Source: Dehalococcoidia bacterium
Lineage (GTDB): Bacteria; Chloroflexota; Dehalococcoidia; UBA2979
Reading direction: 5' to 3'
Assembly (NCBI GenBank): GCA_041390625.1
Contig: JAWKPM010000006.1
Location: 69,131 to 133,130 of the forward strand
Length of the DNA: 64,000 nt
Part shown: positions 1 through 64,000 of the stretch, piece after piece
Layout of the letters: the number at the start of each line of letters is the position of its first letter
Position numbering within the stretch: the stretch's first letter is position 1
Notes under the pieces: generated by a model
Told to the model about the DNA's origin: nothing
Databases searched by the model: none
What the model saw: only the letters and a program-made list of their open reading frames with translations
Program-made: the position numbers and the translations under genes

Positions 1-2
1 GC

Positions 3-1646
<1,644 letters not shown>

Positions 1647-1674
1647 TCCTCGACTGGTTCGAGCGGAATCATGC

Positions 1675-1711
1675 GAAGCCCCGGCCATCGGCCGGGGCTT
1701 CGTTCGTTTCG
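1675..1711 (+). terminator. Rho-independent terminator downstream of rpoC
   Basis: Perfect 12-bp GC-rich stem gaagccccggcc / ggccggggcttc with a 3-nt loop, followed by gttcgtttcg, 29 nt after the rpoC stop. Confidence 0.6.
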
Positions 1712-1810
1712 AGCGTCATTGGCGCGCCCTCGGATGGTGGCGGCTCGATACGATCGGTGCATTCGACCTCGATGCGGCTCGAATCTAGTCGTGCGACATA
1801 AGGACTGGCG

Positions 1811-3100
1811 ATGACGAACGAGACGGGAAGCGCTGCGGTGGGGATGAGCGACGGGGACCTGACCCTCGACAACGCGATGCGTCAGTTCCATCGGGCGGCG
1901 GACCGGCTGCGCCTGAGCGACAAGCACCGCGAGATCCTGACGTCGTTCAAGACCGTCTTCGAGACCGAGTTCCCGGTGGAGTTCGACGACGGATCGTTCC
2001 GCGTGTTCAAGGGCTACCGCGTGCTGCACAACGGCGCGCGGGGGCCGACGAAGGGTGGCATCCGCTATGCGCCGATGGTCTCGCTGGGCGAGGTGAAGGC
2101 GCTGGCGATGTGGATGACGTGGAAGTGCGCGGTCATCGACCTGCCGTTCGGAGGGGCGAAGGGCGGCGTGGTCGTCGATCCTCGGGAGCTGTCGCCGAGC
2201 GAGCTGCAGAACCTGACGCGGCGCTACGCGTCCGAGATCAACCCGATCATTGGGCCGGACCGTGACATCCCGGCGCCGGACCTGGGGACGAACCCGCAGG
2301 TGATGGCCTGGATCATGGACACGTACTCGATCGGGCAGGGGTACACCGTGCCGAGCGTGGTGACGGGCAAGCCGATCGCCATCGGTGGGTCCGAGGGGCG
2401 CTTCGAGGCGACGGGGCGGGGGCTGGTCTACGTCCTCGCGCAGCACCTGTCGGAGAGCGGGGGCATCGCGGGGCGCACGGCCTCGGTGCAAGGGTTCGGC
2501 AACGTGGGCGGCGTGACGGCACGGCTGCTGCAGGAGGCGGGCGCACGGGTGCAGTACGTGTGCGACCAGTACGTGGGGATCCACGACCCGGCAGGCATCG
2601 ACTGCATGGCGCTGTGGACGCACGTGCAGGACGGCGGCGGGTTGAGCGACTGGACCGGGCCGGGCGAGCGCATCCCCTCGGAGGACGTGCTGTACGCGGA
2701 CGTCGACGTCCTCGTGCCGGCGGCCGTCGAGGGCGTGATCACGGCTGCGAACGTCGATCGCGTCCAGGCGAGTCTCATCATCGAGGGCGCGAACGGACCG
2801 CTGTCGCCCGAGGCGGACGAGGAGCTGGCGGCGCGCGGGGTGACGGTGATCCCGGACATCCTCGCGAACGCGGGCGGCGTGACGGCCTCGTACTTCGAGT
2901 GGGTGCAGTCGCGCGACTTCCGTCGATGGACCATCGACGAGGTGAATCCGCTGCTGGCGCGGTACATGACGGATGGCTACACGGCGGTGGCGCGCCGCGC
3001 GCACGCGGGCGGCGAAATCTGCACGCTGCGGGACGCCTCGCAGTGGATCGGCATCGAGCGGGTGATCGAGGCGATGGAGCTGCGGGGCATCTTCCCGTGA
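1811..3100 (+). CDS. gdhA: Glutamate dehydrogenase (Glu/Leu/Phe/Val dehydrogenase family)
   Basis: KGGIRYAPMVSLGEVKALAMWMTWKCAVIDLPFGGAKGGV, the catalytic Lys/Gly-rich GDH signature. 429 aa. NAD(P)-binding GFGNVGG is present. Confidence 0.9.
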   Translation: MTNETGSAAVGMSDGDLTLDNAMRQFHRAADRLRLSDKHREILTSFKTVFETEFPVEFDDGSFRVFKGYRVLHNGARGPTKGGIRYAPMVSLGEVKALAMWMTWKCAVIDLPFGGAKGGVVVDPRELSPSELQNLTRRYASEINPIIGPDRDIPAPDLGTNPQVMAWIMDTYSIGQGYTVPSVVTGKPIAIGGSEGRFEATGRGLVYVLAQHLSESGGIAGRTASVQGFGNVGGVTARLLQEAGARVQYVCDQYVGIHDPAGIDCMALWTHVQDGGGLSDWTGPGERIPSEDVLYADVDVLVPAAVEGVITAANVDRVQASLIIEGANGPLSPEADEELAARGVTVIPDILANAGGVTASYFEWVQSRDFRRWTIDEVNPLLARYMTDGYTAVARRAHAGGEICTLRDASQWIGIERVIEAMELRGIFP

Positions 3101-3705
3101 CGCTGCCGCCGGTCGAGCCGCCCGGCGGCGTTCGCATCATCGACCTCGAGGCGTCGAACGAGGGGCTCGTGGGGGAAGTGGCGCAGCTGCTCCTCGATGG
3201 GTTTCGCGTGCACTCGCCGGGGTGGTTCGACGGCCTCGATGATGCGCTCGACGAGGTGCACGAGTCGTTCGACGAGGACCGCATCAGCCGGGTCGCCGTC
3301 GACGCCTCGGGGAGCGCGGTCGGGTTCATCGGCGGGATCAAGCAGTACGACGGGCTGACGTGGGAGCTGCACCCGCTGGTGGTGCGGGAGGACGCGCGGT
3401 TGCGCGGCCTCGGACGGGCGCTCGTGCGGGACCTCGAGCTGCGGGTGGTGGCGCGCGGCGGCGAGAGCATGTGGCTGGGCACGGACGACGAGGACGGCCG
3501 CACCTCGCTGAGCGCGGTCGACCTCTACGACGACCCGCTGGGGCACCTCGGGCGCATCGAGAACCCGGGGTGGCATCCATTCGAGTTCTATCAGCGGGTG
3601 GGGTACTCGATCGTGGGGGTGCTGCCGGACGCGAACGGGCCGGGGCGGCCCGACATCTTCCTCGCGCGGCGGCTGGTGCCTCGGGAGGCCTCGAAGGCGC
3701 CGTAA
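3097..3705 (+). CDS. GNAT-family N-acetyltransferase
   Basis: GTG start overlaps the gdh stop (GTGA). About 200 aa. LRGLGRALVRDLE matches the acetyl-CoA-binding R-x-x-G-x-G/A motif of the GNAT fold. Confidence 0.75.
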   Translation: MTLPPVEPPGGVRIIDLEASNEGLVGEVAQLLLDGFRVHSPGWFDGLDDALDEVHESFDEDRISRVAVDASGSAVGFIGGIKQYDGLTWELHPLVVREDARLRGLGRALVRDLELRVVARGGESMWLGTDDEDGRTSLSAVDLYDDPLGHLGRIENPGWHPFEFYQRVGYSIVGVLPDANGPGRPDIFLARRLVPREASKAP

Positions 3706-3721
3706 CATCTCGCAGCAGGGG

Positions 3722-3812
3722 CGCCCCTTGGGGGCGGCGTCCCGCCCGCCCGCCCCTTCTGGCAGCGAGGGGCTTCGCCCCTCGCGCTCCCCGCTTCCGC
3801 GAGAGGCTCCCC
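3722..3812. repeat. Intergenic palindromic repeat element, copy A
   Basis: Contains ccccttgggggcgg...cccgcccgcccc...gcgaggggcttcgcccctcgcgctcccc. It shares a roughly 60-80 bp core with the copies at 5873, 32822, 50044 and 63091. Located directly 3' of the GNAT stop. Confidence 0.6.
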
Positions 3813-3928
3813 GCGTCGTTGGGGACACGAAGTGGGTGCAAGCATCCGACGAGGGTTCCTCGGGTGCGACACAGGACGGCGGCCCATCGCGAGTCCGCGT
3901 GTCGACGGCGTGTACCTCGGGCGGCGGG

Positions 3929-4192
3929 CTAGCGGAGGGAGTCGTTCCTCGAGAGCCAGCCGAGCTGGCGCATGCGGGCATGGTCGCGGGCGTGGCGGAC
4001 GGCGCTGCGGAAGTCCTCGCCGCACTCGGCGCAGTGGAGGAGCGGGCCGACGCGGTCCTCGTCTGTGACGGGGTGCAGGCGCGCGCGCTCAGCGGCTTCG
4101 GTGGGATCGACCTCGATGGTGGCACGCGGGTGCTCGCAGTCCCAGTAGCAGCCGAAGGCGCAGAAGGTCCGCTCGGAGCGCTCGTCGCTCAT
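3929..4192 (-). CDS. Small Cys/His-rich protein, possible zinc-ribbon. Translationally coupled to the upstream nucleotidyltransferase.
   Basis: Its ATG overlaps the stop of the 4189..4965 gene (ATGA). 87 aa: MSDERSERTFCAFGCYWDCEH...HCAECGED, with paired Cys motifs. Codon usage matches the host. Confidence 0.45.
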   Translation of the reverse strand: MSDERSERTFCAFGCYWDCEHPRATIEVDPTEAAERARLHPVTDEDRVGPLLHCAECGEDFRSAVRHARDHARMRQLGWLSRNDSLR

Positions 4193-4965
4193 TCGAGGAG
4201 TCCCATCGCGGCCTCGATGGCTGGGTCGACGACGGCGCGCTGACGGTCGTCCAGCAGGCGACGGACGGCGCCTGCGGCGAGGACGTAGAGGCGCAGGGCG
4301 GCGCGCGTCTGGGCCTCGAAGTCCTCGTTCGTTGTGCCGAGCGCACAGGCCTGGGTGCTCGCCCACGGCTCGCCGATGGTCCCGGCGACGGCGGCCCAGA
4401 GGCCGTTCTCGCTGTCGTAGAGCAGGCGGTGGTGGACGCTCATGATCCAGGGGAGGCGGAGAGCGAGGACGGAGCGCTGCACGGCCTCGGTGGCGGGCCA
4501 GCCGCGGGCGCGGGCGTTGAGGAGCTTCTGTACCTCCTCGGCGTATCCGGTGATCTGCTCGGCGACCCAGTCGTTGCAGATGGCCTCGCGGGCGTCGGTC
4601 CAGCGCCAGTTGGCCGCGACGCCTCGGAGGGCGTTCGCGATGCCGTCGGGGTCGGCGAGGATGACGGCGTTCCGCCAGCCGGGCACGGCGGCGCCGAGGA
4701 CGGCGGGGTCATCGAAGGATGCCCTGGTGCGTTCGGCGTAGCCCCAGCTGACGGAGACAAGCACCCCGTCGCGCCGCGAGAGGCGGTAGCCGGGGCCGCG
4801 CCCCTCCCCGTCGGCGATCACGCCGAGGTCGAGGTCGGAGTAGGGGCCGGCGTCGCCTCGCGCGTGGCTGCCGGCGAGCCAGACGGCGAGGGCGCCGGGC
4901 TCGCGCATGAGCTCGCCGGCTATGGCGCGGGCGAGGTCGAGTGCCGCCTCGTGAGTCGTGCTCAT
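4189..4965 (-). CDS. Pol-beta-superfamily nucleotidyltransferase domain protein, ANT/KNTase-like
   Basis: GSHARGDAGPYSDLDLGV fits the hG[GS]x9-13Dh[DE]h nucleotidyltransferase motif. 258 aa with a helical C-terminal half. Confidence 0.65.
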   Translation of the reverse strand: MSTTHEAALDLARAIAGELMREPGALAVWLAGSHARGDAGPYSDLDLGVIADGEGRGPGYRLSRRDGVLVSVSWGYAERTRASFDDPAVLGAAVPGWRNAVILADPDGIANALRGVAANWRWTDAREAICNDWVAEQITGYAEEVQKLLNARARGWPATEAVQRSVLALRLPWIMSVHHRLLYDSENGLWAAVAGTIGEPWASTQACALGTTNEDFEAQTRAALRLYVLAAGAVRRLLDDRQRAVVDPAIEAAMGLLE

Positions 4966-5075
4966 GGCGGCAGTATGGCAGACGCACGGCGCGGCCGAGG
5001 GTCCCCTCCTCGATGGCGGTTCGGCCCTCGGACGGGCGCGGCTTGGCGACGAGACTGGAGGCTCGCAATCGCACC

Positions 5076-5828
5076 ATGAAGCAGTTGGAACGAGGAGTCA
5101 TGACGACACCCAAGCACCGCCAGTGGCTCGGAGTCACGACGTTGCTGGCTGCCACGGCGGCCATTGCCGCATTCGCCGCGGTCTTCGGATGGCCGGGGCT
5201 CGCCTCGGCGCAGTCACCGGGCCCCGGAGCGGGCGGTCCTCGCGTGGGCGGCGGCGTCCACGGCGACGCGCCCACGCCCGGCGGGATCGGCCTGATGGTG
5301 ACCACTCGCGACCAGGATCGCGACCAGATCATGCTGCAGCTGCAGGACCAGGACTGTGAGCCGCTCACGCTGGCGACGCTCACCGACGGTCGCTGGCACA
5401 TCTACATCCCCGGCGGTCCGGCTCAGCTGCAGAGCGATTTCCCGCAGCAGCTGGCGGCGGACACGCCGTTCTTCGTGCGTTGCCGCGACGCGGCGCCTGC
5501 GGTGGTTCGCGTTGGCGCGGACGACAGCGGCTCGAGCGTGAGCCTCGAGGTGGGTCAGCGGCTTCGGGTGACGCTGGAGTCGAACCCCACGACCGGGTAC
5601 AGCTGGCAGCTCACCGGCGCGCCGGACCCGGCAGTCCTCGAGCAGGTGCTTGGGCCGATCTACATCGGTGGAGCGTCGGACCTCGTGGGGGCCGCCGGGA
5701 CCGAGACGTTCGACTTCCTCGCGGTGGGAGCGGGTACGACCTCGATCTCGCTGGAGTACGCGCGGCCGTTCGAGGCGAACTCGATGACGGATGCGTGGAC
5801 GATCGATGTGACGGTGACGGCGCCCTAG
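5076..5828 (+). CDS. Secreted chagasin-family (I42) cysteine-peptidase inhibitor with an N-terminal extension
   Basis: Signal peptide MTTPKHRQWLGVTTLLAATAAIAAFAAV. The C-terminal domain has the three chagasin loops: NPTTGYSWQ, GAAGTETFDF and YARPFE. The start may be ATG 5076 or ATG 5100. Confidence 0.8.
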   Translation: MKQLERGVMTTPKHRQWLGVTTLLAATAAIAAFAAVFGWPGLASAQSPGPGAGGPRVGGGVHGDAPTPGGIGLMVTTRDQDRDQIMLQLQDQDCEPLTLATLTDGRWHIYIPGGPAQLQSDFPQQLAADTPFFVRCRDAAPAVVRVGADDSGSSVSLEVGQRLRVTLESNPTTGYSWQLTGAPDPAVLEQVLGPIYIGGASDLVGAAGTETFDFLAVGAGTTSISLEYARPFEANSMTDAWTIDVTVTAP

Positions 5829-5872
5829 CGCCTCGATCTGGGTGCGGGCGGCTGTTCGTTCCGGAGGGTGGA

Positions 5873-5951
5873 CGCCCCTTCGGGGCGGCGGCCCGCCCGT
5901 CCAGCCCTCTGGCTCGGGCGCAGCTAGGGGCCTCGCCCCTCGCGATCCCTC
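5873..5951. repeat. Intergenic palindromic repeat element, copy B
   Basis: gccccttcggggcggcggcccgcccgtcc...ggggcctcgcccctcgcgatccc, directly 3' of the chagasin stop. Confidence 0.55.
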
Positions 5952-6014
5952 TTTTAGGAGCTTGAGGGTTCGCTCCGCGCAGCCTCGATGTGCGTTACTC
6001 CTCGGTGAGCCCGC

Positions 6015-7967
6015 CTAGACGAGAGTGACAGGCTCCCAGCGCTTTTCGAGCTGCTCGCGGAGGCGGGCGGCCTTCTCCGGGCCGTGCTTTGCCGTGACGA
6101 GGTCCACGATCTTGTGGCGGCATTCGCCGTTCACGTCCTGGTGGCCGCAGACGTTGCAGGGGAAGCGCTTGCAGTCGAGCGTGACCTCCTCGTTGAGGGT
6201 CTTCATCCACTCGCCTCGGAGGAAGGGCTTCTGCGTCGCGGAGTCGATGTGGTCCCACGGCAGCGCCTCCCAGAGGTCGCGGTCGCGGTGGGCGTAGTCG
6301 GCGGGGTTCAGGCCGTGCTGGTCGAAGGCCTGCTGCCAGATCGACCAGTCGTGACGCTCGGACCAGGCATCGAAGGTGGCGCCGTTGCGCCAGGCGGTCT
6401 CGATGACGTCGGCGACGCGGCGGTCGCCCCTCGAGAGCACGGCCTCGAGGAGGGACTTCTCGGGGTCCTCCCATGTGAACTGGACGCCGGCGCGCTTGCA
6501 GCCGTCGCGCAGGAGGCGGTGGCGGCGTCGCAGCGTCTCGGCGTCGCACTGGGCGAGCCACTGGTAGGGCGTGTGCGCCTTCGGGATGAAGTTCGAGGTG
6601 GAGACGCGCACGCGGGCGCGGCCGCCGATGTGCCTACGGCCGATGGCCTTCACCTCGGAGGCGATGCGCACGATCTCCTCGACGTCGAAGTCGGTCTCGG
6701 TGGGCTGGCCGACCATGAAGTACATCTTGATCGAGGTCCAGCCGTTGGCGAAGGCGTTCTCAGCGGCTGAGAGCAGCTGCTCCTCGGTGATGAGCTTGTT
6801 GATGGTGTTGCGGAGGCGCTGCGAGCCGGCCTCGGGGGCGAGGGTGAGGGTGTGCTTCTTGCCTCGGGCGACGGCGTTCGCGATCTCGACGGAGAACGAG
6901 TCGACGCGGGTCGAAGGGATCGAGATCTTGAGGCCTCGATCGCCGTAGGCGTCCATGAGGGCGTGGACCATGGGCGCGATCTCGGTGTGGTCGGTCGTGG
7001 AGAGCGACATCAGCGAGAGCTCCTGGTAGCCGGTGTTGTCGAGGAGCTCGCCGGCGGCGCGCACGACCTCCTCGACGGAGCGCTCGCGGGTGGGGCGGTA
7101 GATCATCCCGGCCTGGCAGAAGCGGCAGCCCTGGGTGCAGCCGCGCTGGATCTCGATGGTGGCGCGGTCGTGGACGACCTCCATGAAGGGGACGATCGGC
7201 TTCGTGAGGGGCGGGGGCAGCTGCTGGACGACGCGGCGGACGACGCGCGCGGGAGCGGCCTCGTCGATGGGAACGGTCTCGAGGTAGCGCCCGGCCTCGT
7301 CGTAGCGGGCTTCGTACAGCGAGGGGACGTAGACGCCCCAGACGCGGGCGAGGCGGCGGTAGAGCTCGATGCGGGGCTCGCCCGAGGTCTTCCAGTCGCG
7401 GACGGCGTTCGCCACGTCCTCGATGACCTCTTCGCCCTCGCCGCAGACGAACGCGTCGAAGAAGGCGTGCATCGGCTCCGGCTCGAGGGCGGCCGAGCCG
7501 CCGGCGATGACGATGGTGTCGTCGCGGCCTCGGTCGGCGGCGCGGATGGGGATGCCGGCGAGGTCGAGCAGGTTCAGGACGTTGGTGAAGCAGACCTCGT
7601 ACTGGAGCGTGATGCCGAGGATGTCGAAGTCGCTCACAGGGTGGCGCGTCTCGAGGGAGCGCAGCGGCTCGTTGTGCTCTCGGAGCAGCGCCTCGAAGTC
7701 GGTCCAGGGCGAGAAGACGCGCTCGCAGAGCGTGTCGTCCCGCTTGTTGAGGATGTCGTAGAGGATGGCCAGGCCGAGGTTCGACATGCCGAGGTCGTAG
7801 AGGTCGGGGTAGGCGAGCACCACGCGCAGGTCGCGGGCGTCCCAGTCCTTTGCGATCGAGTGGAGCTCGCCGCCGGCGTAGCGGGTGGGCTTCTGAACGC
7901 GGCCAATCAGTCGCTCGTAGATCGACGAGTCGGAGGTCGCGGCCGGTCGTTCGATGGTGGTGGTCAT
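6015..7967 (-). CDS. Radical SAM protein of the TIGR03960-like uncharacterised family, about 650 aa
   Basis: CTQGCRFC (Cx3Cx2C) radical SAM cluster motif. The six-frame ORF runs to 8669, but homology begins at MTTTIERP (ATG at 7967). Confidence 0.8.
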   Translation of the reverse strand: MTTTIERPAATSDSSIYERLIGRVQKPTRYAGGELHSIAKDWDARDLRVVLAYPDLYDLGMSNLGLAILYDILNKRDDTLCERVFSPWTDFEALLREHNEPLRSLETRHPVSDFDILGITLQYEVCFTNVLNLLDLAGIPIRAADRGRDDTIVIAGGSAALEPEPMHAFFDAFVCGEGEEVIEDVANAVRDWKTSGEPRIELYRRLARVWGVYVPSLYEARYDEAGRYLETVPIDEAAPARVVRRVVQQLPPPLTKPIVPFMEVVHDRATIEIQRGCTQGCRFCQAGMIYRPTRERSVEEVVRAAGELLDNTGYQELSLMSLSTTDHTEIAPMVHALMDAYGDRGLKISIPSTRVDSFSVEIANAVARGKKHTLTLAPEAGSQRLRNTINKLITEEQLLSAAENAFANGWTSIKMYFMVGQPTETDFDVEEIVRIASEVKAIGRRHIGGRARVRVSTSNFIPKAHTPYQWLAQCDAETLRRRHRLLRDGCKRAGVQFTWEDPEKSLLEAVLSRGDRRVADVIETAWRNGATFDAWSERHDWSIWQQAFDQHGLNPADYAHRDRDLWEALPWDHIDSATQKPFLRGEWMKTLNEEVTLDCKRFPCNVCGHQDVNGECRHKIVDLVTAKHGPEKAARLREQLEKRWEPVTLV

Positions 7968-8177
7968 CGGAGGGTCCTCACGTGGGGCTGCGGTGTGGCC
8001 GGGCGCGCGACGCGCCTCGGGCCCCGGGAATCGTGGTCCGCATGCTGGGATTCGTGGTTGCTTCGAGTGATCAGGGTACCCATTGGTCCCAAGCCGACGC
8101 CAGCGTTCGGGGTGATTCTCGGTGCTTGCCGGGTGCCGTACGATGAGGACCTCGCGGAGGGTTTGCTGGAGGCATGG

Positions 8178-8258
8178 ATGCGCAAGGCACTTGGGCTCGT
8201 CGTACTGGTCGGCGTCGTCACCGCCGGTGTCGGCATGTGGTGGTGGCGCAAGGCCTAG
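8178..8258 (+). CDS. Candidate 26-aa single-transmembrane micro-protein
   Basis: GGAGG lies 6 nt upstream of the ATG. Translation is MRKALGLVVLVGVVTAGVGMWWWRKA. It is absent from the ORF track because it is short. It sits in the divergent promoter region between the radical SAM and MBL genes. Confidence 0.3.
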   Translation: MRKALGLVVLVGVVTAGVGMWWWRKA

Positions 8259-8358
8259 CCTCGACGGGGTAGCCCCCGCCTCGAGTCTCACTTCTCGGCA
8301 GCGGAATCTGCGATTCGCGACCTCGCCACGCGAGGTGTGACTGTGCCCGGGAGCAGCC

Positions 8359-9156
8359 ATGCATCGAACGAACGTCGGCGACATCGAGATCACCGCGCTG
8401 ATCGACATGGTGCAGGCGTACGGCGCCGCGGGTGTGTACTCCGAGGCCGGTGACGCACTGCAGCAGTACGCCCAGTTCCTCGATGGCGAAGGCAAGGTCA
8501 CGCTCAACTTCGCCTGCTTCCTGCTGCGGGCCGACGGGCGCACCGTCCTCGTGGATGCGGGGAACGGGCCGGAGGCGGACGGGAAGCTCCTCGAGGAGCT
8601 CGAGGCGGCCGGGGTGAGCGCCGGCGACATCGACGCGGTGCTGTTCACGCACCTGCACGGCGACCACACGGGCTGGAACCTCGTGCGGGAGAGTGGGCAA
8701 CCTCGATTCCCGAACGCGCGGTACCTCGTGCCGCAGGGCGACTGGAATCACTACCGCGTGCAGGACCCGCAGCCGAAGTCGTTCGTGCGCGACATGCTGC
8801 CGCTCGATGCCCTCGGGGTGATGGATCTCGTGGCTGGGGAGTACGAGATCACGCCGTCCCTCGTGACGTGGCACACGCCGGGGCACACGCCCGGCCATCT
8901 CTCGGTGGTGGCGAAGTCGGGCGGGGTGGAGGCGTACGTCATCGGGGACGCGCTGCTCACGCCCATCGATGTGGCGGAACCGGACTGGGTGACGACCTGG
9001 GACTGGGACGCCGAGCACGTGCGGGCGACGCGTCGAGCGCTGATCGAGCGCGTCGAGGCCTCGAACGCCCTCGTGGCGGCGTCGCATCTGCCGGTGCCGG
9101 GGCTCGGTCACCTCGCGACCGAGGGCGGGCGACGGGTGTTCCAGCCGCTCGGGTAG
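8359..9156 (+). CDS. MBL-fold metallo-hydrolase
   Basis: THLHGDHTG metal-binding motif. GGGAG RBS 5 nt upstream. 265 aa. Confidence 0.85.
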   Translation: MHRTNVGDIEITALIDMVQAYGAAGVYSEAGDALQQYAQFLDGEGKVTLNFACFLLRADGRTVLVDAGNGPEADGKLLEELEAAGVSAGDIDAVLFTHLHGDHTGWNLVRESGQPRFPNARYLVPQGDWNHYRVQDPQPKSFVRDMLPLDALGVMDLVAGEYEITPSLVTWHTPGHTPGHLSVVAKSGGVEAYVIGDALLTPIDVAEPDWVTTWDWDAEHVRATRRALIERVEASNALVAASHLPVPGLGHLATEGGRRVFQPLG

Positions 9157-9192
9157 GCGGTTGCGGGCCGCGTTTAGGGGCTCGGCACCTCG

Positions 9193-9579
9193 CTAGCCGT
9201 TCGGCGCGCTCTGGGTCCGGTCTCCGGCGCGGAGAACCCCTCGCCTTCGCAGCTCGCGGTAGAAGTCATCGACGTACGTTCCGGAACCGCCCCAGATGCT
9301 CCGTCTGATCTGGAATCGGTACAGCTGCGCATCCGTGCGTAGCCAGAGAACCGGGGGTCTCCATCGCGAGTCCTCGACGTCCACGGAGGCAATGTCCGAG
9401 ATCGGAACGCGAACGACCCTCGGGACTGACCGGCCGGCAACCCAGGCCATCCAGATGAGTGGTCGCCATGTCTGCGTCCAGATGAGGGCGTCCACCGTTA
9501 GCTCGAGCCGTCCGTGTCCTAAGCGTAGCCGGAGCCCCCGGCCGACAACGCCGGCCGCGAACGCGGCCATGTCTGCCAT
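9193..9579 (-). CDS. Hypothetical protein
   Basis: Its start lies 4 nt after the stop of the upstream luciferase-like gene, consistent with an operon. No recognisable motif. Confidence 0.35.
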   Translation of the reverse strand: MADMAAFAAGVVGRGLRLRLGHGRLELTVDALIWTQTWRPLIWMAWVAGRSVPRVVRVPISDIASVDVEDSRWRPPVLWLRTDAQLYRFQIRRSIWGGSGTYVDDFYRELRRRGVLRAGDRTQSAPNG

Positions 9580-9582
9580 CGC

Positions 9583-10578
9583 TTACACCTTGATCATGGC
9601 CTCGAGGGTCTTGCCGACCTCCGCTACGGAGCCGTTGGGCATGTGCAGCATCTGGATGTCGGCGCCGAGAGCGGCGCGCTCCTGGAGCTGCTCGCGCACC
9701 GACTCGATGGGGCCGATCACCTCGATCTCGCGGACCATTTCCTCGGTGATGGCAGCGAAGGAGGCCTCGACGTCGCGGTTGGCCCACGCCTCGCGCGAGG
9801 CGGCGACCTCGGCCTCGAAGCCGTTGCGGGTGAGCATCTGCCAGTAGAAGACGCCCATGCGGTTGATGTAGTACTGCAGCGGCTGGCGGGCGGCGCGCCA
9901 TTCGGCCTCGTCGTTCGTGCCGTCGAGGATGTGCACGTGCGTTTGCACTGCAATTGTCAGGTTTGAGGGGTCGCGGCCGACGGCCGTCGCGCCCTCGATG
10001 AGCTGGTCTTTGAGGTCCTTGAAGTGCTGGCGCGGCCAGTGGATCGGGATGATGCCATCGGCGATCTCGCCGGTCTGGCGAATCGACTTCGGGGTGATGG
10101 CGGCGATGTAGACGGGGATGTGGTTCCTCGGGCGGTCGTAGGGGAGCTTGAAGTCGCGGCTCATCTGGAAGATCTCGCCCTGGTAGTTCAGGGGCTCACC
10201 GCTGATCAGGGTGTTGAAGATCTCGACGTACTCGCGGAGGCGGCGCAGCGGCTTCTCGAATTTCATTCCGTGGAAGTGCTCGATCACGAAGGCGCCGGAC
10301 GAGCCGAGGCCGAGGATCGCGCGGCCGCCCGAGATCTGGTCGATTGCGGCGAACTCCTGCGCCAGCGCAGCGGGCGTCCGGGAGAAGCAGTTCAGGATTG
10401 ACGAGCCGATCTCGATCTTCGAGGTGTTCGCGGCGAGCACGGAGAGCCACGGGACGGGCGAGAGCGACCAGGCCTCGGTGCCGACGACGCGCTCATAGCC
10501 AAGGTCCTCGGCGATGCGCACCTTCTCGAGGGTCTCGCGCCAGTCCTCACCCATGCCTGCAATCAGTCCGAGTCGCAT
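9583..10578 (-). CDS. Luciferase-like monooxygenase (LLM) class, F420-dependent oxidoreductase-like
   Basis: 331 aa. TIM-barrel LLM features GLGSSGAFVIEHFHG and IPVYIAAITPKSI are typical of F420-dependent LLM oxidoreductases. Confidence 0.85.
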   Translation of the reverse strand: MRLGLIAGMGEDWRETLEKVRIAEDLGYERVVGTEAWSLSPVPWLSVLAANTSKIEIGSSILNCFSRTPAALAQEFAAIDQISGGRAILGLGSSGAFVIEHFHGMKFEKPLRRLREYVEIFNTLISGEPLNYQGEIFQMSRDFKLPYDRPRNHIPVYIAAITPKSIRQTGEIADGIIPIHWPRQHFKDLKDQLIEGATAVGRDPSNLTIAVQTHVHILDGTNDEAEWRAARQPLQYYINRMGVFYWQMLTRNGFEAEVAASREAWANRDVEASFAAITEEMVREIEVIGPIESVREQLQERAALGADIQMLHMPNGSVAEVGKTLEAMIKV

Positions 10579-10679
10579 CGTGTCTCCTTCGCGTCAGGTT
10601 CGGGGCGCATCGTAGCCGGTGTGGACGCTCGGCACTTGCCCGGCCGGGCGTCGCGTCGGATGCTGGGATCGCTCCAACC

Positions 10680-11714
10680 ATGATCTCGCTTCCGCCGGAG
10701 CTATTGGCGGCCGGAGAGTCCTCGATGCTGCGCGCCCTCCCCACGTCCCGCGTGCCCGTACTGCGCCACGGCGCCACCACACTCCTCGGGCTGGTCGCCG
10801 CCGGCGCGCTGGTCGCGTGCGGCGGGGGCAACGACGACCCGGGCTGGTCGGCACAGGCGATCGCGGAGTCCGGCACCTCGGCGGTCCAGCCCATCCTCGT
10901 GAACTCCGGCGTCGGCGTGGGCGAGGCGCGACTGGCCTTCGGGCTGTTCGACCGCGACGGGAACCTGCTCAACGAGGTCAGCGAGCCCAAGGTGCGGCTC
11001 TACACCCTCGATGGAGAGGACGGCACCCTAGCCGAGGAGTACGCGCTCAGCCCCTCGCGGCTTGTGGGTGAGGGGACGCCGCACGAGCACGCGGACGGCG
11101 AGCAGCACCTCCACGAGGGGCCGGTGACCACCGTCTTCGTTTCGAATGTCGAGCTGACGCAGCCGGAGTGGTGGGGCGCGGAGCTCTCGTTCGGCGTCGG
11201 CGACGAGACGTTCGAGGGGCTGCGGCTGCGGTTCTTCGTGCAGGAGGACACGTCCGAGCCGGCGGTGGGCGAGGCCGTTCCTGCCTCGAAGCAGCTCACG
11301 GTCGCGGACGTCGACGACATCAGCCTCGTGGACACGGCGTTCACGCCGAACGCGGCACTGCACGACATGACGGTCGCGGACGCCCTCGCGAGCGGCCGGC
11401 CCTCGGTGATCGCCTTCGCGACGCCGCTGTTCTGCCAGACGCGCTTCTGCGGGCCGGTGGTGGAGCAGGTGGTGACGCCGATCTGGGAGCAGTACGGGGA
11501 TCGCGTCAACGTGATGGCGATCGAGCCGTACGACGTCGCCGAGGCGCGCGCCGGACAGCTCGTGCCTGTGGCCACGATGCAGGAGTGGGGTCTGCAGACC
11601 GAGCCGTGGATCTTCGTGGTCGACGGGGAGGGGCGCGTCGTGGCCAAGTTCGAGGGCATCATGGGCCTCGATGAGGTCTCGGCCGCCGTGGATCGCGTCC
11701 TCGCCTCCGGCTAG
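10680..11714 (+). CDS. Putative lipoprotein with a C-terminal thioredoxin-like region
   Basis: Signal peptide plus lipobox LVAC-GGG. The C-terminal region has FCQTRFCGP. ATG 10725 is an alternative start. Confidence 0.55.
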   Translation: MISLPPELLAAGESSMLRALPTSRVPVLRHGATTLLGLVAAGALVACGGGNDDPGWSAQAIAESGTSAVQPILVNSGVGVGEARLAFGLFDRDGNLLNEVSEPKVRLYTLDGEDGTLAEEYALSPSRLVGEGTPHEHADGEQHLHEGPVTTVFVSNVELTQPEWWGAELSFGVGDETFEGLRLRFFVQEDTSEPAVGEAVPASKQLTVADVDDISLVDTAFTPNAALHDMTVADALASGRPSVIAFATPLFCQTRFCGPVVEQVVTPIWEQYGDRVNVMAIEPYDVAEARAGQLVPVATMQEWGLQTEPWIFVVDGEGRVVAKFEGIMGLDEVSAAVDRVLASG

Positions 11715-11769
11715 GTGGCGCGCGCTACGCTGAGTCCCATCTGCGCACACCGGGGCCAATAGGGACGCC

Positions 11770-12231
11770 ATGGACAACGCCGAGCAACTCGACCTCCTCG
11801 GGCGCACGCTGGCAGCGATGTTGATGGGCGCCATCGTCGGCATCGAGCGGGAGTTTCGCGGGCACGAGGCGGGGGTGCGGACCTCGGCGCTCGTGTGTGC
11901 CGGGGCGGCGCTGTTCGGCGTCGTCGACACGATGTTCCAGGACTCGAGGGTGGCGGCGGGCGTCGTGGGTGGCGTGGGCTTCCTCGGCGCCGGCGTGATC
12001 TTCCAGCGGGGGAACGCACCGCGCGGGGTGACCACGGCGACCACGATCTGGGTGCTGGCCGGCATCGGGCTGGCGACGGCGGCGGGTCTGTGGATTGTCG
12101 CGGTGGTCACGACGCTCGTCGTGGTCGTGCTCCTCGAGGCCTCGGCGATCTCGGACGCGATCCGCCACGTGGGCCGCGAGATGGACGCGCACCAGGCCGC
12201 GGAGGCGCGCCAGCGACCGGACGAGCCCTAG
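11770..12231 (+). CDS. MgtC/SapB family membrane protein
   Basis: GIEREFRGHEAGVRT matches the MgtC GxEREx signature. Hydrophobic segments present. 153 aa. Confidence 0.8.
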   Translation: MDNAEQLDLLGRTLAAMLMGAIVGIEREFRGHEAGVRTSALVCAGAALFGVVDTMFQDSRVAAGVVGGVGFLGAGVIFQRGNAPRGVTTATTIWVLAGIGLATAAGLWIVAVVTTLVVVVLLEASAISDAIRHVGREMDAHQAAEARQRPDEP

Positions 12232-12339
12232 CGGCGTTTCGCCCGTCATTCCAAGCATCTACCTCTCCTTAACGGGCGTGCTGTCACGCTCGATGGTGCG
12301 AATTCGCCATCGAGGACCAGTGCGCCGAATCGAGGCACG

Positions 12340-12606
12340 ATGCCGTACCGCCGTTCGCCGAGTGTGATCTTCGAGGTCGTGGATGGGCGCGCGATGCTCG
12401 TCTCCGCCGACGGGTCCGAGCTGCTCTCGCTCAACCCGGTGGGGACGCGCGTGTGGCAGCTGGTCGACGAGCACGAGGGCGACTCGGGTCGCCTGGCCTC
12501 GGCGTTGCTGTCGGAGATCGAGGGCGTCGAGCGCGACGAGCTCGAGCGCGACATTGCCGACTTCCTCTCCACGCTCTCCAGCGAGTCGCTCATCGAGCAG
12601 CGCTGA
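12340..12606 (+). CDS. PqqD-family protein, RiPP precursor recognition element-like
   Basis: 88 aa. VVDGRAMLVSADGSELLSLNPVGTRVWQLVDEH...DELERDIADFLSTL fits the PqqD pattern (winged helix, acidic C-terminal helix). Its stop overlaps the next start (TGATG). Confidence 0.75.
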   Translation: MPYRRSPSVIFEVVDGRAMLVSADGSELLSLNPVGTRVWQLVDEHEGDSGRLASALLSEIEGVERDELERDIADFLSTLSSESLIEQR

Positions 12607-13370
12607 TGCTCGAGGTCCAGCACCTCTCGAAGCGCTTCGAGCCGCCGCCGTTCTGGCTGCGGCTGCTCAGCCGTGTCGCCGCGCCGGAACCGGTGCAGGC
12701 GCTGGCCGGCGTCTCATTCGACGTCGCGCCCGGCGAGGTGGTGGGGCTGGTCGGCGCGAACGGCGCCGGGAAGACCACGCTGCTGCGGACGGTCGCGGGC
12801 CTCGTCGTGCCCTCGGAGGGGGACGTGCGCGTCGGCGGCCTCGACCCGACGCGCGACGGCGCGGCGCGGCAGCTCATGGGCATCGCGATGGCGGACGACC
12901 GCGGGTTCTACTGGCGTCTGAACGGTCGACGGAACCTCGAGCTGTTCGGGGTGCTGGGCGGGCTCACGCCGGCCGCGGCGGAGGCTCGCGCCGACGAGCT
13001 GCTCATCGAGGCAGGCCTCGCGCATCGGGACCGGATGCTGTTCGGGTACTCGTCCGGGATGATCACGCGGCTGCAACTGGCGCGCGCCTTCCTCGCGATG
13101 CCGCCACTGCTGCTCCTCGATGAGCCGACGCGCAGCCTCGACCCGGTCGTCAGCAAGCAGGTGCGCAGGTGGATCCGGGGGGCGGCCGACCGCGGCGCCG
13201 CAGTGCTGTTCTCCAGCCACGACCTCGATGAGGTGGTGGAGGTCTGCGACCGCGTGCTCGTGCTGAACTCGGGCGTCGTCGTGCGCCACGAGGCGGCGGC
13301 CAACCTGCGCGGTGAGGCCGAGCTGGGGGTGCGGTCGTTGCTGCAGTCGATCGAGCCGGTGGCCTCGTGA
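12606..13370 (+). CDS. ABC transporter ATP-binding protein, exporter type
   Basis: Walker A GANGAGKTT, signature YSSGM, Walker B LLLLDEPT, H-loop SSHD. Confidence 0.9.
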   Translation: MLEVQHLSKRFEPPPFWLRLLSRVAAPEPVQALAGVSFDVAPGEVVGLVGANGAGKTTLLRTVAGLVVPSEGDVRVGGLDPTRDGAARQLMGIAMADDRGFYWRLNGRRNLELFGVLGGLTPAAAEARADELLIEAGLAHRDRMLFGYSSGMITRLQLARAFLAMPPLLLLDEPTRSLDPVVSKQVRRWIRGAADRGAAVLFSSHDLDEVVEVCDRVLVLNSGVVVRHEAAANLRGEAELGVRSLLQSIEPVAS

Positions 13371-14197
13371 GCGCGGCGTTCGCACGGCCGTCGTCGAACC
13401 TCGAGCGGGTGATTGCGCTCGGGAAGCGCGATCTGCGGGTGCAGCTGTCGTACCACTTCGGGCAGCTGATGCAGCTGCTGGCGATCGCGATGCCGATCGT
13501 CACGTTCTTCTACGTCTCGCAGCTCGTGGGCGACGACTCGGCGCTCGGGGACTACCAGGGCGGGTACTTCGAGTTCGTGCTCATCGGGTTGGTAGCGACG
13601 ACGTTGTCGACCCTCGGTGCGCGGCTGTTCAGCACGATGGTGGCGCGGGAGCAGAGCGAGGGCACACTCGACGCGCTGCTGCGCACGCCGACGCCGCTGT
13701 GGGTGCTGCTAGCCGGTTCAACGCTGTGGCCGCTCGGGTTCGCGGCGCTGGAGATCGGCGTGTACCTCGGTGTCGGCGCCGGCGCCCTCGGTGCCGGCTT
13801 CTCGGCCAGCGGGCTGCTGCTGGCGCTGCCGGTGGCGCTGCTGACGGTCGCGGTGTTCGCGGCGATCGGCATCTTCTCGGCGGCGTTCATCGTCGTCACG
13901 AAGCGGGGTGAGCCGCTGGGGCCGCTGGTGAACGCGGCGACCTCGCTGTTCGCCGGTGCGCTGTTCCCGGTGGCACTGCTGCCGGGCGCGCTGCAGGTCG
14001 TGGGACGGATGCTGCCTTCGTACTACGCCATCGAGGGGTTGCGCGAGGCGCTCCTCGGCGCGGGGACGTTCGCCTCGGTCGCCGACGAGATCGCCATCCT
14101 CGGCGTCATGGCGGCGGTGCTGCTTCCGCTCTCGGTGTGGACGCTGTCGCAGGCGCTGCGCTGGGGCCGCATCTCCGGCACGCTGGCCAGCTTCTAA
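13367..14197 (+). CDS. ABC-2 type transporter permease
   Basis: GTGA overlap with the ATPase gene. Six predicted TM segments. Typical ABC-2 exporter layout. Confidence 0.8.
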   Translation: MSAAFARPSSNLERVIALGKRDLRVQLSYHFGQLMQLLAIAMPIVTFFYVSQLVGDDSALGDYQGGYFEFVLIGLVATTLSTLGARLFSTMVAREQSEGTLDALLRTPTPLWVLLAGSTLWPLGFAALEIGVYLGVGAGALGAGFSASGLLLALPVALLTVAVFAAIGIFSAAFIVVTKRGEPLGPLVNAATSLFAGALFPVALLPGALQVVGRMLPSYYAIEGLREALLGAGTFASVADEIAILGVMAAVLLPLSVWTLSQALRWGRISGTLASF

Positions 14198-14268
14198 GCC
14201 AGCTTTCGACACTCGGCAGGCTTCGGTGCGATGCGTGGCCTCGGGCGAGGTCGGTCGGGTGTCCGCGC

Positions 14269-15225
14269 CTAGGCGACGCGCGTGTCGGACGCAGAGGCGA
14301 TGGTGTCGAGGAGGCGACCGGCGTCGGCGACGCGCGTCGCGGGGTCGGCGCCGAGGCGCAGGCGCCAGGCGGGGCCGCGGGCGACGGTGGAGGCAAGCGG
14401 CATGAGGCGCGTCAGGGCCTCGTGGCTGCCGGCGGCGGGGTGTGAGGCGACGAGCTCGCGCAGCAGCTCGAGGGCGTTGGCGGGCTCGGTGTAGCCGAGC
14501 GCGCTCTTCGCATGGTCGAGCCAGAGCGTGCCGGCGAGCGGATGCCAGCCGGCGCCCAGCACGGTGGCCGGGAGCTGCCAGCGCTCGCGTGCGTCGCGGG
14601 TCATGCGTCGGGCGCCGGCGGGGATGCCGTCGGCGAGCTCGCCGGGGACGGCGACCGGCTTCGGGATGCCGCAGATCTCGACGGGAGTCTCGGCGCCGTC
14701 CTCGGAACGGCGCAGGACGACGTGGTCGTCGCCGAGGATGCGCCAGCCGGAGCGGTGCGCGGCGAAGGTGGTGGTCGACTTGCCTCGACCGCTCGCGCCC
14801 ATGACGAGGAGCGCGATGCCGTCGCGCTCGATGGCGGCGGCGTGGAGGAGCGGGCGCTCGAAGGGCGAGAGGAGGTCGGCGAGCACGGGCTGGCCGATCC
14901 AGGCCAGCCGGCGCGCGAGGTCCGGCCCATCGCCTCGGATTGTGGCATCGCCGCCGGCGACGCGGGCGGTGAGGCCCCAGCACTCGACGGTGTAGGTGTC
15001 GCCGTCGCGCCAGCCGAGCTGGCCGCCCACGTCCTCGTCCGGGTCGCGAGTCGGGAGATCGAGGGCGCCGGGTGCGAACTCGATGCGGGCCCGGGGCCGG
15101 AGTCGGGTCGGCGCGAGCGTGCCGAAGGCGGTCGCGAGCGCCTTGCGATGCCGGGCGGTCGTGCCCACGAACTCGGTGGGGAGGTCGCCCAGGAGACGGA
15201 CGGGGTTGGGGTCTCGAGCGGTCAT
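14269..15225 (-). CDS. HPr-kinase (HprK) C-terminal-domain-like P-loop kinase, RiPP-associated type
   Basis: P-loop GASGRGKST followed by ILGDDHVVL, which resembles the HprK LxADDxV motif. 318 aa. Last gene of the minus-strand operon with the peptidase and nucleotidyltransferase. Confidence 0.7.
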   Translation of the reverse strand: MTARDPNPVRLLGDLPTEFVGTTARHRKALATAFGTLAPTRLRPRARIEFAPGALDLPTRDPDEDVGGQLGWRDGDTYTVECWGLTARVAGGDATIRGDGPDLARRLAWIGQPVLADLLSPFERPLLHAAAIERDGIALLVMGASGRGKSTTTFAAHRSGWRILGDDHVVLRRSEDGAETPVEICGIPKPVAVPGELADGIPAGARRMTRDARERWQLPATVLGAGWHPLAGTLWLDHAKSALGYTEPANALELLRELVASHPAAGSHEALTRLMPLASTVARGPAWRLRLGADPATRVADAGRLLDTIASASDTRVA

Positions 15226-15328
15226 GCGCGGGCCTCGTGCCGGTGTCTACGTCAGGGGCGAGCGTAGATTTCGAGGCGCGTCAAACGCGTAGGAGGGGCG
15301 TATCGATTCGTTTTTGGCCGCGTGGGTG

Positions 15329-15358
15329 GGGTGGACGGCGGAAGTCCGCCGTCCACCC
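15329..15358 (-). promoter_or_regulatory. Perfect 12-bp GC stem-loop immediately downstream of the candidate precursor ORF
   Basis: ggtggacggcgg-aagt-ccgccgtccacc, plus a flanking g/c pair. It lies 12 nt past the stop of the 15370..15477 ORF and upstream of the kinase gene. No U-tract follows, so it is more likely a processing or attenuation hairpin than a full terminator. Confidence 0.4.
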
Positions 15359-15369
15359 GCCCGTCGTGA

Positions 15370-15477
15370 CTAGCGGTTCCGGAAGAAGAAGTAGTTTCCG
15401 GAGTAGTTGCCGCTCCCACGGTGGAGCTGGCCAACGACGCTGACACGCTCCTCAATAGCCGGCTTCTGGTACGTCAC
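15370..15477 (-). CDS. Candidate RiPP precursor peptide, 35 aa
   Basis: A minus-strand small ORF not in the ORF track. AGGAGG lies 4 nt upstream of the GTG. Translation is MTYQKPAIEERVSVVGQLHRGSGNYSGNYFFFRNR. Same strand as, and between, the S24 peptidase and HprK-like kinase genes. Confidence 0.35.
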   Translation of the reverse strand: MTYQKPAIEERVSVVGQLHRGSGNYSGNYFFFRNR

Positions 15478-15591
15478 GGGTCCTCCTACGTGAACCTGGG
15501 TGGAGCCAGATCTTTGGGCCCACGCGCGCAAGCGCACGTATGGCGATCGTAAGAAGGCGGAAGACCTTCCGATGAAGGCGGTGAGCGGCCT

Positions 15592-16053
15592 TCAGCGGCC
15601 AAGCCAGCGCCGGACGCGGCGCGCGCCGAGGCGGACCGCCAGGCCTCGGAGGGTGCGGTGGGCGAGGGCGATCGCCGTCGGCGGGAGGCGGCGGACGCCA
15701 TCGAGGGGGGCGGTGCGGCCGTTGCGGCGGACGCGGACGGCGCGGCCGACGAGCATCGAAGGCTCGACGGGCGGGTCGTCGTGCTGTGCGTCGCCCGCGA
15801 AGCGCATCGAGCGGCCGCGGCGGCCGAGGTAGCGGTGCACGACGAGGACGCCCGCGGCATCGACGTAGGCCCACACCTCGCCGAGGCGCGGGCCTCGGTT
15901 GGCGACCTCGAGCAGGACCTCGCTGCCGGCGCGGATGGTGCGGCCCATCGAATCGCCCTCGACGGGGAGCCAGAGGCCGCCGGCCTGCACGCGTCGACGC
16001 AGGAGGTCGGCGCTCGCGGGAGAGCGCGACTCGCTGCCGGCATCGGAGGTCAC
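15592..16053 (-). CDS. S24/S26-family serine peptidase, LexA/signal-peptidase-like
   Basis: The GTG start overlaps the stop of the upstream gene (GTGA). GDSMGRT is the catalytic Ser motif shared by LexA and type I signal peptidase. About 153 aa. The longer ORF-track start (16182) would lie inside the upstream gene. Confidence 0.6.
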   Translation of the reverse strand: MTSDAGSESRSPASADLLRRRVQAGGLWLPVEGDSMGRTIRAGSEVLLEVANRGPRLGEVWAYVDAAGVLVVHRYLGRRGRSMRFAGDAQHDDPPVEPSMLVGRAVRVRRNGRTAPLDGVRRLPPTAIALAHRTLRGLAVRLGARRVRRWLGR

Positions 16054-17072
16054 ACGCTGCCTCGGACCCACGCGGCCGCGGCCTCGGGTGTCGCGCCGCG
16101 CACGAGCAGGGGCAGGAAGCGCAGGCGGCGGCGGTCGCCGCCGGGGGAGCCGGTGCCGAGGAGGCGCTGGCTCGGTCCCCACAGGCGTCGCCAGAGGGCG
16201 GGTCGCCAGCCACGAGGGGCTCCCGGGAGGCCGGGCGGGGGATCGAGGCCGAGCGTGACGAGGACGGTGCGCAGCGTCTCGTGGACGGGGACCTCGGCGC
16301 CCTCGCGCCTCGTCATGCGCCAGAAGGCGGGCCAGTCGACGGCCTCCTGCTCGTCTTCGGGGATCAGCATGCGGGCGATGTCGGCGTAGCCGATCAGGTA
16401 GCGGAAGCGGTCGCGGTTCGTGTGGAGGAGGAGCTGGAGCAGCGCGGCCTCGGGGGCGAGGACGAGCGCCTCGGGACCGTCCTCGATGGCGATGGGGTGC
16501 ACGCCCTGCCAGAGCGCGCGCGGGTCGCGCGGCGTGACGCCGAGGCGCAGGAGGTCGAAGTGCACATCGACGGCGACCGTGCCGAGGTCGGTCGTGATGG
16601 GGACCTCGAGGACGGGAAGGCGCGACGCCTCGAGGGCGGCGCGCTTCTTCCTCGGGACCTCGAACTCAGGGGCGAGGGCCTCGACGAGGCGAGCGCCCTC
16701 GGCTCGCTGGTCGGGGTTCAGCCAGACGTCGAGGTCGGAAGCGGGGCGCTCGCTCGGGCGGGCGTACCAGCGCGCGGCGGCAGTGACGCCCTTGAACGAC
16801 GCCACCTCGAGGCCGGCCTCGGCGGCGCGGCGCTGGACCTCGGCGAGGGCGGAGCGTAGGACGCGATGGTGCTGGCGGTTCGCGAGGTCGATGCGGAGGA
16901 GGCGGGCGCGGTCGGCGTCCTCCACGGTGACGGCACCGGCCTCGATGCGGCTCCAGAGCAGGCCGGCCATGCGGTGGTCGATCGCCTGGTCGACGACGGC
17001 CGGCGAGGCGTGACGACCCTCGACCGCGCGCCGGGCGGCGAGATCGAGCAGCAGCGCGTCGGGCAGGGGCAT
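16050..17072 (-). CDS. Nucleotidyltransferase family protein, PF14907-like uncharacterised NTase
   Basis: FKGVTAAARWYARPSERPASDLDVWL matches the hG[GS]x9-13DhD Pol-beta NTase motif. 340 aa. First gene of the minus-strand operon. Confidence 0.65.
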   Translation of the reverse strand: MPLPDALLLDLAARRAVEGRHASPAVVDQAIDHRMAGLLWSRIEAGAVTVEDADRARLLRIDLANRQHHRVLRSALAEVQRRAAEAGLEVASFKGVTAAARWYARPSERPASDLDVWLNPDQRAEGARLVEALAPEFEVPRKKRAALEASRLPVLEVPITTDLGTVAVDVHFDLLRLGVTPRDPRALWQGVHPIAIEDGPEALVLAPEAALLQLLLHTNRDRFRYLIGYADIARMLIPEDEQEAVDWPAFWRMTRREGAEVPVHETLRTVLVTLGLDPPPGLPGAPRGWRPALWRRLWGPSQRLLGTGSPGGDRRRLRFLPLLVRGATPEAAAAWVRGSV

Positions 17073-17183
17073 CGGCGCGACCTCGGGCGTGGTCGGGGCT
17101 CGGGCGTGCGAGGACGCCTCGAGCGTATCGCCCGCAGGCGGCGGCGAGGATCCTCGTTTGCCCGCAGTCGGCGCCGTTGGGTG

Positions 17184-18599
17184 CTAGTCGAGGACGGGCG
17201 GTGTGCGCTCGCCGTGGCGCGTGGCGGCCTCGAAGGCGTGCGCGAGCTGCAGCACGCCGAAGTCGTCGTGGTGGCGACCGACGATCTGGACGCCGACGGG
17301 CATGCCCTCGGGCGTCCAGCCGGCGGGGACGGAGATCGAGGGGTGGCCGAGCGGGGTGATCAGGTAGCAGGAGCGCATCCAGTCGATGTAGGACTCCATC
17401 TGCACGCCATCGATCTCGGTGGGGTACTCGGTCTCGACGTCGAACGGCGGCACCTGGTTCACGGGCATGATCATGAACTCGTACTGCTCCATGAAGGCGC
17501 GGACGCGGCCGTAGTAGGCGGAGCGCAGGGCCTCGGCGCGTGAGATGTCGGCACCGCTGAGGCGCTGGCCTTCCTCGATCTCGCGGACGATCGTGGCCTT
17601 GAGCTGGTCGCGGTGATTCGCGTAGCGGTCGGCGTGACGGTGGGCGGAGGCCCACGCACGGAGGGTCTTGAAGGCCTCGTCGGCGCCGGTGAAGTCGGGC
17701 TGTGCGGCCTCGACGGTGGCGCCCAGCGACTCGAGGACGGGGATCGTCGACTCGATGACGGCGCGGATGCGGGGGTCGACGGGGAGGCCGCCGAGGTCGG
17801 CGACGTAGGCGATGCGCGTGCCTCGGAAGTCGCGGTCGAGCGGCGCGGCGAACATCGAGCCGGGCTGCTCGATTGAGAGCGGCGCGCGCGGGTCGGGGCC
17901 AGCCATCGCGCTGAGGAGGAGGGCGACGTCGCCAACGTTGCGCCCCATCGGGCCGGTGACGGACATGTTCGTCCAGGCGAGGGGCGGCGTGGCGGGGACG
18001 CGGCCGTTCGAGGCACGGAAGCCGACGACGTTGTTGAAGTTGGCGGGGTTGCGCAGCGAGCCGCCGAGGTCCGAGCCGTCCGCAATCGGCAGCATGCGGC
18101 AGGCGAGCGCGACACCGGCGCCGCCGCTGCTGCCGCCCGCCGTCTTCGACGTGTCCCACGGGTTGAGGGTGGCGCCGAAGACCTGGTTGAAGGTGTGAGA
18201 GCCGGCGCCGAACTCCGGGGTGTTCGTCTTGCCGATGACGATGGCGCCGGCGGCCTTGAGTCGCTCGACGACGATGGCGTCCTGCGTCGGCACGTCGTCG
18301 GCGTGGATCGGCGAGCCCTGGGTGGTGCGGATGCCTTTCGTCGGGACGAGGTCCTTGATGGCGATGGGGAGGCCGTGGAGCGGGCCCGGCTCCTCGCCCC
18401 GGGCGAGGGCGTCATCGGCGGCGCGTGCGCCCTCGAGGGCGAGGTCGGGGCGCAGCGTCACGATCGCGTTCACCTTCGGGTTCACGCGGTCGATCTGGGC
18501 GAGGTGGGCCTCCATGACCTCGACGGCGGAGAGGTCGCGGGCCGCGAGGCGGGCGCGGAGCTCGCGGGCGGTGAGCAGGCAGATCGAGGTGTCGGGCAT
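17184..18599 (-). CDS. Amidase (amidase-signature family)
   Basis: GGSSGGAG signature plus the conserved K/S/S triad context. Start chosen at ATG 18599 (MPDTSICLL). Confidence 0.9.
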   Translation of the reverse strand: MPDTSICLLTARELRARLAARDLSAVEVMEAHLAQIDRVNPKVNAIVTLRPDLALEGARAADDALARGEEPGPLHGLPIAIKDLVPTKGIRTTQGSPIHADDVPTQDAIVVERLKAAGAIVIGKTNTPEFGAGSHTFNQVFGATLNPWDTSKTAGGSSGGAGVALACRMLPIADGSDLGGSLRNPANFNNVVGFRASNGRVPATPPLAWTNMSVTGPMGRNVGDVALLLSAMAGPDPRAPLSIEQPGSMFAAPLDRDFRGTRIAYVADLGGLPVDPRIRAVIESTIPVLESLGATVEAAQPDFTGADEAFKTLRAWASAHRHADRYANHRDQLKATIVREIEEGQRLSGADISRAEALRSAYYGRVRAFMEQYEFMIMPVNQVPPFDVETEYPTEIDGVQMESYIDWMRSCYLITPLGHPSISVPAGWTPEGMPVGVQIVGRHHDDFGVLQLAHAFEAATRHGERTPPVLD

Positions 18600-18738
18600 C
18601 GCGGGCCCTCCTGTCGCTGGTCCTCGAGGGCGGGCGGAGCATAGCGCGGCCCGAATCGGGCGTGCCGCCATACAATCCTGTGCCGAACTGCCCTCGAGCC
18701 CCCGTGCCTCGGGCTACGCGATCGGAGTCGACAGCGGC

Positions 18739-19953
18739 ATGCCACACGTCGAGATTCGCCCGGCCACGCCCGAGGAGATGCCCGCCGTCGCGGAGCAGGG
18801 ATCGCGGCAGCTCGCGCTGCCGATCTCGATGTTCGACGGGGTCTCGCCGGAGTGGACGATGTGCGCCTTCGTCAACGGCGAGCTGGCGACGACGTACGCG
18901 TTCTGGCCGCTGCAGCTGCGGCTGAACGGGCGCGTGGCCTCGATGGCCGGGGTGACGCAGGTCTCGACGCACCCGGCGCACCGGCGTCGTGGCTACTTGC
19001 GGGCGGTGACGCGCCGCCACTTCGAGGAGAAGCACGAGCGGGGCGAGACGGCGATCGCGTGCCTGCACCCGGCGTGGGACGCGATCTACCGGCGCTACGG
19101 CTACGGGCTGGTGCACGAGCGCACCTCGTACCGCGTGGAGCCTCGACAGATCGCCTTCCATCACCCCCTCGAGCTTGCGGGCACGGTGCGGGAGGTCGAC
19201 CTCGATACGGAGTTCGGGCTGCTGGTCGACGTGTACCGGCGGTACCGCGAGGACCGGACGGGGCTGATCCATCGCGGGCGCGCGATGTGGGACGCGGGGC
19301 CGCTGCAGGACCCACCGGCGGGGCATCGACGGACGGTGCTCGCGTACGAGGAGGGCGGCGAGGCGCAGGGGTATGTGGTGTATCACCACGGGCCGGGCCT
19401 CGAGCGGTCCGGGCCGGAGGCGAACCAGTACCTGCGGGTGATGGACCTGTTCGGGCTGACGCCGGCGGCGCACCAGGCGCTGTGGTCGATCCTCGGGAAC
19501 TACGACAGCGTGGGCGAGATCCGCTGGGACAACGCGCCGGCGGACGACCCGCTGCCGCACATGCTGGTGGAGCCTCGGATGCTGCAGGCGTCGACGCGCG
19601 GGGGGATCATGGCGCGCCTGGTGACGGTGGAGGCGGCGCTGACGCAGCGCGGCTACGACCGCGCGGGCGAGCTGCGCTTCGAGCTGGTGGATCCGTTCTG
19701 CGAGTGGAACGCGGGGCGCTGGTGCCTCGAGGCCTCTCCCGAGGGCGCCTCGATGCGGCGCATCGACGGGGAGGCGGTCGACCTGCGGCTGACGGCGGAC
19801 ACGCTCGCCTCGATGGCGGTCGGGTTCCTGCCGGCGTCGCGTGCCTCGGCGGCCGGGCTGCTCGAGGACGTGGCGAACGCGAGCGTCCTCGAGCGGTGGG
19901 ACTCGACGCTGCGGACGTTGCACCCGCCGCACGAGGCGGAGCACACGTGGTGA
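18739..19953 (+). CDS. Eis-like GNAT acetyltransferase with a C-terminal SCP2-like domain
   Basis: 404 aa. N-terminal GNAT with HRRRGYLRAV. The fusion architecture matches the enhanced-intracellular-survival family. Confidence 0.75.
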   Translation: MPHVEIRPATPEEMPAVAEQGSRQLALPISMFDGVSPEWTMCAFVNGELATTYAFWPLQLRLNGRVASMAGVTQVSTHPAHRRRGYLRAVTRRHFEEKHERGETAIACLHPAWDAIYRRYGYGLVHERTSYRVEPRQIAFHHPLELAGTVREVDLDTEFGLLVDVYRRYREDRTGLIHRGRAMWDAGPLQDPPAGHRRTVLAYEEGGEAQGYVVYHHGPGLERSGPEANQYLRVMDLFGLTPAAHQALWSILGNYDSVGEIRWDNAPADDPLPHMLVEPRMLQASTRGGIMARLVTVEAALTQRGYDRAGELRFELVDPFCEWNAGRWCLEASPEGASMRRIDGEAVDLRLTADTLASMAVGFLPASRASAAGLLEDVANASVLERWDSTLRTLHPPHEAEHTW

Positions 19954-20018
19954 GGCCGCGGGCGGTGGTGTCCTCGGTCGCGCGCGGGCCTCGCCGCCTC
20001 GTATGCTCTTGGGGCACG

Positions 20019-20094
20019 CGCCGGTAGCTCAGCGGATAGAGCATCAGTCTTCGGAACTGAGGGTCGGGGGTTCGAATCCCTCCCGGCGCGCCAC
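20019..20094 (+). tRNA. tRNA-Arg, anticodon TCG
   Basis: 7-bp acceptor stem gcgccgg/ccggcgc. D-stem gctc/gagc. Anticodon stem tcagt/actga with loop ctTCGga. T-arm ggggg-ttcgaat-ccctc. Discriminator G. CCA is encoded. Confidence 0.85.
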
Positions 20095-20234
20095 CTTTCG
20101 AACTCCCCGCGCGCCTTGAGCACCAGACAGCTACGCGGGCAGTCGAAGGCACCCTCAAGAGCGGTCGAGCGCTTGCCGACGCTCTACCCGACCGAGTCAG
20201 ACGCGGCGGATCCCATCGGCGGAGGTGTGCGCCC

Positions 20235-21479
20235 GTGCCCCAGTGGCGCGACAGGCTCCTAATGCTGGCGGTCACCGCCTTGGGCATCGTGCTCTCGCCG
20301 ATGGCCTGCAGCGATACGCCCACTGAGCAGCGCACGAGGGAAGCCGTTGTCTCCAGCGGCGGGGATTCTCCGCTGCCCTCGGTCACTTCGGCGGCGACTG
20401 CTGTCACGACGAGAACGGTCGCACCTACTCCCCAGCGGCCGGAGCCTCCGCAGGCCGACGGCACGTTGGCTGATGCGATTGTCGCATTGGCGTCGGCGTG
20501 GACGGGGCTCGATGACGAGGCGTTTGAGGTTGCCTCCGTCGAGGAGTTCGATGCGGACGATTCGTGCCTCGGAGCGGAGGCGCTGTGGCTCTCGTGTGTC
20601 GCGGGTACTTCCGTTGCCATTCGCGTCAGGGTTCGAGCCGGTGGCGTCGTGGAATATCAGTTCCACCTCGACGAGGGCGGTTCGACCGCCGTCTGGGTCC
20701 CTGGGGCGACGATCGAGGGCCGCGTGGAAGACGTCTCAGACGACGGGCTTGTCAGGCTGTCTGGGAGTGGCGATGTGTTCGCCAAGACCATCGAGCCCGG
20801 GTTCATTCAAGGTCAGATCGTACCTGGCACCGTGATTCCCGATGGATCGGCGCTCACCCCGGGCACGTTGGTGACGGCGGGAATCGCGGGAAAACCCAAC
20901 TCGGATGTGACGCTACTCGTGGGAATCGTAGCGACACCGCCCTCTCGGCCTGTACCGCTCCACGATCGAGGTACGCGAACGGGAATCGACAGCGTGGACG
21001 AGGTGATTGACGCCGTCCTCTCGGGCGACATCGATGCGCTCGTTGACCGCGCCTCGATGATCAATGCCCCGTGCGTCAGCGACGTTGTGAGTGAAGAAGA
21101 GATGCACCTTCCGCGCTGCGGTGCGAGCGAGAGCATCGGCTCTCGGCACGAGGTTTTCCCATATGGGCACTGCGATGGTCACCTCATTAGCGACCCACGA
21201 GCGCTGCTGACGGATGCTGTGCGGGAGATCGAAGGTCTGTACGCAGTGGTTCGTATTGACCAAGAAGACGGTCTGGACCCGCTCAAGAATTTCGTCGATG
21301 GCGATGTGCGCGTGGTGTTCGCCTCATCTCCGAGCGCGCCGACACGCACTGCGCGGGGCTATGCGTTCGGCCTCAGCGAGGATGGGGCGATCGTGTCCGC
21401 CCGATGGGGTTGTCACACCCCAGAATCTCTGGCCTCCGGACCGGGGGTGGCCGAGCCGATACTCGCGCCTTTGCGCTGA
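20235..21479 (+). CDS. Putative lipoprotein, hypothetical
   Basis: Signal peptide with lipobox LSPMAC-S. 414 aa. The gene has visibly lower GC than its surroundings. Confidence 0.55.
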   Translation: MPQWRDRLLMLAVTALGIVLSPMACSDTPTEQRTREAVVSSGGDSPLPSVTSAATAVTTRTVAPTPQRPEPPQADGTLADAIVALASAWTGLDDEAFEVASVEEFDADDSCLGAEALWLSCVAGTSVAIRVRVRAGGVVEYQFHLDEGGSTAVWVPGATIEGRVEDVSDDGLVRLSGSGDVFAKTIEPGFIQGQIVPGTVIPDGSALTPGTLVTAGIAGKPNSDVTLLVGIVATPPSRPVPLHDRGTRTGIDSVDEVIDAVLSGDIDALVDRASMINAPCVSDVVSEEEMHLPRCGASESIGSRHEVFPYGHCDGHLISDPRALLTDAVREIEGLYAVVRIDQEDGLDPLKNFVDGDVRVVFASSPSAPTRTARGYAFGLSEDGAIVSARWGCHTPESLASGPGVAEPILAPLR

Positions 21480-21600
21480 CGGCAGAGGCGCGAGTGCGGC
21501 TGCTCCATCCGCACCGGCCCTCAACCCACGCGAAGATCTTTGGCCAGCGACTTCGAGGGCGCGCCAGCTTCTCGCTTCGAACACCTTCTTGTCGTGGTTG

Positions 21601-22380
21601 TCAGTCGCCGGGGTCGAACTCGGGGGGGAGTGTGGTGGGGCCGGGCGGGGACTCCATCAGGGCCCGGACGCGGTCCCACGAGGGGGTCCGGACTCGGCGG
21701 CCGCCGAGCCAGCGGGAGACCCGGAATGAGCCGTTGAAGGTGGACTTCGAGCCGGGGGTCTGGCGGAACGAGGCGCGCAGCGACGCGGCGTTGTGCGGCC
21801 GGATGACGCCGGTGGAGCAGGTGACGCCTCGACGGCGGAGCTCCTGGAAGAGGTAGCGCCGGGTGCGGCCGTGGATGTTCTTGCCTCGGAAGCTCGGTGC
21901 GACCTCGACTTCGTAGACGACGCTGAAGTTCGAGGCGAGCGGGCCGCCGAAGTGGTACTCCGGCATCTCGAAGTAGCCCTGCTCGATGGTGCGGAAGCCG
22001 ATGATCTGGTGCGTGCCGTCTTCTTGCGTGTAGTCGAAGAAGAGCACGCAGCGACTTCTGCCCGGCTTTGTGATGAAACGGACCAAGTAGTCGTAGTCGA
22101 GGGCGGGATGGAGGTCGCCTCTACGCTGCGCGAGCGCCTCGACGGTCTCGACGATCTCGCCTCGGACGGTCTCGGGGCCTTCCTCTGCGCCCTCTTCGAT
22201 GGCGTCGTAGTCGACGTAGAGGTTCTGGATGATGAGGGTCTGCGAGGCGTAGAGGGGTGAGGCGAGCCTCGTGATCGCGCGGCGCAGCGCGGTGCGGGTG
22301 CCGGTACTGACGACGAGGTAGCGCAGCCGGCGGGCGGAGCGCCCCAGCGTCGATGTCATGCGTTCGAGATCCGAGCTCAC
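21601..22380 (-). CDS. Hypothetical protein, possibly an acyl-CoA N-acyltransferase fold
   Basis: 259 aa. A weak GNAT-like motif (FRGKNIHGRTRRYLFQELRRRG). It lies inside the lower-GC patch downstream of the tRNA-Arg. Confidence 0.45.
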   Translation of the reverse strand: MSSDLERMTSTLGRSARRLRYLVVSTGTRTALRRAITRLASPLYASQTLIIQNLYVDYDAIEEGAEEGPETVRGEIVETVEALAQRRGDLHPALDYDYLVRFITKPGRSRCVLFFDYTQEDGTHQIIGFRTIEQGYFEMPEYHFGGPLASNFSVVYEVEVAPSFRGKNIHGRTRRYLFQELRRRGVTCSTGVIRPHNAASLRASFRQTPGSKSTFNGSFRVSRWLGGRRVRTPSWDRVRALMESPPGPTTLPPEFDPGD

Positions 22381-22478
22381 CTCGACCTGCCCGTCTGCTG
22401 CGGCGACATCGTACGCGAGACGGTCACGGGCCTCGGTGGTCGTCCCCGCCTCGGACGGCTTCGGCGTACATTGGCGGC

Positions 22479-23180
22479 ATGGAGCCCCTCGACAATCCCG
22501 CGTGGTACGCGCTCGGCAGCCGGCAGGCGGACGTTGCGCTCGGTGACGAGCGGGCGCGCCGGTATCGCGTCGACATCGACCCGATCGCGGGTGTGCCGGA
22601 CGAGCCGGGGCCGGAGGCGTGGGCGGCGCTGGCGGCGCTACACGGGTCGGACGGGCCGCTGATCCTGCTGCGGCGGCACACCGAACTGCCCTCGACGTTC
22701 GAGGTGCGGTTCAGCGGGCGGGTGCACCAGATGGTGGCTCGGACGCCGATCGCGCGGCCGGCGGGTGCGACGTTCCTCGAGCTAACGGCATCGGACGACG
22801 AGGAGATGCTGGCGCTGGCGCGGGAGACGAATCCGGGGCCGTTCGCGATCCACACGCGTGAACTCGGTGAGTACATCGGCTTGCGGGACGAGGGCCGGCG
22901 CCTCGTGGCGATGGCGGGGCAGCGGATGCGGCTGCCGGGGTACACCGAGGTGAGTGCCGTCTGCACGCTGCCGGACCAGCGGGGCCGCGGCCTGGCGGCG
23001 GCGCTCACGGCGGAGATCTCCGCGCGCATCTTCGAGGCGGGGGACGTGCCGTTCCTGCACGTCCTCGAGACGAACGAGGGGGCGCGGCGCATCTACGAGC
23101 GGATGGGCTTCGAGACGCGTGCCGTCCTCGATGCGCTCTTCATCCGACCGGTTCGGGAGGGCAGCGACGGAGGCGCGTAG
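22479..23180 (+). CDS. GNAT-family N-acetyltransferase
   Basis: 233 aa from ATG 22479. QRGRGLAAALTAEI motif and a C-terminal YERMGF. Confidence 0.75.
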   Translation: MEPLDNPAWYALGSRQADVALGDERARRYRVDIDPIAGVPDEPGPEAWAALAALHGSDGPLILLRRHTELPSTFEVRFSGRVHQMVARTPIARPAGATFLELTASDDEEMLALARETNPGPFAIHTRELGEYIGLRDEGRRLVAMAGQRMRLPGYTEVSAVCTLPDQRGRGLAAALTAEISARIFEAGDVPFLHVLETNEGARRIYERMGFETRAVLDALFIRPVREGSDGGA

Positions 23181-23264
23181 CCGCTGAGGCGGTTGTGCAG
23201 AACTGGCGTTCTGTACGCTATACTCCGCGCGTCTCGCCGTCCCTCGCGACCACCGGCCTACGCC

Positions 23265-24284
23265 ATGACCGTCCGCCTGCTGCCCTGGGCGCCCGAATAC
23301 GGCACATCGATGCAGTTCGATGCGGACGAGGGCGCGCGTGGCGAGGGATCCCCACGCGTCGACGTCGACACCACGGTCGAACAGGCCTCGTGGGCGGCGG
23401 TGCGGGCCTCGGGTGAGGCGCCCTCGACGGTCCAGGTCGTCGACGGGGTGCGTCGCGCGGAGGCGCACGCGCTGGAGGACGGGCCGGGCGGCGAGCCGCT
23501 GTTCGGGCTGTTCGGGTCGTATGCCGTCGGGGCGGTGCGCCTCGAGGGCGGACGGGCGCGCATCCTCGAGGACGCGGTGCGCGTCGAGCGGCGCTACTTC
23601 CAGGCCGGCGGCGAGCCCTCGGATCGGGTCTTCAACGTCGGCGGGCACGCGATGAGCTTTCGCGCCGAGGTGCGGCCCGAGGCAACGACGGCGAACGGCC
23701 TCGTGGACGCGCTCAACCGCGCGATGCTCGACGAGGAATCGAAGCTGGCGGAGTCGCTCTCGCGCGACGAGAGCGCGCTGACGCTCGTTGATGGACCGCT
23801 GAGGAGCCTGCGCTCGCCCGGCCGTCGGGCCGTCGGCTACGTGAAGCGGGTCGTGCACTGGTACGTCTCACCGGAAGCGCAGCGGCTGCTGCCGCGCCTC
23901 GAGGTGGGCGAGCGGACGCCGCTGTTTCGCCTCGACGACGCGGCCGACCTCGGCCGGCCCGGACGCACGAGCTGGTTCCTGCGCATCGCGGATCTCGGGG
24001 CGAGCTGGCATCCCCTCGGCGGGATCATGCGCCTCGAGGTGCCGGGCGGGCTGCCGATCGCGGAGGCCGTTGCGCTCGCGGACCAAAGCGCGATCGTGCT
24101 CCCTCGACTGGCGTCCTCGCCGCATCGGGACCCGCGCGCGCCGCAGAACCTGACGCCGGTGGGCGCGCTCGAGGAGGCGCTGACGCACCGCCTCGGTGAC
24201 CGGCTGTGGGTGCGTCGGTTGATCACCGCGCACGTCGCGGAGGCGGAGCGCGCCTCGTGGGCGCTGCCGGGAGCGGTGCGATGA
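23265..24284 (+). CDS. nurA: NurA-like 5'-3' nuclease
   Basis: About 340 aa. LTLVDGPLRSL resembles the NurA catalytic D-G-S/P motif. The stop overlaps the start of the downstream HerA-like ATPase (ATGA), the canonical NurA-HerA pairing. TTG 23193 is an alternative start. Confidence 0.6.
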   Translation: MTVRLLPWAPEYGTSMQFDADEGARGEGSPRVDVDTTVEQASWAAVRASGEAPSTVQVVDGVRRAEAHALEDGPGGEPLFGLFGSYAVGAVRLEGGRARILEDAVRVERRYFQAGGEPSDRVFNVGGHAMSFRAEVRPEATTANGLVDALNRAMLDEESKLAESLSRDESALTLVDGPLRSLRSPGRRAVGYVKRVVHWYVSPEAQRLLPRLEVGERTPLFRLDDAADLGRPGRTSWFLRIADLGASWHPLGGIMRLEVPGGLPIAEAVALADQSAIVLPRLASSPHRDPRAPQNLTPVGALEEALTHRLGDRLWVRRLITAHVAEAERASWALPGAVR

Positions 24285-26017
24285 CCGAGGGAACGCCGAA
24301 CGGCCTCGAAGCGTTCGCCGCGGCGCTGCCGCCCTCCCTCGAGGGTGAGGCAACCGGCTGGGTGCTGGGGACGCCACAGAACGCGGCGACGCCCCTCGAC
24401 TTCTGGGTGTACGTCGACCCGCAGCACTACCTCCAGCTCGACGACGTCGTGCACGTGCGCTCGTCATTGCCGGACGGCCGGGACGTCGACGTCTACGGCG
24501 TGGTGGACGAGGTGCGGGCGACGCACGAGGGCGTGCGCTTCGAGTCGGACGTCGTGCTGGCGACGGCGGGCACGCTGCCGGTCGAGACCTCGGTCGCGGC
24601 GCACGTCTCGGTGACACGCGTCGAGCCGGAGATCTTCGTGCCGCCGATGCCCGGGCGGGCGGTGTCGCGGGCGCACGGCGCGGCGCGCGAGGAGGCGCTA
24701 TTCTTCGACCGCATGCCGGTGCGCATTCCCCTCGGCCTCTCGCGGTCGGGGGAGTCCGTGTTCGGGAACTTCGACTTCCTGAACGGCACACGCGGCGCGC
24801 ACGTGAACATCAGCGGCATCTCGGGCGTCGCGACGAAGACCTCGTACGCGATGTTCCTGCTGTACGGGCTGCTCGAGGGCGGGGCGCTGGGGGCGGAGGC
24901 GCACACGGCGCGGTCGCTCATCTTCAACGTGAAGGGCGAGGACCTGCTGTTCCTCGATCAGCCGAACGCGGGCCTCGATGGCGACGACCGGGCGCGGTAC
25001 GAGGCGCTCGACCTGCCGGCGCGGCCGTTCCAGTCGGTGGCGTTCTTCGCGCCGGTGAAGCGCGGCAACGAGACCGTGCCGGACACCGGATCGCGGATGG
25101 ACGGGGTGACCGGCTTCTACTGGACGCTGCGCGAGTTCTGCGCCGAAGGCTACCTGCGCTTCCTCTTCACCGACGCCGACGACGACCGATCGCAGCTGGG
25201 CTACATCGTCGACCTCGTGACGCGGCAGCTGCAGATCGTCGCGCGGCTCTCGCCGGCGGACCGCCCGACCGTGCAGATCGCGGGTTCGACGGTCGCGACG
25301 TTCGACGAGCTGGTGGACGCGATCGAGGAGATGACCGACCCGGATGCGGGCGGGACGTGGGCGAGCCGCGCGGCGGCCGGCACCGTGCACGCCTTCCTGC
25401 GCCGCCTCGAGGCCTCGGCGGCGCACGTCGGACACCTCATTCGCGGGAACGCGCCGGGGCACGACGCGCCGCATCGCGTCGACTGGACGCGCACGCAGGT
25501 GACGGTGGTGGACCTCAACCGCCTCCACGATCGCGCCCAGCGCTTCGTCGTCGGCGTGGTGCTGAAGCGGATGTTCGAGGACCGGCTGGCGAGCGGGCAC
25601 AACCGGCCGCTGACGTTCGTCGTCCTCGATGAGCTGAACAAATACGCGCCACGCGAGGGCTCGAGCCCGATCAAGGACGTGCTGCTCGACATCGCCGAGC
25701 GCGGTCGATCCCTCGGGGTGGTGCTGATCGGGGCGCAGCAGACGGCCTCGGAGGTCGAGCCTCGGGTGGTGGCGAACTGCTCGTATCGGGTCGTGGGGCG
25801 CCTCGATGCTGCCGAGGCACAGCGCGGGGAGTACCGCTTCCTCACGCAGGCGGCGCGTGCGCGGGCGAGCCTGCTCAAGCCGGGGAGCCTGATCCTCCAG
25901 CAGCCCGACATCCCGGTGCCGCTGCTCGTGCAATTCCCGCGGCCGGCGTGGGCGACCCGGCCCTCCGAGGTCCCGGAGCGCGCAGACAGCGACGTTTTCG
26001 CGGCGTTCGGCGAGTAG
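24281..26017 (+). CDS. herA: HerA-like FtsK/HerA-clade ATPase (DUF87-type)
   Basis: 578 aa. Walker B VVLDELNKY. C-terminal RGRSLGVVLIGAQQTASEV, a HerA-type arginine-finger region. The Walker A region is degenerate (ISGISGVATKTS). Confidence 0.65.
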   Translation: MTEGTPNGLEAFAAALPPSLEGEATGWVLGTPQNAATPLDFWVYVDPQHYLQLDDVVHVRSSLPDGRDVDVYGVVDEVRATHEGVRFESDVVLATAGTLPVETSVAAHVSVTRVEPEIFVPPMPGRAVSRAHGAAREEALFFDRMPVRIPLGLSRSGESVFGNFDFLNGTRGAHVNISGISGVATKTSYAMFLLYGLLEGGALGAEAHTARSLIFNVKGEDLLFLDQPNAGLDGDDRARYEALDLPARPFQSVAFFAPVKRGNETVPDTGSRMDGVTGFYWTLREFCAEGYLRFLFTDADDDRSQLGYIVDLVTRQLQIVARLSPADRPTVQIAGSTVATFDELVDAIEEMTDPDAGGTWASRAAAGTVHAFLRRLEASAAHVGHLIRGNAPGHDAPHRVDWTRTQVTVVDLNRLHDRAQRFVVGVVLKRMFEDRLASGHNRPLTFVVLDELNKYAPREGSSPIKDVLLDIAERGRSLGVVLIGAQQTASEVEPRVVANCSYRVVGRLDAAEAQRGEYRFLTQAARARASLLKPGSLILQQPDIPVPLLVQFPRPAWATRPSEVPERADSDVFAAFGE

Positions 26018-26027
26018 GAGGCCACCG

Positions 26028-27215
26028 ATGCGCTTCCTGCATACGGCCGACTGGCACCTCGGTCGCACGATTCGCGGGCGGAGCCGCCAGGCGGAGTTCG
26101 AGACGGTGCTGGCGGAGGTCGTGGCGATCGCGCGTTCGGAGCAGGTCGAGGCGGTGCTCGTCTGCGGCGACATCTACGACACGACGACGCCGTCGCCGGA
26201 CTCCGAGCGGCTGCTATACGAGACGCTGCGCGAGCTGATCGGCCTCGACGTGCAGGTGCTGCTGCTGGCGGGGAACCACGACAACCCTCGACGGCTCGAT
26301 GCGCTGGGGCGGCTGTCTGACCTCCTCGGGGTGCACGTGCGCTGGATGCCGCGGCCGGCGGACCAGGGCGGGGTCGTGCACCTCGTGGGGCGGGAGCATG
26401 AGGCGCGGATCGCCGCCGTACCGTGGATCGCGGAGGGGCGGCTCGTCGACGCCGAAGCGCTGTTCGGCCTCGATCGTGACGCGCGCATCGCGGGCTACGC
26501 CGACAGCGCGGCCGCGATCCTGAAGGCGGTGTGTCGCGGCTTCGAGCCGGACACGGTCAACCTCCTCGCGGCGCACATCTTCATCGATGGAGCGCAGCTC
26601 GCGGCCCTCGATGGGTCGGAGCGGCTGCTGCACGTTGGGCAGACGTACGGCATCAACCCGGCCGCGCTGCCCGCGACGCCGCAGTACATGGCACTCGGCC
26701 ACATCCACCAGCCGCAGGAGGTGCGGTCGGCGCCGGCGCCTGCGGCGTACTCGGGATCGCTGTTGCAGCTCGACTTCGGTGAGCGGGGGCAGCAGAAGGT
26801 CGTGCGGATCATCGATGCCGTGCCGGGGCGGCCCGTCGAGCAGCGGGCCGTGCCGCTGACCTCGGGGCGCCCGCTCGTCGAGCTGCGCGGATCGTTCGAC
26901 GAGGTGCTGCGCGAGGCGGGGGACGTCGGTGACGCCCACCTGCGCGTGGTCCTCGATGTGGAGCGGCCGGAGCCGGGGATGGCGCAGCGGTTGCGGGACG
27001 CGGTCGCGGGCGTCGTCGATGTGAGGCTGCAGTACGAGCGCACGGACCTCGATGAGCCGACGCCGGACCTCGCGCAGCTCGCGCCGACGGACCTCTTCGC
27101 GCGCTACTACCGCACGCAGCACGGGGCGGAGCCGGCGCCGGAGTTGCTGGCGCTGTTCAGCGAGCTGTTCGAGGCCGAGTCCTCGATCGAAGCGGGCGTC
27201 GAGGTGGGCTCGTGA
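26028..27215 (+). CDS. sbcD: SbcD/Mre11 nuclease
   Basis: AGGAGG RBS. Phosphoesterase motifs TADWHLG, VCGDIYD and AGNHD. Confidence 0.9.
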   Translation: MRFLHTADWHLGRTIRGRSRQAEFETVLAEVVAIARSEQVEAVLVCGDIYDTTTPSPDSERLLYETLRELIGLDVQVLLLAGNHDNPRRLDALGRLSDLLGVHVRWMPRPADQGGVVHLVGREHEARIAAVPWIAEGRLVDAEALFGLDRDARIAGYADSAAAILKAVCRGFEPDTVNLLAAHIFIDGAQLAALDGSERLLHVGQTYGINPAALPATPQYMALGHIHQPQEVRSAPAPAAYSGSLLQLDFGERGQQKVVRIIDAVPGRPVEQRAVPLTSGRPLVELRGSFDEVLREAGDVGDAHLRVVLDVERPEPGMAQRLRDAVAGVVDVRLQYERTDLDEPTPDLAQLAPTDLFARYYRTQHGAEPAPELLALFSELFEAESSIEAGVEVGS

Positions 27216-30200
27216 AGCCGCTGCGCCTGCAGATCGAGGGGTTCACGGCGTTCCGGCGGCCGGCGGTCGTCGACTTCCGCGACCGCACGCTGTTCGCGAT
27301 CACCGGGCCGACGGGGGCGGGCAAGTCCTCGATCCTCGACGCGATGACGTGGGCGCTGTACGGCGCCGTGCCTCGGGTGGGGAACGCGACGAAGCAGCTG
27401 ATCACGCACGGCGAGCGGTCGCTGCGCGTGCAGCTCGACTTCGAGGCGCGGGGGCAGACGTACCGGGTGGCGCGGGCGACCTCGTTGAGCAGCAGCGGCG
27501 AGGCGCGCCTCGAGGTGCTGGCGGAGGACGGCGTCGCGTGGCGGTCGCTGTCGGACCGGGCACGTGAAGTCACCGAGCGGGTGACGTCGATCCTCGGGTT
27601 GGACTACGCCACGTTCACAAAGACCATCGTGCTGCCGCAGGGCGAGTTCGCCTCGTTCCTGCGCGGGGACGACAAGGACCGCCGCAAGATCCTGAGTGCG
27701 CTCCTGGGCCTCGAGACGTACATGGCGGCGGGGCGGGCGGCGCGGCAGCGGGCGCGCTCGGCGAAGGACGCGAGCGGGATGCTGGCGGCGCAGATCGAGC
27801 GACTGACGTTCGGGACGCCCGAGGCGATGGCCGCCCTGGAAGCGGAGCGCGCGGAGCTGGCGCGGCTGATCGCGGACCTCGATGTGCGACGCGGACACCT
27901 CGCGGCGCTCGAGGAGGCGACGGCCGCGCACCTCGATGCGCGGCGTGCGCTGGTGGCAGCGACCGAGGCGGCGACCGCGCGCGGCCTGGAGCTGACGCAG
28001 GCGCGCACTGACCTCGAGGGGATCGTGGCGCGGCGTACCGGCCTCGATGCGGACATCGCACGCCTCGAGGGTGAGCGGGCCGCGACGCGCTACGACACGG
28101 AGGAGCACACGCGACTCAAGCGAGCGGTCGAGCTCCTCGAACTGCGCGAGCAGGCCGAGGCCGCGGCGACGCGCGCGCGGGCCGCACTCGCCGAGGCCGA
28201 GCGTCGTGTCGAGGAGGCGCGTAGGAGCGGGACCGCCCTCGATGGTGAGGCGACGAAGGCTGCCGCCGCCGCCGGGGGAGCGAGCGAGGTGCGCGCCGCG
28301 GCCTCGAGTGTCGCGCTCGACGCGGCCGGGCGGGCGGCGACGCTCGCGGAGCGGCTCGAGGCGCTGGCGACCTCGAGCGTTGCCTCGGCGGCGGAAGCGG
28401 ATCGAGCGCGGGCGGCGGCCGAGCAGCGCGTCGCGCAGCTGGAGCAGCTGGCGCGCGTGTTGGCCGGGATCGACGAGGAGACGACGCGCCTCGAAGGTGC
28501 GCGTGCGGCAGCCGAAGCCGCGCTCGCCGACGCGACTGCGCGAGCCGAGGCGAGCGAGCGCGCGGCCGTCGAGGCCGAGGCGGGTCTCACCGAGGCGCGC
28601 GCACGCCTCGATGAGGCGACCGCCGGGGATGCCGCGGCCGCGCTGCGAGCGCGACTCAAGCCGGGCGACGTCTGCCCCGTCTGCGGGGAGGTCATCACCT
28701 CGATCGCGGAGCACGAGGCGACGCCTGACCTCGACGCTGCGCACGGCGCGGTCGAGGAGGCGGAGGCGGCGCTCGGCGCTGCACGTCGCGCGCGCGACCT
28801 CGATGTCTCCGCGCTGGCGCGAGCCACCGCGGCGCGCGACGAGGCACTGGCGGCCGAGGCGCGGCTGGCGCCTCGACGGGACGAGCTCGGCACGGCGCTG
28901 ACGAGTTCGGGAGTCGAGACCGCGGAGGCACTGGCGGCGGCAATCGAATCGACGCGCGCGAGCGGCCTCGATGCGGCGACGGAGCACGGGCGGGCGCGAG
29001 CCTTCGCGGAATCGACGCGCGGGGCCGGGCAGGCGCTGACGCAGATCATTGCCTCGGCGCGGGCGGCGCTCGGCCTCGAGGGGCTCGAGGTCGCGGCCGG
29101 CACGATCGACCTCAATGACGACACGCTCCTCGATGAGGCGGCGCGCGTCGGCGGCGAGCTCGAGCGGGCGCTCACGGCGCGGCAGCAGGCGGCGCGCATC
29201 GAAGAACAGGCCGCGCAGACGGCACGGGCGGCCGAGGATGCCGCTCGGCAGGGCGCCGAGACGCTGCGGCTGGCGGAGCGCGAGCAGGCGGCGGCCGCGC
29301 GTGCGGTCGAGGCGGCGGAGTCACAACTCACCTCGATCGCCGGAACCGGCGAGGCTGGCGCGGGCGCGACGCCCGAGGCGACGCGCACTGCGCTCGCCGA
29401 GGCGGAGCGGCAGGCGGCGAGCGTCGCCTCGATCGACGCGCGGCTGCAGGAACAGCGGACTGCGCTCGCGGTGCTCGTGCAGCAGCAGGACGACCGCAGC
29501 TCGATGGTCGCCCGCCTCGATGGGGAAGTGGCGCAGGCCGAGCGGGCGGGGGCGGAGGCGGCGGAGGCCGACCGCGTCGCGACCTCGACGTTCGAGCAGG
29601 CGTGGGTGGCGCTCGTCGGCAGCGAGACCGGCGCGCCGGCGGCGGACGCCGCGCGCGTGCCGGCGCTACGCCAGCGCATCGAGGACCGGGGACGCGAACA
29701 CGCCTCGAAGCTTGGCGCCCTCGAGGCGCGGATCGCGCAGGCGGCGGAGCAGGCGGCGCTGGCCGCGGAGCTGCGGGCGGAGATCGCGGAGCACGAGTCG
29801 CGTGCCCGCCTCGCGACGTCGCTGGAGCAGGAGCTGCACGCGGACCGTTTCATCGCATACGTGCAGCGCGAGGCGCTGGCGGTGCTGGCGGCCGACGCGT
29901 CCTCGCGGCTGCTTCACCTCACGGCGGAGCGCTACCGGCTGGAGGCGGACGCGGGCGAGTTCGTCGTGATCGACCAGCTCAACGGCGACGAGCGGCGCTC
30001 GGTGAAGACGCTGTCGGGCGGCGAGACCTTCCTCGCGAGCCTCGCGCTCGCCCTCGCATTGTCCGAGCGGCTGCCCGAGATCGCAGGCAACGGCGGGGCG
30101 ATGGCCCTCGAATCGCTGTTCCTCGATGAGGGCTTCGGCTCGCTGGACGCGGAGTCGCTGGACGTCGCGATCGAAGGCCTCGAGCGACTGGCGGGCGGGC

Positions 30201-30346
30201 AGCGGATGATCGGCGTGATCTCGCACGTGCCGGAGATCGCTGAGCGGTTGCCGGAGCGCATCGATGTGCTGAAGTCGCCCGACTCGAGCCGCATCGCGGG
30301 CGCGGTGGCGTCGGTCGAGCCGCCGCCGGTGCCGCACCTCGTTTAG
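27212..30346 (+). CDS. sbcC: SbcC/Rad50 ATPase
   Basis: GTGA overlap with sbcD. Walker A GPTGAGKSS. A long Ala/Glu-rich coiled coil with a central CPVCGE zinc-hook CxxC. Signature LSGGETFLASLALALA. Walker B LFLDEGF. Confidence 0.9.
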   Translation: MKPLRLQIEGFTAFRRPAVVDFRDRTLFAITGPTGAGKSSILDAMTWALYGAVPRVGNATKQLITHGERSLRVQLDFEARGQTYRVARATSLSSSGEARLEVLAEDGVAWRSLSDRAREVTERVTSILGLDYATFTKTIVLPQGEFASFLRGDDKDRRKILSALLGLETYMAAGRAARQRARSAKDASGMLAAQIERLTFGTPEAMAALEAERAELARLIADLDVRRGHLAALEEATAAHLDARRALVAATEAATARGLELTQARTDLEGIVARRTGLDADIARLEGERAATRYDTEEHTRLKRAVELLELREQAEAAATRARAALAEAERRVEEARRSGTALDGEATKAAAAAGGASEVRAAASSVALDAAGRAATLAERLEALATSSVASAAEADRARAAAEQRVAQLEQLARVLAGIDEETTRLEGARAAAEAALADATARAEASERAAVEAEAGLTEARARLDEATAGDAAAALRARLKPGDVCPVCGEVITSIAEHEATPDLDAAHGAVEEAEAALGAARRARDLDVSALARATAARDEALAAEARLAPRRDELGTALTSSGVETAEALAAAIESTRASGLDAATEHGRARAFAESTRGAGQALTQIIASARAALGLEGLEVAAGTIDLNDDTLLDEAARVGGELERALTARQQAARIEEQAAQTARAAEDAARQGAETLRLAEREQAAAARAVEAAESQLTSIAGTGEAGAGATPEATRTALAEAERQAASVASIDARLQEQRTALAVLVQQQDDRSSMVARLDGEVAQAERAGAEAAEADRVATSTFEQAWVALVGSETGAPAADAARVPALRQRIEDRGREHASKLGALEARIAQAAEQAALAAELRAEIAEHESRARLATSLEQELHADRFIAYVQREALAVLAADASSRLLHLTAERYRLEADAGEFVVIDQLNGDERRSVKTLSGGETFLASLALALALSERLPEIAGNGGAMALESLFLDEGFGSLDAESLDVAIEGLERLAGGQRMIGVISHVPEIAERLPERIDVLKSPDSSRIAGAVASVEPPPVPHLV

Positions 30347-30391
30347 CCTCTGGACTGAGCCTCGCCGCCCTCGAGGCCGTACGATGCGGCC

Positions 30392-31225
30392 ATGACCTCG
30401 ATGACTCCAGAGACCTCGATGGACGGATCTCACGTCGCGGCGCTGTACCACCATCCGGTGAAGGGGCTGACGCCCGAGTCGGTTGAGCACCTCAAGGTGC
30501 TCGCGAGCGGGGCGGTCGAGGGTGATCGCGTCCTCGGGCTGCAGCTGGCCGACGCGGGGCCGCCCGTGCGTGGGGAGTGGTGGCCGAAGGACCGCTTCGT
30601 CACGCTGATGACGACGCCGGGGCTCGCCCGCCTCGATGCGCGCTTCGACGTGGAGTCGCGGCGGCTGCGCCTCGAGGCTGGCGGGGAGTTGCTGGCGTCA
30701 GCGCAGCTCGATGACGTGTCGGAGCGAAGCGCCCTCGAGGCGGCCGCGACGGAGTTCGTGCTGTCGCTCGACGAGAACCCGCTGGCGGGGCGGCCGGAGC
30801 GTGCGCCGCTGCGGTTGGTGGGCGACGGACGCACGCCCCGGTTTCATGACCGTGGCGCGCGGCAGGTCACGATCCTCAACCGCGCCTCGGTGCGAGCGCT
30901 GACCGAGGCGATCGGCGCGCCGATCGACGAGCGGCGCTTCCGCGGGAACGTCGTCCTCGATGGGCTGGCGCCGTGGGACGAGTTGACGTGGGTCGGGCGG
31001 GACATCGTCCTCGGGAGCACGCGGTTCCGGGTGACGGGACCGGTGATTCGCTGCCTCGCGACGCACGCGGATCCCGAGGGCGGTGGCCATGACCTGCCGG
31101 TGATGCAGACCCTCGTGCGGGCGTTCGAGCAGGAGCAGCCGACGATGGGCGTGCTGGCCGAGATGCGGGGCGGGGGCGGCGACCTCGATGTGGGCGCGGG
31201 TCTCGAGGTGCGCGCGGAGAGCTAG
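30392..31225 (+). CDS. MOSC domain-containing protein
   Basis: RFRGNVVLDG...GPVIRCLATHADPEGG with the conserved MOSC Cys. 277 aa. Confidence 0.8.
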   Translation: MTSMTPETSMDGSHVAALYHHPVKGLTPESVEHLKVLASGAVEGDRVLGLQLADAGPPVRGEWWPKDRFVTLMTTPGLARLDARFDVESRRLRLEAGGELLASAQLDDVSERSALEAAATEFVLSLDENPLAGRPERAPLRLVGDGRTPRFHDRGARQVTILNRASVRALTEAIGAPIDERRFRGNVVLDGLAPWDELTWVGRDIVLGSTRFRVTGPVIRCLATHADPEGGGHDLPVMQTLVRAFEQEQPTMGVLAEMRGGGGDLDVGAGLEVRAES

Positions 31226-31638
31226 GCGCGGCGGATGCGCGGGCCGATCGCGAAGTTCGCGAACATCGAGACGATCGAGATGATGATGGCGCCGACGACG
31301 GCGTCCCAGAAACCATCGACGTAGAAGTTCAGGTCGAGTTTGCCGGCTGCCCAGGCGGTGGCGCCGAGCATGGCGGCGTTCACGACGATGACGAACAGGC
31401 CGAGGGTCAGGATCACGAGGCAGCACGAGAGCAGCAGCGCGATCGGGCGCACCAGCAGGTTGACGATCGTGAAGATGGCAGTGCCGGCGAGGAGGGATTG
31501 CCAGTCCTCGATGCGGATGCCGGGCACGATCACGGACGCGAGGAAGAGCCCCGTCGCGGCGACGACGAAGCGCAGCAGCAGGACGCCCGGGCTGGCGGGG
31601 TCCGGCGACTGGTAGCGGTAGAAGACGACGCGGCTCAC
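31222..31638 (-). CDS. Phage-holin-IV/DUF360-like small membrane protein
   Basis: 138 aa with 4 TM helices and a GxxxG-rich segment. Convergent with the MOSC gene and overlapping it by 4 nt. Confidence 0.55.
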   Translation of the reverse strand: MSRVVFYRYQSPDPASPGVLLLRFVVAATGLFLASVIVPGIRIEDWQSLLAGTAIFTIVNLLVRPIALLLSCCLVILTLGLFVIVVNAAMLGATAWAAGKLDLNFYVDGFWDAVVGAIIISIVSMFANFAIGPRIRRA

Positions 31639-31686
31639 AGGCCGAGTGTATCGCTCGCGACCTAGGCCCCTCGGCCTCGGTGCGGG

Positions 31687-32727
31687 CTAGACCTCGTCGA
31701 GTCGGACGACGCGGCCGCCCTCGTTCCACGAGCGGTAGACCGCCTCGGTGAACTGCATGTAGCGCACACCGTCCTCGAAGTTGGTGAGCTCGACGGGGGC
31801 ACCGTCGCGGATCGAAGCGACGAAGTCGGCCTCGACCTGCCAGCCGTGCGCCGTGCCCTCGTCGGGGTCGAGCGGCGCGACTTCGCCTCCGACTGGCGCG
31901 AAGGACATCGAGTCGCCCACCCGCCAGTGGAGCGTGCCGTTCGAACCGTAGACGGAGACGCCATTCGCCTCGACGGTCGCGTTCGCGACAGTGCTCAGTC
32001 GCATCGTGAGTCGCGCACCGCTTTCGAGGCGGCCGATCACGCCGAGGCTGTCGGGCACGTCGAGGGTGACCGGCTGGTCGCTGTCGCCGTCGATGCGCGA
32101 GGTGATGAAGGTCTCGGCGTCGGCGGCGACGCGCTCGAAGGGGCCGAGCCAGCGCTGCACGGCCTCGGCGAGGATGCCCATGATCATGACGTTGGCGCCG
32201 GAATAGCGCTGCTGTTCGCGCCAGTGCGGGGGCGCCTCGCGCAGGCTGTTGCCGTTCATCGAGGTGACGTGGACCTCGCGGATCATGCCGAGCGAGCCGT
32301 CGGCGACGAGTCGGCGGATCGTGCGCCACGACTTGAAGTCGAACGGTGCCGGCACGATCTGGGCGACGAGGTCGGGGTGGGCCTGGGAGGCGGCGAGCAT
32401 GTCGCGGGCCTCGGAGGCGTTCATCGCCATGCGGGCCTCGACGAGGACGTGCTTGCCGGCCTCCAGCGCGCGCACGACGAAGTCGCGGTGCATGTAGGGC
32501 CAGGTGCCGATGCAGACGGCATCGATGTCGTCGGCGCCGAAGATGTCGTCGGGGTCGATGGTCACCCGGTCGATGCCGTGGGCGTCGGCGACGCGTTGGC
32601 CACTGGCCTCTGAGCGGTTGCAGACGGCGACGAGCTCCACGCCCTCGATGGCCTGCAGGCCGGGGATGTGGCGCAGGGTCGTGTTGGCGCCGGCGCCGAT
32701 GAAGCCGACGCGGAGTGGTTCAACCAT
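31687..32727 (-). CDS. Gfo/Idh/MocA family oxidoreductase
   Basis: N-terminal Rossmann fold VGFIGAGANTTLRHIPGLQ and an EKP-like motif. 346 aa. Confidence 0.85.
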   Translation of the reverse strand: MVEPLRVGFIGAGANTTLRHIPGLQAIEGVELVAVCNRSEASGQRVADAHGIDRVTIDPDDIFGADDIDAVCIGTWPYMHRDFVVRALEAGKHVLVEARMAMNASEARDMLAASQAHPDLVAQIVPAPFDFKSWRTIRRLVADGSLGMIREVHVTSMNGNSLREAPPHWREQQRYSGANVMIMGILAEAVQRWLGPFERVAADAETFITSRIDGDSDQPVTLDVPDSLGVIGRLESGARLTMRLSTVANATVEANGVSVYGSNGTLHWRVGDSMSFAPVGGEVAPLDPDEGTAHGWQVEADFVASIRDGAPVELTNFEDGVRYMQFTEAVYRSWNEGGRVVRLDEV

Positions 32728-32821
32728 GAGGGAGTTCCTTGCTGTTCGCTGCTGCTCGATCGGGACGGGAGTGTCCCCGTTTCGTGTGGTCGCGACAACC
32801 GTGGGAGGCTGAGGTCCGCGC

Positions 32822-32952
32822 TCCGGGCGGGCAGCCCGCCCACCCGCCCCTCTTCAGCGAGGGGCGCAGCCCCTCGCGCTCCCCGGGGTCCGAATCGTCT
32901 GCGGACGGCGCACCTCGCGCGGTGCGAGGGGCCCTGCCCCTCGCATCCCCCT
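32822..32952. repeat. Intergenic palindromic repeat element, copy C, with a duplicated hairpin module
   Basis: cccgcccacccgcccctcttcagcgaggggcgcagcccctcgcgctcccc, plus a second gcgaggggccctgcccctcgc hairpin. Located 3' of the thiamine-pyrophosphate (TPP) enzyme gene. Confidence 0.55.
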
Positions 32953-32988
32953 GGGGTTCGACCGGCCTCGTGACCGGCGCGCCGCCGT

Positions 32989-34644
32989 CTAGAGGTTCAG
33001 CACCGGGCGCGGGGGCAGCGGCTGCATGGTGTAGGCCGCCGGCAGGTCGACCGTCGGCGTCATTGGCACCTCGATGAGGTGCGGGGCGTTGGACGCGAGG
33101 GCGTCGCTGAGGGCGCGCTTCAGCTCCTCGGGCGACGACGCGCGCGTGGCCGGGACGCCGAAGGACTCGGACATCGCGACGATGTCGGGGTTCTTCAGGT
33201 CGGACGCGATGGTGTGGCCGTTGAAGCGGGTGTCCTGGATGCGGCGGACGTTGCCATAGGCGTTGTCGTTGAAGACGACGGCGACCAGCGGGATGTTGTG
33301 GCGAGCCATCGTCGACAGTTCCTGGACGTTGTAGAAGAAGCCGCCGTCGCCGTTGATCGAGACGACCTTGCGGTCGGGGTTGCCGACCTGCGCGCCGAGG
33401 GCGGTGGCGAAGCCGTAGCCGAGCGTGCCCTGGTAGCCCGAGGTCACCATCGTGCGGGGCTCGTAGACGGGGAAGCCGCCGCCGTGGGCCCAGTAGCCGA
33501 CCTGCGTGCTCTCGCTGACGAGGATGCCGTCGTCCGGCAGGACCTCGCGGATCGCGAGGCCGTAGCTCGACTGGACCGGGAGCTTTGCCATCTCGGCGGT
33601 GACCGAGGCCTTGAGGGCGTTCAGCTCGTCGGCACGGGGGGTGCGGGCACGGTTGTGGCCCGGCACGCGCTGGACGAGGTCGGCGAGGCCTCGCTTCGCG
33701 TCGCCGACGATGCCGAGGTCCGGCGTGCGGTTGCGGCCGACCTCCTCGGGGTCGATGTCGAGCTGGATGAACTTCTGGCCGGCGGGGGCCTCGGCGGCCA
33801 TGCGCGGCGGCATGACGAAGCGCGTGCCGACGGCGAGGACGACATCGGCCTCGGGGAGCAGCGCGCCGAGGGCGGAGGCGCCGGTGACGCCTCGGTGGTC
33901 GCGGTCGGAGACGGCGCCGCGGCCGTTGTTCGTCATGTAGACGGGGGCCTCGAGGATCTCGGACAGCGCGCGGAGCTCCTCCCACGCGCCGGCGGACAGG
34001 ACGCCGCCGCCGGAGACGATGAGTGGGCGCTCGGCCTTGCCGAGCAGCTCGGCGGCCTGCTCGATGAGGTCGGGGTCGGCCTCGGCGCGGCTGAAGGCCT
34101 CGGGCTCGAGGAGGGTGACGTCGCCGACGCGCTCCAGCACGTCAGGCGGGATCTCGATCTCGACGGGCCGCGGGCGGCCGGTCTGCAGCTCGCGCATTGC
34201 GCGGTGGACCATCGCGGGGATCTCCTGCGGGGTCATGGCGCGCTCGACGTGCTTGCACACGGCGGAGATGGTCTCGAGCTGGTTGTTGATCTCGTGGAGG
34301 ACGCCGCGGCCGAGGCCGATGAGGTCGGACTGGATCTGGCCGGAGATGGCGAAGACCGGCGAGGAGCACGCGTAGGCCGTCGAGAGGCCGGCGGCGGCGT
34401 TCAGCAAGCCGGGGCCGGGCACGACCATGAAGGTGCCGATGCGACCGGTGGTGCGGGCGAAGCCGTCCGCCATGTAGGCGCAGGCTTGCTCGTGCCTGGT
34501 GTGGAGCACGGTGATGGCGTCGCGCTCGTCGTAGAGCGCGTCGAACGCGAAGTCCATCTGGATGCCGGGCAGGCCGAAGATGGTGTCGATGCCCTCGATC
34601 TTGAGGGACTGCACGAGGGCCTGCCCGCCGGTCATCTCTGTCAT
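32989..34644 (-). CDS. Thiamine-pyrophosphate-dependent enzyme, acetolactate synthase large subunit-like
   Basis: 551 aa. N-terminal TPP Pyr domain GIDTIFGLPG. C-terminal GDGGF and N-x-x-Y-G-N TPP-binding motif. Confidence 0.85.
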   Translation of the reverse strand: MTEMTGGQALVQSLKIEGIDTIFGLPGIQMDFAFDALYDERDAITVLHTRHEQACAYMADGFARTTGRIGTFMVVPGPGLLNAAAGLSTAYACSSPVFAISGQIQSDLIGLGRGVLHEINNQLETISAVCKHVERAMTPQEIPAMVHRAMRELQTGRPRPVEIEIPPDVLERVGDVTLLEPEAFSRAEADPDLIEQAAELLGKAERPLIVSGGGVLSAGAWEELRALSEILEAPVYMTNNGRGAVSDRDHRGVTGASALGALLPEADVVLAVGTRFVMPPRMAAEAPAGQKFIQLDIDPEEVGRNRTPDLGIVGDAKRGLADLVQRVPGHNRARTPRADELNALKASVTAEMAKLPVQSSYGLAIREVLPDDGILVSESTQVGYWAHGGGFPVYEPRTMVTSGYQGTLGYGFATALGAQVGNPDRKVVSINGDGGFFYNVQELSTMARHNIPLVAVVFNDNAYGNVRRIQDTRFNGHTIASDLKNPDIVAMSESFGVPATRASSPEELKRALSDALASNAPHLIEVPMTPTVDLPAAYTMQPLPPRPVLNL

Positions 34645-34804
34645 GTCGAAGCCTCCTGGCCGCTAGCGGAGCCGCCACGGTACAGGGTTCCGTCTACCCT
34701 CGCGAGGCGGCCGAATACGGGCTGGACGCGTTATCCAATAGTGGTCCACGGGTCGTCAACAGGCTCTTCAACGGGGCTTGTGTGCCCCGTCTACACTGCC
34801 CCCG

Positions 34805-35503
34805 ATGCGGGTACTTCTCGTCGGTATCGACACGCAAACGGCGGCTCAAATCGAGGCGGCGCTGGGCCTCGAGATCGACGATCTCGAGTTCGAGCAGCGT
34901 GCCGCCGCGCGCCTCGAGGCGGACGATGTGCGGGCGTTCGACCCGGACGTCATCTTCGTCGACGCGCGCGCGCTCGAGGCCTGTCCCACGGTGCGTCGCG
35001 CCTCGGATCAGCCGATGCTCGTGCTGACGGGCAACGAGCCGATCGACCGTGGACGCGCGCTGCGCCTGGGGGCGACGGGCTTCGTGAGGCAGCCTTTCCT
35101 GCCGGCCGACCTGCTGACGCGCGTGCGCGCGGCGGCACGGCTGCTGGGCGAGCCGACGGGCGCCGGCGGGCAGCCTGCCTTTGAGGCAGGTCCGCTGCGG
35201 ATCGACTATGCTGCTCGCTCGGTGACCGTCAGTGGCGGAGCAGTGCGGCTCTCCGCCGTCGAGTACGGCATCCTCTACCACCTCGCGCGGCATGCCGGGC
35301 GCACGCTTTCGCATCGCACGCTCCTCTCCAAGGTGTGGGGGCGTGAGTTTGCGGATGACATCGAGTGCCTGACGGTCCAGGTGGAACAGCTGCGCGTGAA
35401 GCTGAACGATGCCGGTGCGGGTCCGCCCGGCATCACGAGTCGCCAGGGGGTGGGTTTCGCGTTGATCGCGGAACCCCTATCGTCCCCCGCCCGGCCCGCG
35501 TGA
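34805..35503 (+). CDS. OmpR-type response regulator with a winged-helix output domain and an atypical receiver
   Basis: The C-terminal LRIDYAARSVTVSGGAVRLSAVEYGILYHL is an OmpR/PhoB trans_reg_C domain. The receiver lacks the canonical N-terminal acidic pair. Confidence 0.7.
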   Translation: MRVLLVGIDTQTAAQIEAALGLEIDDLEFEQRAAARLEADDVRAFDPDVIFVDARALEACPTVRRASDQPMLVLTGNEPIDRGRALRLGATGFVRQPFLPADLLTRVRAAARLLGEPTGAGGQPAFEAGPLRIDYAARSVTVSGGAVRLSAVEYGILYHLARHAGRTLSHRTLLSKVWGREFADDIECLTVQVEQLRVKLNDAGAGPPGITSRQGVGFALIAEPLSSPARPA

Positions 35504-35513
35504 CGCCGCGGGA

Positions 35514-37970
35514 GTGAAGGACGCGCATTCGATGAATTGGGACGAGCGCGAACGAACCTCGGGCGTCGTCGCAGACTGGATTGCCTCCGGTCGGCGCCCG
35601 TACGCGGACGTGCTTCGCAACCTCGGAGAGCTGCTGGTCGCCATCGCCGAACACGATGGCGCCGAGCGCACCTCGCCACCCCAGCGGGCGCGGGGCGATG
35701 CAGTCACGGCCGGCGGTCCAGCCCGCGCGGCCAGGGAGGGAACCATGACTGAGACGACGGAGCGGGCCACGCGGGAGGCGTTCTTCCCTCCGCCGTTGCC
35801 ATCGGCCGAGGCGCCCTCGACCGAGGACATCGCGATGATGCTCGCGGACGCGCGCGCGCGTGCGCATGAGCTGATCGACCAGTCGGTTGCCCGGGCGAAG
35901 GAGATGCTGGAGCGACGACAGCCGGCCGTCGACGAGGCGGCGACGAACGCGCAGCGTGAGGCGCAGCGCCTCGCCCTCGAGCGGCTGCGGCGATCCGTGG
36001 CCGAGATCCACTCCGACATTCGTGCGCTGCACGCGCGCCTCGATGGGATCGAGGGGCTGCTGCGACAGCGCCGCGAGCCCGACACCTCGACGAGCGCGGC
36101 GAACTCGGGCGGTACGCCGACCGCGACCGCACGCCCATCGGCCGCCGCCGCCTCGACGGCTGCGCCCTCGGCCTCGAAGGCCGCCGCACCGGCAGCGAAG
36201 TCGACGGCGCCGAGCGCCACGACCGCGCCGGCGGCCAGTACCACCGACTCGGCTGCGCCGACGGCGCGCCCGACGATGCCGGCTCGGAGTGAGTCGGAGC
36301 GCACTTCGACCTCGAACACCGCGAGCTCGACGGCCACGACCGGCTCGACCGCGACGCCGGCGCGCGACGAGCGCGCTGAGGACGCCGCCAAGCAGGAGGC
36401 GTCCTCGGACGCTGGCACGTCCTCGGCGACGGCCACGCCGGATGCGGTCGCCGCCGTGCGGGCCGAGCGGACCGAGCGCAGCTCCGAGGAGCGCGCCGCC
36501 CTCGCGGCCGGTGCGCGGGCCTCGCTGGCCACGGCTACCGACGAGGACGACGCGAAGGCCGAGACCTCGGGTGGCGCGAAGTCCGAGGACGCGGAGCGAG
36601 CGGGCACCTCGACGGCGGCGACGGCTTCGGCGCCGACGGACGCGCGCAGCGAGGCGACTTCCGCCGCCGCCTCGACGGCCGCGACCTCGGACGCGGAGCG
36701 AACCGCCGAGCAGCACGCGGAGCCCGCGACGGCGACGCCGAGCGAGGCAGCCGCGCGGGCGACGAGCGCTGAGACGAGCGAGCCGCCCGTCGAGCAGGCG
36801 CACCGCCGGATCGAGGACGCCGTCGCCACGGCGCTCACGGCCGCGCGGAATGCCGCGATAGCCGCCGCGAAGCCGGCGCTGCCCTCGAGCCTGGCCGGCA
36901 GCGGGCGTGACCGCGAGACCTCGAACCTCGACGAGTCGACGGAGGCGCCGCCTGCCAGTTCGGCCACGACGACCCGTACGCCGGCCTCGGTCGGGTCTGG
37001 CGCGCGCAACGAGCTGCAGAGCGCGGCGCCGGCGGAGCCTCGGACGAGCGAGGCCTCCAAGGAGCAGACGTCATCGAGCTCGACGGGTGCGACCTCGACG
37101 TCCGCCGCGAGCACCCCGAGCGCGGCTCGCAGCGAGGCGCCTGCCTCGGCGCGACCGGCCGGGCTGTGGACGCCGCCGACGGTGGCGCCGCCAACGCCCG
37201 CTCAGCCTCGAGCGGAGGCGCCCGCTGAGGTTGCTTCGAGCGAGGCGACGCAGAAGAAGGACGAGTCCGAGGCGGCACGTGACGCCTCGAGTGAGGCAGT
37301 GGAGCGCACCGTGGCGGCCTCGGCGCTGCGTCAGGAGAGCGAGCGGCGCTCGCCGCTGACGCCCACGCCGCGGCCGTTCACGCCCGTGACGCCGCCGAGC
37401 GGGAGCGCGACGCCGACCGTCGAGCGGGTCGTCGAACCTGCCTCGCAGGGGCTGCCGCGATTCGCGACGCCGGTGCAGTCCGGTAGCGAGCGGGCCACCG
37501 AAGAGGCCGAGGCGACCTCACCTCGGACGTCGGCGCCGCCGGCCTCGTTGCGGCCGAACCCGCCGACCCTGACGCCGCCGCGCGGCCACTCGGACGCGCC
37601 GCCGGCGGAGACCTACGTCCCGGGCAAGGCCGCCGAGGCGCTCACTCGTGAGGAACCGGCCTCGGAGGCCGCGGAGAGCAGCAGCAAGTCGACTGCCTTC
37701 CCCGGTGGAGGTGCGATCGTCGTTCGCGTGTCGCCCATCTCGGGCTTCCAGGGGCTGATGCGCGTGCAGGACGCGATTGCGAACCTGCGAGAGGTGCGCG
37801 AGGCCGCCGTCGAGGCGTACGCTCGGGGCGAGGCGCAGCTGCGCGTCGCGCTGGTCGACGAACTCGCGCCGGAGCGCCTGACCAAGGCGCTCTCGGACGG
37901 GCTCGGCCAGGACGCGAAGGTTGAGGCAGCCTCGGTCGATGAGCGCACCATGCGGGTGACGCTGGCGTAG
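35514..37970 (+). CDS. Large (818 aa) Ala/Ser/Thr/Glu-rich low-complexity protein with short structured N- and C-terminal regions
   Basis: About 80% of the protein is a compositionally biased disordered region. The last ~90 aa (AIVVRVSPISGFQGLMRVQDAIANLREVREAAVEAY...) look folded. It lies between the response regulator and the histidine kinase. Confidence 0.55.
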   Translation: MKDAHSMNWDERERTSGVVADWIASGRRPYADVLRNLGELLVAIAEHDGAERTSPPQRARGDAVTAGGPARAAREGTMTETTERATREAFFPPPLPSAEAPSTEDIAMMLADARARAHELIDQSVARAKEMLERRQPAVDEAATNAQREAQRLALERLRRSVAEIHSDIRALHARLDGIEGLLRQRREPDTSTSAANSGGTPTATARPSAAAASTAAPSASKAAAPAAKSTAPSATTAPAASTTDSAAPTARPTMPARSESERTSTSNTASSTATTGSTATPARDERAEDAAKQEASSDAGTSSATATPDAVAAVRAERTERSSEERAALAAGARASLATATDEDDAKAETSGGAKSEDAERAGTSTAATASAPTDARSEATSAAASTAATSDAERTAEQHAEPATATPSEAAARATSAETSEPPVEQAHRRIEDAVATALTAARNAAIAAAKPALPSSLAGSGRDRETSNLDESTEAPPASSATTTRTPASVGSGARNELQSAAPAEPRTSEASKEQTSSSSTGATSTSAASTPSAARSEAPASARPAGLWTPPTVAPPTPAQPRAEAPAEVASSEATQKKDESEAARDASSEAVERTVAASALRQESERRSPLTPTPRPFTPVTPPSGSATPTVERVVEPASQGLPRFATPVQSGSERATEEAEATSPRTSAPPASLRPNPPTLTPPRGHSDAPPAETYVPGKAAEALTREEPASEAAESSSKSTAFPGGGAIVVRVSPISGFQGLMRVQDAIANLREVREAAVEAYARGEAQLRVALVDELAPERLTKALSDGLGQDAKVEAASVDERTMRVTLA

Positions 37971-38090
37971 CCGCCGTCGCGGCTGGCTGGAGGACGCGGC
38001 ATCTTCGATCAGCTCGCGTTCGATCCAGAGGTCGGCTCGACGCTCCGACGCATCTCGGCCGCCACGCGCCGCCTGCAACTGGCGGCGCTC

Positions 38091-39593
38091 GTGGCGGTCG
38101 TGGCCGTCTTCGGCGCGCACCTCGCGGTGTGGTGGGCCCGCTTCGACGGATTCGACGGCACGGTCCTCGCGGTCGACACGTTGCTGGCGGTGGCGGCGCT
38201 CGTCGCGATCGCGACGCACATCGAATCGCTGGCGCGCGAGCGTCGGCGCTCGGCGATGCTGCGGCTCATGGCCTCGACGTACTCGGTGCCGCGGGGGATC
38301 AACGAGACCGCGGGCGCGGGCGTCGAGCTGCTGGTGGCGGCCGGGTTCGCGGACGCTGGTGTCGCCGCGATCGTCCGCACCGAGGCGGGCGGCGGCGTTG
38401 CCACGGGCGACGACGCACTGGGCGACGTCGCGATGCTCAACGCCGTCGGGACGGCCGGGTTCCCAGAAGGCCTCGAGGAGCCGAGCGCCGACAGCCTGCC
38501 GATCTCCGCAGTGCACGAGTTCCGCATCGGGCGCGAGGCGACGGAGACCGATCGCTGGCTCGCGCCCCTCGGGGAGGACCTCGGACCTCGACCGTGGGTG
38601 GCGCGCATCCCGCTGCACAACGGCGAGGAGACGCTCGGCGCGCTGCTGCTGGTAGCGCGGCATCGAGGGGCGCTGCAGGACGAGGGACTGCTGCAGCTGA
38701 TCGCCTCGTTGATGGGCGGCGCCCTCGACTACGCGCGGCTCTACCAGGCGGCCTACGACCAGGCGCGCGACCTGGAGGCGCAGGATGGGCGGCGTCGCGA
38801 GTTCCTGAACGCGATCTCACACGAGCTGCGGACCCCGCTCACCTCGATCCGGGCGTTCGCGGAGCTGCTGAGCGAGCAGCGGCGGCCGACGCGGGGGCGT
38901 CGACGTCCCTCGGACGACGAGCTGCTGCAGTCGCTGGCGCGCGGGGTCGACCGGCTGAGCGAGCTCGTCGAGGACCTGCTGGGTCTCGGGCGGATGGAGG
39001 AGGTCCACGACGTCGTCGAGGTGGGCCCCGTCGAGCTTCGGGCGGTGCTTCACGACGTCGAGACGATCCTGCGGCCGGCGTTCGCGCAGGCGGAGCAGGA
39101 GCTGCACCTCGAGCTGCCCGAGGAGCCGGTGTGGGTGCGTGCCGAGACGCGGACCCTCGAGCACGTGCTGATGAACCTGATGTCAAACGCGAACCGACAC
39201 ACACCCTCGGGCGGCAGCGTCGATGTGCGCGTCATCGAGGAGCCGACGGCGGTGCGTGTCGAAGTGCACGACAGCGGGCCGGGCATCGAGGCGGCGGACC
39301 GCGACCGCATCTTCGAGCCGTTCTATCGCGTGCAGCGGCCGGGCGTGGCGCAGGTGCCGGGGGCGGGCCTCGGGCTCGCGATTGCGCGTCGGAGCGCCGA
39401 GCGCCTGCGGGGGCGGTTGTGGGTGGATGGCGAGACGGCGGCGGGGGACGGCGGGGCGCGCTTCTGCCTCGAAGTACCCGCACTGCCGGCCTCGGAAGTG
39501 CCGCTGCCGATCGAGGAGCCCGAGGTGGCGCCCGCCGAGCCGGACCCGCAGCTGCGGATGGACCTCGTCGAGGGTCGAGGCGTGGAGCGCTGA
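38091..39593 (+). CDS. GAF-domain sensor histidine kinase
   Basis: HisKA H-box ISHELRTPLTSI. HATPase N-box NLMSNANRHT, G1 HDSGPGI and G2 GAGLGLAI. A GAF-like region precedes these motifs. Confidence 0.85.
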   Translation: MAVVAVFGAHLAVWWARFDGFDGTVLAVDTLLAVAALVAIATHIESLARERRRSAMLRLMASTYSVPRGINETAGAGVELLVAAGFADAGVAAIVRTEAGGGVATGDDALGDVAMLNAVGTAGFPEGLEEPSADSLPISAVHEFRIGREATETDRWLAPLGEDLGPRPWVARIPLHNGEETLGALLLVARHRGALQDEGLLQLIASLMGGALDYARLYQAAYDQARDLEAQDGRRREFLNAISHELRTPLTSIRAFAELLSEQRRPTRGRRRPSDDELLQSLARGVDRLSELVEDLLGLGRMEEVHDVVEVGPVELRAVLHDVETILRPAFAQAEQELHLELPEEPVWVRAETRTLEHVLMNLMSNANRHTPSGGSVDVRVIEEPTAVRVEVHDSGPGIEAADRDRIFEPFYRVQRPGVAQVPGAGLGLAIARRSAERLRGRLWVDGETAAGDGGARFCLEVPALPASEVPLPIEEPEVAPAEPDPQLRMDLVEGRGVER

Positions 39594-39657
39594 GCTCACG
39601 CTGTCGCCCTCGGTAGCGGTGCTGCCGCTCCTCGGGTGTGTGCCGTAGCCTGAGGCC

Positions 39658-40842
39658 ATGCACGTCTCTCACCTCGAGCTCTCGAATGTGCGCTCGTTTC
39701 GACGCCTCGAGCTCCCGCTCGCGCCGGGGATTCACGTCGTCGTCGGGTCGAACGCCAGCGGGAAGACGAACCTGCTCGAGGCGATCGCGATGCTGGCGAC
39801 GACGCGCGGGGTACGCGGCGGCAGCGACGGCGAGCTGATCTCCTGGGACGCCGTTCGGGAGGACCCGCTGCCCGCGGCGCGGTTGGCGGCGCAGGTCGAA
39901 TCCAACGGCGGGCGGACGAGCATCGAGATCACCGTGATCGCGCGGGCGGGCGGCCTCGCGGCGAGCGCGGACGCGCCCACGGCCTCGAGGCGGTTTCGCG
40001 TCAACGGCGTCGCGCGGCGGGCCTCGGACCTGATCGGGCGGCTGCGCGTCGTCATGTTCTCCGCGGACGACATCGCGATCATCGACGGATCGCCCTCGGG
40101 GCGGCGCCGTTTCCTAGACATCACGCTGTCGCAGCTCGATGGACGCTACGTGCGTGCGCTGCAGCGCTACGGGCGCGTGGTTCAGCAGCGGAACAGCCTG
40201 CTGCGGCAGTTCCAGGGCCGGCGGCACGACCCGAACGAGCTCGAGTTCTGGGACGGCGAGCTGGCGACGGCGGGGGCCGTGATCCTCGGTGGGCGGGCGC
40301 GGCTGCTGTGCGAGCTGGGGAAAGAGGCGGCGGCGCGCCACGCGGAGCTCTCGACGGGGTCGGCGCCCCTCGAGATCGCGTATCGCCCGGCGGTGCCGGA
40401 CGGCCTCGACGTGGGCCAGCCGGAGGAGGCGCTCGAGGCGGCGCTGCGCGAGGCGCTCGAGCAGGGGCGGGCGCACGATGTGCGGCGGGGAGTGACGCAG
40501 ATCGGGCCGCACCGCGACGACGTCGCGTTCCTCCTCGGCGGGCACGACGCGGGCGCGTATGCCTCGAGGGGGGAGCAGCGCACGGTGGCGCTGGCGCTGC
40601 GCCTCGCCGAGGTGGCGCTGTCGACCTCGAGGACGGGCGAGCCGCCCCTGCTGCTGCTCGACGACATCCTCTCGGAGCTCGACGAGGAGCGGCGGGCGCG
40701 GGTGATCCATGCTGCGTACGACGTCGACCAGGTGCTGATTACGACCCCGGACGGCGATCGTCCGACGGCGGAGGAGCTGCCCGGCGCGCGGCGTTACCGG
40801 TTATCGGAGGGCGCGCTGCATCCCATCGAGGCGTCGACGTAG
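39658..40842 (+). CDS. recF: DNA replication and repair protein RecF
   Basis: Walker A GSNASGKTN. SMC-like signature SRGEQRTVALALRLAE. Walker B LLLLDDILSELD. 394 aa. Confidence 0.85.
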   Translation: MHVSHLELSNVRSFRRLELPLAPGIHVVVGSNASGKTNLLEAIAMLATTRGVRGGSDGELISWDAVREDPLPAARLAAQVESNGGRTSIEITVIARAGGLAASADAPTASRRFRVNGVARRASDLIGRLRVVMFSADDIAIIDGSPSGRRRFLDITLSQLDGRYVRALQRYGRVVQQRNSLLRQFQGRRHDPNELEFWDGELATAGAVILGGRARLLCELGKEAAARHAELSTGSAPLEIAYRPAVPDGLDVGQPEEALEAALREALEQGRAHDVRRGVTQIGPHRDDVAFLLGGHDAGAYASRGEQRTVALALRLAEVALSTSRTGEPPLLLLDDILSELDEERRARVIHAAYDVDQVLITTPDGDRPTAEELPGARRYRLSEGALHPIEAST

Positions 40843-40941
40843 CCTCGTTCGGCGCAGCCGCGGCACCTTGGTACCATCGGGCTTCCTGAGCGCCCGGGCT
40901 GCCTCGGGCGCGACCGATCGAGCACGACGCAAGGAGCAGCG

Positions 40942-41850
40942 GTGCTGGACATCACCCGCATCGACCACATCAGCATGGCCGTCAGCGACGCCGAGGCACA
41001 GGTGCAGTTCCTCGAGGGGTTGCTGGGCTTCGAGGCGACCGGGACCTGGACCGAGCAGACCGACGGGTATCGCGGCGTGAACCTGCGGGTGCCGGGCCGG
41101 TCGGACATCAACTGGGAAGTCCTCGAGCCGTTGCGGCCGGACTCGTTCGTCCAGCGCTTCCTCGACTCGCCGATGGGGCCCGGGCTGCACCATGTCACGT
41201 TCGAGGTGCCGGACGTCGATGCGACGGTCGAGCAGCTGCGTGACGTGAACATCGAGCCGTGGGGCGACCCGCCGCCGGTGGGCGAGCACTGGCGCGAGGT
41301 CTTCATCCACCCTCGAGACGGGCACGGCTTCCTGTTTCAGTTCGCCGGCCGGCACGATCACGACGCGGATGACGACGAGCCGGCGGCGCGTGCCCCACAT
41401 GAGCCGGGACGCCCTGCCCTCGGGATCACCGCGATCAACCACCTCTCGCACTCGCATCCGGACCGCACGGCCCTCGCGTTCTGGTACGAGCGCGTGTTCG
41501 GGATGCAGGGGATCTTCGCGAGCGACGCTTCGGGCGGGCCGTTCTCGACGGCGGTGCTAGAGACGCCGACGCAGCAGATGCGCTGGGAGGTGCTGCAGCC
41601 CTCGGGCCCCGGTTCGTTCGTCCAGCGCTTCCTCGATGAGCGCGGGCCTACGATGCACCACGTCACGTTCGAGGTGGGCGACTGGCGCCAGGCCGTCGAT
41701 GCGTGCGGCGACCACGATGTGCCGATGTTCGGGGAGCGCGAGGGCGTGACCGACGGCGCGCGGTGGCGCGAGGCGTTCATCCACCCTCGACATACGGGGG
41801 GGCTGCTGATTCAGTTCTTCTGGGAAGAGCGTCCGGGGGTCTGGATCTAG
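40942..41850 (+). CDS. Tandem VOC (glyoxalase/bleomycin-resistance/dioxygenase) domain protein
   Basis: Two repeated beta-alpha-beta-beta-beta modules with HHVTFEV in both halves. Confidence 0.8.
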   Translation: MLDITRIDHISMAVSDAEAQVQFLEGLLGFEATGTWTEQTDGYRGVNLRVPGRSDINWEVLEPLRPDSFVQRFLDSPMGPGLHHVTFEVPDVDATVEQLRDVNIEPWGDPPPVGEHWREVFIHPRDGHGFLFQFAGRHDHDADDDEPAARAPHEPGRPALGITAINHLSHSHPDRTALAFWYERVFGMQGIFASDASGGPFSTAVLETPTQQMRWEVLQPSGPGSFVQRFLDERGPTMHHVTFEVGDWRQAVDACGDHDVPMFGEREGVTDGARWREAFIHPRHTGGLLIQFFWEERPGVWI

Positions 41851-42884
41851 CTCGCGGGGTCGGAGACGAGGCGTGTGCCGCCGGCGGCGGTGTGGAGGCC
41901 CTCCATCTCGTGGACGTCGCCGTAGACCATCAGGCGGTCGCCGGTTCGCAACTGGGTGTTGCCGGCGGGGGCGACGATGAACTCGGCACCGGCGCGCTCG
42001 ATGCCGAGCAGGCGGCAGGTGCGCAGGGCACCGAAGACCTGCGCCACGGATTGACCCGAGAGGTCGGCCGTCTCGTCACCGAGGACGATCTCGGCGAACA
42101 TGCGGTTCTCGAGGCCGCCGTGGCGCGTCACGGAATCGATGAAGTCGACGACGAGGGGCTGGACCGCCTGCAGGGCCATGCGTCGACCGGCGATCTGAGC
42201 GGGTGAGATGACGCGGTCGGCGCCCGCCGCGAGCAGCCGGCGCTCACCGGACTCGGTGCCGGCGCGCGCGATGATCATGATCTGCGGGTTCAGGGCGCGG
42301 GCGGTGAGAGCGACGAAGGCGTTCTCGGCGTCGCTGTCGGCGGCGGCGACGATGACGCGGGCCGTGTCAGCATGGGCCTGGCGCAGCATCGCCTCGTCGG
42401 TGGCATCGCCGACGAGGGTCGTGATCTCGGTCTCGCGAGCGCGCTCGGCGACGGCGGGGTCACGCTCGATGACGAGGATCTCCTCGCCTCGCTCACGGAG
42501 CTCGAGGGCGACCTCCTGGCCGACGCGGCCGTAGCCGCAGATCACGATGTGGTTTCGCATGCGCTCGATCCTCCGATTGAGCCGCTGCAGGCCGAAGGCG
42601 TGCGCGACCTCGCCCAGCACGAGTTCCTCGACGGTGAGCCCGACGACGTAGAGCAGTGCACCGACGCCGATCGGGACGAAGAACAGAGTGAAGATGCGGC
42701 CACTCGTGTCGAGCGGCTGGACTTCCTCGTATCCGACGGTCGTGATGCTGATGACCACCATATAGGCGGCGTCGAGCAGGTCCCAGCCCTCGGCGAGCAT
42801 GTACCAGGCGACGCCGACGAGGGCGATCGCGAGGAGGACCAGCAGCGCGGCCGGGACTCGCCTCGAGAGGAAGCCAGTCCTCAC
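41847..42884 (-). CDS. Potassium-channel-family protein with a C-terminal RCK/TrkA-N domain and a variant selectivity filter
   Basis: Pore region ISITTVGYEEV where the canonical sequence is TVGYGD. RCK Rossmann motif ICGYGRVG. Confidence 0.75.
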   Translation of the reverse strand: MRTGFLSRRVPAALLVLLAIALVGVAWYMLAEGWDLLDAAYMVVISITTVGYEEVQPLDTSGRIFTLFFVPIGVGALLYVVGLTVEELVLGEVAHAFGLQRLNRRIERMRNHIVICGYGRVGQEVALELRERGEEILVIERDPAVAERARETEITTLVGDATDEAMLRQAHADTARVIVAAADSDAENAFVALTARALNPQIMIIARAGTESGERRLLAAGADRVISPAQIAGRRMALQAVQPLVVDFIDSVTRHGGLENRMFAEIVLGDETADLSGQSVAQVFGALRTCRLLGIERAGAEFIVAPAGNTQLRTGDRLMVYGDVHEMEGLHTAAGGTRLVSDPAS

Positions 42885-42920
42885 GAGGCCTCGAGGGTCA
42901 GGCGGGCGCCGGGCGTGCCC

Positions 42921-45251
42921 CTACGAGGCGCGCCCGATGCGCTTGCGCTTGTGCTGGACGTAGTCGACGAGGATGTACTCGCCGAGCTTGTCCGGTGTGG
43001 TGTAGAAGACGCGGCCACCGTTGATCTTTGCCAGCTGGTTCACGAACTCCTTCAGATAGTAGTTGCGATCCAGCATGAAGGTATTGATGGTGATCCGCTG
43101 CTGCGACACGCGCTTCACGGCCTTGAGCGTCTCGCGAATCGTGATGGGGCTGGGCGGGTAGGCGAACTGCGAGCGGCCGCGCTCGAGGTGCGCCGTGGGC
43201 TCGCCGTCCGAGATCATCAGGATCTGCCTCGTGGCGCCCTTGTGCTTGGCGAGCAGCTGCTCGGCCATCATGAAGGCGTGGTGCATGTTCGTGCCGAGGA
43301 CGGACTCGTCCCAGCGCACGTACGGCAGCTCGTGGAGCTTCAACTCGCGGGCGTAGGCCGAGAACCCGATGACGTAGAGGTGGTCGCGCGGGTACATCGA
43401 CGTGATGAGGTTCTGCAGCGCGAGCGCGACCTTCTTCGCGGCCTGGAACGAGCCTCGCAGGGCCATCGACCACGAGAGGTCGACCATCAGCACGGTCGCC
43501 GTCTGGGTCACCAGCTCCGAGCGATAGACCTCGAAGTCGTCGGGGTGCAGGCGGACGGGCATCGAGGCGCCTTCGCGCTCGAGGGCGTTACGGATGGTGC
43601 GCTCCATGTGGAGGTGGAACGGGTCACCGAACTCGTAGGGCTTGGTCTCGTCGATGCGCTCGCCGAGGCGGCCGGACTCCGGCGTCGGGTGGTTGCCGAT
43701 GCCCTGCTTGCGGAGCTGCTTGTAGATCTCGCCGAGGGCCTTCTGGCCGATGGTGCGCATGCCTCGGGGCGTGAGCTCCCAGGCGTCGCCGTCGCGCCGC
43801 ACGTAGCCGGCCTTCTCCAGCACCTCGAGGAGCTGCTTCAGCTCATCGAGGGTGTCGACGGCGTCGTCGCCGAGCAGCTCCCGCAGGGCATCGACGTCGA
43901 TGTGCTCGAGGTCGCCGCCGTACTGGGCGCGCTCGAGGTCGCGCTCGAGGCCATCGATGTCCTGCATCTGGCGCATGAGCTCCATGGCCGCCTCGAGACC
44001 GATCTCCTCGTCGCCGCGGAACGGGTAGGAGGAGGCCTGGTCCCTGGAGGGGTTGAGGAAGTCGAGGTTCTGCGCGAGCTGGCTCAGCTCGCCCTCGAGC
44101 TCCGGGTCGCCGAGCTTGTCGCCCAGCATCGACTGGAGCTGCTCACGCTGGTCGCCGGGGAGTGACTCCATCAGCGACTGCATGGCGGACATCTGCGCCT
44201 GCATCTGCTGGATCAGCTCGTCGAGCGACTGCGGCGGGTTGTCGCCGAACATGTCGCCGAACTGCTCCATGAAGTTCTCGAAGTCGGGCTCACCGCCGCG
44301 CATGCGCTCGGTGAGCATGTCGTTGAGGGCGCGCGCCATGTCTTTCATGCGCTGCATGTCGCCCTCGGACATCTGCTCGACCATCTGCTGCACGTTCTGG
44401 AAGAACGAGTTCACCATGGACTGGCGGAGGCTCTCGACGAGCTCCTGGAACTTGTGCTGTGCCTCGGGGTTGAGGAACTCGTAGTTCTGGAGCTCGCGCA
44501 TCTGGCCGGCGGGCTCGGGCGGCAGGTCATCGAGGAAGTCGTTCTTGCGCTCGGCGATGCGCCGGAGCATCTCGGCGAACTGCTCCTCCTCGGAGCGGCC
44601 GTCCTGGGCGGCGCCGCCTTCGGCGCCCTGTTCGCCACCCTGTTCGGAGCCGGGCTGGCCCGGCTGCCCGGGCTGTTGCTGGCCCGCCTGGCCTCGTTGC
44701 CCGGCCTGACCGCGCTGACCGCGCGCACCGCTCATCGAGGGGGTGCCGCGTGCGGAGGAGGGGGCGCCGTTCGCGCCCTCGGAGCCGGGTGCGCCGGACT
44801 CGCCCTGATCGCCGTCGGCGCCCGCCTCACCCTGCTCGCCGGAATCGCCTTCGGAGGGCTCGCCCGACTGCTGGTCGCTGGGGGCCTCGCCGGCCTGGTC
44901 GCCGCCCTGGGGCTGGCCGCCGGCCTGCTCCAGGCGCTCGCGGAGCGTGTCGCGCTCGAGACCGAGGATCTCCTCCAACTGTCGCTGGATGTCCTCCATG
45001 ATCCCGGAGAGGTCGAACTGGTCGAGGCGCTGGCGGCGCTGCTGGCGCAACTGCTGGAGGAGGTCGCGGAGGCCCTGCATGCGATCGCCCTGCGGGGTGC
45101 GCATGCCGCGCTGCATCAGGTTGCGCAGCGCGTGCTGGAGGTCGCCGAAGTTCATGAGGTCGTCGGTGAGCGCCTCGAGCACGTCGGCGGCGTCGAGCGT
45201 CGGGATGTCCTGTGTCCCGTCCCACTCGGAGTATCGGTAGCGCGTCGTCAT
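42921..45251 (-). CDS. VWA-domain protein with a long acidic Gly/Gln/Glu-rich linker
   Basis: C-terminal MIDAS VLMVDLSWSM (DxSxS). Central low-complexity acidic region. 776 aa. Gene downstream of the ChlI-like ATPase. Confidence 0.8.
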   Translation of the reverse strand: MTTRYRYSEWDGTQDIPTLDAADVLEALTDDLMNFGDLQHALRNLMQRGMRTPQGDRMQGLRDLLQQLRQQRRQRLDQFDLSGIMEDIQRQLEEILGLERDTLRERLEQAGGQPQGGDQAGEAPSDQQSGEPSEGDSGEQGEAGADGDQGESGAPGSEGANGAPSSARGTPSMSGARGQRGQAGQRGQAGQQQPGQPGQPGSEQGGEQGAEGGAAQDGRSEEEQFAEMLRRIAERKNDFLDDLPPEPAGQMRELQNYEFLNPEAQHKFQELVESLRQSMVNSFFQNVQQMVEQMSEGDMQRMKDMARALNDMLTERMRGGEPDFENFMEQFGDMFGDNPPQSLDELIQQMQAQMSAMQSLMESLPGDQREQLQSMLGDKLGDPELEGELSQLAQNLDFLNPSRDQASSYPFRGDEEIGLEAAMELMRQMQDIDGLERDLERAQYGGDLEHIDVDALRELLGDDAVDTLDELKQLLEVLEKAGYVRRDGDAWELTPRGMRTIGQKALGEIYKQLRKQGIGNHPTPESGRLGERIDETKPYEFGDPFHLHMERTIRNALEREGASMPVRLHPDDFEVYRSELVTQTATVLMVDLSWSMALRGSFQAAKKVALALQNLITSMYPRDHLYVIGFSAYARELKLHELPYVRWDESVLGTNMHHAFMMAEQLLAKHKGATRQILMISDGEPTAHLERGRSQFAYPPSPITIRETLKAVKRVSQQRITINTFMLDRNYYLKEFVNQLAKINGGRVFYTTPDKLGEYILVDYVQHKRKRIGRAS

Positions 45252-45296
45252 GAAGTCCCCTGACCGCCGGCCGTGCCGGCGCGGTGTGCTTGTCGC

Positions 45297-46685
45297 TTAG
45301 CCTCGGTAGCGCGCCGCCTGTCCGGCGACGGTGTCCTTGTTGAGGCGCTTGTTCAGGTGCAGCCCCTCGAGGACGAACTCGACGGCCGAGGCCTGCACGG
45401 CCGGCGTGCCGTCGCTCGTGACCTGTGCCACGGCCTCCTTGAGCCCCTCGACGTCCTTCAGGAGGCCCTGGTACTCCGCAGCGGCCATCACCTCGCCGGT
45501 GTCGACGGAGATGCCGTTCTTGAAGGCCTGCACGATCGGCTCCATGTCGGCAGCGTCGCAGCGGCGGTTGAAGACCGCCACGATCGCGCCCTGGAGCAGC
45601 CGCTCGAGGACCTGCTGGTCACGACCCTCCTCGACGGTGTCGAGCTCCACCTTGCCCTGGAGCGAGGGGAGCACGAAGGGGAGGTCGGAGATGCGCGGCA
45701 CCACGTCCGTCTCCTGGAGGCGGATGGCGCGCCGGAGCGCGTTCGCGAGCATCGCCTCGTAGTTCGCCACGGAAGCGCGGACGGAGACGCCGGAGCGCTG
45801 ATTCACGTCCGGCGAGCGGCGGGCGAGGCGCGTGATCTCAGCGACGATCTCGGCCATGTACTCGGGGACGATGACGTTGTAGTCGTCGAGGGAGAGGTGG
45901 GCGCCCTCGGACGCCATGATCTCCATCTCCGCCTCGATGGTCTGGGGGTAGTGAGTGCGGATCTGGGAGCCGTAGCGGTCCTTGAGCGGGGTGATGATGC
46001 GCCCGCGGTTCGTGTAGTCCTCGGGGTTGGCGGTGGCGACGATGAAGACATCGAGGTCGAGGCGGACCTTGTGGCCTCGAATCTGGATGTCGCGCTCTTC
46101 CATCACGTTGAGGAGGCCGACCTGGATGCGCTCGGCGAGGTCGGGCAGCTCGTTGATGGCGAAGATGCCGCGGTTGGTGCGCGGGATGATGCCGTAGTGG
46201 ATGGTCAGCTCGTCGGAGAGGTAGCGGCCCTCGGCGACCTTGATCGGGTCCACCTCGCCGATGAGGTCGGCGATGGTGATATCCGGGGTGGCGAGCTTCT
46301 CGCCGTAGCGCTCATCGCGGTGCATCCAGCGGATGGGGGCGTCGTCGCCCATCTCCTCGACGATCTGCTTGCCGGGGGCGCTGATCGGGTTGAAGGGGCT
46401 CTCCGGGATCTCGGCGCCGGCGAGGACGGGCGTCCACTCATCGAGGAGGGAGGTGAGGCTGCGGATGATGCGGGACTTCGCCTGGCCTCGTTCGCCGAGC
46501 AGGATGATGTCCTGGCCGGACAGAATCGCGTTCTCGATCTGCGGGATGACCGTCTCGTCGTAGCCGACGATGCCGGGGAAGAGGTTCGCACCTGAGCGCA
46601 GGCCGGCGATGAGGTTCTTCCTCATCTCCTCGCGCACCGGCAGCACGGACGTGACGCCGGATGCGCGCAGCGCGCCGAGGGTCAT
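45297..46685 (-). CDS. ChlI/BchI-like (Mg-chelatase subunit I family) AAA+ ATPase
   Basis: Walker A LLGERGQAKS. Walker B/sensor IFAINELPDL. About 460 aa. Start chosen at ATG 46685. GTG 46739 is an alternative. Confidence 0.8.
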   Translation of the reverse strand: MTLGALRASGVTSVLPVREEMRKNLIAGLRSGANLFPGIVGYDETVIPQIENAILSGQDIILLGERGQAKSRIIRSLTSLLDEWTPVLAGAEIPESPFNPISAPGKQIVEEMGDDAPIRWMHRDERYGEKLATPDITIADLIGEVDPIKVAEGRYLSDELTIHYGIIPRTNRGIFAINELPDLAERIQVGLLNVMEERDIQIRGHKVRLDLDVFIVATANPEDYTNRGRIITPLKDRYGSQIRTHYPQTIEAEMEIMASEGAHLSLDDYNVIVPEYMAEIVAEITRLARRSPDVNQRSGVSVRASVANYEAMLANALRRAIRLQETDVVPRISDLPFVLPSLQGKVELDTVEEGRDQQVLERLLQGAIVAVFNRRCDAADMEPIVQAFKNGISVDTGEVMAAAEYQGLLKDVEGLKEAVAQVTSDGTPAVQASAVEFVLEGLHLNKRLNKDTVAGQAARYRG

Positions 46686-46908
46686 TGGTCGTTCGCTCGT
46701 CAACGCGCCAGTCCTCCCCTGGGGGCAGGCGGTTCGCACCGAGTGCGCCTGCCGTGATGTTCCGAAGCCGTTCAGCGGATGTCTGCCGAACGTGGCGCCA
46801 GTATACGCCCCCCGTCAGCGCGCCTGTCCGGGGCTCGACGAGCCCCCTCGATATGCAACGAGCCCCGCGTGAGCGGGGCTCGTGACTTCGCGGCGGAGGA
46901 CGGTTCGC

Positions 46909-47259
46909 CTAGGAGGCGACGGCCTCCACGCTGAGGTGCTCAGGGGCGACGATCTCGACGAGCTCGGGGTGGCGGACCAGACGCTCGACGGCGCGGCTCA
47001 GGCGGGAGTCGCGGACGATGAGGACCTCTTCGGTCTCGAGGAGGTCGCCGACGCCGACGTCGAGGGCCTTCGCGACGCCGAGGAAGGTCGAGAGCGGGAG
47101 GTCGCGCTTGCCGGTCTCGTAGTTGGAGAGGGAGGCCTGGGTGATGCCGGCGACGCGGGCGACCTCGGCCTGCGAGAGGTCGCGGCGGAGCCGCCACTCG
47201 CGGATGCGCTGACCGACTTCCTTGCGGTGGAGACTCGTGTGGTTCGTCGTGCGGGGCAT
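46909..47259 (-). CDS. XRE-family helix-turn-helix transcriptional regulator
   Basis: HTH LSQAEVARVAGITQASLSNYETGKR. About 116 aa. Confidence 0.75.
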   Translation of the reverse strand: MPRTTNHTSLHRKEVGQRIREWRLRRDLSQAEVARVAGITQASLSNYETGKRDLPLSTFLGVAKALDVGVGDLLETEEVLIVRDSRLSRAVERLVRHPELVEIVAPEHLSVEAVAS

Positions 47260-47345
47260 GGTCTCTCTTCTCACTCGGATCGCCGCGAGGCGAAAGCAGT
47301 TTGGTCGGTGGGCGCGGGTAGCGCCCACAAATGTTCTCACATCGT

Positions 47346-47367
47346 CATTGTGCCCACAAGCACAATG
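47346..47367. promoter_or_regulatory. Perfect inverted repeat (8-6-8) in an AT-rich leader, a candidate operator
   Basis: cattgtgc-ccacaa-gcacaatg, inside an unusually AT-rich ~170-bp intergenic segment upstream of the XRE regulator gene and downstream of the 3D-domain gene. Confidence 0.3.
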
Positions 47368-47433
47368 AGACGAGCACAGAGAGGTTTTTACGTTTGTTGC
47401 CGAGGAGTGTCAGGTTCGGAGCGCTGGAGGGGG

Positions 47434-48102
47434 CTAGGGAAGGATCTCGATGATGCCGACGTGGCCGACCTCGTTGATCCATGCCCAGCCTGAGGCGGCC
47501 GAGTTGAACCAGATGTCGCGGTGGAGTCCACCGACGGCGCTCCCGGTGTCCGCGCAGCGATAGACGCGGTTCAGCGGGTCGCCCTGGATGCGGAACTGCT
47601 GGCCGAGGTAGGCGGCGTCGCACGCGGCAACGCCCGGCGCGACGTGGCTGCCGTCGGCGGTGTAACCGCAGAAGCCGCCGCCATCGCCGCCGCCGACCGA
47701 GGGGTCGAGGTGCTGGCAGTAGTAGAAGGAGAGCGTCACCTGGACGCGGTCGCCCCCGCCGAGGGGGTACGGCGTCGATGCGACCGGCGGCGCAGTCTCG
47801 ATGGGAGCGGCGGCGGGCGGCTCGACGCTCAGGAGGCGCGCGGTCTCGTGCACGGCGTCGGTGGCCTGCACGCGGGGCATGTCCATGTCCTCGGGCGGGC
47901 CGATCTGCGCCGCCAGCAGCTCGGGGGCGGGGCGCTCGACGGGCTCGATGAGCGCCGCCTTGCCGGCGGTGCCGAGGAAGCCGGAGGCGTCCGCCACCGT
48001 GGGCGCACCGACATTCATGCGGTACGCCGCCGCTCCGGTCAGCACCGCGACGGCGAGAGCTCCCGCCGCGACGACGCTGCCGATCTGGAGCCACCGCTCC
48101 AT
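47434..48102 (-). CDS. Secreted 3D-domain protein (MltA/RlpA-like double-psi beta-barrel)
   Basis: Signal/TM segment at the N-terminus. C-terminal VAACDAAYLGQQFRI...YRCADTGSAVGGLHRDIWF matches the 3D-domain conserved Asp pattern. Confidence 0.7.
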   Translation of the reverse strand: MERWLQIGSVVAAGALAVAVLTGAAAYRMNVGAPTVADASGFLGTAGKAALIEPVERPAPELLAAQIGPPEDMDMPRVQATDAVHETARLLSVEPPAAAPIETAPPVASTPYPLGGGDRVQVTLSFYYCQHLDPSVGGGDGGGFCGYTADGSHVAPGVAACDAAYLGQQFRIQGDPLNRVYRCADTGSAVGGLHRDIWFNSAASGWAWINEVGHVGIIEILP

Positions 48103-48249
48103 GGGTGAGGTTCGATGTCCACTCACGAAGGGGGAGTATGTCAGGCTGGCAGTGCCAACGCCTACCCCCTAAGGGTCACAATCATCACGAAAGCAATGAC
48201 GGTGATCCACCGGGCGAGAGGCCTCGGGAGCGGTGCGACGGGCGTGGAT

Positions 48250-49596
48250 CTAGCTGAGCAGGCCCTCTGCGCGGAGGTCGCCGATGGCCGAGCGGAACGC
48301 CTCGACGGTGCGATCCACATCCTCGGGACCGTGCGCGCTCGAGACCATGCCGCCGGCGCCCATGAGGTCGACGCCGTGGTTGTAGAGCGCCCAGCGGAGG
48401 GGGGACATCAGGTCGTCGGCGACTCCAAGGGGCTCCTCGGCGGCGTCCCACTCGATGTCGGCGGGACGCGGGGCGTCGTAGCCGAGGTTGAAGTGCCACA
48501 TCGAAGAGACGGCCCAGGCGGAGCCGGGGACCGACGCTTCCGCGAAGAGCGCGTTCAGGCCTCGGACGATGGCGGCCGCGGTCTCGTCGGCACGCTCGAC
48601 CTCGCCGCCGGCGGCGATCAGCTGGAGGCAGGTGATGCCGGCGACGGCCGAGACGGGGTTCGCGTTGAAGGTGCCCTGGTGCGAGATGCGGTGGCGCTGG
48701 TTCCAGTCCTGGTCCTCGGCGCGGATCTCGAGCATCGAGACGATGTCGTCGCGGCCGGTGACGCAGCCGCCGGGGAGGCCGCCGGCGAGGATCTTCGCGT
48801 GGGTCGAGAGGTCCGGTGTGACGCCGTAGCGCTCGGACGCGCCGCCGGGCGCCATGCGGAAGCCCGTGATCACCTCGTCGAGGATGAAGAGCGTGCCGGT
48901 CTCCTCGGTGAGACGCCGCGCCTCGCGGAGGTACTCCGGCGAGAGCGGGTGGGTGCCCCAGTGGGCGCCGGTCGGCTCGAGGATCACGGCGGCGACGTCG
49001 CGGCCCGCGAGGGCCATGCTCAGCGCCTCGACATCGCCGGCCGGCACGATCGTCAGGGCGTCGTAGAAGCCCTCGGGGACGCCGGGCGAATGCGGGTGCG
49101 GATCATCCTCGCGGAGGCGGCCGACGACGAGGTCGTGCCATCCGTGGAAGTGCTCCTCGAGCTTCACGACGCGCTCGCGGCCGGTGTAGGCGCGGGCGAG
49201 GCGCAGGGCCATCATCGTGGCCTCGGTGCCGGAGCTGGTGAAGCGGACGCGCTCGGCGCAGGGGACCATCGAGATCACCTGTTCGGCCCACTCGATCTCC
49301 CAGCGGTGCGAGGAGCCGAAGTGGGTGCCTCGGGTGTAGGCCTCCTGCACGGCCTCGACGACCTCGGGGCGCTGGTGCCCGAGGAGGAGAGCGCCGTGGC
49401 CGCCGATGTAGTCGACGTACTCGTTGCCGTCCACGTCCCACTTGCGGCTGCCGGCAGCTCGTTCGACATAAATTGGAAACGGGCGGAAGGCACGGGTGTC
49501 GTGCGTCACGCCCGAGGGGAAGGCGGCGGCGCCACGGGCGGCGAGCGCCTTCGACCCGTGGTGGAGCGCCTCGTACGTCTCGAGAATCGAAGCCAC
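48250..49596 (-). CDS. Class-III aminotransferase, glutamate-1-semialdehyde 2,1-aminomutase-like
   Basis: GTG start with GGAGG 6 nt upstream. PLP-Lys region with THAKILAGG. 448 aa. The ORF track extends it spuriously to 50670. Confidence 0.85.
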   Translation of the reverse strand: MASILETYEALHHGSKALAARGAAAFPSGVTHDTRAFRPFPIYVERAAGSRKWDVDGNEYVDYIGGHGALLLGHQRPEVVEAVQEAYTRGTHFGSSHRWEIEWAEQVISMVPCAERVRFTSSGTEATMMALRLARAYTGRERVVKLEEHFHGWHDLVVGRLREDDPHPHSPGVPEGFYDALTIVPAGDVEALSMALAGRDVAAVILEPTGAHWGTHPLSPEYLREARRLTEETGTLFILDEVITGFRMAPGGASERYGVTPDLSTHAKILAGGLPGGCVTGRDDIVSMLEIRAEDQDWNQRHRISHQGTFNANPVSAVAGITCLQLIAAGGEVERADETAAAIVRGLNALFAEASVPGSAWAVSSMWHFNLGYDAPRPADIEWDAAEEPLGVADDLMSPLRWALYNHGVDLMGAGGMVSSAHGPEDVDRTVEAFRSAIGDLRAEGLLS

Positions 49597-49737
49597 GAGC
49601 TGCCTCCATGCCGCGCGCCGGTCCCGCTGGTGCGACCAGTCTCGCGCTGAGGCCTCGGTCCGGCAATACGAGGCGGGAGGCCGCCCCTCGACGGCCCCGT
49701 AGACTGGAGGTTCCCACGGGCGAGGAAGGAGCTCCCG

Positions 49738-50028
49738 ATGCCGAAGCTGAGCGACGAGGCGATCGCCGAGGCGCTGTCTCACCTCGAGGGGTGGGCGCGG
49801 GAGGACGACTCGCTGGTGCGGGAGTTCGTGTTGCCGGACTTCGTGGCGGCGCTGGGGCTGATGGCGCAGACCGGCGTGCTGGCGGAGCGGGCGAACCATC
49901 ACCCCTCGATGGCGAACATCTACAACCGGGTTCGGATTGCGCTGTCGACGCACGACGAAGGTGGGATCACGGAGCGCGACGTGGCGCTGGCGCGCGAGAT
50001 CACCGACCGCGCCTCGAAGCTGATGTAG
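49738..50028 (+). CDS. Pterin-4a-carbinolamine dehydratase
   Basis: 96 aa. ERANHHPSMANIYNRV matches the [EDKH]-H-H-P-x5-6-Y-x-x-V PCD signature. AAGGAG RBS. Confidence 0.85.
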   Translation: MPKLSDEAIAEALSHLEGWAREDDSLVREFVLPDFVAALGLMAQTGVLAERANHHPSMANIYNRVRIALSTHDEGGITERDVALAREITDRASKLM

Positions 50029-50043
50029 CCGGACCTCGGACCG

Positions 50044-50146
50044 GAGCATGGACGGCCCTTTGGGCCGGCGAGCCCACCCGCCCACCCTTCTTGTGCGAGG
50101 GGCTTCGCCCCTCGCGCTCTCCTCGGAACGGGCGCCGGCGCGAGAG
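50044..50146. repeat. Intergenic palindromic repeat element, copy D
   Basis: ggccctttgggccggcgagcccacccgcccacccttcttgtgcgaggggcttcgcccctcgcgctc, between convergent gene ends. Confidence 0.6.
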
Positions 50147-50326
50147 CCTCGCGCTGGGGGGCTGCCGACACGCGTCGCGAGGGATTGCCCGCGCATCCTC
50201 TCGGGAGCATGTCGACGGCGAGTGCCGCAGCGGCCGGGTCCTTTGCGCCGCGACATCGTGCGGGGGACCGCCGCCCTCGGGCATGCGAGTGGCGCTCGGT
50301 GTCTGGAAGTCGAGCCCCCGGGCCTC

Positions 50327-51148
50327 CTAGTCGAGGCGGTCGGTGTTGGCTTCGACCTCGAGAATGAAGTCGAGCACGATGCGGTTCCAGTCGTCCGGGC
50401 GCTCGAAGTAGCCGGAGTGGCCGGCCTTCGGGACGAGGTGGAAGCGCGAGCCGGGGGTGAGGCGGTGTGAGCGCTCGATGAGCTCCGGCGCGACGACGCG
50501 GTCGCGCTCGCCGACGAGCCAGAGGATCGGGATGCCGCTCTCGGTGAGCCTGGTGGCGGTCGAGCCTCGATAGTTGAGACGCCTCGGGGCGGGTGCGAGG
50601 AAGTCGCGCGGGCGGGGCGGGTTGATGCCGCGGAGCTGGCGGTAGAGGTAGGCGTGCTCAGGCGACTCATCGTAGAAATCGTCGGCGAGGGCGCGGCGGA
50701 GTAGTGAGCCCTCGTAGTAGCCCTCGGCCTCGAGCTCGACCTTGCGGTTGCGTGCCTCGTCGTTGACGACGCCGCCGTTCGTGCCGGAGTAGGTCAGCGA
50801 GGCGACGCGCTGCGGGGCGCGCGAGAAGAGGCCGAAGGCGGTCCGCCCGCCCATCGAGTGGGCGACGAAGTGCACGCGCTCGAGCTCGAGGTGATCGACG
50901 AGGGCGAGCGTGTCCGTGCCGAAGGCGATGCGGCCGGGGCCGTCCTCGAGGTCGGGCGAGCGACCGAAGGCACGGTGGTCGAAGGTAATTGTCGTGAAGT
51001 GCCTCGAGAAGGCTGGGACCTGCTGCCACCAGACCATCGCGTTGCCGCCGGCGCCGTGCGCGAGGAGGACGGCCGGTGCCGTCCCCGGCGCGGGGCCGTG
51101 CACCTCGTAGTAGAGGCTGAAGCCGTCATCGAGGTCGAGGTGCGGCAC
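50327..51148 (-). CDS. Alpha/beta-fold hydrolase
   Basis: GTG start with GAGGAG 7 nt upstream. Nucleophile elbow HSMGG. HGAGG oxyanion region. Confidence 0.8.
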   Translation of the reverse strand: MPHLDLDDGFSLYYEVHGPAPGTAPAVLLAHGAGGNAMVWWQQVPAFSRHFTTITFDHRAFGRSPDLEDGPGRIAFGTDTLALVDHLELERVHFVAHSMGGRTAFGLFSRAPQRVASLTYSGTNGGVVNDEARNRKVELEAEGYYEGSLLRRALADDFYDESPEHAYLYRQLRGINPPRPRDFLAPAPRRLNYRGSTATRLTESGIPILWLVGERDRVVAPELIERSHRLTPGSRFHLVPKAGHSGYFERPDDWNRIVLDFILEVEANTDRLD

Positions 51149-51638
51149 GCTCGCGCTCCTCGTCGGTCCAGGGAACGCCGGTGGCGTTCGCGATGTAGTC
51201 GAGCACGTCCTCGATGTCGCCGTAGATGTCGTCATCGGGGTCGCAGATCTCGCGTGCACGCAGCATGGTCGCCGTCGCGGCGTCGAACAAGTCCTCGAAG
51301 GTGTGGTCGACGGGCTGGTGCCGCGCGCGGAGGCCGCCGCGCATCATCGACTGCGCCACGAACTCCTGGCACCAGCCGAGGGTGTAGAGGATGCCCACGT
51401 CCTCGGGGGCGAGCTCGGCGGCACGCTCCAGGGCGGCGAGGCCGTCGGCGAAACGACGTTTGCGAGTCACGAGGGTGTTGCCGAGGTAGGCGTGGGCCTC
51501 GGCGAGGTCGGGGGCGAGCTCGATGGCGCGCATGGCCTCGGTCAGGGCGGTGTCGACGTCGTCGGCGGCGTGGAGCTGCATCGCGCGCTGGAGGGCGGCG
51601 CGGGCCTCGACGTGTGCGGGGTCGGGTTCGGGGCTCAT
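51126..51638 (-). CDS. TPR-repeat protein
   Basis: 170 aa of helical repeats with the TPR-like pattern LAPDLAEAHAYLGNTL. Confidence 0.55.
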   Translation of the reverse strand: MSPEPDPAHVEARAALQRAMQLHAADDVDTALTEAMRAIELAPDLAEAHAYLGNTLVTRKRRFADGLAALERAAELAPEDVGILYTLGWCQEFVAQSMMRGGLRARHQPVDHTFEDLFDAATATMLRAREICDPDDDIYGDIEDVLDYIANATGVPWTDEERERAAPRPR

Positions 51639-51647
51639 GCCCTCATT

Positions 51648-52478
51648 CTACGGGTGCGTCGAGGCCTCGCCTCGGTCGGGCATGTCGAGCGCGGGGAGCA
51701 CGACCGGGCGGCCGCTGTCGGGGTCGAGCATCACCCGCACACGGGTGCCGAAGAGGCTCGACACGCCCTCGGCGGTGAGGACCTCGGTTGGAGCGCCATC
51801 GAAGACGACTGCGCCGTCGTGGAGGCCGATCACGCGGTCGGCAGCGTGGGCTGCCTGGCTGAGGTCGTGCAGCACCATCACCACCGTCAGGCCTCGGTCG
51901 CGGTTCAGGCGGGCGAGCAGGCGCAGCAGGTCGGCCTGGTGGCCGATGTCGAGGAACGTCGTGGGCTCGTCGAGGAGGAGGACGTCCGGCTCCTGCGCGA
52001 GCGCGAGGGCGACCCAGGCGCGCTGACGCTCGCCGCCGGAGAGCGTGCCGAGGGTGCGATCGGCGAGCTCATCGACCTCGGCGAGGCTCATCGCGGTCTC
52101 GACGGCGCGGCGGTCGGCCTCGCCGGCGGCCGTGAGCCAGCGGCGATGAGGGTAGCGGCCGCGCCAGGCGAGCTCGCCGACGGTGAGGTCGACGGGTGCG
52201 ATCGGCGACTGGGGGAGGTAGGCGACACGCCTCGCGACGGCCTTCGGCGCGAGCGCCTCGAGCGGTTCGCCCTCGAAGAGCACGGCGCCGGTCGTCGGGC
52301 GCAGCGAACCGGAGAGCAGGCGGAGCAGGGTGGACTTGCCGGAGCCGTTGGGACCGAGGATGGCCGTGACCTCGCCTCGGCGGACCTCGAGGGAGAGCTC
52401 GCGCACGGCGAGGTGCGCGCCGAGGCGGGCGCTCGCGCCGCGTAGCTCGAAGACGGCGGTGCCTCGAGCGGCGGTCAT
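51648..52478 (-). CDS. Iron-siderophore/cobalamin-type ABC transporter ATP-binding protein
   Basis: Walker A GPNGSGKST, signature LSGGERQR, Walker B LLLDEPT. ATGA overlap with the permease gene. Confidence 0.9.
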   Translation of the reverse strand: MTAARGTAVFELRGASARLGAHLAVRELSLEVRRGEVTAILGPNGSGKSTLLRLLSGSLRPTTGAVLFEGEPLEALAPKAVARRVAYLPQSPIAPVDLTVGELAWRGRYPHRRWLTAAGEADRRAVETAMSLAEVDELADRTLGTLSGGERQRAWVALALAQEPDVLLLDEPTTFLDIGHQADLLRLLARLNRDRGLTVVMVLHDLSQAAHAADRVIGLHDGAVVFDGAPTEVLTAEGVSSLFGTRVRVMLDPDSGRPVVLPALDMPDRGEASTHP

Positions 52479-53476
52479 GTGCGGGTTCGGATCAGGAGCA
52501 GGAGGGCGGGGGCGCCGAGGACGGCAGTGACGATGCCCACCGGGATCTCCACGGGGGCGATCACGACTCGCGCGAGGGTATCGGCGAGGACGAGCAGGAG
52601 CGCGCCGAGCAGCGCGGAGAGCGGGACCACGGCTCGATAGTCGCCGCCGACGGCGAGTCGCGCGACGTGCGGCACCATCAGGCCGATGAACGCGAGGAGG
52701 CCGGCGACCGCGACGGCCGAGCCGGTGAGCAGCGCGGCGACGACCACGAGGCCGAGACGCACGCGTTCGACGCGCATCCCGAGGCTCCTCGCGACGTCGT
52801 CGCCGAGCGCGAGGACGTTGAGGTTGTCGGCCATGACGATGGCGCCTGCACCGGCGATGAGGGTGTAAGGCCAGATGTGCTGGACCTCGTCCCAGCCGGA
52901 GCCGTAGAGGCCGCCGGCGAGGAAGGCGAGGACGGACTGCGTGAAGCGATCGGAGGTCGCGAGCACGGCCGTCGAGAGCGCGGTGAAGAGCGCCGCCACG
53001 GCGACGCCCGCGAGCGCGAAGCGGACCGGCGTGATGCCGCTGCGCCACGCGAGTGCGTAGACGACGGCGGCGGAAACGAGCGAGCCAACGAAGGCCGCCG
53101 GCGTCACGATCGCCGTCGGTGTGGCCGGGAGGACATCGATGGCGATCACGGCGAAGAGGCCCGCGCCAGCGGAGAAGCCGAGGAGGTGGGGGTCGCCGAG
53201 CGGGTTGCGGGTGATGCCCTGCAGCAGCGCGCCCGCGATCGCGAGGTTCGCGCCGACGAGGGCGGCGATCATCACGCGGGGCAGGCGGAGGTCGTGGACG
53301 ATGCGGGCGGTGACCGGGTCACCGCGCTCGATGAGGCCGCGCAGGACCTCGGATGGGGTGAGGAGGAACGCGCCGACCGAGACGGCGAGCAGCATCGCCA
53401 GCACGAGCAGCAGGGCCGCCCCGGACAACGCCGGAGCGGCCCTGATCATGCGCGGACTGGGGCGGCTGGTCGCCAC
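52475..53476 (-). CDS. FecCD-family ABC permease
   Basis: 333 aa, about 9 TM segments, FecCD/BtuC-like. Confidence 0.9.
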   Translation of the reverse strand: MATSRPSPRMIRAAPALSGAALLLVLAMLLAVSVGAFLLTPSEVLRGLIERGDPVTARIVHDLRLPRVMIAALVGANLAIAGALLQGITRNPLGDPHLLGFSAGAGLFAVIAIDVLPATPTAIVTPAAFVGSLVSAAVVYALAWRSGITPVRFALAGVAVAALFTALSTAVLATSDRFTQSVLAFLAGGLYGSGWDEVQHIWPYTLIAGAGAIVMADNLNVLALGDDVARSLGMRVERVRLGLVVVAALLTGSAVAVAGLLAFIGLMVPHVARLAVGGDYRAVVPLSALLGALLLVLADTLARVVIAPVEIPVGIVTAVLGAPALLLLIRTRT

Positions 53477-53485
53477 CTCGAGATC

Positions 53486-54520
53486 CTAGCGGGCCGCCGG
53501 GTACAGGTACTCGGCGAGCTCGCGCAGGCCGTCGGCCGCGCGGGGGCCGGGAGCCTGGAGGAAGACCTCGGCGTCGATCTCGTGCACGCGGCCGTTCTGG
53601 ACCGCGGGGAGATCGGCGTACGCGGTCTCACCGAGGATGCCCTGCGACAGGGTCGCGCCGGGAGGGCCGAGCGTGATCGCGAGGATGACGTCGGCCTCGG
53701 AGGCGAGGATGGCCTCGAGCGAGAGCTGGGTGTAGCCCGGGAACGGGCCGGCGGCGGGCTGGCTGGCGGCGACGTTCTCACCGCCCAGGACCTCGACGAG
53801 GCTGCCCGGCCAGGAGTCCGGGAGCGCGACGAAGAAGTCGTCGGGCGCGCCGTCGATGATGAGGACCTTGGGCGGGGTCTGGTCCGCGGCTGCGGCCTCG
53901 GCGTCGGCCTTCGCGGCCTCCATCTCGGCGATGGCGGCTTCTGCCTCGGTCTGCTTGCCGAGCAGCTGGCCGAGGATGCCCATCGAGGTGGCGACATCGT
54001 CGTAGACCACGGCACCGACGAAGACGACCGGCACGTCACCGAGTGCGGCGGTGATCTGGTCGAGCAGGTGGGCCTGCGCGGAGGCGTCCGCGATCACGAG
54101 GTCAGGATCGAGGGCGAGTACTGCCTCGAAGTTGGGCTGGTAGGAGGGGCCGATGTCCTCGAGCGACTCGACACCCTCGGGGTGGACGGCGGTCGTCGAG
54201 CGGCCGACGGCCTCGCCGCCGACGGCGTAGAGGATCTCGATGGCGGACGGGCTCAGCGTGACGATGCGCTCCGGTGGCGAGGCCACGGTGACCTCGCGGC
54301 CGAGGAGGTCGGTGGCGGTGCCCTCGGCGCCGGCCGCGGTGGTGGCGGAGGCCTCGGCGGTCGTGGTCTCGGTGGCGGCCTCGGTCGCCGTGGCCGTCTC
54401 GGATGCCGTGGTGGCGGTCGCCTCGGCCGTCGAGTCGCCGTCGTCGTCGCTCGAGCAGGCCGAGAGCAGGCTGACCGACACGAGCAGTGCGCCGAGCAGC
54501 AGCAGCACGGGTTTCTTCAC
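53486..54520 (-). CDS. ABC transporter substrate-binding lipoprotein, class III (BtuF/FepB-like)
   Basis: GTG start with GGAGG 7 nt upstream. Signal peptide plus lipobox LSAC-S. Thr/Ala-rich linker. Periplasmic binding fold. Confidence 0.8.
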   Translation of the reverse strand: MKKPVLLLLGALLVSVSLLSACSSDDDGDSTAEATATTASETATATEAATETTTAEASATTAAGAEGTATDLLGREVTVASPPERIVTLSPSAIEILYAVGGEAVGRSTTAVHPEGVESLEDIGPSYQPNFEAVLALDPDLVIADASAQAHLLDQITAALGDVPVVFVGAVVYDDVATSMGILGQLLGKQTEAEAAIAEMEAAKADAEAAAADQTPPKVLIIDGAPDDFFVALPDSWPGSLVEVLGGENVAASQPAAGPFPGYTQLSLEAILASEADVILAITLGPPGATLSQGILGETAYADLPAVQNGRVHEIDAEVFLQAPGPRAADGLRELAEYLYPAAR

Positions 54521-54710
54521 GCAGATTCCTCCGATGTGTCCCTCTGGTTGTTGGCCGCGCTCAGTCTCCGTACCGCCGTCGGCAACGATCAATGAGGGAC
54601 TCGGGCAGACCTCGCGAGAATCGGACAGAATCGAGGAGAAACGGCGAGGTGCGTCTCGGGAACCCTCAGGTTGCGACGGGGCCTCGTGGCGCGGGTGGCG
54701 GCAGCCTGGG

Positions 54711-55568
54711 TCAGGCGGGGAGCGCGTGCTCGAGGAAGACGGAGACCCGCTCGAAGATGCCCTCGGCGCCACCGCTCGAGGCGAGGGCGCCGCTGATCGC
54801 GGGCGCGAGCCAGTCGTCGGGTGGATCCTCGCGCTCGGTGCTCTCGATGCCGTTCGACATGCCGTAGCTGCGGGCGAATTCGCGGGCTCGGATGACCTGT
54901 GCGGCGAGGGAGCGCGGGTCGGGGACGTCCGCGAGCGAGCGATGGTGGAGGCGGACCGCCTCGATGAGCGGCGGGGGGAAGTTCCACATCTCGGCGAGGA
55001 CGGCGCCGAGATCGGCGTCGGTGTAGCCGAGGACGGCCGATTCGGCCTCGTGGATCGAGATGTGCTGGTGCGTGGCGAGCCGGACGATGGCGCGCAGCAG
55101 CTCGGGTTCGTGCTGGTCGAGGGCGAGCCGGCCGATCTGGTGGACGACGCCAGCGGTGAAGGCCTCGCCCTGGTTGATGTGGTCGGCGCGCGCCAGCACC
55201 TCGGCGAGCATGCCGGTGGCGACGGAGAAGAACCAGAAGTCGCGCCGGTTGAGCACGGTCGTCTCGTTCATCGCATCGATGACGCTCGAGGCGATGGTGG
55301 TGGCGCGGACCTCGCGGAAGCCGAGGAGCACCACGGCGTCTCGCACCGTCGAGATGCGGCGGGGGAAGCCGTAGTAGGCGGAGTTCGCCAGGCGCAGCAG
55401 CTTGGTCGTGAGCACCTGATCGGAGGCGATGACGCGCGCGAGCTCGTGGGCCGAGAACTGATCGCCCTCGGTGAGCTGGAGCGTGCGCGCGGCGACGGCC
55501 CCGATCGGGCGCAGCTCTGCGACTCGCTGTGCGAGCTCGCGAACCGTCGGCGCAGACTCGTGCGGCAC
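54711..55568 (-). CDS. HDOD-domain signalling protein
   Basis: GTG start with GGAG 6 nt upstream. HDOD pattern LLRLANSAYYG...HDLGAV-like. Confidence 0.7.
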   Translation of the reverse strand: MPHESAPTVRELAQRVAELRPIGAVAARTLQLTEGDQFSAHELARVIASDQVLTTKLLRLANSAYYGFPRRISTVRDAVVLLGFREVRATTIASSVIDAMNETTVLNRRDFWFFSVATGMLAEVLARADHINQGEAFTAGVVHQIGRLALDQHEPELLRAIVRLATHQHISIHEAESAVLGYTDADLGAVLAEMWNFPPPLIEAVRLHHRSLADVPDPRSLAAQVIRAREFARSYGMSNGIESTEREDPPDDWLAPAISGALASSGGAEGIFERVSVFLEHALPA

Positions 55569-55653
55569 GATGCACTCCTGACTCGTCCCACCAGCATGGG
55601 TGGAACCTGACAGGACTTCATCGGGGAAACGCCCTACTCGGCTAGCCGCTGCG

Positions 55654-56646
55654 CTACGGGAAGCGGTCCGGGTACATCGCTCGCGCCATCGCCTCGATGG
55701 CCTCGGCGAGGCGGGGGCCAGGCCGGTTCGAGGTGTCGGGGTCGACGGCGAAGACGCGGCCATCGACGACGGCGGTCACGGCGTCCCAGCCGGGTCTCGC
55801 CCGCAGCGATTCCAGGCTCTCGCCGAAGTCGGCGTCGGCGAGGAAGACGACCTCGGGATCGGCATCGATCACGGCCTCGGCGGTGAGCTGGGGGAACTGC
55901 GTCGTCGCGCCTTCGGCGACGTTCTGGCCCTTGAGCGCCTCGATCAGCCCGCCCACGAACGAGTCGGGCGCGACGCTGTAGAGGTCGGCCGAGATCTCGA
56001 AGTAGACGCGCGGGCCGGCATCGACCTCGGCGAGCGCGCCCGTCACGGCATCGACGCGCGCGTGCATGTCATCGAGGACCGCCTGTGCGCCGTCCTCGTG
56101 GCCGGTCACGCGGCCGAGGAATTCGATCTGGTCGTAGACCTCGTCGAGCGAGTCGGCGGAGCCGAGGTAGACGACGGGCAGGCCGGCGTTGCGGAAGACC
56201 TCGACCTGCTCGTCCTGGCGTGAGGTGAGGAGCACGAGGTCGGGCTCGAACGAGAGCGCGGCCTCGGGATCGGGGTCGGAGTACTCGACCCCCTGCAGGC
56301 TGGCGGCCTGCGGCGGGTAGTCGGAGAAGCGGTCGACGGCGACGACCTGCTCGCCGGCGCCGATGGCGAAGAGGATCTCGGTGCCACCGGGGGAGTAGGA
56401 GATGATCGCGTCCGGCTGGGCGGGGATCTCGACCTCGGTGCCGCCGTAGTCGACGACGGTGAGCGGGAACGAGCTCGCCTCGGCGGTCGCCGACGCGGCC
56501 TCAGTGGAGGTCGCGGCCTCGGACGTCGATGTTGCGGTCGGTTCGTCGTCGTCGCTGCAGGCCACCAGGGCGAACGCGAGCAAGGCGCCGACGCCGAGCA
56601 CGAGTGTGCGCCAGAGGCGCGGGCGGGGCAGGGAATCGAATCTCAT
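55654..56646 (-). CDS. Second class-III ABC substrate-binding lipoprotein
   Basis: ATG with GGAGG upstream. Lipobox LVAC-S. Ser/Thr/Ala-rich linker. BtuF-like fold. No adjacent permease of its own. Confidence 0.75.
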   Translation of the reverse strand: MRFDSLPRPRLWRTLVLGVGALLAFALVACSDDDEPTATSTSEAATSTEAASATAEASSFPLTVVDYGGTEVEIPAQPDAIISYSPGGTEILFAIGAGEQVVAVDRFSDYPPQAASLQGVEYSDPDPEAALSFEPDLVLLTSRQDEQVEVFRNAGLPVVYLGSADSLDEVYDQIEFLGRVTGHEDGAQAVLDDMHARVDAVTGALAEVDAGPRVYFEISADLYSVAPDSFVGGLIEALKGQNVAEGATTQFPQLTAEAVIDADPEVVFLADADFGESLESLRARPGWDAVTAVVDGRVFAVDPDTSNRPGPRLAEAIEAMARAMYPDRFP

Positions 56647-56904
56647 CGCTTCGACCTCCACATGCGGCAGAGGTCGATGCACACGAGCCCGGCGCGAGGG
56701 AGGGTGCGCCGAACCTCGTGCCGTCGCCTCGTCCTCGAAGGCTAGACACGGCGCAGGTCGGCGACCTGGCTTGCCGCCTCGGTGTCCGGGGACGCCGGGC
56801 GGATCACAGTTGCGGGACAGCGCCGGCATCTCACCGGCTTCCCCGAGCACTGCGCCGGGAGGGAGCCTAGCACCGCGCGGGACGTCCGGCGAGACGGGCG
56901 AGCG

Positions 56905-57675
56905 TCAGCCGCTCGGTGCGATTGTTGGGGGTGGTGGTGCCTCGGCAGTGGCTGCCTGGAGGACGATCACCCCGGCGAGGCCCATCGCGCTCACGAGCGA
57001 GAGCACGAGGACCTCGGGGGTGAGGCCGGGCCAGCCGGCGACCGACATCGGTGTGAGGCCGAGGCGCAGACCGGCGACCGCGAGGACGGCGAACAGCCCG
57101 GGGACGCCGGGCCGCCAGTGTGGCCACGAGGCGAGCAGCAGCCCGAGCCCCAGCAGCATGAGCGCGGCCTCGACGAGCGGCGTGGCGAGGCGGGTGTCGG
57201 CGAAGCCGGACATCGTAAAGCCGAGCGGCGCCGGCGCCTGTGCGCCGTAGCAGGCGTCGCGGAGCGGGCAGGCGAGGTCGTAGGTCGTGACGGCGAGGGC
57301 CAGGCCGAGGCCCCAGGCGGAGAGCCACGCGCCACTGGCCGAGCGGACATCGTCGTTGTCGCCCGGACCTCGATACATCATCCATGTGGCGACGGCGGCG
57401 GCTGCGAGTGCGCCGGCGATCGGTGCGATGCCGCCCTGGACGCGGATGGCCACGAGGGGGTCGAGGAGGGAGCCCGACGCCTCGTCGAGGAGGTAGGCAG
57501 CACGGCCGACGACGACGAAGGCGATGCCGGCGTTCCAGAACAGGTCGGCGACGCGCCGGCGCTCGAGGCCGACGAGGAGCGCGACGCGCGGCGCCGCGAC
57601 GGTCAGCGCGAGCGCCACGAGGAGCAGCGAAAAGATCTCGCCACGGGGATGCACGAAGTCGAGGGCGGCGCTCAT
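56905..57675 (-). CDS. Integral membrane protein, hypothetical. Translationally coupled to the TlpA-like gene.
   Basis: 256 aa with about 7 TM segments. The ATG overlaps the TlpA stop (ATGA). Confidence 0.5.
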   Translation of the reverse strand: MSAALDFVHPRGEIFSLLLVALALTVAAPRVALLVGLERRRVADLFWNAGIAFVVVGRAAYLLDEASGSLLDPLVAIRVQGGIAPIAGALAAAAVATWMMYRGPGDNDDVRSASGAWLSAWGLGLALAVTTYDLACPLRDACYGAQAPAPLGFTMSGFADTRLATPLVEAALMLLGLGLLLASWPHWRPGVPGLFAVLAVAGLRLGLTPMSVAGWPGLTPEVLVLSLVSAMGLAGVIVLQAATAEAPPPPTIAPSG

Positions 57676-58277
57676 CGCGAGGCCTGCGCGGCCGACTCAC
57701 TGCGACTGAGCGCGTCCTCGATGAGAGCTGTCAGACGACTCTCAGAAATCGGTCCAAAGTGCGTCGCAATCACGTTGCCGGAGGCGTCGAGCACGAAGGT
57801 CATCGGGAGGCCGCGGACGCCGAAGTCACGGCCGAACGAACCGTCATCGAAGGCGGCCGTGAAGGTGAGGTCGAACTCCTCGAGGAAGCGCGTCGCGTCC
57901 TCGCGCCGGTCGTTGTGGGCGACGCCGAGGAAGGCCACGCGCGTGGGGTCGGTGTCCTCGTAGGCGCGACGGAGGACCGGCGCCTCCTCGCGGCAGGGCG
58001 CGCACCACGACGCGAAGGCGTTGATCACCGCCACGCGCCCCTCGAATTCGGCGCTCGTGATTCTGCCATCGCCGTTCAGGGCCTCGAGATCGAACGGCGG
58101 CGCCGGGCTTCCGGCGATGGAGGGCGGGGGCTGCGTGGCGAGCAGGCCCAGCCAGCCAAGCGCCAGGAGGACGAGCCCAGCGAGCGCGAAGAAGCCCCGA
58201 CTCCACCGCCGGCGCATGGCCTCGGTGGTGTTGCGGGCCTCGATGGGGGTGGGAGCTTCGAACGTCGCGTCGGCCAT
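57672..58277 (-). CDS. TlpA/ResA-family thiol:disulfide oxidoreductase, membrane-anchored thioredoxin
   Basis: WCAPC active site. N-terminal signal anchor. ATG 58214 is an alternative start. Confidence 0.8.
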   Translation of the reverse strand: MADATFEAPTPIEARNTTEAMRRRWSRGFFALAGLVLLALGWLGLLATQPPPSIAGSPAPPFDLEALNGDGRITSAEFEGRVAVINAFASWCAPCREEAPVLRRAYEDTDPTRVAFLGVAHNDRREDATRFLEEFDLTFTAAFDDGSFGRDFGVRGLPMTFVLDASGNVIATHFGPISESRLTALIEDALSRSESAAQASR

Positions 58278-58523
58278 TGCGGTCGATCGTACCGTGCGCT
58301 GGAGTGGCGCGTGAGTGTGCCTCGATACGGACGTGAGACGTCGGGAGAGCCGCACAGCAGTTCGGATCGAAATGGAACTGATACGCGGTGTTGATTGCGA
58401 AGCTGACGAATCGCTAGCGCTCAACCAAGGGGGTGACTATCGTACGCGACGAACGAGCCGTTGAAGCGGCGCACGATCGCTCCACTCCGCGTCGGGTGTC
58501 CGGGAAAGTGAGTCGTCCGCAGT

Positions 58524-58781
58524 ATGCCGAAGTTCACGAAGATGAACCCGGGTGAGGTTGTCGTGGGTCGCGGTCGCGCCGCCCAGGAGGCGCGCAAGCC
58601 CTTCATCGAGGCGTTGAAGTCCTCGGAAGCCGGCCGCATCGAGCTCGAGCGTGGCGAGAAGCCCGCGACCGTGAAGCGGCTGCTGCAGGACTCCGCGAAG
58701 GAAGTCGGCGTGCGCATTCGCTCGTCGTGGAGCGACAACCAGCAGCGCGTGCTGTTGTGGAAGAAGGTCGGCGCGCGCTAG
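58524..58781 (+). CDS. Small hypothetical protein, 85 aa
   Basis: Clean ORF with host-like codon usage after an AT-richer ~240-bp intergenic region. No motif recognised. Confidence 0.45.
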   Translation: MPKFTKMNPGEVVVGRGRAAQEARKPFIEALKSSEAGRIELERGEKPATVKRLLQDSAKEVGVRIRSSWSDNQQRVLLWKKVGAR

Positions 58782-58815
58782 CGCCGGCCTTCGAGGCATC
58801 GCCTCGGGGCCTGTC

Positions 58816-59979
58816 CTAGAAGAACGGCATTCCCGGGTCGAGCCCGAGCTCGGCCCGCCCCGCCGCCTCGTAGGTGAGCGGTCCGATCATCACGTGCGCC
58901 GCGGCCGTGTGGATGTCACGGAAGCGGCGCTCGAGCGGGCTGCCGCGCCCGACGGCGCTCGTGCCCAGCGCACTTTGCAGTAGATCGACGGCCTGCACGC
59001 CGGCGCGAGCGGCGTGACTCGTCGCGAGGCGCGTCCTCGCGCGGAGGAGCGTGGTGTCGGCCCCGGCGGCCACGGTCGCGCGCCAGAGCGCATCGGACGT
59101 GGCGTACAGCCAGTGTCGCGCGGACTCGATGAGCGCCGTCGCCTCGGCGATCGCCGTCTGCAGGCGGGGGACATCACGCAGCGGTGCGTCGCCGTAGCCG
59201 CGACGGTTCACAAGGATCGCGCGAGCGGCCTCGAGGGCGCCGCGCGCGACGCCGAGGGCGTGGCTTCCGTGCGTCACGAAGATGAGTGGGTCGGCGCGGT
59301 ACAGCGCCCACGGGTGCTGCGGTTCCGTGCGGAGCATCTGGAAGCCGTGCGACGCGGGGACGAATGACGCCTCGATGGTGAAGTCGTGGCTCGCGGTACC
59401 GCCGAGGCCGAGCGCGTCCCACGTCTCGTGGATCACGACCTCGTCGCGCGGCACGAAGACCATGCGGGTCTCTTCCTCGTCGCCACGCATGCGCGGCCTG
59501 TCGCCGTCGTAGACAACGCACTCGCCCGCGAACCACGTCGCGTGCGTGCTCCCACTCGCGAACGGCCAGTGGCCGGAGACGTTCCAGCCGTCCTCGGGTT
59601 CCGAGGTGACGACGGCGCGGCCGATGGGTCGGGCGACGCCCGCGGCGATGCCGCCGTCGCCCCAGACCTCGCGGGCGGCGGTCTCGGGGAGGTAGCCCGC
59701 GAAGCTGGCGGACTGGGCGGCAAGCATCACGCACCACCCGGTCGACCCGTCGGCCAGCGCGACCTCCTCGATGGCGCGACAGGCGTCGACGGGGTTCGTC
59801 TCGAGGCCGCCGAGGGAGCGCGGGAGCATCATGTGGAAGAGGTGCTCACGTTGCAGAGCGTCGACGACCTCCTCGGTGAGGCGGCCGCTCGCCTCGATCT
59901 CGCTCGATGCGGCCTCGATGAGCGGTCGCAGGCGGCGTGCCGCCTCGACCTCGGGGGGCGTCGTCTCGAGAGCGCTCAC
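58816..59979 (-). CDS. Acyl-CoA dehydrogenase-fold flavin-dependent oxidoreductase
   Basis: 387 aa from GTG 59979. ACAD-like middle and C-terminal domains. The longer track ORF (to 60318) is an upstream extension. Confidence 0.75.
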   Translation of the reverse strand: MSALETTPPEVEAARRLRPLIEAASSEIEASGRLTEEVVDALQREHLFHMMLPRSLGGLETNPVDACRAIEEVALADGSTGWCVMLAAQSASFAGYLPETAAREVWGDGGIAAGVARPIGRAVVTSEPEDGWNVSGHWPFASGSTHATWFAGECVVYDGDRPRMRGDEEETRMVFVPRDEVVIHETWDALGLGGTASHDFTIEASFVPASHGFQMLRTEPQHPWALYRADPLIFVTHGSHALGVARGALEAARAILVNRRGYGDAPLRDVPRLQTAIAEATALIESARHWLYATSDALWRATVAAGADTTLLRARTRLATSHAARAGVQAVDLLQSALGTSAVGRGSPLERRFRDIHTAAAHVMIGPLTYEAAGRAELGLDPGMPFF

Positions 59980-59987
59980 GGCGCTGC

Positions 59988-60668
59988 CTAGAACTCGGAC
60001 GCGGGCAGCTGGGCCTGGAACTGCGCCAGGTCGAGGCGGGCGCGGAACGCCTCGACGTCGAGGCCCATGATCTGGAGGTCGTGGAGGGCGTCGTCGCGGT
60101 CGATCACCTGACCTCGGAGCACCGCCTCGCGGACGAAGCCCATGCGCTCGAAGGCGCGGATGGCGGCCTCCTGGTCGGTCGTCATGCGGGCGATCATCTT
60201 GCGGACGCCGCGCTCCTGGGCGATGGCGAACGCCTGCTCGGTCAGGAGCTGACCGAGACCGACGCCGCGCAGGCTGGGCGAAACGAGCACTCGGATCTCC
60301 GCCATGTGGCGCGCCCACGTCATCGGGTCCGACGCCACAGTGGTGTAGCCGACGATCTCGGCGCCGCGGACGACGACCACCGTGACGTAGCGACTTGCCG
60401 CTACGTCCTCGATCCAGGCGTCGACCTGGTCGGGCTGGGTGATGTCGCGGCGCAGGAAGAGGAGGTCATGCTCGGGCAGCGCGCGGGCGAAGGTCAGCAT
60501 CGCCTCGCGGTCGCCGGCCTCGAGCAGGCGGAGCGTCAGCTCCTCGCCTCGGAGAGTGACGGTCGCGGGGTAGTCGAGCCGCACGGCACGCCGCTGCGAC
60601 TCGGCCTGGCGCCCGAGGTCCTGGGCCGGCCCCCCGAGGATGCGGCCCAGCGTCTGTAGCAGTCCCAT
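59988..60668 (-). CDS. GNAT-family N-acetyltransferase
   Basis: ATG 60668 with GAAGGAGG 5 nt upstream. LRGVGLGQLLTEQA motif A. Confidence 0.75.
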   Translation of the reverse strand: MGLLQTLGRILGGPAQDLGRQAESQRRAVRLDYPATVTLRGEELTLRLLEAGDREAMLTFARALPEHDLLFLRRDITQPDQVDAWIEDVAASRYVTVVVVRGAEIVGYTTVASDPMTWARHMAEIRVLVSPSLRGVGLGQLLTEQAFAIAQERGVRKMIARMTTDQEAAIRAFERMGFVREAVLRGQVIDRDDALHDLQIMGLDVEAFRARLDLAQFQAQLPASEF

Positions 60669-60712
60669 CGCGACCTCCTTCGCCCCCCGACCGCGAGCGT
60701 AGGGACTTGAGC

Positions 60713-60734
60713 GCTCGTGTGCGCGCTCACGAGC
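60713..60734. promoter_or_regulatory. Palindrome in a divergent promoter region
   Basis: gctcgtg-tgcgcgct-cacgagc (7-bp arms) between the divergently transcribed GNAT and CoA-transferase genes. Confidence 0.25.
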
Positions 60735-60801
60735 ACGAGCCGACCGAACCGGCGCGACGCGCGGTCGCGGATATGATGCGGCGGCGAGCGAGGAGGAACG
60801 A

Positions 60802-61980
60802 ATGGCCTCAGCCTTCGAGGGCGTGCGCGTCCTCGACTTCACGCGCTACCAGCAGGGGCCGTTCGCCGGCGTGCTGCTCGCCGACATGGGCGCCGAGGTG
60901 GTGAAGGTCGAGGAGCCGGGTGGCGAGCCGGGGCGCGCGAACGGCCTCGATGCCAGCGGGTTCTCGGCGTACTTCGAGGCGCACAACCGCGGCAAGCGGA
61001 GCATGGTCCTCGATCTGCGTGTGGCCGAGTCGCGGGACGCCATTCGGCGCCTCGTGCCGGGCTTCGACGTCGTGATCGAGAACTTCCGGCCGGGCGTGAT
61101 GGAGCGCTGGGGCCTCGGGTACGACGACCTGCGGGCGCTACGGCCGGACATCATCCTCGCCTCGGGGTCGGCATGGGGCCGCGAGGGACCCTGGGCGCAG
61201 CGGCCGGGCTACGACCACGTCGCGCAGGCGCTGAGCGGCGTGATGGTGGAGCAGGGCGGCGGACCGGAGCACGAGCCGCACGCGCTCATCGGCGGGTTCG
61301 CGGACCAGATCGGCGCGATGCTCCTCGCATACGGCGTCTCGAGCGCGCTCTTCGTGCGAGAGCGGAGCGGCCGGGGCCAGCACGTCGACGTCGCGTTGAT
61401 AGGCGCGATGATGGCGCTGCAGGCGATGCCGGTGACGCGCTACCTGCGGACGGGGAACCAGCCGGGCTTCGAGTTCCGGCGCGCGGCGACGTACACGCAC
61501 TACCGCGCCTCGGATGGGCGCTACGTCGCGATCGCCGCGAACACGCAGGCGATGTGGGAGCGCTGCGCCGAGGCGATGGGGCACCCCGAGTGGCGCGAGG
61601 ACCATCGGTTCGTCGGGCCGTTCGAGCGGGCGGAGCACAAGCTCGCCCTCGTCGATGCGTTCGAGCGGGCCTTCCTCGAGCGGCCCTCGGCGGAGTGGCT
61701 CGAGCGGCTGACGGCGCACGACGTGCCGAACGCGCCGGTGCTCGACTACGCCGGGGTGGCGGCGCACGAGCAGTACTGGGCGAACGGCTACCTGCAGGAG
61801 ATCGAGTCGCCGAACCTCGGGCCGATGCGCGTGCCGGGGCCGCCCGTGCGCATGAGCGCGACGCCGCCTCGAATCCAGGGGGCGGGGCCGGAGCTCGGGC
61901 AGGACACGGAGGCCGTGCTCCTCGATGGCGGCTTCACGTGGCCAGAGATCGAGGCGCTGCGGGAGGCCGGGGGGTTCTGA
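60802..61980 (+). CDS. CoA-transferase family III (CaiB/BaiF) protein
   Basis: GVRVLDFTRYQQGPFAGVLLADMGAEVVKVE N-terminal signature. Conserved Asp region. 392 aa. Confidence 0.9.
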   Translation: MASAFEGVRVLDFTRYQQGPFAGVLLADMGAEVVKVEEPGGEPGRANGLDASGFSAYFEAHNRGKRSMVLDLRVAESRDAIRRLVPGFDVVIENFRPGVMERWGLGYDDLRALRPDIILASGSAWGREGPWAQRPGYDHVAQALSGVMVEQGGGPEHEPHALIGGFADQIGAMLLAYGVSSALFVRERSGRGQHVDVALIGAMMALQAMPVTRYLRTGNQPGFEFRRAATYTHYRASDGRYVAIAANTQAMWERCAEAMGHPEWREDHRFVGPFERAEHKLALVDAFERAFLERPSAEWLERLTAHDVPNAPVLDYAGVAAHEQYWANGYLQEIESPNLGPMRVPGPPVRMSATPPRIQGAGPELGQDTEAVLLDGGFTWPEIEALREAGGF

Positions 61981-62098
61981 GTCCCGGCTTGCCTCCCCAC
62001 ATCGGCGTCCGGTTGGCGTAGAATCCCGCTCCCATTGGAGTGCGACCATCGCTCGTAGCGGAGCGTCTTCCATCACCAGCCAGCTGAGGAACGACCAC

Positions 62099-62272
62099 GT
62101 GGCCAACGTGCTGGAGGCGGCGATTCGCTACATCGCCGAGGAGCGGGCGTACACGCTCGAATCCCAGCAGGCGAACGACGAGCTCGTGATCACGCTGCGG
62201 CTCGCGGAACCGGCCTCGTACCACGCGACCCTCGAGCAGGTGACCGCGGAGCGACCGCCTCGCGTGGACTGA
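62099..62272 (+). CDS. Small ORF, 57 aa, hypothetical
   Basis: GTG start with GAGGAA 8 nt upstream. Translation VANVLEAAIRYIAEERAYTLESQQANDELVITLRLAEPASYHATLEQVTAERPPRVD. Upstream of the ubiE/menG-like gene. Confidence 0.3.
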   Translation: MANVLEAAIRYIAEERAYTLESQQANDELVITLRLAEPASYHATLEQVTAERPPRVD

Positions 62273-62318
62273 TCTCACTCGTGCGGCGCACTTCGGTGCC
62301 CTGCCCTACCCTCGACGC

Positions 62319-63062
62319 GTGACGCACCAGCCGGACACCGAGGCTCCCGAGCGGCTCTTCGAGGGCGACGTCGACCGCGCGCCCTACGTGCGCTCGATGT
62401 TCGGCGACATCGCCGGGCGCTACGACCTGATGAACACGGTGATGACCGGCGGGCGCCACCACGCGTGGCGACGCGCTGCGGCCGAGGCGCTGGTCCGGCC
62501 GGGCGATCGCGTCGTCGATGTGGGCTGTGGGACCGGGGACCTCTCCTTCGCGTGCCTCGAGGCGGGGGCGGGGTCGGTCCTCGGGCTCGACTTCGCGGCG
62601 CCGATGCTCGACCACGCGCGTCGGAAGGCCGCCGACCGCGGGCTGCGGGCGACGTTCGGCCTCGGCGACGCGACGCGGCTGCCGCTGGCCGACGCCTCGG
62701 TGGACGCGTGGTGCTCGGCCTTCGTCGTCCGCAACATCCCGGACCTCGATGCCGCGCTGTCCGAGGCGTGGCGGGTGCTGCGGCCGGGCGGGCGCCTCGC
62801 GGTCCTCGAGATCCCGAAGCTCGAGCCGAGCGTGCTGCGGCCGGCGATCCGGCTGCACTTCGCACGGGTGGTGCCGCTGGTGGGGCGCGTGATCTCGGGC
62901 CACGACAGCGCGTACCGCTACCTGCCGGTGTCGGTGGACCACTTCCTCACGCCGAGCGAGTTCACCTCGCGGTTGCGAGGCGCCGGGTTCGAGGTGCGGT
63001 CGGTGCGGCGGATGATGCTCGGGACGATCGCGCTCCACGTGGCGGAGCGACCGGCCTCGTAG
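62319..63062 (+). CDS. Demethylmenaquinone/ubiquinone C-methyltransferase (UbiE/MenG family)
   Basis: SAM motif I VVDVGCGTG, post-I LGLDF, and a UbiE-like N-terminus YDLMNTVMTGGRHHAWRR. Confidence 0.85.
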   Translation: MTHQPDTEAPERLFEGDVDRAPYVRSMFGDIAGRYDLMNTVMTGGRHHAWRRAAAEALVRPGDRVVDVGCGTGDLSFACLEAGAGSVLGLDFAAPMLDHARRKAADRGLRATFGLGDATRLPLADASVDAWCSAFVVRNIPDLDAALSEAWRVLRPGGRLAVLEIPKLEPSVLRPAIRLHFARVVPLVGRVISGHDSAYRYLPVSVDHFLTPSEFTSRLRGAGFEVRSVRRMMLGTIALHVAERPAS

Positions 63063-63090
63063 GCCGACTCCCAGTCGACGGAGCGAGGTC

Positions 63091-63166
63091 GGCCCTTCGG
63101 GCCGGCGAGCCCACCCGCCCACCCCTTCTCAAGCGAGGGGCTTCGCCCCTCGCGCTCCCCTCCGGA
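63091..63166. repeat. Intergenic palindromic repeat element, copy E
   Basis: ggcccttcgggccggcgagcccacccgcccaccccttctcaagcgaggggcttcgcccctcgcgctcccc, between convergent gene ends. Confidence 0.6.
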
Positions 63167-63265
63167 TCGCGTCGGACTGACGCAGGTCGGTGCGTACCGC
63201 CGCTAAGACGGACCCAGAGGTTGGAGACCTCGGCGGTACTCCTGTGCCCGGGCACGTGCCTCGAA

Positions 63266-63718
63266 TCAGCGTGTCGAGGTGGGTGGAAGGGGCGGGTCGA
63301 AGGGCTCGCGGGGGACGTCCTGGCCCTCGTTGATCATGTGGTGGGCGAGGGGGCCGAGCCGCTGGAAGACCTCGACGGTGACGGCGGGGTCGACCTCGCA
63401 CGCCTCGAAGGCGGCGCGCATGTGGTGGAGCCACCGCCCGGCCTCGCGCGGACCGATCTCGAAGGGGAAGTGGCGGCGGCGGAGCATCGGGTGGCCTCGG
63501 GAGGTCGAGTAGCGCGGCGGGCCGCCGAGCCACTCCTCGAGGAAGGCCTTCTGCCGCTCGCGCCCCTCGGTCAGGTCCTCGGGGAAGAGCGGGCGCAGCA
63601 GCGGGTCGGCCTCCACGCCGTCGTAGAAGGTGTCGACGATGCGCTCGACGACCTCGCGGCCGCCGATGCGCTCGAAGGGGGTGCCACGAGGGCGACCGGG
63701 GAGATCCACGGGCATCAT
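63266..63718 (-). CDS. Group II truncated haemoglobin (HbO-like)
   Basis: 150 aa. FYDGVEADPLLRPLFP...QKAFLEEWLGGPPRY...GHPMLRRRHFPF matches the trHb 2/2 fold signature. Confidence 0.8.
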   Translation of the reverse strand: MMPVDLPGRPRGTPFERIGGREVVERIVDTFYDGVEADPLLRPLFPEDLTEGRERQKAFLEEWLGGPPRYSTSRGHPMLRRRHFPFEIGPREAGRWLHHMRAAFEACEVDPAVTVEVFQRLGPLAHHMINEGQDVPREPFDPPLPPTSTR

Positions 63719-63936
63719 CCGTCGAGTATCGCCTGATCTGGCGCTTGCGGTGGAGGGTCGTTCGGCTCGTAGCCAACGCAGGCGAGCACGGGGATCGCCG
63801 GGTAGCGCCGGAAGCGCGGGTCGACGTCGGAGCGGCCGCAACGCCAGAACCTCGAGCCGCGGGCGGACTCGACGACCGAGGCCCAGCGGCACGACTCGCA
63901 GAGGCCGGCGGGGGTTGCGGGGCGCGCGCCGGTCAC
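63715..63936 (-). CDS. Small Cys-rich protein translationally coupled to the truncated haemoglobin
   Basis: 73 aa. CESC...C...C, four Cys. Its stop overlaps the haemoglobin ATG (ATGA). GTG start without an obvious RBS. Confidence 0.35.
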   Translation of the reverse strand: MTGARPATPAGLCESCRWASVVESARGSRFWRCGRSDVDPRFRRYPAIPVLACVGYEPNDPPPQAPDQAILDG

Positions 63937-64000
63937 TGGGGGCCGCGCGCTACCATCGACGCGGTCCCGACCGTGTGGCGACCGAGGTGAGGAGCTCTTC

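Follow-up and report, generated by a model that had tools for sequence, protein, structure and literature searches.

A dispersed repeat at five gene ends

The window, as we call the whole stretch of DNA analyzed here, is a 64-kb piece of a 204-kb contig from the NCBI MAG of an uncultured Dehalococcoidia bacterium, and this piece was searched for copies. It carries plus- and minus-strand genes in similar numbers. The sole dispersed repeat found by self-BLAST is an element of about 90 nt. Matches between its copies are 60 to 93 nt long, are 73 to 89% identical, and end at the element edges. Therefore, segmental duplication does not account for the copies. Exactly five full copies, c1 to c5, all on the plus strand, were recovered by a covariance model that was derived from them and run with filters off (Table 1). 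The model also recovered one additional half-module of hairpin B at 32911 to 32944 (22 bits; model positions 46 to 79). A search of the window for hairpin B (GCGAGGGGC-N3-GCCCCTCGC), allowing up to two mismatches, gave six matches (at 3765, 5923, 32857, 32924, 50095, and 63133). All six are on the plus strand, and 0.06 were expected from shuffles. With these counts and model scores of 65 to 97 bits, the five-copy repeat family proposed in the initial annotation is real. No Rfam family matches the element, sub-threshold scores included. The paralogous copies are just 48 to 89% identical to each other, which gives no hint of recent bursts.

All ORFs flanking the copies are real genes by Pfam. 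Convergent genes flank four of the five copies, and only nine of the approximately 56 junctions in the window are convergent (binomial P of ~0.003). The exception, c3, lies between two minus-strand genes whose NCBI protein accessions are consecutive, indicating no annotated gene in between. Four copies start about 10 to 32 nt past the point where a co-oriented gene stops. The annotation had described the repeat as dispersed, hairpin forming, and intergenic, at gene 3' ends and in one strand orientation whatever the strand of the neighboring gene. The covariance model and the flanking genes bear this out. Its loci were also correct, but its 5' starts were not: the elements begin 10 to 15 nt further 5', at a conserved CCGGAGC. 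A proposed degenerate relative at 15318 to 15365 scored 20.7 bits (E of ~0.025) on the opposite strand and lacks hairpin B. It is better described as a 13-bp hairpin with no relation to the family, or as a doubtful relic at most.

Table 1. Element copies in the window, with their parts and neighboring genes (CM, covariance model score)
Copy	Feature	Position	Strand	Basis	Neighboring genes
c1	Full element	3707..3800	+	CM 69.9 bits	GNAT acetyltransferase (+, stop 3705); 87-aa gene (-, stop 3929)
c1	Hairpin A, GGCGCCCC-TTG-GGGGCGGC type	3720..3738	+	Alignments, folds	
c1	C-tract, GGGGCGGGCGGGCGGG on the minus strand, G3N1 G-quadruplex motif	3741..3756	-		
c1	Hairpin B (GCGAGGGGC-TTC-GCCCCTCGC) and GCTCCCC tail	3765..3792	+		
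c2	Full element	5858..5958	+	CM 66.3 bits	Chagasin-family inhibitor (+, stop 5828); radical SAM (-, stop 6015)
c2	Hairpin B (GCTAGGGGC-CTC-GCCCCTCGC) and GATCCCT tail	5923..5950	+		
c3	Full element	32801..32892	+	CM 64.7 bits	TPP enzyme (-, stop 32989); Gfo/Idh/MocA oxidoreductase (-, start 32727)
c3	G-quadruplex motif GGGGCGGGTGGGCGGG	32835..32850	-		
c3	First hairpin B and GCTCCCC tail	32857..32884	+		
c3	Second hairpin B module, direct repeat (GCGAGGGGC-CCT-GCCCCTCGC and ATCCCCC)	32911..32951	+		
c4	Full element	50038..50130	+	CM 97.4 bits	Pterin-4a-carbinolamine dehydratase (+, stop 50028); alpha/beta hydrolase (-, stop 50327)
c4	G-quadruplex motif GGGTGGGCGGGTGGG	50073..50087	-		
c4	Hairpin B and GCTCTCC tail	50095..50122	+		
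c4	Candidate B-like remnant hairpin (GCGCGAG-AGC-CTCGCGC), just 3' of c4	50135..50157	+		
c5	Full element	63075..63168	+	CM 95.9 bits	UbiE/MenG methyltransferase (+, stop 63062); truncated globin (-, stop 63266)
c5	Hairpin A (GTCGGCCC-TTC-GGGCCGGC)	63088..63106	+	Folds	
c5	G-quadruplex motif GGGGTGGGCGGGTGGG	63110..63125	-		
c5	Hairpin B and GCTCCCC tail	63133..63160	+		

The element has five parts: a 5' lead (CCGGAGC-N3-GGAC), hairpin A, a C-rich spacer or C-tract ((CCCR)3-4CCTTCT), hairpin B, and a GCTCCCC tail. The structure of hairpin A is kept, and three of its pairs show compensatory changes in the copy alignment. The sequence of hairpin B is invariant across the alignment, with one mismatch in the c2 arm. 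The c2 copy is the most diverged and also has an 8-nt insertion before hairpin B. The plus strand folds into a hairpin, an unpaired C-tract, and a second hairpin. On the opposite strand, the tract has the sequence of a G-quadruplex (G4) motif, which is missing from c2. The window has four G4 motifs with single-nucleotide loops, and all four are inside elements on the minus strand. The element termini (CCGGAGC and GCTCCGG) form an imperfect inverted repeat of about 5 bp that is able to pair when c4 is folded; this putative closing stem is weak, with pairing in 73% of cells. No U-tract follows either hairpin, and thus the elements are not canonical intrinsic terminators. The element contains no promoter-like sequence. 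The small hairpin just 3' of c4 falls within a stretch that is unalignable with strain L001. It is possibly a collapsed remnant of hairpin B, judging from the common GCGAG/CTCGC arms.

Copies at other loci and in related strains

The family extends beyond the window and beyond any local duplication. Copies are present at unrelated loci, two within 2.2 kb on a metagenome contig (L123), and two at L030 and one at L120 in the Chloroflexi MAG VGPB01. One of these (L030b) directly follows a stop codon. About 71 kb of sequence from relatives with 62 to 81% protein identity (L124, L126, L129, L131, and L136) contained zero copies. At all five junctions that carry the element, the gene adjacency is not conserved in L124, L126, and L129, and none of the approximately 10 junctions conserved with these three carries the element. 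The chagasin/radical-SAM junction is 186 nt long in the window, where it holds c2, and is 41 nt in L137 and 51 nt in L138, both without the element. The radical-SAM C terminus of L137 is 94% identical to that of the window. The intergenic sequences do not align, so the empty c2 site lacks clean insertion boundaries. A deletion in the two relatives may explain it as an alternative to a gain in the window. No target-site duplication was found at any of the 11 copies examined.

The c4 copy has an orthologue in the 95%-identity strain L001, and c5 has one in strain L135. There was no presence/absence difference at these two loci. In the strain comparison (95.2% nucleotide identity), hairpins A and B are both unchanged, and the 5' boundary of conservation is exactly CCGGAGC, with unalignable intergenic DNA around it. 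The C-tract is the least conserved part, with 6 to 7 substitutions in L001 and L135. The G4 motif is lost in both orthologues and absent in c2, and therefore it is not under purifying selection.

Orientation, spread, and possible roles

The strand carrying the C-tract is the G-rich (GC-skew-positive) strand in 10 of 10 independent copies from four contigs, with a GC skew of +0.09 to +0.11. All six family copies in convergent junctions follow the skew. In c3, L123a, and L123b, the element runs antisense to an adjoining gene, yet these three copies too are skew concordant.

With moderate confidence, we interpret the five loci as members of a non-autonomous dispersed repeat of REP/BIME-like type, specific to a lineage of uncultured Dehalococcoidia (Chloroflexota) and about 90 nt long, with strand-specific spread and a 3'-end role. 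The REP/BIME-like behavior noted in the initial annotation is supported by the mosaic structure, the lineage restriction, the site that is empty in two relatives, and the lack of target-site duplication. Permissive 3'-3' gaps between genes have gained copies with no target-site duplication, and the C-tract/GCTCCCC strand is always the G-rich strand. The G-rich strand would have the sequence of the lagging-strand template. Constant orientation on that template is what strand-specific mobilization of single-strand DNA would give. We suggest that the element probably spreads in a strand-specific manner, possibly as single-strand DNA, by a hairpin-recognizing mobilization of the HUH/Y1-transposase type, as in IS200/IS605 and REP-RAYT. 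The sequence-invariant hairpin B and its tail may be the recognition module. The inserted stem-loops would begin 10 to 30 nt past the stop of the co-oriented gene and would also be part of the RNA antisense to the convergent gene. Being in both transcripts, they are probably 3'-end structures. In this scenario, the element probably supplies stable 3'-end stem-loops that aid pausing or termination, or that block 3' exonucleases. Canonical U-tract terminators are lacking in this region, where a search of 49 to 64 kb gave two against 2.0 expected, and other genes end with unique U-less hairpins. Speaking against termination, neither hairpin of the element has a U-tract after it, and mycobacterial RNA polymerase needs one for intrinsic termination in vitro (PMC3993855). 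Speaking against mobility, no transposase turned up among the 30 window genes scanned with Pfam. A phmmer search of the loci examined, a weak test with approximate IS200 and RAYT queries, gave no match.

An unlikely alternative is that the family works purely at the RNA level, as a factor-assisted terminator or 3'-UTR element of conserved sequence. Such an element would be TRIT-like and non-mobile, would be retained by selection at gene ends, and would take its orientation from the gene served. The short distances to co-oriented stop codons, including that of L030b, are consistent with this, as are hairpins that stay constant between strains amid unalignable DNA. In other taxa, 79% of hairpin B cores come after a co-oriented gene, with a median distance to the stop of about 40 nt, and in Rhodobacteraceae a TATTTT run comes after the core. 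TRIT also sets a precedent, as a conserved and bidirectional hairpin without a U-tract that occurs 147 times where genes end (PMC3152330). However, the three antisense copies keep their skew concordance, and the U-tract is missing. A bidirectional terminator in a convergent junction could face either way, whereas the skew was followed by every such family copy and by most cores. Identity of 80 to 89% over about 85 nt at unrelated loci requires some means of copying and is not explained by convergence. Other window genes end with unique U-less hairpins, and so a generic hairpin function needs no sequence identity.

It is improbable that the element is instead a replication-polar structural site in the DNA, where a hairpin or G-quadruplex is bound by a chromosome-maintenance factor (of the gyrase/IHF type as at BIMEs, or a polar signal) and orientation is selected by fork direction, not fixed at insertion. 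The complete agreement with GC skew, the polarity that the core module keeps in convergent contexts, the confinement of single-nucleotide-loop G4 motifs to minus strands of elements, and the conservation of hairpin B beyond mere structure would all fit. However, the G4 motif was lost from both strain orthologues through tract substitutions and is absent from c2. The five sites in 64 kb cluster at convergent gene ends, whereas even spacing would be expected, and no protein is known to bind them.

We give very little credence to a 3' UTR-derived small regulatory RNA from each copy, in which an unpaired C-rich seed (CCCACCCCUUCU) would lie between the 5' hairpin and a 3' hairpin resembling a terminator and would bind purine-rich sites similar to Shine-Dalgarno sequences. 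An analogy exists in Firmicutes and Alphaproteobacteria, whose sRNAs include some with C-rich motifs, and the plus-strand order of hairpin, unpaired C-tract, and hairpin, immediately 3' of co-oriented genes, suits such an RNA. However, promoter-like sequence and even a sub-threshold Rfam match are lacking, the putative seed is the part that varies most between strains, and the orientation tracks GC skew and not the genes. The MITE-like character proposed in the initial annotation, in the classical sense of a DDE-transposase element with terminal inverted repeats (CCGGAGC/GCTCCGG) and target-site duplications, is already largely refuted and barely credible: the size of about 90 nt and the short, pairing termini are MITE-like, but the repeat is imperfect and only about 5 bp long, its stem is not paired in every cell, duplications are absent at all 11 copies, and cut-and-paste of double-stranded DNA is not expected to give a strict single orientation.

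Comparison with known repeats and a core shared with other taxa

The element represents a new family within a well-known class of bacterial intergenic repeats and no new kind of system. Our definitions of REP/BIME and REPIN-RAYT (Enterobacteria and Pseudomonas) are those of PMC5581495, which cites reported roles of REPs in termination, mRNA stability, and translation. Like REP/BIME sequences, the element has short GC-rich palindromes that are strongly over-represented extragenically and favor gene 3' ends and convergent gaps, and it has a lineage-specific distribution without target-site duplication. Like BIMEs, it is a palindrome-linker-palindrome mosaic. It also shares with REPs a short conserved single-stranded head beside the stem, here GGGGAGC on the minus strand. 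The REP head is GTAG or GTGG, whereas that of the element is not GTAG. Unlike in REP/BIME, a quasi-repetitive (CCCR)n/G4 tract separates the hairpins. Unlike a REPIN, the element is not an inverted REP doublet: its two palindromes are unrelated in sequence, and c3 has the sole duplicated module, which is repeated in direct orientation.

IS200/IS605 elements have subterminal hairpins and make no target-site duplication. Ton-Hoang et al. reportedly found in 2010 that they transpose strand specifically as single-strand DNA, with an orientation bias toward the lagging-strand template. The element resembles them in its hairpins, its lack of target-site duplication, and its orientation pattern relative to GC skew. 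However, IS200/IS605 elements have similar left-end and right-end hairpins, and a fixed tetra- or pentanucleotide lies immediately 5' of the insertion point. In the element, hairpin A is unlike hairpin B, the flanks of the copies showed no conserved target, and no TnpA/TnpB gene was found with the element in the Pfam-scanned window genes or the other loci examined.

TRIT ("Tuberculosis Rho-independent terminator") of Mycobacterium is likewise a highly sequence-conserved, U-less palindromic hairpin repeated at gene termini. It is mostly bidirectional in a high-GC host, and its authors inferred a need for an additional factor (PMC3152330). However, TRIT is found in Mycobacterium only and is a single hairpin centered about -8 relative to the stop codon (PMC3152330), so it overlaps the coding sequence. 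In contrast, the element starts +10 to +32 past the stop, is a mosaic of two hairpins, differs in sequence, and occurs in one strand orientation only.

The hairpin B and GCTCCCC core recurs in Rhodobacteraceae, Acetobacteraceae, Actinomycetota, and other Chloroflexi. This recurrence in other phyla goes beyond the initial annotation, as do the minus-strand G-quadruplex motif, the link between orientation and GC skew, and the hypervariability of the C-tract between strains. In these taxa, 55 of 70 cores lie 3' of a co-oriented gene, with a median distance of 37 to 47 nt past the stop, and in convergent contexts the GC-skew polarity holds for 23 of 29 (P = 0.002). The Rhodobacteraceae intergenic repeat (L003-L122) with this core is undescribed; Rfam holds no family matching it, and we found no paper carrying its sequence. 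Its 28-nt core, GCGAGGGGC-N3-GCCCCTCGC-GCTCCCC, is identical to that of the element. It lies about 40 nt downstream of co-oriented genes. Like the element, it has a variable hairpin 5' of the core, is often located between convergent genes, and has the GC-skew polarity. However, its hairpin A is TTCGGATCGnC...GnCGATCCGA, it has no (CCCR)n tract, and it runs on into GGAGTATTTT..CAAGAAGAAGGGG, a U-rich terminator-like tail.

Architecture and membership of the repeat family

The initial annotation described five copies of a GC-rich, hairpin-forming intergenic repeat. This family is real, and one common architecture recurs at all five loci (see the table). Alignment of 11 copies gave the anatomy of the element, read 5' to 3' on the plus strand. 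It begins with a lead, (C)CGGAGC-N3-GGAC, followed by hairpin A (a stem of about 8 bp and a 3-nt loop), the linker GGCGAG, and a quasi-repetitive C-tract, (CCCR)3-4, that ends in CCTTCT. After a spacer of 3 to 4 nt comes hairpin B (9 bp, 3-nt loop), and the element closes with the tail GCTCCCC, often then (N)CGG. Both hairpins are seen in the alignment and in the in silico folds, where they form in RNA and in DNA and on either strand. Relative to a background this rich in G+C, their z-scores are modest (-1.1 to -4.1). The pairing of hairpin A is kept despite sequence variation, and three of its pairs show compensatory changes, for example GCCCC/GGGGC versus GGCCC/GGGCC. The sequence of hairpin B is invariant throughout the family. 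A candidate closing stem, CCGGAGC/GCTCC(N)GG, comprises 5 pairs with 73% of cells paired and is weakly supported; RNAalifold favors an alternative fold in which the C-tract pairs with hairpin A's 3' arm.

On the minus strand, the C-tract reads GGG-N-GGG-N-GGG-N-GGG. The 64 kb contain only four G-quadruplex motifs with single-nucleotide loops, and these lie in copies c1, c3, c4, and c5; c2 has none. In copy c3, hairpin B is present twice, the second module being a direct repeat of the first. This is the sole doublet, and every other copy has one hairpin B. A possible collapsed B-like hairpin, GCGCGAG-AGC-CTCGCGC, lies directly after c4. A concatenated six-frame translation of the element matched none of 5.8 billion proteins.

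Coordinates of repeat copies, unique gene-end hairpins, and example core loci
Feature	Coordinates	Strand	Covariance model	Upstream gene	Downstream gene	Setting
c1	3707-3800	+	70 bits	GNAT (+, stop 3705)	87-aa gene (-, stop 3929)	convergent
c2	5858-5958	+	66 bits	chagasin-type inhibitor (+, stop 5828)	radical SAM (-, stop 6015)	convergent
c3	32801-32892	+	65 bits	Gfo/Idh/MocA oxidoreductase (-, start 32727)	TPP enzyme (-, stop 32989)	between two minus-strand genes
extra half-module at c3	32911-32944	+	matched
c4	50038-50130	+	97 bits	pterin dehydratase (+, stop 50028)	alpha/beta hydrolase (-, stop 50327)	convergent
c5	63075-63168	+	96 bits	UbiE (+, stop 63062)	truncated globin (-, stop 63266)	convergent
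U-less unique hairpins	1674-1702, 12289-12314, 15329-15358, 21461-21495, 46858-46883, 58763-58792					intergenic, several just past stop codons
core, loci L003-L122 (examples)	L025:5022-5140, L034:4440-4760, L051:5440-5560

The hairpin B palindrome, GCGAGGGGC-N3-GCCCCTCGC (21 nt, up to 2 mismatches), occurs six times in the window, always intergenic and always on the plus strand; dinucleotide-preserving shuffles gave an expectation of 0.06. We then scanned the whole window, filters off, with a covariance model that had nine copies as input. The scan returned exactly five full-length matches, all on the plus strand, in agreement with the single orientation first reported. Self-BLAST found no further dispersed repeats in the window. 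Likeness among the five copies is limited to 60 to 93 nt at 73 to 89% identity, and therefore they are not segmental duplications. The stretch 15318-15365, listed earlier as a possible degenerate relative, was rejected as a family member: it scored 20.7 bits (E about 0.025), lies on the opposite strand, and has no hairpin B. Two direct-repeat pairs of about 95 nt, 73 to 75% identical, lie in coding regions (36142-36233 with 36661-36761; 41112-41208 with 41583-41676) and are probably internal repeats of proteins.

Distribution, orientation, and dynamics of copies

The similarity might have been confined to the window by local duplication. Instead, we found copies elsewhere. A 2.2-kb metagenome contig (L123), the only contig returned by a metagenome search with a family-specific pattern, carries two copies 1.26 kb apart, and the Chloroflexi MAG VGPB01 has at least three (two on contig L030, one on L120). 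Orthologous c4 and c5 are present, on contigs L001 and L135, in a strain whose DNA is 95.2% identical (JGI sample 3300027987). No family copy was present in about 71 kb of relatives at 62 to 81% protein identity (L124, L126, L129, L131, and L136). Against Rfam, the elements matched nothing at the gathering threshold, nor did three element-bearing loci at E ≤ 5. Therefore, the family is real, dispersed, and lineage-restricted. The family is genuine and had not been catalogued before; its general kind is already known.

Short-read contig ends at or inside copies are expected because the repeats are multi-copy. Contig L002 stops 4 nt past a stop codon, just before c4; L030 begins inside a copy; and L014, L056, and L114 end at hairpin B. 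Such repeats break metagenome assemblies and thus bear on MAG assembly quality.

The window has a G+C content of 69 to 74% and a GC skew of +0.05 to +0.14 in each 4-kb bin. The C-tract/GCTCCCC strand is the GC-skew-positive strand (+0.09 to +0.11) in 10 of 10 independent copies on four contigs (c1 to c5, two on L123, two on L030, one on L120), with skew taken as a proxy for replication direction. The G-rich strand is the leading-strand sequence, i.e., the lagging-strand template. Plus- and minus-strand genes are about equally many in the window. Copy c3 and both L123 copies are antisense to a gene beside them and are still skew-concordant. All six family copies in convergent junctions also follow the skew, though either orientation would place a gene upstream. 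Such an orientation bias is reportedly produced by single-strand-DNA transposition of the IS200/IS605 type. The skew orientation, on four contigs and with skew as proxy, is the main argument for strand-specific mobilization or selection. This strict polarity could serve to infer replication direction on MAG contigs.

One site is empty in relatives. The junction between the chagasin (+) and radical-SAM (-) genes spans 186 nt with c2 in the window, and it spans 41 and 51 nt with no element in L137 and L138. The radical-SAM C terminus of L137 is 94% identical to that of the window. Exact insertion boundaries are not visible because the L137 and L138 spacers are unalignable with the window. We found no target-site duplication abutting the element or above chance at 11 copies. 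The longest words in common between flanks were 5 to 8 nt, none adjoined the element, and all were within chance.

In the strain comparison, conservation begins exactly at CGGAGC, and hairpins A and B are identical. The C-tract of c5 (63105-63120) differs from that of L135 by 6 substitutions in 10 nt, against a background divergence of about 5%. The C-tract of c4 (50060-50090) differs from L001:4450-4480 at 7 of 22 positions, which creates a different small hairpin in L001. Substitutions clustered in this way suggest that the tract mutates or slips locally, or that it was converted by another copy. Immediately 3' of c4, the two strains cannot be aligned (window 50130-50319, about 190 nt, versus L001:4520-4629, about 110 nt), and the genes around this stretch are 95 to 96% identical. 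Therefore, constraint falls on the hairpins, and the C-tract with its G-quadruplex motif is hypervariable and not conserved. That motif (four G3 tracts) is present in four of the five window copies. It is probably not the selected function, because it is lost in both strain orthologues. Paralogues are 48 to 89% identical, so this is an old family and not a recent burst.

Three of the relatives that have no family copy (L124, L126, and L129) share the gene order GFO-holin-SbcCD-NurA / UbiE / luciferase-lactamase-radical SAM-87aa / hydrolase-TPR. All five element-bearing junctions are adjacencies missing in these relatives, and about 10 conserved junctions have no element. The association of element and synteny is partly confounded because the conserved junctions are mostly tight and operon-internal. 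The compact order NurA-UbiE-luciferase-lactamase-radical SAM-87aa-hydrolase of the relatives is split into at least five blocks over 60 kb in the window (3929-63266), and all five copies lie at block edges. Repeats that mark junctions with differing gene order between relatives bear on the reading of genome plasticity. Downstream of UbiE, L129:1700-1790 has a different inverted repeat, CTTCGACAGGCTCAG ... CTGAGCCTGTCGAAG, which may be another repeat family.

Gene ends and known repeat classes

The genes beside all copies are real, as judged by Pfam and the gene map. The UbiE protein encoded next to c5 is identical to MEZ4502589.1 from a Dehalococcoidia MAG, and two further window proteins belong to the same contig. 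Four of the five copies occupy convergent junctions, a type that makes up about 9 of the window's roughly 56 junctions (binomial P, about 0.003). These four start about 10 to 32 nt past the stop codon of the plus-strand gene. With one exception, the element-free convergent junctions are short, at -4 to 71 nt. Hairpin A is followed by GGCGAGCCC and hairpin B by GCTCCCC, and there is no U-tract. The terminator scan found no canonical intrinsic terminator at the elements, and hairpins with T-runs were not above chance in the 15 kb scanned (2 versus 2.0 expected). Dehalococcoidia are largely uncultured, and a sequence-defined element right past stop codons is a concrete target for Term-seq or metatranscriptomes on Chloroflexota transcript ends.

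Other window genes end in unique, near-perfect GC-rich hairpins of 10 to 14 bp without T-runs, and it seems that genes in this genome ordinarily end in such U-less hairpins. At 56760-56843 (-), upstream of the minus-strand gene 55654-56682, there is a cobalamin riboswitch aptamer (Rfam RF00174, 39.9 bits). The tRNA-Arg at 20018-20090 is the sole tRNA confirmed by both ARAGORN and Rfam. ARAGORN also placed an 84-nt tRNA-Ala(CGC) at 37980-38063 (+), not reported by the Rfam tRNA model at gathering score. It may be a false positive or atypical, because it sits directly after the stop codon of a 741-aa ORF (35745-37970).

Of the two classes proposed initially, REP/BIME-like and MITE-like, the first fits better. 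As in REP and REPIN-RAYT systems, a short imperfect palindrome is strongly over-represented in extragenic space. In REPs, the stem is reportedly preceded by a conserved tetranucleotide, GTAG/GTGG. In contrast, the conserved flank here reads GGGGAGC on the minus strand, which on the plus strand appears as GCTCCCC after the stem; its position is analogous. REPINs are REP units arranged as inverted doublets, and their genomes have a single-copy RAYT (Y1 transposase) gene flanked by repeats (PMC5581495). However, the only doublet in our family, at c3, is direct and not inverted. Head and doublet thus keep the family outside REP/REPIN-RAYT proper. Pfam revealed no transposase among 30 window genes. 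A phmmer search for a Y1 transposase with approximate IS200 and RAYT queries gave no match, which is weak evidence. The best-supported reading is that the family is a lineage-specific, REP/BIME-like, non-autonomous repeat.

The family resembles IS200/IS605-type single-strand-DNA elements in its orientation bias with respect to the replication strand, with skew as proxy. Elements of this type insert 3' of a fixed short target and have similar left-end and right-end hairpins. However, the 5' flanks of our copies have no common motif, and hairpins A and B differ. Because no transposase was found (30 window genes; a rough phmmer search), we can only infer a single-strand-DNA/HUH mechanism of mobilization. 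We suggest that the recognized module may be the invariant hairpin B with its tail, and that a strand-specific process may fix the orientation. In this scenario, the element would accumulate in 3'-3' spacers and would probably supply transcript-end stem-loops in both directions. The elements may thereby act in termination or RNA stability.

A canonical intrinsic (Rho-independent) terminator is a GC-rich hairpin directly before a U-rich tract; the family hairpins, in contrast, have no such tract. Mycobacterial RNA polymerase needs a U-tract for termination in vitro (PMC3993855). The TRIT motif comprises 147 conserved, U-less hairpins at gene ends, which are inferred to need a factor, lie at about -8 from the stop codon, and are confined to the genus Mycobacterium (PMC3152330). 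Our family is set apart from TRIT by its Dehalococcoidia host and by its position, +10 to +32 past the stop. TRIT is the closest functional analogue of the family. The MITE assignment failed: MITEs derive from DDE-transposase elements, their terminal inverted repeats measure at least about 10 bp, and a target-site duplication abuts both ends, whereas the termini here are short and imperfect and have no such duplication.

The hairpin B core in other phyla

A search of genome contigs with hairpin B alone was unspecific and yielded at least 120 loci, mostly Rhodobacteraceae among the matches listed. GCTCCCC, or GGGGAGC on the other side, lies beside the palindrome in 99 of 128 occurrences among these matches, and therefore this flank is not due to chance. 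In many Rhodobacteraceae genera, the resulting 28-nt core, GCGAGGGGC-N3-GCCCCTCGC-GCTCCCC, is repeated at high copy number between genes. We also found it in Acetobacteraceae (Roseococcus, Falsiroseomonas), in Novosphingobium, in Actinomycetota (Actinoplanes, and Acrocarpospora as a tandem array), and in several MAGs and other Chloroflexi. For Rhodobacteraceae, the consensus reads hairpin A' - CCGGG - B - GCTCCCCGGRGTATTT..CAAGAAGAAGGGG, and past the core it runs GGRGTATTT..CAAGAAGAAGGGG, a U-rich, terminator-like tail.

Among the matches listed, 55 of 70 cases have the core downstream of a gene in the same orientation, with a median distance of 37 to 47 nt from the stop. In 67 of 92 listed loci, the strand that reads GCTCCCC is the G-rich one. 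Among the same matches, polarity was 41 of 62 by strand-balanced GC3 skew and 23 of 29 in convergent contexts only. We found the core in none of 2.9 million viral contigs and in almost no plasmids. No Rfam family matches it, and a literature search on motif strings and on REP-like repeats in Rhodobacteraceae or Chloroflexi found no paper with the core sequence. This undescribed Rhodobacteraceae core repeat is the closest sequence relative of our family. The unusual traits of the family are its strict GC-skew polarity, its hypervariable G4-capable spacer, and a core common to several phyla.

A bolder and rather improbable reading is that the core is the recognition site of a conserved putative strand-specific factor, common to Rhodobacteraceae, Acetobacteraceae, Chloroflexota, and Actinomycetota. 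The core would then be a genome punctuation signal and not a lineage-private selfish repeat; the signal would be replication-oriented, because the core is polar with respect to GC skew. The factor might be a domesticated HUH/RAYT-like nuclease, or else a termination or RNA-processing protein. Each lineage would have built its own mosaic around the core, with the Dehalococcoidia version adding the hypermutable (CCCR)n/G4 spacer. A 28-nt core in several phyla, with no Rfam family or known paper, is the lead most worth following genome-wide.

Two hosts carry the core unit in tandem. In Acrocarpospora macrocephala, it belongs to an array of repeats of about 66 nt (L028:5800-6030), just downstream of a tRNA gene at L028:5636-5708. 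In Salipiger marinus (L065:4780-4940 and L096:6900-7020), the arrays have a period of about 46 nt.

Follow-up and report, generated by a model that had tools for sequence, protein, structure and literature searches.

Positions 12340-17072 of the window (the whole stretch of DNA that was analysed, 64 kb in length) probably make up a self-contained set of genes that produces a linear, phosphorylated RiPP of the linear polyphosphorylated peptide (LPP) type. This family, first described in May 2026 by Popov et al. (Nat Commun 2026, PMC13381572), was reported there to be restricted to Bacillota; the cassette, which comes from an uncultured MAG and is known here from sequence alone, would be a distant Dehalococcoidia version of those clusters. 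By analogy with them, it most likely phosphorylates a small ribosomal peptide, trims it with a signal-peptidase-like enzyme and exports it. Much the same mechanism (peptide phosphorylation, leader removal and ABC export) had been proposed in the first-pass annotation, and it gains support from the analogy with the Bacillota lpp cluster (PMC13381572). The accompanying statement that the locus falls outside the characterised RiPP classes no longer holds, since the published LPP family has precisely these core genes.

Gene content and genomic setting

The cassette consists of seven genes in two convergent operons, six encoding proteins of the pathway and one a 35-codon ORF, and the coordinates originally given for all of them match the sequence. 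The cassette recurs in Dehalococcoidia MAGs and metagenomes, at about ten independent loci. In L001/L002/L003, L004, L011 and L024, the genes for the nucleotidyltransferase (NTase), peptidase, small ORF and kinase are convergent with those for the PqqD protein, ABC ATPase and ABC-2 permease; in L025, L026 and L028, the same genes are present in a rearranged order. The contigs of L001, L004, L011, L024, L025, L026 and L028 are independent, and all carry the gene set together with a homologous small ORF. The flanking genes are not alike among L001, L004 and the window. The grouping of these genes is more than a chance one. Natural fusions of the NTase to the peptidase (P0163, P0175 and P0144), and of the peptidase to the HprK-like protein, point to a functional linkage of the cassette genes.

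Of the flanking genes that have Pfam matches, the nearest four encode luciferase-like, MgtC, amidase and GNAT proteins; the luciferase-like and MgtC genes are separated by an ORF (10344-11714) that matches no Pfam family. None of these four encodes a lasso cyclase, B2 protease, YcaO, Lan enzyme or radical SAM enzyme, and the SGGxDS PP-loop motif is absent from all frames of the 64-kb window. Within that scope, the earlier observation that classical RiPP enzymes are missing is borne out.

The precursor and the proteins predicted to act on it

The small ORF is a genuine, coding precursor gene. It runs from 15477 to 15370 on the minus strand (15370..15477), begins with GTG, and encodes M/V-TYQKPAIEERVSVVGQL-HRGSGNYSGNYFFFRNR; a Shine-Dalgarno sequence, AGGAGG, lies 4 nt upstream, and the 35-aa precursor would be translated from this strong ribosome-binding site of its own. 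Small ORFs homologous to it occupy the same position in at least nine loci, their leaders conserved and their cores hypervariable. The leader consensus is Y-x-x-P-x-I-[V/E]-[E/D]-R-x-x-V-x-G-x-L, and codon differences within it number 63 at the third position, 38 at position 1 and 26 at position 2, which would fit purifying selection acting on the peptide. The cores are Gly-rich and mostly basic, and almost always contain a Ser, usually following a Gly. Precursors in full-cassette loci are 35-42 aa long; that of L009 has 31 aa.

A 13-bp G+C-rich hairpin (15329..15358, minus strand) is located 12 nt past the precursor stop codon. As RNA it folds at -39.6 kcal/mol (z -4.1), and 200 shuffled sequences all fold less well. 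In L001, L004 and L011, hairpins of 12-14 bp with differing sequences are found in the same place, and the combination of Shine-Dalgarno site and downstream hairpin is seen in four loci. The hairpin is likely a partial terminator or mRNA stabiliser, and would probably result in surplus precursor transcript, with read-through into the kinase gene still possible. Taken together, the conserved leader, ribosome-binding site, hairpin and third-position bias support the initial view of a RiPP-type locus in which the small ORF is the precursor.

The plus-strand operon begins with a discrete RiPP recognition element (RRE) of the PqqD family, LppB/B1-like and 88 aa in length (12340..12606), for which the proposed search with PF05402 gave a match at E 3.1e-13. 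Among PDB entries, the lasso RRE TbiB1 (5v1u) matches over the full length with E 9.3e-7 and LppB (9x8z_B) with E 0.18, while BLASTP against LppB gives 27% identity over 74 aa (E 2e-6). In the BLASTP alignment, N32, V34, D71 and F75 correspond to N33, V35, D70 and F74 of LppB, the residues that hold the leader Tyr and Pro. No alignment was obtained with the WxxP-type RRE PbaB1. The homology to LppB and the kept leader-binding residues argue for a recognition role, in which the protein would bind the leader via the motif Y3-x-x-P6-x-I8.

The PqqD stop codon is overlapped by one base by the ATG at 12606 (TGATG, a junction read directly) of a DrrA-like ABC transporter ATPase (12606..13370, plus strand; PF00005, E 7.6e-26; TIGR01188 drrA, E 1.6e-48). 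The stop codon of the ATPase gene is in turn overlapped by the GTG start of an ABC-2 type permease (13367..14197, plus strand; PF01061, E 6.2e-20; PF12698, E 8.1e-17), which is 64-67% identical to its counterparts in L001, L004 and L011. From homology and analogy with the Bacillota lpp cluster, this DrrAB-like ABC-2 pair would export the product, as was first suggested. One relative, L015, has an MsbA-like gene.

On the minus strand, downstream of the precursor, is a 318-aa HprK-like, ScmC-family P-loop kinase resembling LppK (14269..15225; precomputed Pfam PF27840 ScmC). Searches with HprK models matched Hpr_kinase_C (E 1.9e-4) and TIGR04352 (E 1e-11), and the HprK-like assignment stands to that extent, but both matches are partial and below curated cut-offs, and the protein reaches the curated cut-off of no named HprK-related model. 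The kinase and small PqqD protein form the same pairing of P-loop HprK-like (PF27840) and PqqD proteins as the Haft HprK-related kinase A/PqqD system (TIGR04352/TIGR04353) and SynChlorMet (ScmC/ScmD). However, scores against the TIGR04352, ScmC and ScmD equivalog cut-offs are 44.5 bits vs 200, 25.4 vs 125 and 22.1 vs 100, and the cassette lacks a radical SAM/SPASM partner; the resemblance to TIGRFAM neighbourhoods named in the first-pass annotation is only a loose one. A profile alignment with the HPr kinase 1ko7 (E 2.2e-7) spans the Walker A (GxSGxGKST) and LGDDHV motifs, and H128, G148, K149, T151 and D167 are invariant among 20 relatives. Among PDB entries, the AF2 model (pLDDT 92.9) is closest in fold to PEP carboxykinases (E 1.8e-8); these have in common with HPr kinase the P-loop region covered by the profile match.

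In the LPP system, LppK polyphosphorylates a core Ser, Ser3 of LppA, and an S3A substitution abolishes phosphorylation (PMC13381572). This analogy and the conserved catalytic residues favour the proposed role as a peptide Ser kinase, which would phosphorylate a core serine, possibly repeatedly. The best candidate is S22, within the conserved G-S-G and 19 residues past the leader Tyr; the modified Ser3 of LppA is 18 residues past it.

The remaining two minus-strand genes precede the precursor. The first-pass assignment of an S24/S26-like leader peptidase is supported by homology to LppS and by conserved catalytic residues: the 153-aa protein (15592..16053), whose GTGA start overlaps the NTase stop codon, appears to be a SpI-like leader peptidase of the ER/archaeal type, with a Ser/His/Asp triad. 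An NCBI protein of identical sequence is named 'S24/S26 family peptidase'; the match to Pfam S24 is only at E 0.045. Alignment with LppS (WP_029196374.1) by hhalign gives a probability of 96.8% (E 2.3e-10) with the S/H/D catalytic triads aligned, and BLASTP gives 31% identity over 97 aa (E 1e-7); LppS, at 151 aa, likewise has an N-terminal helix followed by a Ser/His/Asp core. S35, H73, D88 and D93 are invariant in nine relatives. In profile alignments, H73 is aligned with the Lys of VAKR in bacterial signal peptidase I (4me8) and the His of VHRV in SEC11A, which we take to be the general-base positions of the S26 family. The clan SF fold is shared with ER/archaeal-type signal peptidase I (S26B: SipW, SEC11), as are, in the alignment with SEC11A, the Ser-Met motif, general-base His and GD...D aspartates. 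Foldseek with the AF2 model (pLDDT 78.6) returned the LexA C-domain (3e-4), SEC11C (5e-4) and SEC11A (8e-4). Unlike the ER/archaeal-type enzymes, the peptidase has no transmembrane anchor, its model shows an amphipathic helix at the N-terminus and a long basic one at the C-terminus, and its expected substrate is an RRE-presented RiPP leader rather than a signal peptide.

Deletion of lppS leaves the phosphorylated precursor uncleaved, cleavage by LppS depends on the RRE LppB, and S29A, H68A and D93A inactivate LppS (PMC13381572). By analogy, the soluble Ser35/His73/Asp93 peptidase would cut a leader presented by the RRE near the end of the V-V-G-Q-L block. Register with T-1 of LppA suggests cleavage after L18, which would leave a core of about 17 aa (HRGSGNYSGNYFFFRNR). 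Because the FET|xxS context of LPPs is replaced here by GQL-xxGSG, the placing of the cleavage site, like that of the phospho-site, is a guess.

The PF14907 NTase-fold protein (16050..17072, minus strand; 340 aa; NTP_transf_5, E 3.6e-29) resembles LppN and PsmN and is 43-45% identical to its sister-locus counterparts. It carries KG...SDLDV, presumably, from reading by eye, the G[SV]...DxD nucleotidyltransferase motif. PsmN and LppN provide the sole data for PF14907 enzymes in RiPP pathways (PMC6993621, PMC13381572): PsmN is needed for hexose addition to pseudomycoidin phosphate (PMC6993621), and LppN showed no detectable activity in the heterologous host (PMC13381572). Against these data the nucleotidylation initially suggested is speculative, and it may be that the enzyme, like PsmN, decorates the phosphate.

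Relation to LPP clusters and alternative explanations

The type LPP cluster is lppA-K-B-S-D-N of Paenibacillus alginolyticus DSM5050 (PMC13381572). Like it, the cassette encodes a SpI-like Ser/His/Asp peptidase, a YxxP-binding RRE, an HprK-like kinase, a PF14907 NTP-transferase and an ABC exporter, and neither has a cyclase or B2 protease. In both systems the precursors are short, with a YxxPx[V/I] leader at the N-terminus and hypervariable, Gly-rich cores whose C-terminus is basic. The homologies of peptidase to LppS and of RRE, with its four kept binding residues, to LppB are at identities of only about 27-31%. The cassette belongs to Chloroflexota (Dehalococcoidia), with relatives in Actinomycetota, is split into convergent operons, and is neither inside a capsular-polysaccharide locus nor beside a lasso cluster. 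Its exporter is a two-gene ABC-2 system, whereas that of LPPs is the fused, MsbA-like LppD. Its precursors are also shorter (LPP precursors span 53-200 aa among the rows examined), and the second half of the leader reads [V/E][E/D]RxxVxGxL in place of VLxHQxIxFET, making YxxPx[I/V] the only shared part of the leader motif.

Paeninodin and pseudomycoidin lasso clusters share an HprK-like, leader-dependent kinase acting on a precursor Ser (PadeK, ThcoK, PsmK), an accompanying PF14907 enzyme, and a B1-type RRE with a [Y/W]xxP leader. An alternative is that the RRE, kinase and NTase are paeninodin-type recognition and tailoring genes of a split lasso cluster whose macrolactam cyclase (and B2 protease) genes lie elsewhere in the genome. 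A canonical lasso cluster (L021) does contain relatives of the kinase, the best solved relative of the RRE is TbiB1, the leader bears the lasso-type YxxPx[L/I] motif, and pseudomycoidin can form without B1 and B2 (PMC6993621). Such a split is nevertheless very unlikely. The predicted core (after GQL) contains no Asp or Glu in the window, L001, L011, L004 or L024, leaving no acceptor for the lasso isopeptide ring, and Thr is missing from the precursor position equivalent to -2. The candidate Ser lies within the peptide close to the leader, not at the C-terminus. No window frame holds the Asn-synthase PP-loop motif, no macrolactam cyclase occurs in the cassette in any of the roughly ten loci, and a dedicated serine peptidase replaces the B2 cysteine protease. 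Still less credible is a non-RiPP locus, with a spurious small ORF and an unrelated ABC exporter beside a regulatory kinase and a LexA-like autoprotease. The marginal S24 match, the presence of LexA among the top fold matches, and the lack of an NCBI annotation for the small ORF, as reported in the first-pass annotation, would fit this. However, the position, leader, ribosome-binding site and hairpin of the ORF are kept across diverged loci with third-position substitution bias, the general-base position of the peptidase is His rather than Lys, that protein has neither a DNA-binding domain nor a LexA cleavage-site region, and the cassette never lacks a PqqD RRE whose YxxP-binding residues are intact.

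It is also possible, though unlikely, that the cassette is a convergent analogue of the Bacillota clusters rather than a descendant, in which case the ScmC-family or PF14907 enzyme could install a group other than (poly)phosphate. The RRE is as near to lasso RREs such as TbiB1 as to LppB, which may indicate independent assembly rather than inheritance, and exporter type, gene order and the C-terminal half of the leader are all unlike LPP. The kinase, below all curated HprK-related cut-offs, also belongs to a modular family: besides the SpI-like peptidase, its partners include a B2 protease without cyclase (L017 and L019), a full lasso set of Asn_synthase, Transglut_core3, PqqD and NTase (L021), a radical SAM-PqqD protein (L022), and, in Acidimicrobiia (L006, L013 and L016), precursors only. 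Descent from a common LPP-type system is favoured by a peptidase that is specifically LppS-like in length, architecture and hhalign score, by the joint presence of all five LPP functions, by the intact Walker A and HprK-type motifs of the kinase, and by a Ser at nearly the distance of the LppA phospho-Ser from the leader Tyr.

Gene content and recurrence of the cassette

The cassette consists of seven genes in 4.7 kb, arranged as two convergent units. On the plus strand, a PqqD-family protein (12340-12606; PF05402, E 3.1e-13) is followed by an ABC ATPase (12606-13370), the ATG of which has one base in common with the PqqD stop (TGATG), and by an ABC-2 permease (13367-14197) assigned from the ORF listing and HMM scans. 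The minus strand encodes a PF14907 nucleotidyltransferase (17072-16050; NTP_transf_5, E 3.6e-29), the stop of which overlaps by 4 nt (GTGA) a gene for a 153-aa peptidase (16053-15592) named "S24/S26 family peptidase" by NCBI. Beyond these lie a 35-codon ORF with a GTG start (15477-15370), preceded at 4 nt by AGGAGG, and a gene for a 318-aa HprK-like/ScmC P-loop protein (15225-14269), which matches a protein of a Dehalococcoidia MAG at 100% identity. ORF listing and Pfam/NCBIfam HMM scans place all genes named in the first-pass annotation, which had called the locus RiPP-like from sequence alone, within 12340-17072.

Related loci were collected from other contigs, MAGs and metagenomes, and are numbered with the prefix L. 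The gene order NTase-peptidase-precursor-kinase, convergent with PqqD-ABC-ABC-2, recurs in L001/L002/L003, L004/L005, L011 and L024 at 44-67% protein identity, so the neighbourhood conservation that had been proposed as a check is found in related loci; the genes surrounding the cassette are unlike each other in L001, L004 and the window. The same genes occur in other arrangements in L025, L026 and L028. L020 preserves the kinase, ABC-2 and PqqD side up to the end of its contig, and L009 contains the peptidase, kinase, PqqD protein and a 31-aa precursor. In the Dehalococcoidia locus L015 (5380-9282), the peptidase, kinase and PqqD protein are accompanied by a fused MsbA-like exporter (ABC_membrane plus ABC_tran in a 728-aa ORF); no NTase was found in this locus, nor a precursor ORF by motif search. 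The recurrence is documented locus by locus, and the pattern-based locus searches with narrower alignments came to only seven loci each.

The nearest four flanking genes with Pfam matches encode a luciferase-like oxidoreductase, MgtC, an amidase and an Eis-like GNAT protein; an ORF at 10344-11714 has no Pfam match. The luciferase-like oxidoreductase and amidase genes (9583-10578 and 17184-18671) flank the cassette. A luciferase-like gene is also present near the PqqD side of L001 (6760-7788), and an amidase gene near the L020 cassette (5748-6996). These neighbours could be remnants of a gene order shared by related Dehalococcoidia, or they could be accessory genes. A tRNA-Arg(TCG) gene (20018-20093) lies 3 kb past the cassette on its NTase side, and a tRNA-Ala(CGC) gene (37980-38063) further out. 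The G+C content of the window is 69-77%, and a promoter and terminator scan was uninformative in DNA of 73% G+C. Two 2-kb bins are outliers in composition: G+C reaches 0.767 at 28001-30000 and 0.760 at 36001-38000, AT skew is strongly positive in both (+0.185 and +0.219, respectively), and both strands carry long overlapping ORFs.

Correspondence with linear polyphosphorylated peptide clusters

The first-pass annotation placed the locus outside every characterised RiPP class, but a fitting class has since been described in Bacillota as the linear polyphosphorylated peptides, or LPPs (Popov et al., Nat Commun 2026; PMC13381572). Their clusters encode one to three LppA precursors of 35-200 aa carrying the motif YxxPxVLxHQxIxFETxxS, and their core includes a discrete precursor-leader recognition element (RRE), LppB, the HprK-like kinase LppK, an uncharacterised NTP-transferase, LppN, and an MsbA-like pump, LppD (PMC13381572). 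Experiments in B. subtilis and in vitro demonstrated that the precursor gains 1-4 phosphates on core Ser3, a modification abolished by the S3A substitution or by deletion of lppK. Deletion of lppS, which encodes the leader peptidase, leaves the phosphorylated precursor uncleaved, and deletion of lppN causes no change; LppB and the LppS residues S29, H68 and D93 are all needed for cleavage after T-1 (PMC13381572). The cassette is best read as a distant Chloroflexota variant of these clusters.

The leader peptidase provides a direct sequence link. The window peptidase is 31% identical to LppS (WP_029196374.1) over 97 aa by BLASTP (E 1e-7), and a profile of its nine-sequence family aligns with LppS in hhalign with a probability of 96.8% (E 2.3e-10). 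The two proteins are nearly equal in length (153 and 151 aa). Every member of the family has S35, H73, D88 and D93, which align with LppS S29, H68, D87 and D93, so that S35, H73 and D93 fall on the catalytic Ser/His/Asp residues of a homologous signal peptidase I-like (SpI-like) leader peptidase. The NCBIfam scan returned no match, and in the PDB the profile matches signal peptidase I and SEC11A best. The counterpart of H73 is the Lys of VAKR in bacterial signal peptidase I and, in SEC11A, the His of VHRV; these positions hold the general base in S26 peptidases. A LexA/signal-peptidase fold is seen in the AF2 model (pLDDT 78.6). Because of the residues aligned with LppS, the position of H73 at the SEC11A His and this fold, the protein is a Ser/His SpI-like peptidase and not a LexA-type Ser/Lys autoprotease. 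A LexA-like regulator was also considered and rejected, since His replaces Lys and a DNA-binding domain is missing. The model further includes a helix at residues 10-25, ahead of the catalytic Ser, where LppS alpha1 has been placed (PMC13381572).

The PqqD protein is a discrete RRE predicted to bind a YxxP leader. It matches LppB by BLASTP (E 2e-6), and its N32, V34, D71 and F75 correspond to LppB N33, V35, D70 and F74, which fix the kink at the leader Pro, pack on both sides of this Pro and form a hydrogen bond with the Tyr (PMC13381572). It does not align at all with the WxxP-specific PbaB1, and its similarity to LppB is no greater than that to the lasso RRE TbiB1.

The 35-codon ORF encodes the precursor peptide. 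Homologues of it are present in every full-cassette locus with enough sequence (L001, L004, L011, L024-L026 and L028) and in L009, in keeping with the suggestion that a small ORF might be conserved between the peptidase and kinase genes. The equivalent ORFs in L001, L004 and L011 have a Shine-Dalgarno sequence, and each has a hairpin of 12-14 bp, unrelated in sequence, in the same place as the 13-bp G+C hairpin found 12 nt past the window precursor stop (-39.6 kcal/mol, z = -4.1). Among the leaders of five Dehalococcoidia-type genes, differences fall mostly at third codon positions (63, against 38 at first and 26 at second positions), and in 56 of the 100 codon pairs that differ the change is synonymous, the pattern that marks a peptide translated and under selection. 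A spurious ORF was rejected given this bias and the conservation of the ORF.

The peptides have in common the leader M-x-Y-[E/Q]-x-P-x-I-[V/E]-[E/D]-R-x-x-V-x-G-x-L, and beyond it the sequences part completely, with tails that are rich in Gly and mostly basic: HRGSGNYSGNYFFFRNR in the window, QKGSGPRNGGGGRGGRR in L001, NRGSGNGYAYGIGRGNGPK in L004, NRPSGPRGGGRPGGGGRPGRR in L024 and ...GGGGMGSPEGHPDFWDKN in L025. LppA cores are similar in being Gly/Asn-rich with basic C-termini. A Ser is kept in all five tails, usually following Gly (Pro in L024). Compared with the LPP consensus, the YxxPxI element and the variable core are present, and the VLxHQxIxFET half is replaced by [V/E][E/D]RxxVxGxL. When the peptides are aligned on the Tyr, the window V-V-G-Q-L sits on LppA V-R-F-E-T, the end of which is the LppA cleavage site, and the conserved Ser is at Tyr+19, compared with Tyr+18 for LppA Ser3. 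The window precursor has no PDB sequence match and no NCBIfam match.

The remaining components are likened to their LPP counterparts by family or function. The kinase belongs to PF27840 (ScmC; precomputed Pfam), with a PEPCK/HprK-like fold, and is comparable to LppK by family. Its profile matches HPr kinase structures (E 2.2e-7) across the Walker A and DD motifs, and the best PDB fold matches of its AF2 model (pLDDT 92.9) are PEP carboxykinases. The HprK-like assignment made at first pass stands on PF27840 and on partial matches to Hpr_kinase_C and TIGR04352, although curated cut-offs are not reached. The resemblance to the HprK-related/PqqD neighbourhoods of TIGRFAMs proposed at first pass is only a loose one: the kinase scores 44.5 against an equivalog cut-off of 200 for TIGR04352 and 25.4 against 125 for TIGR04249, the SynChlorMet model TIGR04248 scores 22.1 against 100, and on these scores the cassette falls in neither the HprK-related kinase A system nor the SynChlorMet type. 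The PF14907 enzyme, which has no PDB sequence or NCBIfam match, is likewise similar to LppN by family. PsmN, a related PF14907 enzyme, is required to add one or two hexoses to pseudomycoidin phosphate (PMC6993621). In place of an MsbA-like pump, the window has a separate ABC ATPase and ABC-2 permease (PF00005 with PF01061/PF12698), which is a functional analogue only; the fused exporter of L015 is like those of Bacillota LPP clusters.

LPPs and paeninodins have been described as restricted to Bacillota (PMC13381572). Supplementary Data 1 of the same paper, which gives LppS, LppB and LppA sequences, nevertheless lists SpI-like peptidases beside "other" RREs from Acidobacteriota, Chloroflexota (Brevefilum fermentans), Actinomycetota (Verrucosispora), Thermodesulfobacteriota and Desantisbacteria. 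These pairs belong to small SSN clusters and are not taken further in the main text, the study being centred on SSN cluster 1 (PMC13381572).

Modularity and breadth of the kinase family

Relatives of the kinase occur in several other settings. L017 (4692-9307) and L019 (6230-9361; Thermoleophilia) combine a precursor, a PqqD/B1 protein, a ScmC-type kinase, a Transglut_core3 protein of the type of the lasso leader protease B2, and NTP_transf_5; to this set L017 adds an ABC ATPase and an ABC-2 permease. Neither cluster has an Asn-synthase cyclase. Their leaders are lasso-like (Y-x-x-P-T-[L/I]-x-DHGSIADHTF), and their cores, KPKGPKGPKGPKKPTPPGFSA and HGRRKKRRRRKHHPGTSNF, are strongly cationic and Lys/Pro- or Arg/Lys-rich. 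In L021, a kinase relative is found inside a full lasso cluster, and in L022 one adjoins a radical SAM-PqqD protein. In the Acidimicrobiia loci L006 (7345-8963), L013 (3322-4773) and L016 (6529-8089), three to four tandem genes for 31-32-aa precursors reading MKYEAPAIVDRQAVEGLM...xSD... lie beside a kinase that is 39% identical to the window kinase. No PqqD protein, SpI-like peptidase, NTase or ABC protein was detected there when the window proteins served as tblastn queries (E<=1e-3) against at most ~8 kb on each side, with the short contigs of L013 and L016 limiting the sequence searched; two neighbouring L006 genes, encoding an acidic protein of 214 aa and a P-loop-like protein of 325 aa, have no Pfam match.

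An exhaustive profile search with the peptidase recovered 2,345 representative clusters (50% identity) at E<=1e-10. Among the best 150 of these, the SpI-like matches are mostly 105-190 aa, and the longer ones include apparent fusions to NTP_transf_5 (P0163, P0175 and P0144) or to an HprK-like domain (P0131). Further apparent fusions (P0254 and P0165) involve a sugar-transfer ATP-grasp domain (PF14397) or an Asn_synthase fragment. Supported by some 2,300 SpI-like clusters and by the NTase and kinase fusions, one reading, at slightly less than an even chance, is that LPP chemistry is not a Bacillota speciality but a branch of a large, modular superfamily spanning phyla. Its core would be an HprK/ScmC kinase and a YxxP precursor, with an interchangeable leader peptidase: SpI-like in the window, B2-like in L017 and L019, and none in the Acidimicrobiia. 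If so, the Dehalococcoidia cassette would offer a compact, lasso-free model, with a 17-aa core, for the final product and the function of the PF14907 enzyme. The exchange of a SpI-like serine peptidase for a B2 cysteine peptidase within one kinase family also bears on how RiPP classes originate from lasso-type recognition modules.

Competing readings and a proposed pathway

The gene set might instead be read as a lasso cluster with a remote cyclase, which is unlikely. Neither the window peptide nor four sister peptides have an Asp or Glu after GQL, or a Thr at -2 or near the junction, and this reading was rejected for want of an acidic core residue. The cassette has its own peptidase, and there is no cyclase or B2 protease among the cluster and flank genes or in the sister loci. 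The absence of lasso cyclase, B2 protease, Lan, YcaO and radical SAM genes noted at first pass is upheld: none of the adjoining genes is of the radical SAM, YcaO, Lan, Asn-synthase or transglutaminase type, and the window contains no Asn-synthase PP-loop motif (SGGxDS) in any of its six frames. A possible alternative is that the cassette was assembled independently from lasso-type parts. The RRE is equidistant from LppB and the lasso RREs, the exporter and leader tail are unlike those of LPPs, and the kinase family is visibly modular in L017, L019, L021, L022 and the Acidimicrobiia loci. On the other side are the LppS-like character of the peptidase and the presence together of all five LPP functions.

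An LPP pathway is the best-supported reading of the cassette. Gene anatomy, homology and intact motifs are observed, and the chemistry is proposed by analogy. The RRE would capture the YxxPxI leader, and the kinase would phosphorylate a core Ser, for which S22 is the best candidate. The SpI-like peptidase would then remove the leader near L18/H19 in an RRE-dependent manner, the PF14907 enzyme might elaborate the phosphate, and the ABC-2 pair would export the product. The first-pass observation was a real one, and its functional reading was a good one.

The cassette extends the LPP family, itself only months old, beyond Bacillota; it overturns nothing and adds no new enzyme type or logic. It does widen the spread, with LPP logic in Chloroflexota and reduced or rearranged forms in Actinomycetota. 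The small size of the cassette, its 35-aa precursor and its isolation from lasso and capsule loci should make the mature structure and the NTase chemistry easier to solve. Whereas the window cassette is free of a neighbouring lasso or capsule locus, a capsule context is reported for Bacillota LPPs, and the L017 gene set, located among sugar and polysaccharide genes, parallels it.

Follow-up and report, generated by a model that had tools for sequence, protein, structure and literature searches.

The closest described counterparts of the locus reported here are the linear polyphosphorylated peptides (LPP), a RiPP family described in 2026 (Popov et al., Nat Commun 17:6633, PMC13381572) whose type cluster is lppA-K-B-S-D-N of Paenibacillus alginolyticus (PMC13381572). 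LPP clusters were reported to encode an SpI-like protease (LppS, with the residues S29/H68/D93), the RRE protein LppB, the kinase LppK, the NTP_transf_5 protein LppN and a MsbA-like pump, whereas the precursors, which comprise 35-200 aa, follow the pattern YxxPxVLxHQxIxFET|xxS and possess a hypervariable C-terminus with Gly/Asn-rich cores (PMC13381572). LppK was found to add up to four phosphates to Ser3 of the core and to accept neither the S3T nor the S3Y exchange; for LppS, S29, H68 and D93 were identified as essential by experiment, and leader removal by this enzyme was observed only with the RRE present (PMC13381572). LppN had no detectable effect in the published system. Phosphorylation and RRE-dependent cleavage were demonstrated only for LppA of P. 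alginolyticus, the final LPP product structure and its biological role were not established, and the authors described LPPs as restricted to Bacillota (PMC13381572).

A second group of comparable systems are the phospho-lasso peptides. In the case of paeninodin, an HPr-kinase homologue phosphorylates the C-terminal Ser of the lasso precursor, and in the case of pseudomycoidin the nucleotidyltransferase PsmN adds hexoses to that phosphate (PMC8498205). These clusters combine a leader-dependent Ser kinase, an NTP_transf-type enzyme, a B1 RRE binding [Y/W]xxP and an ABC exporter (PMC8498205, PMC6993621), gene types which are alike in the locus described here. Finally, HprK-like proteins paired with PqqD-like ones, as they are found here, are also a feature of SynChlorMet (ScmC/ScmD) and of the HprK-related kinase A system (TIGR04352); literature searches on SynChlorMet/ScmC and on PF14907 returned nothing relevant.

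The DNA analysed is a stretch of 64,000 nucleotides from a Dehalococcoidia bacterium (contig JAWKPM010000006.1), referred to as the window. GC3-filtered ORFs together with Pfam and NCBIfam scans revealed two converging operons (Table 1), the plus-strand one reading PqqD, ABC ATPase and ABC-2 permease, the minus-strand one NTP_transf_5, an S24/S26-like protein, a spacer of 114 nt, a small ORF, a hairpin and an HprK-like kinase.

Table 1. Features of the seven-gene cassette and its signals (positions are those of the window)
Feature	Position	Strand	Remarks
PqqD-type RRE (LppB / lasso B1 analogue), 88 aa	12340..12606	+	PF05402 PqqD, 3.1e-13
ABC transporter ATPase (DrrA-like)	12606..13370	+	ATG overlaps the PqqD stop (TGATG)
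ABC-2 permease (DrrB-like)	13367..14197	+	conserved in related cassettes
HprK-like (ScmC-type) predicted peptide Ser kinase, LppK analogue	14269..15225	-	P-loop GASGRGKST
GC hairpin GGGTGGACGGCGG-ACTT-CCGCCGTCCACCC	15358-15329	-	perfect 13-bp stem, 4-nt loop, 11 nt past the stop
Precursor peptide gene (lppA-like), 35 aa	15370..15477	-	GTG 15477-15475, TAG 15372-15370
Shine-Dalgarno AGGAGG	15482..15487	-	4 nt (ACCC) from the GTG start of the 35-codon ORF
Soluble ER/archaeal-type signal-peptidase-like protease (LppS analogue), 153 aa	15592..16053	-	GTG start, 4-nt overlap with the NTase stop
NTP_transf_5 nucleotidyltransferase (LppN/PsmN analogue)	16050..17072	-	PF14907, E = 3.6e-29, above cut-off

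The small ORF, whose translation is MTYQKPAIEERVSVVGQLHRGSGNYSGNYFFFRNR, had been proposed as a candidate precursor peptide gene in an initial annotation made from the sequence, which described 35 codons from GTG to TAG, an AGGAGG motif 4 nt upstream and a position between, and co-oriented with, the genes of an S24 peptidase and an HprK-like kinase; each of these features was recovered. Since as many as 147 ORFs of at least 30 aa are found within 16 kb of window DNA (71% GC), a 35-codon ORF by itself is not evidence of a gene. Its GC3, however, amounts to 0.83 as compared to 0.63 in the overlapping alternative frames, which points towards coding, and the reality of the precursor gene is, as far as sequence comparison goes, founded on this value and on conservation elsewhere and not on ORF size. 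The ORF had further been described as unannotated, a statement in line with the protein collection searched: an NCBI Dehalococcoidia MAG encodes a protein 100% identical to the window kinase, and the kinase (P0002) and the peptidase (P0010) of this MAG are both present in the collection, while the 35-aa peptide of the same MAG is absent and only an 89% identical JGI homologue was recovered, using a 55-aa extended ORF as query. The precursor gene thus appears to be missing from the MAG annotation.

The 89% identical peptide from JGI metagenomes (L001) is encoded at the same place, between peptidase and kinase. As compared to this closest homologue, codons 1-25 carry four synonymous and no nonsynonymous changes, whereas codons 26-35 carry two synonymous and four nonsynonymous ones. 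Kinase homologues of 49-53% identity occupy the same seven-gene cassette amid unrelated flanking genes, and the same small gene in the same cassette, with unrelated flanks, was identified in the loci L003, L006 and L013. At the equivalent cassette position, genes of 35-38 aa have been called (MTYETPKIVERTSVVGQLQKGSGPRNGGGGRGGRR; MTYEEPEIVEVVNVVGQLNRGSGNGYAYGIGRGNGPK; MTYEQPKIVDRTSVVGQLNLGSGNYTQSKRGGRRGGRR), and the homologous ORFs start with ATG at the same residue, with GGAGG or GGAG sites upstream. Word-indexed protein searches, which apply a candidate prefilter, yielded seven matches for the kinase and nine for the peptidase profile; locus scans yielded more, i.e., 25 loci from the genome scan with the kinase alignment and 54 loci from the metagenome scan with the peptidase alignment. 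Taken together, both locus scans revealed 47 distinct homologous peptides, which derive from other Dehalococcoidia and Actinomycetota MAGs and from soil and sediment metagenomes. The organisms named in the genome scan are for the most part Dehalococcoidia, Acidimicrobiia, Ilumatobacteraceae and Solirubrobacterales, while isolated weak matches fall into further phyla, Bdellovibrionota among them. Several loci carry three to four tandem precursor copies, four being the maximum per locus.

When anchored on their Tyr, the 47 peptides share the consensus Y-E-x-P-x-I-V-E-R-x-x-V-x-G-x-L, whereby all of them keep the Tyr and the Pro, and 41 of 47 have Arg at +8. Past +15 from the Tyr conservation ends and the tails are hypervariable, yet Ser occurs in every one of the 47 tails, is followed by G, D or P in 38 of them, and Gly is the commonest tail residue. 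The amino-acid motif is retained across phyla though the DNA has diverged, and the ORF is conserved as a protein. A conserved leader joined to a hypervariable core is the signature of a RiPP precursor, and so the ORF, judged by its conservation, is a real, conserved and hitherto unannotated RiPP precursor peptide gene, as the initial annotation had supposed.

The N-terminal part had been described as leader-like, and it bears YxxPx[I/V], the type of motif bound by PqqD-type RREs, next to a PqqD gene in the cassette that keeps two leader-contacting residues. The predicted leader spans approximately residues 1-18/19 (MTYQKPAIEERVSVVGQL, with His19 as its optional last residue) and the predicted core approximately residues 19/20-35 (optional His19, then RGSGNYSGNYFFFRNR). 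The comparison with LPP precursors, of which MTKKPYAPPSVLSHQKVSFETKASGNDNGGGDGGGPGGNFWS is an example, reveals a like layout and core composition: both share YxxPx[V/I], hydrophobic residues at +5 and +11 from the Tyr, a Ser about 18-19 residues after it and hypervariable, Gly/Asn-rich cores, an LPP core such as MTKKPYAPPSVLSHQKVSFETKASGNDNGGG resembling ...VVGQLHRGSGNYSGNY of the window peptide. In the window precursor, the conserved block extends to +15 with the hydrophobic residue at +11, and the Ser of the tail resides at +19 as compared to +18 in LPP. The second half of the leader differs, reading R-x-x-V-x-G-x-L in the window and H-Q-x-I-x-F-E-T in LPP, and the window core, with only 16-17 aa, is very short relative to LPP. 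A PDB search with the window peptide returned no LppA leader chain. Cleavage after approximately Leu18 is predicted because conservation ends there and because of the register with T-1 of LppA, and by analogy Ser22, which is part of a conserved GSG (invariant among six Dehalococcoidia-type peptides except for one PSG), is probably the candidate phospho-acceptor. The acceptor Ser22 and cleavage after Leu18, or alternatively His19, are nevertheless to be read as guesses by analogy, since the HQxIxFET half is absent and the Tyr-to-Ser spacing is shifted and variable (16 to 33 across the 47 peptides, 19 in the window peptide). The initial annotation had considered both Ser and Tyr hydroxyls of the C-terminal part as modification targets; for Ser this agrees with the core Ser demonstrated in the homologous LPP system, while Tyr is disfavoured as LppK rejects S3T and S3Y (PMC13381572).

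Direct comparisons with the LPP proteins were carried out with the Lpp sequences from the supplement of the paper, those of LppK and LppN having been recovered by OCR. The window peptidase shares 31% identity with LppS over 97 aa (BLASTP, E = 1e-7), whereby S29/H68/D93 are aligned, and profile comparison by hhalign gave a probability of 96.8% (E = 2.7e-10); the window PqqD shares 27% identity with LppB over 74 aa (E = 2e-6), and its N32/D71 align with N33/D70, which in LppB are the leader-contacting residues that fix Tyr and Pro, so that their equivalents are kept in the window RRE. By these alignments, direct homology links the window protease to LppS and the window RRE to LppB. A Micromonospora protein linked to an RRE, which is an unanalysed singleton in the data of the LPP paper, is 39% identical to the window peptidase. 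The window PqqD also matches lasso_PqqD_Bac, below cut-off, and its closest solved RRE is the lasso protein TbiB1 (9e-7), with PbaB1, TfuB1 and LppB being matched as well. The designer propellers 'Cake' and 'Scone', which were listed as the top PDB matches of PqqD, were rejected as repeat-summed artefacts without a single significant stretch.

The protease had initially been called an S24 peptidase, and while its assignment as a protease stood, the term ER/archaeal-type (Ser-His-Asp) signal-peptidase-like leader peptidase suits it better. Among 11 homologues the family keeps an invariant Ser-Met, His-Arg and Gly-Asp and a further Asp, and its profile best matches human SEC11A/C (E about 2e-4). 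Peptidase_S24 is matched by 10 of the 11 members and TIGR02228 (archaeal-type signal peptidase I) by nine (best 6.4e-10), the window protein alone giving E values of 0.055 and 0.21, respectively. In the AF2 model of the window protease (pLDDT 84.8), a helix at the N-terminus precedes a beta core, and the top Foldseek matches of this model are SEC11C/A and the LexA C-domain. Fold and Ser-His-Asp residues are thus the same as in the ER/archaeal-type signal peptidases (SEC11A/C, SipW; MEROPS S26B); unlike these, the modelled window protease lacks a membrane-anchor-like segment and instead has an amphipathic N-terminal helix and an Arg-rich C-terminal helix. According to sequence and model, it is a soluble Ser-His-Asp protease of the ER-type signal-peptidase-like kind, and as its gene is tied to those of the RRE and the kinase, its substrate would be a RiPP leader and not Sec signal peptides.

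For the window NTase, no relative with a solved structure was found. LppN is classed as NTP_transf_5 in the domain table of the LPP paper, and the direct similarity between both proteins is weak (E = 0.001, with the OCR-recovered LppN sequence). According to tblastn, kinase, S24/S26-like protein and PqqD form the recurrent core set across loci, which is usually accompanied by the ABC-2 pair and sometimes by the NTase; the latter is absent from many related loci outside Dehalococcoidia and is for this reason regarded as accessory. The ABC-2 permease is the probable exporter of the product. One Bdellovibrionota MAG (L032) encodes peptidase and kinase domains fused in one ORF, which links those two functions, while the Acidimicrobiaceae loci consist of a kinase and three to four tandem precursors only, with no RRE or peptidase nearby.

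The functional gene set of the window cassette is the same as that of LPP, and both are devoid of a cyclase. They differ in their hosts, which are Bacillota for LPP and Chloroflexota (Dehalococcoidia) and Actinomycetota for the window type, and in their exporters, LPP possessing a MsbA-like protein with fused TMD and NBD, the window a separate ABC ATPase and ABC-2 permease (DrrAB-like) that are kept in its relatives; moreover, the window cassette lacks the adjacent lasso or capsule locus of LPP. We regard it as likely that the ORF encodes an LppA-like precursor of a linear, leader-dependent, Ser-phosphorylated RiPP, and that the seven-gene cassette is homologous in gene content to the Bacillota LPP clusters. 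By sequence, the locus is an additional member of the LPP kind, which comes from a divergent lineage outside Bacillota and does not constitute a class of its own. The window kinase and RRE resemble lasso-type homologues (BsfK; TbiB1) at least as closely as they do LppK and LppB, and the similarity of kinase and NTase to LppK and LppN is weak, so that common descent with the Bacillota LPP is a possibility next to parallel assembly from lasso-type parts. It is possible, and is offered tentatively, that the Dehalococcoidia and Actinomycetota cassettes constitute a deep lineage of their own among SpI-dependent phospho-RiPPs, which would be widespread in soil and sediment bacteria and be either independently assembled from lasso-type parts or ancestral to the Bacillota LPPs, with minimal cores of 12-20 residues, maybe a group added to the phosphoserine by NTP_transf_5 and, in the Acidimicrobiaceae loci, maybe an RRE-independent subtype.

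The assignment of the kinase is of particular relevance here, as the precursor might be processed by a chemistry other than that of LPP, with NTP_transf_5 acting directly on Ser or Tyr or with the ScmC-like 'kinase' being a non-kinase or scaffold. The protein matches Hpr_kinase_C, TIGR04352 and TIGR04249 and is labelled PF27840 ScmC, but the scores of the family models are all below cut-off, and for the SynChlorMet/TIGR04352 models far so (44.5 vs 200 and, for TIGR04249, 25.4 bits vs 125), so that it falls short of every curated family while also matching ScmC; the ScmD model TIGR04248 gave 22.1 with a cut-off of 100. Such a chemistry would further agree with the LppN role not being established even in the characterised LPP system (PMC13381572), with the varying Ser position among the 47 peptides and with the NTase being missing from many related loci. 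It is disfavoured, however, by the intact P-loop and HPr-kinase C-domain core, the protein resembling the HPr kinase 1ko7 around the P-loop, and by its closest characterised relatives, i.e., BsfK (31% identity, 1e-7), PbaK (8e-6) and LppK (1e-3), all of which are peptide Ser kinases (PMC8498205). Likewise, the radical SAM/SPASM proteins ScmE and ScmF, which SynChlorMet possesses, have no counterpart in the conserved cassette, and every tail keeps at least one Ser. A chemistry unlike that of LPP is hence judged unlikely.

Markedly less probable still is that the peptide is a lasso precursor for which genes lying elsewhere in the genome provide the cyclase and the B2 protease. The YxxPxI leader and the RRE are lasso-like, and kinase, NTase, B1 and exporter do accompany the paeninodin-type lasso clusters (PMC8498205). 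Against this, lasso clusters comprise the cyclase C and the B2 Cys protease, whereas neither an Asn-synthase-like cyclase nor a transglutaminase-like B2 protease was found in the cassette or the window ORFs scanned, nor was any Asn_synthase or transglutaminase-core gene found in related cassettes with different flanks, and the cassette has a dedicated leader peptidase of another type, which is invariably linked. The peptide itself does not fit either: a lasso core needs an acidic residue (Asp or Glu) at position 7-9 to close the macrolactam by an isopeptide bond, and its leader a Thr at -2, and the window peptide has no Asp or Glu after residue 10 and no Thr near the predicted junction. Furthermore, the phospho-lasso acceptor is a C-terminal Ser, while the window peptide ends in Arg.

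Downstream of the precursor gene, the initial annotation had described a perfect GC stem-loop, which was found as such, although its stem comprises 13 and not 12 bp and starts 11 and not 12 nt after the stop. In silico folding gave -39.6 kcal/mol (z = -4.1), and none of 200 shuffles folds as well. The hairpin is not followed by a T-run, so the terminator scan makes no call and the hairpin does not qualify as a canonical intrinsic terminator; neither a promoter nor a terminator was called by the simple scan in 14100-17300, and Rfam holds no family matching at the precursor/hairpin locus. A strong hairpin 3' of the precursor gene had been put forward as a feature of the arrangement, and of the 11 homologous loci that were folded, 8 have one, namely the window, L001, L003, L006, L013, L011, L024 and L028, with stems of 12-16 bp in the other loci. 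Apart from the stem of L001, which is nearly identical to that of the window, the stem sequences are unrelated between loci, and it is therefore the structure and not the sequence that is conserved. Located between the precursor gene and the kinase gene, the hairpin probably acts as a partial terminator or stabilises the 3' end of the mRNA. The abundance of chance ORFs of this size and the position of the hairpin in front of the kinase gene would also suit an untranslated spacer, or a cis-regulatory leader ORF whose attenuator hairpin controls the kinase while the peptide is functionless, but this is highly improbable given the exclusively synonymous leader changes as compared to L001, the motif kept across phyla, the strong Shine-Dalgarno sequence, the common ATG position of the homologues and the missing Rfam match, and given that tandem arrays and positions on either side and strand of the kinase do not fit an attenuator.

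Based on the observed gene content, homology, catalytic residues and pattern of selection, and resuming the preferred reading of an LPP-like phospho-RiPP, we infer the following sequence of chemical steps, in which both acceptor and cleavage site are predictions. Most transcripts would end at, or be stabilised by, the GC hairpin, which would probably provide an excess of precursor over the downstream kinase. The discrete PqqD/RRE would bind the leader via Y3-x-x-P6-x-I8, as suggested by the motif and the conserved RRE residues, and the HprK-like kinase would phosphorylate a core Ser once or several times, most likely Ser22 in analogy to LppK acting on Ser3. The NTP_transf_5 protein may attach a sugar or nucleotide to this phosphate in the manner of PsmN, a speculative step considering that LppN was inactive. 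Next, the protease is assumed to dock on the RRE-leader complex via its N-terminal helix and to cut after approximately Leu18 or His19. Finally, the ABC-2 pump would export a product of 16-17 residues, rich in Gly, Asn, Tyr, Phe and Arg.

For the annotation of the MAG, these findings close a gap, as they supply the precursor that is missing from it. For the family, about 80 related loci document the logic of SpI, RRE and HprK-kinase in Chloroflexota, Actinomycetota and many soil and sediment metagenomes, which would extend the LPP kind well beyond Bacillota, the phylum to which it was restricted in its description. Precursor lengths go down to 27-35 residues, with a core of 16-17 aa in the window, and such small cores, encoded in compact and self-contained cassettes, may serve as simpler substrates for addressing the NTP_transf_5 chemistry and the role of the mature product.

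When the window is compared with L001, the locus with the closest homologue of the window precursor, the DNA of both spacers flanking the precursor gene proves largely conserved. A separate promoter for the precursor gene, as well as the translation signals of the kinase, may lie in these spacers; a simple scan did not find a sigma-70-like site within them. A tRNA gene lies just past the Eis-like GNAT gene, which itself flanks the cassette. A gene for an 884-aa radical SAM protein lies a few kb away from the cassette, a neighbourhood which is not kept in the other loci, and the protein is therefore probably unrelated to it. NurA-domain, SbcD-like and SbcC/Rad50-like genes run consecutively (23193-30346, +).

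Features of the window and of related loci
Feature	Location	Strand	Remarks
Peptidase-inhibitor-domain protein	window 4941-5828	+	chagasin-family (I42) domain at C-terminal end
Radical SAM protein	window 6015-8669	-	Radical_SAM_N2 domain
Precursor-flanking spacers	window 15226-15328, 15478-15591	-	DNA comparison with L001
tRNA gene	window 20018-20090	+	Rfam RF00005, 69.8 bits
NurA-domain gene	window 23193-24284	+	
603-aa ORF	window 24206-26017	+	without Pfam match; amid NurA/SbcD/SbcC row
SbcD-like gene	window 26028-27215	+	
SbcC/Rad50-like gene	window 27212-30346	+	
Cobalamin riboswitch aptamer	window 56760-56843	-	RF00174, 39.9 bits, above gathering score
Tandem precursor array	L008 about 7345-7848		Acidimicrobiaceae; counterparts in L009/L010/L017
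Tandem precursor array	L016 3233-3722		Acidimicrobiaceae
Tandem precursor array	L019 5230-5804		Acidimicrobiaceae
Peptidase-kinase ORF	L032 about 450-1400		Bdellovibrionota MAG
Tandem precursors	L029 5047-5468		three copies

The Acidimicrobiaceae loci (L008/L009/L010/L017, L016 and L019) carry three to four precursor genes in tandem, of the pattern MKYEAPAIVDRQAVEGLM..xSDxxxx, with the HprK-like kinase gene oriented divergently to them. Within about 6 kb, tblastn detected neither PqqD nor ABC-2 genes, nor any gene for an SpI-like peptidase or an NTase; the two adjoining ORFs, of 214 and 325 aa, both lack a Pfam match. At L032, a single unbroken reading frame spans the SpI-like peptidase and HprK-like kinase domains, apparently a natural fusion, and a PqqD gene lies immediately upstream.

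The tandem precursors of the related locus L029 (VEYRPPAVEHRQRIDDPLVLG...SPSWTDEDE...) possess strongly acidic tails, whereas those of Dehalococcoidia are basic and Gly-rich; tail chemistry therefore differs sharply from clade to clade.
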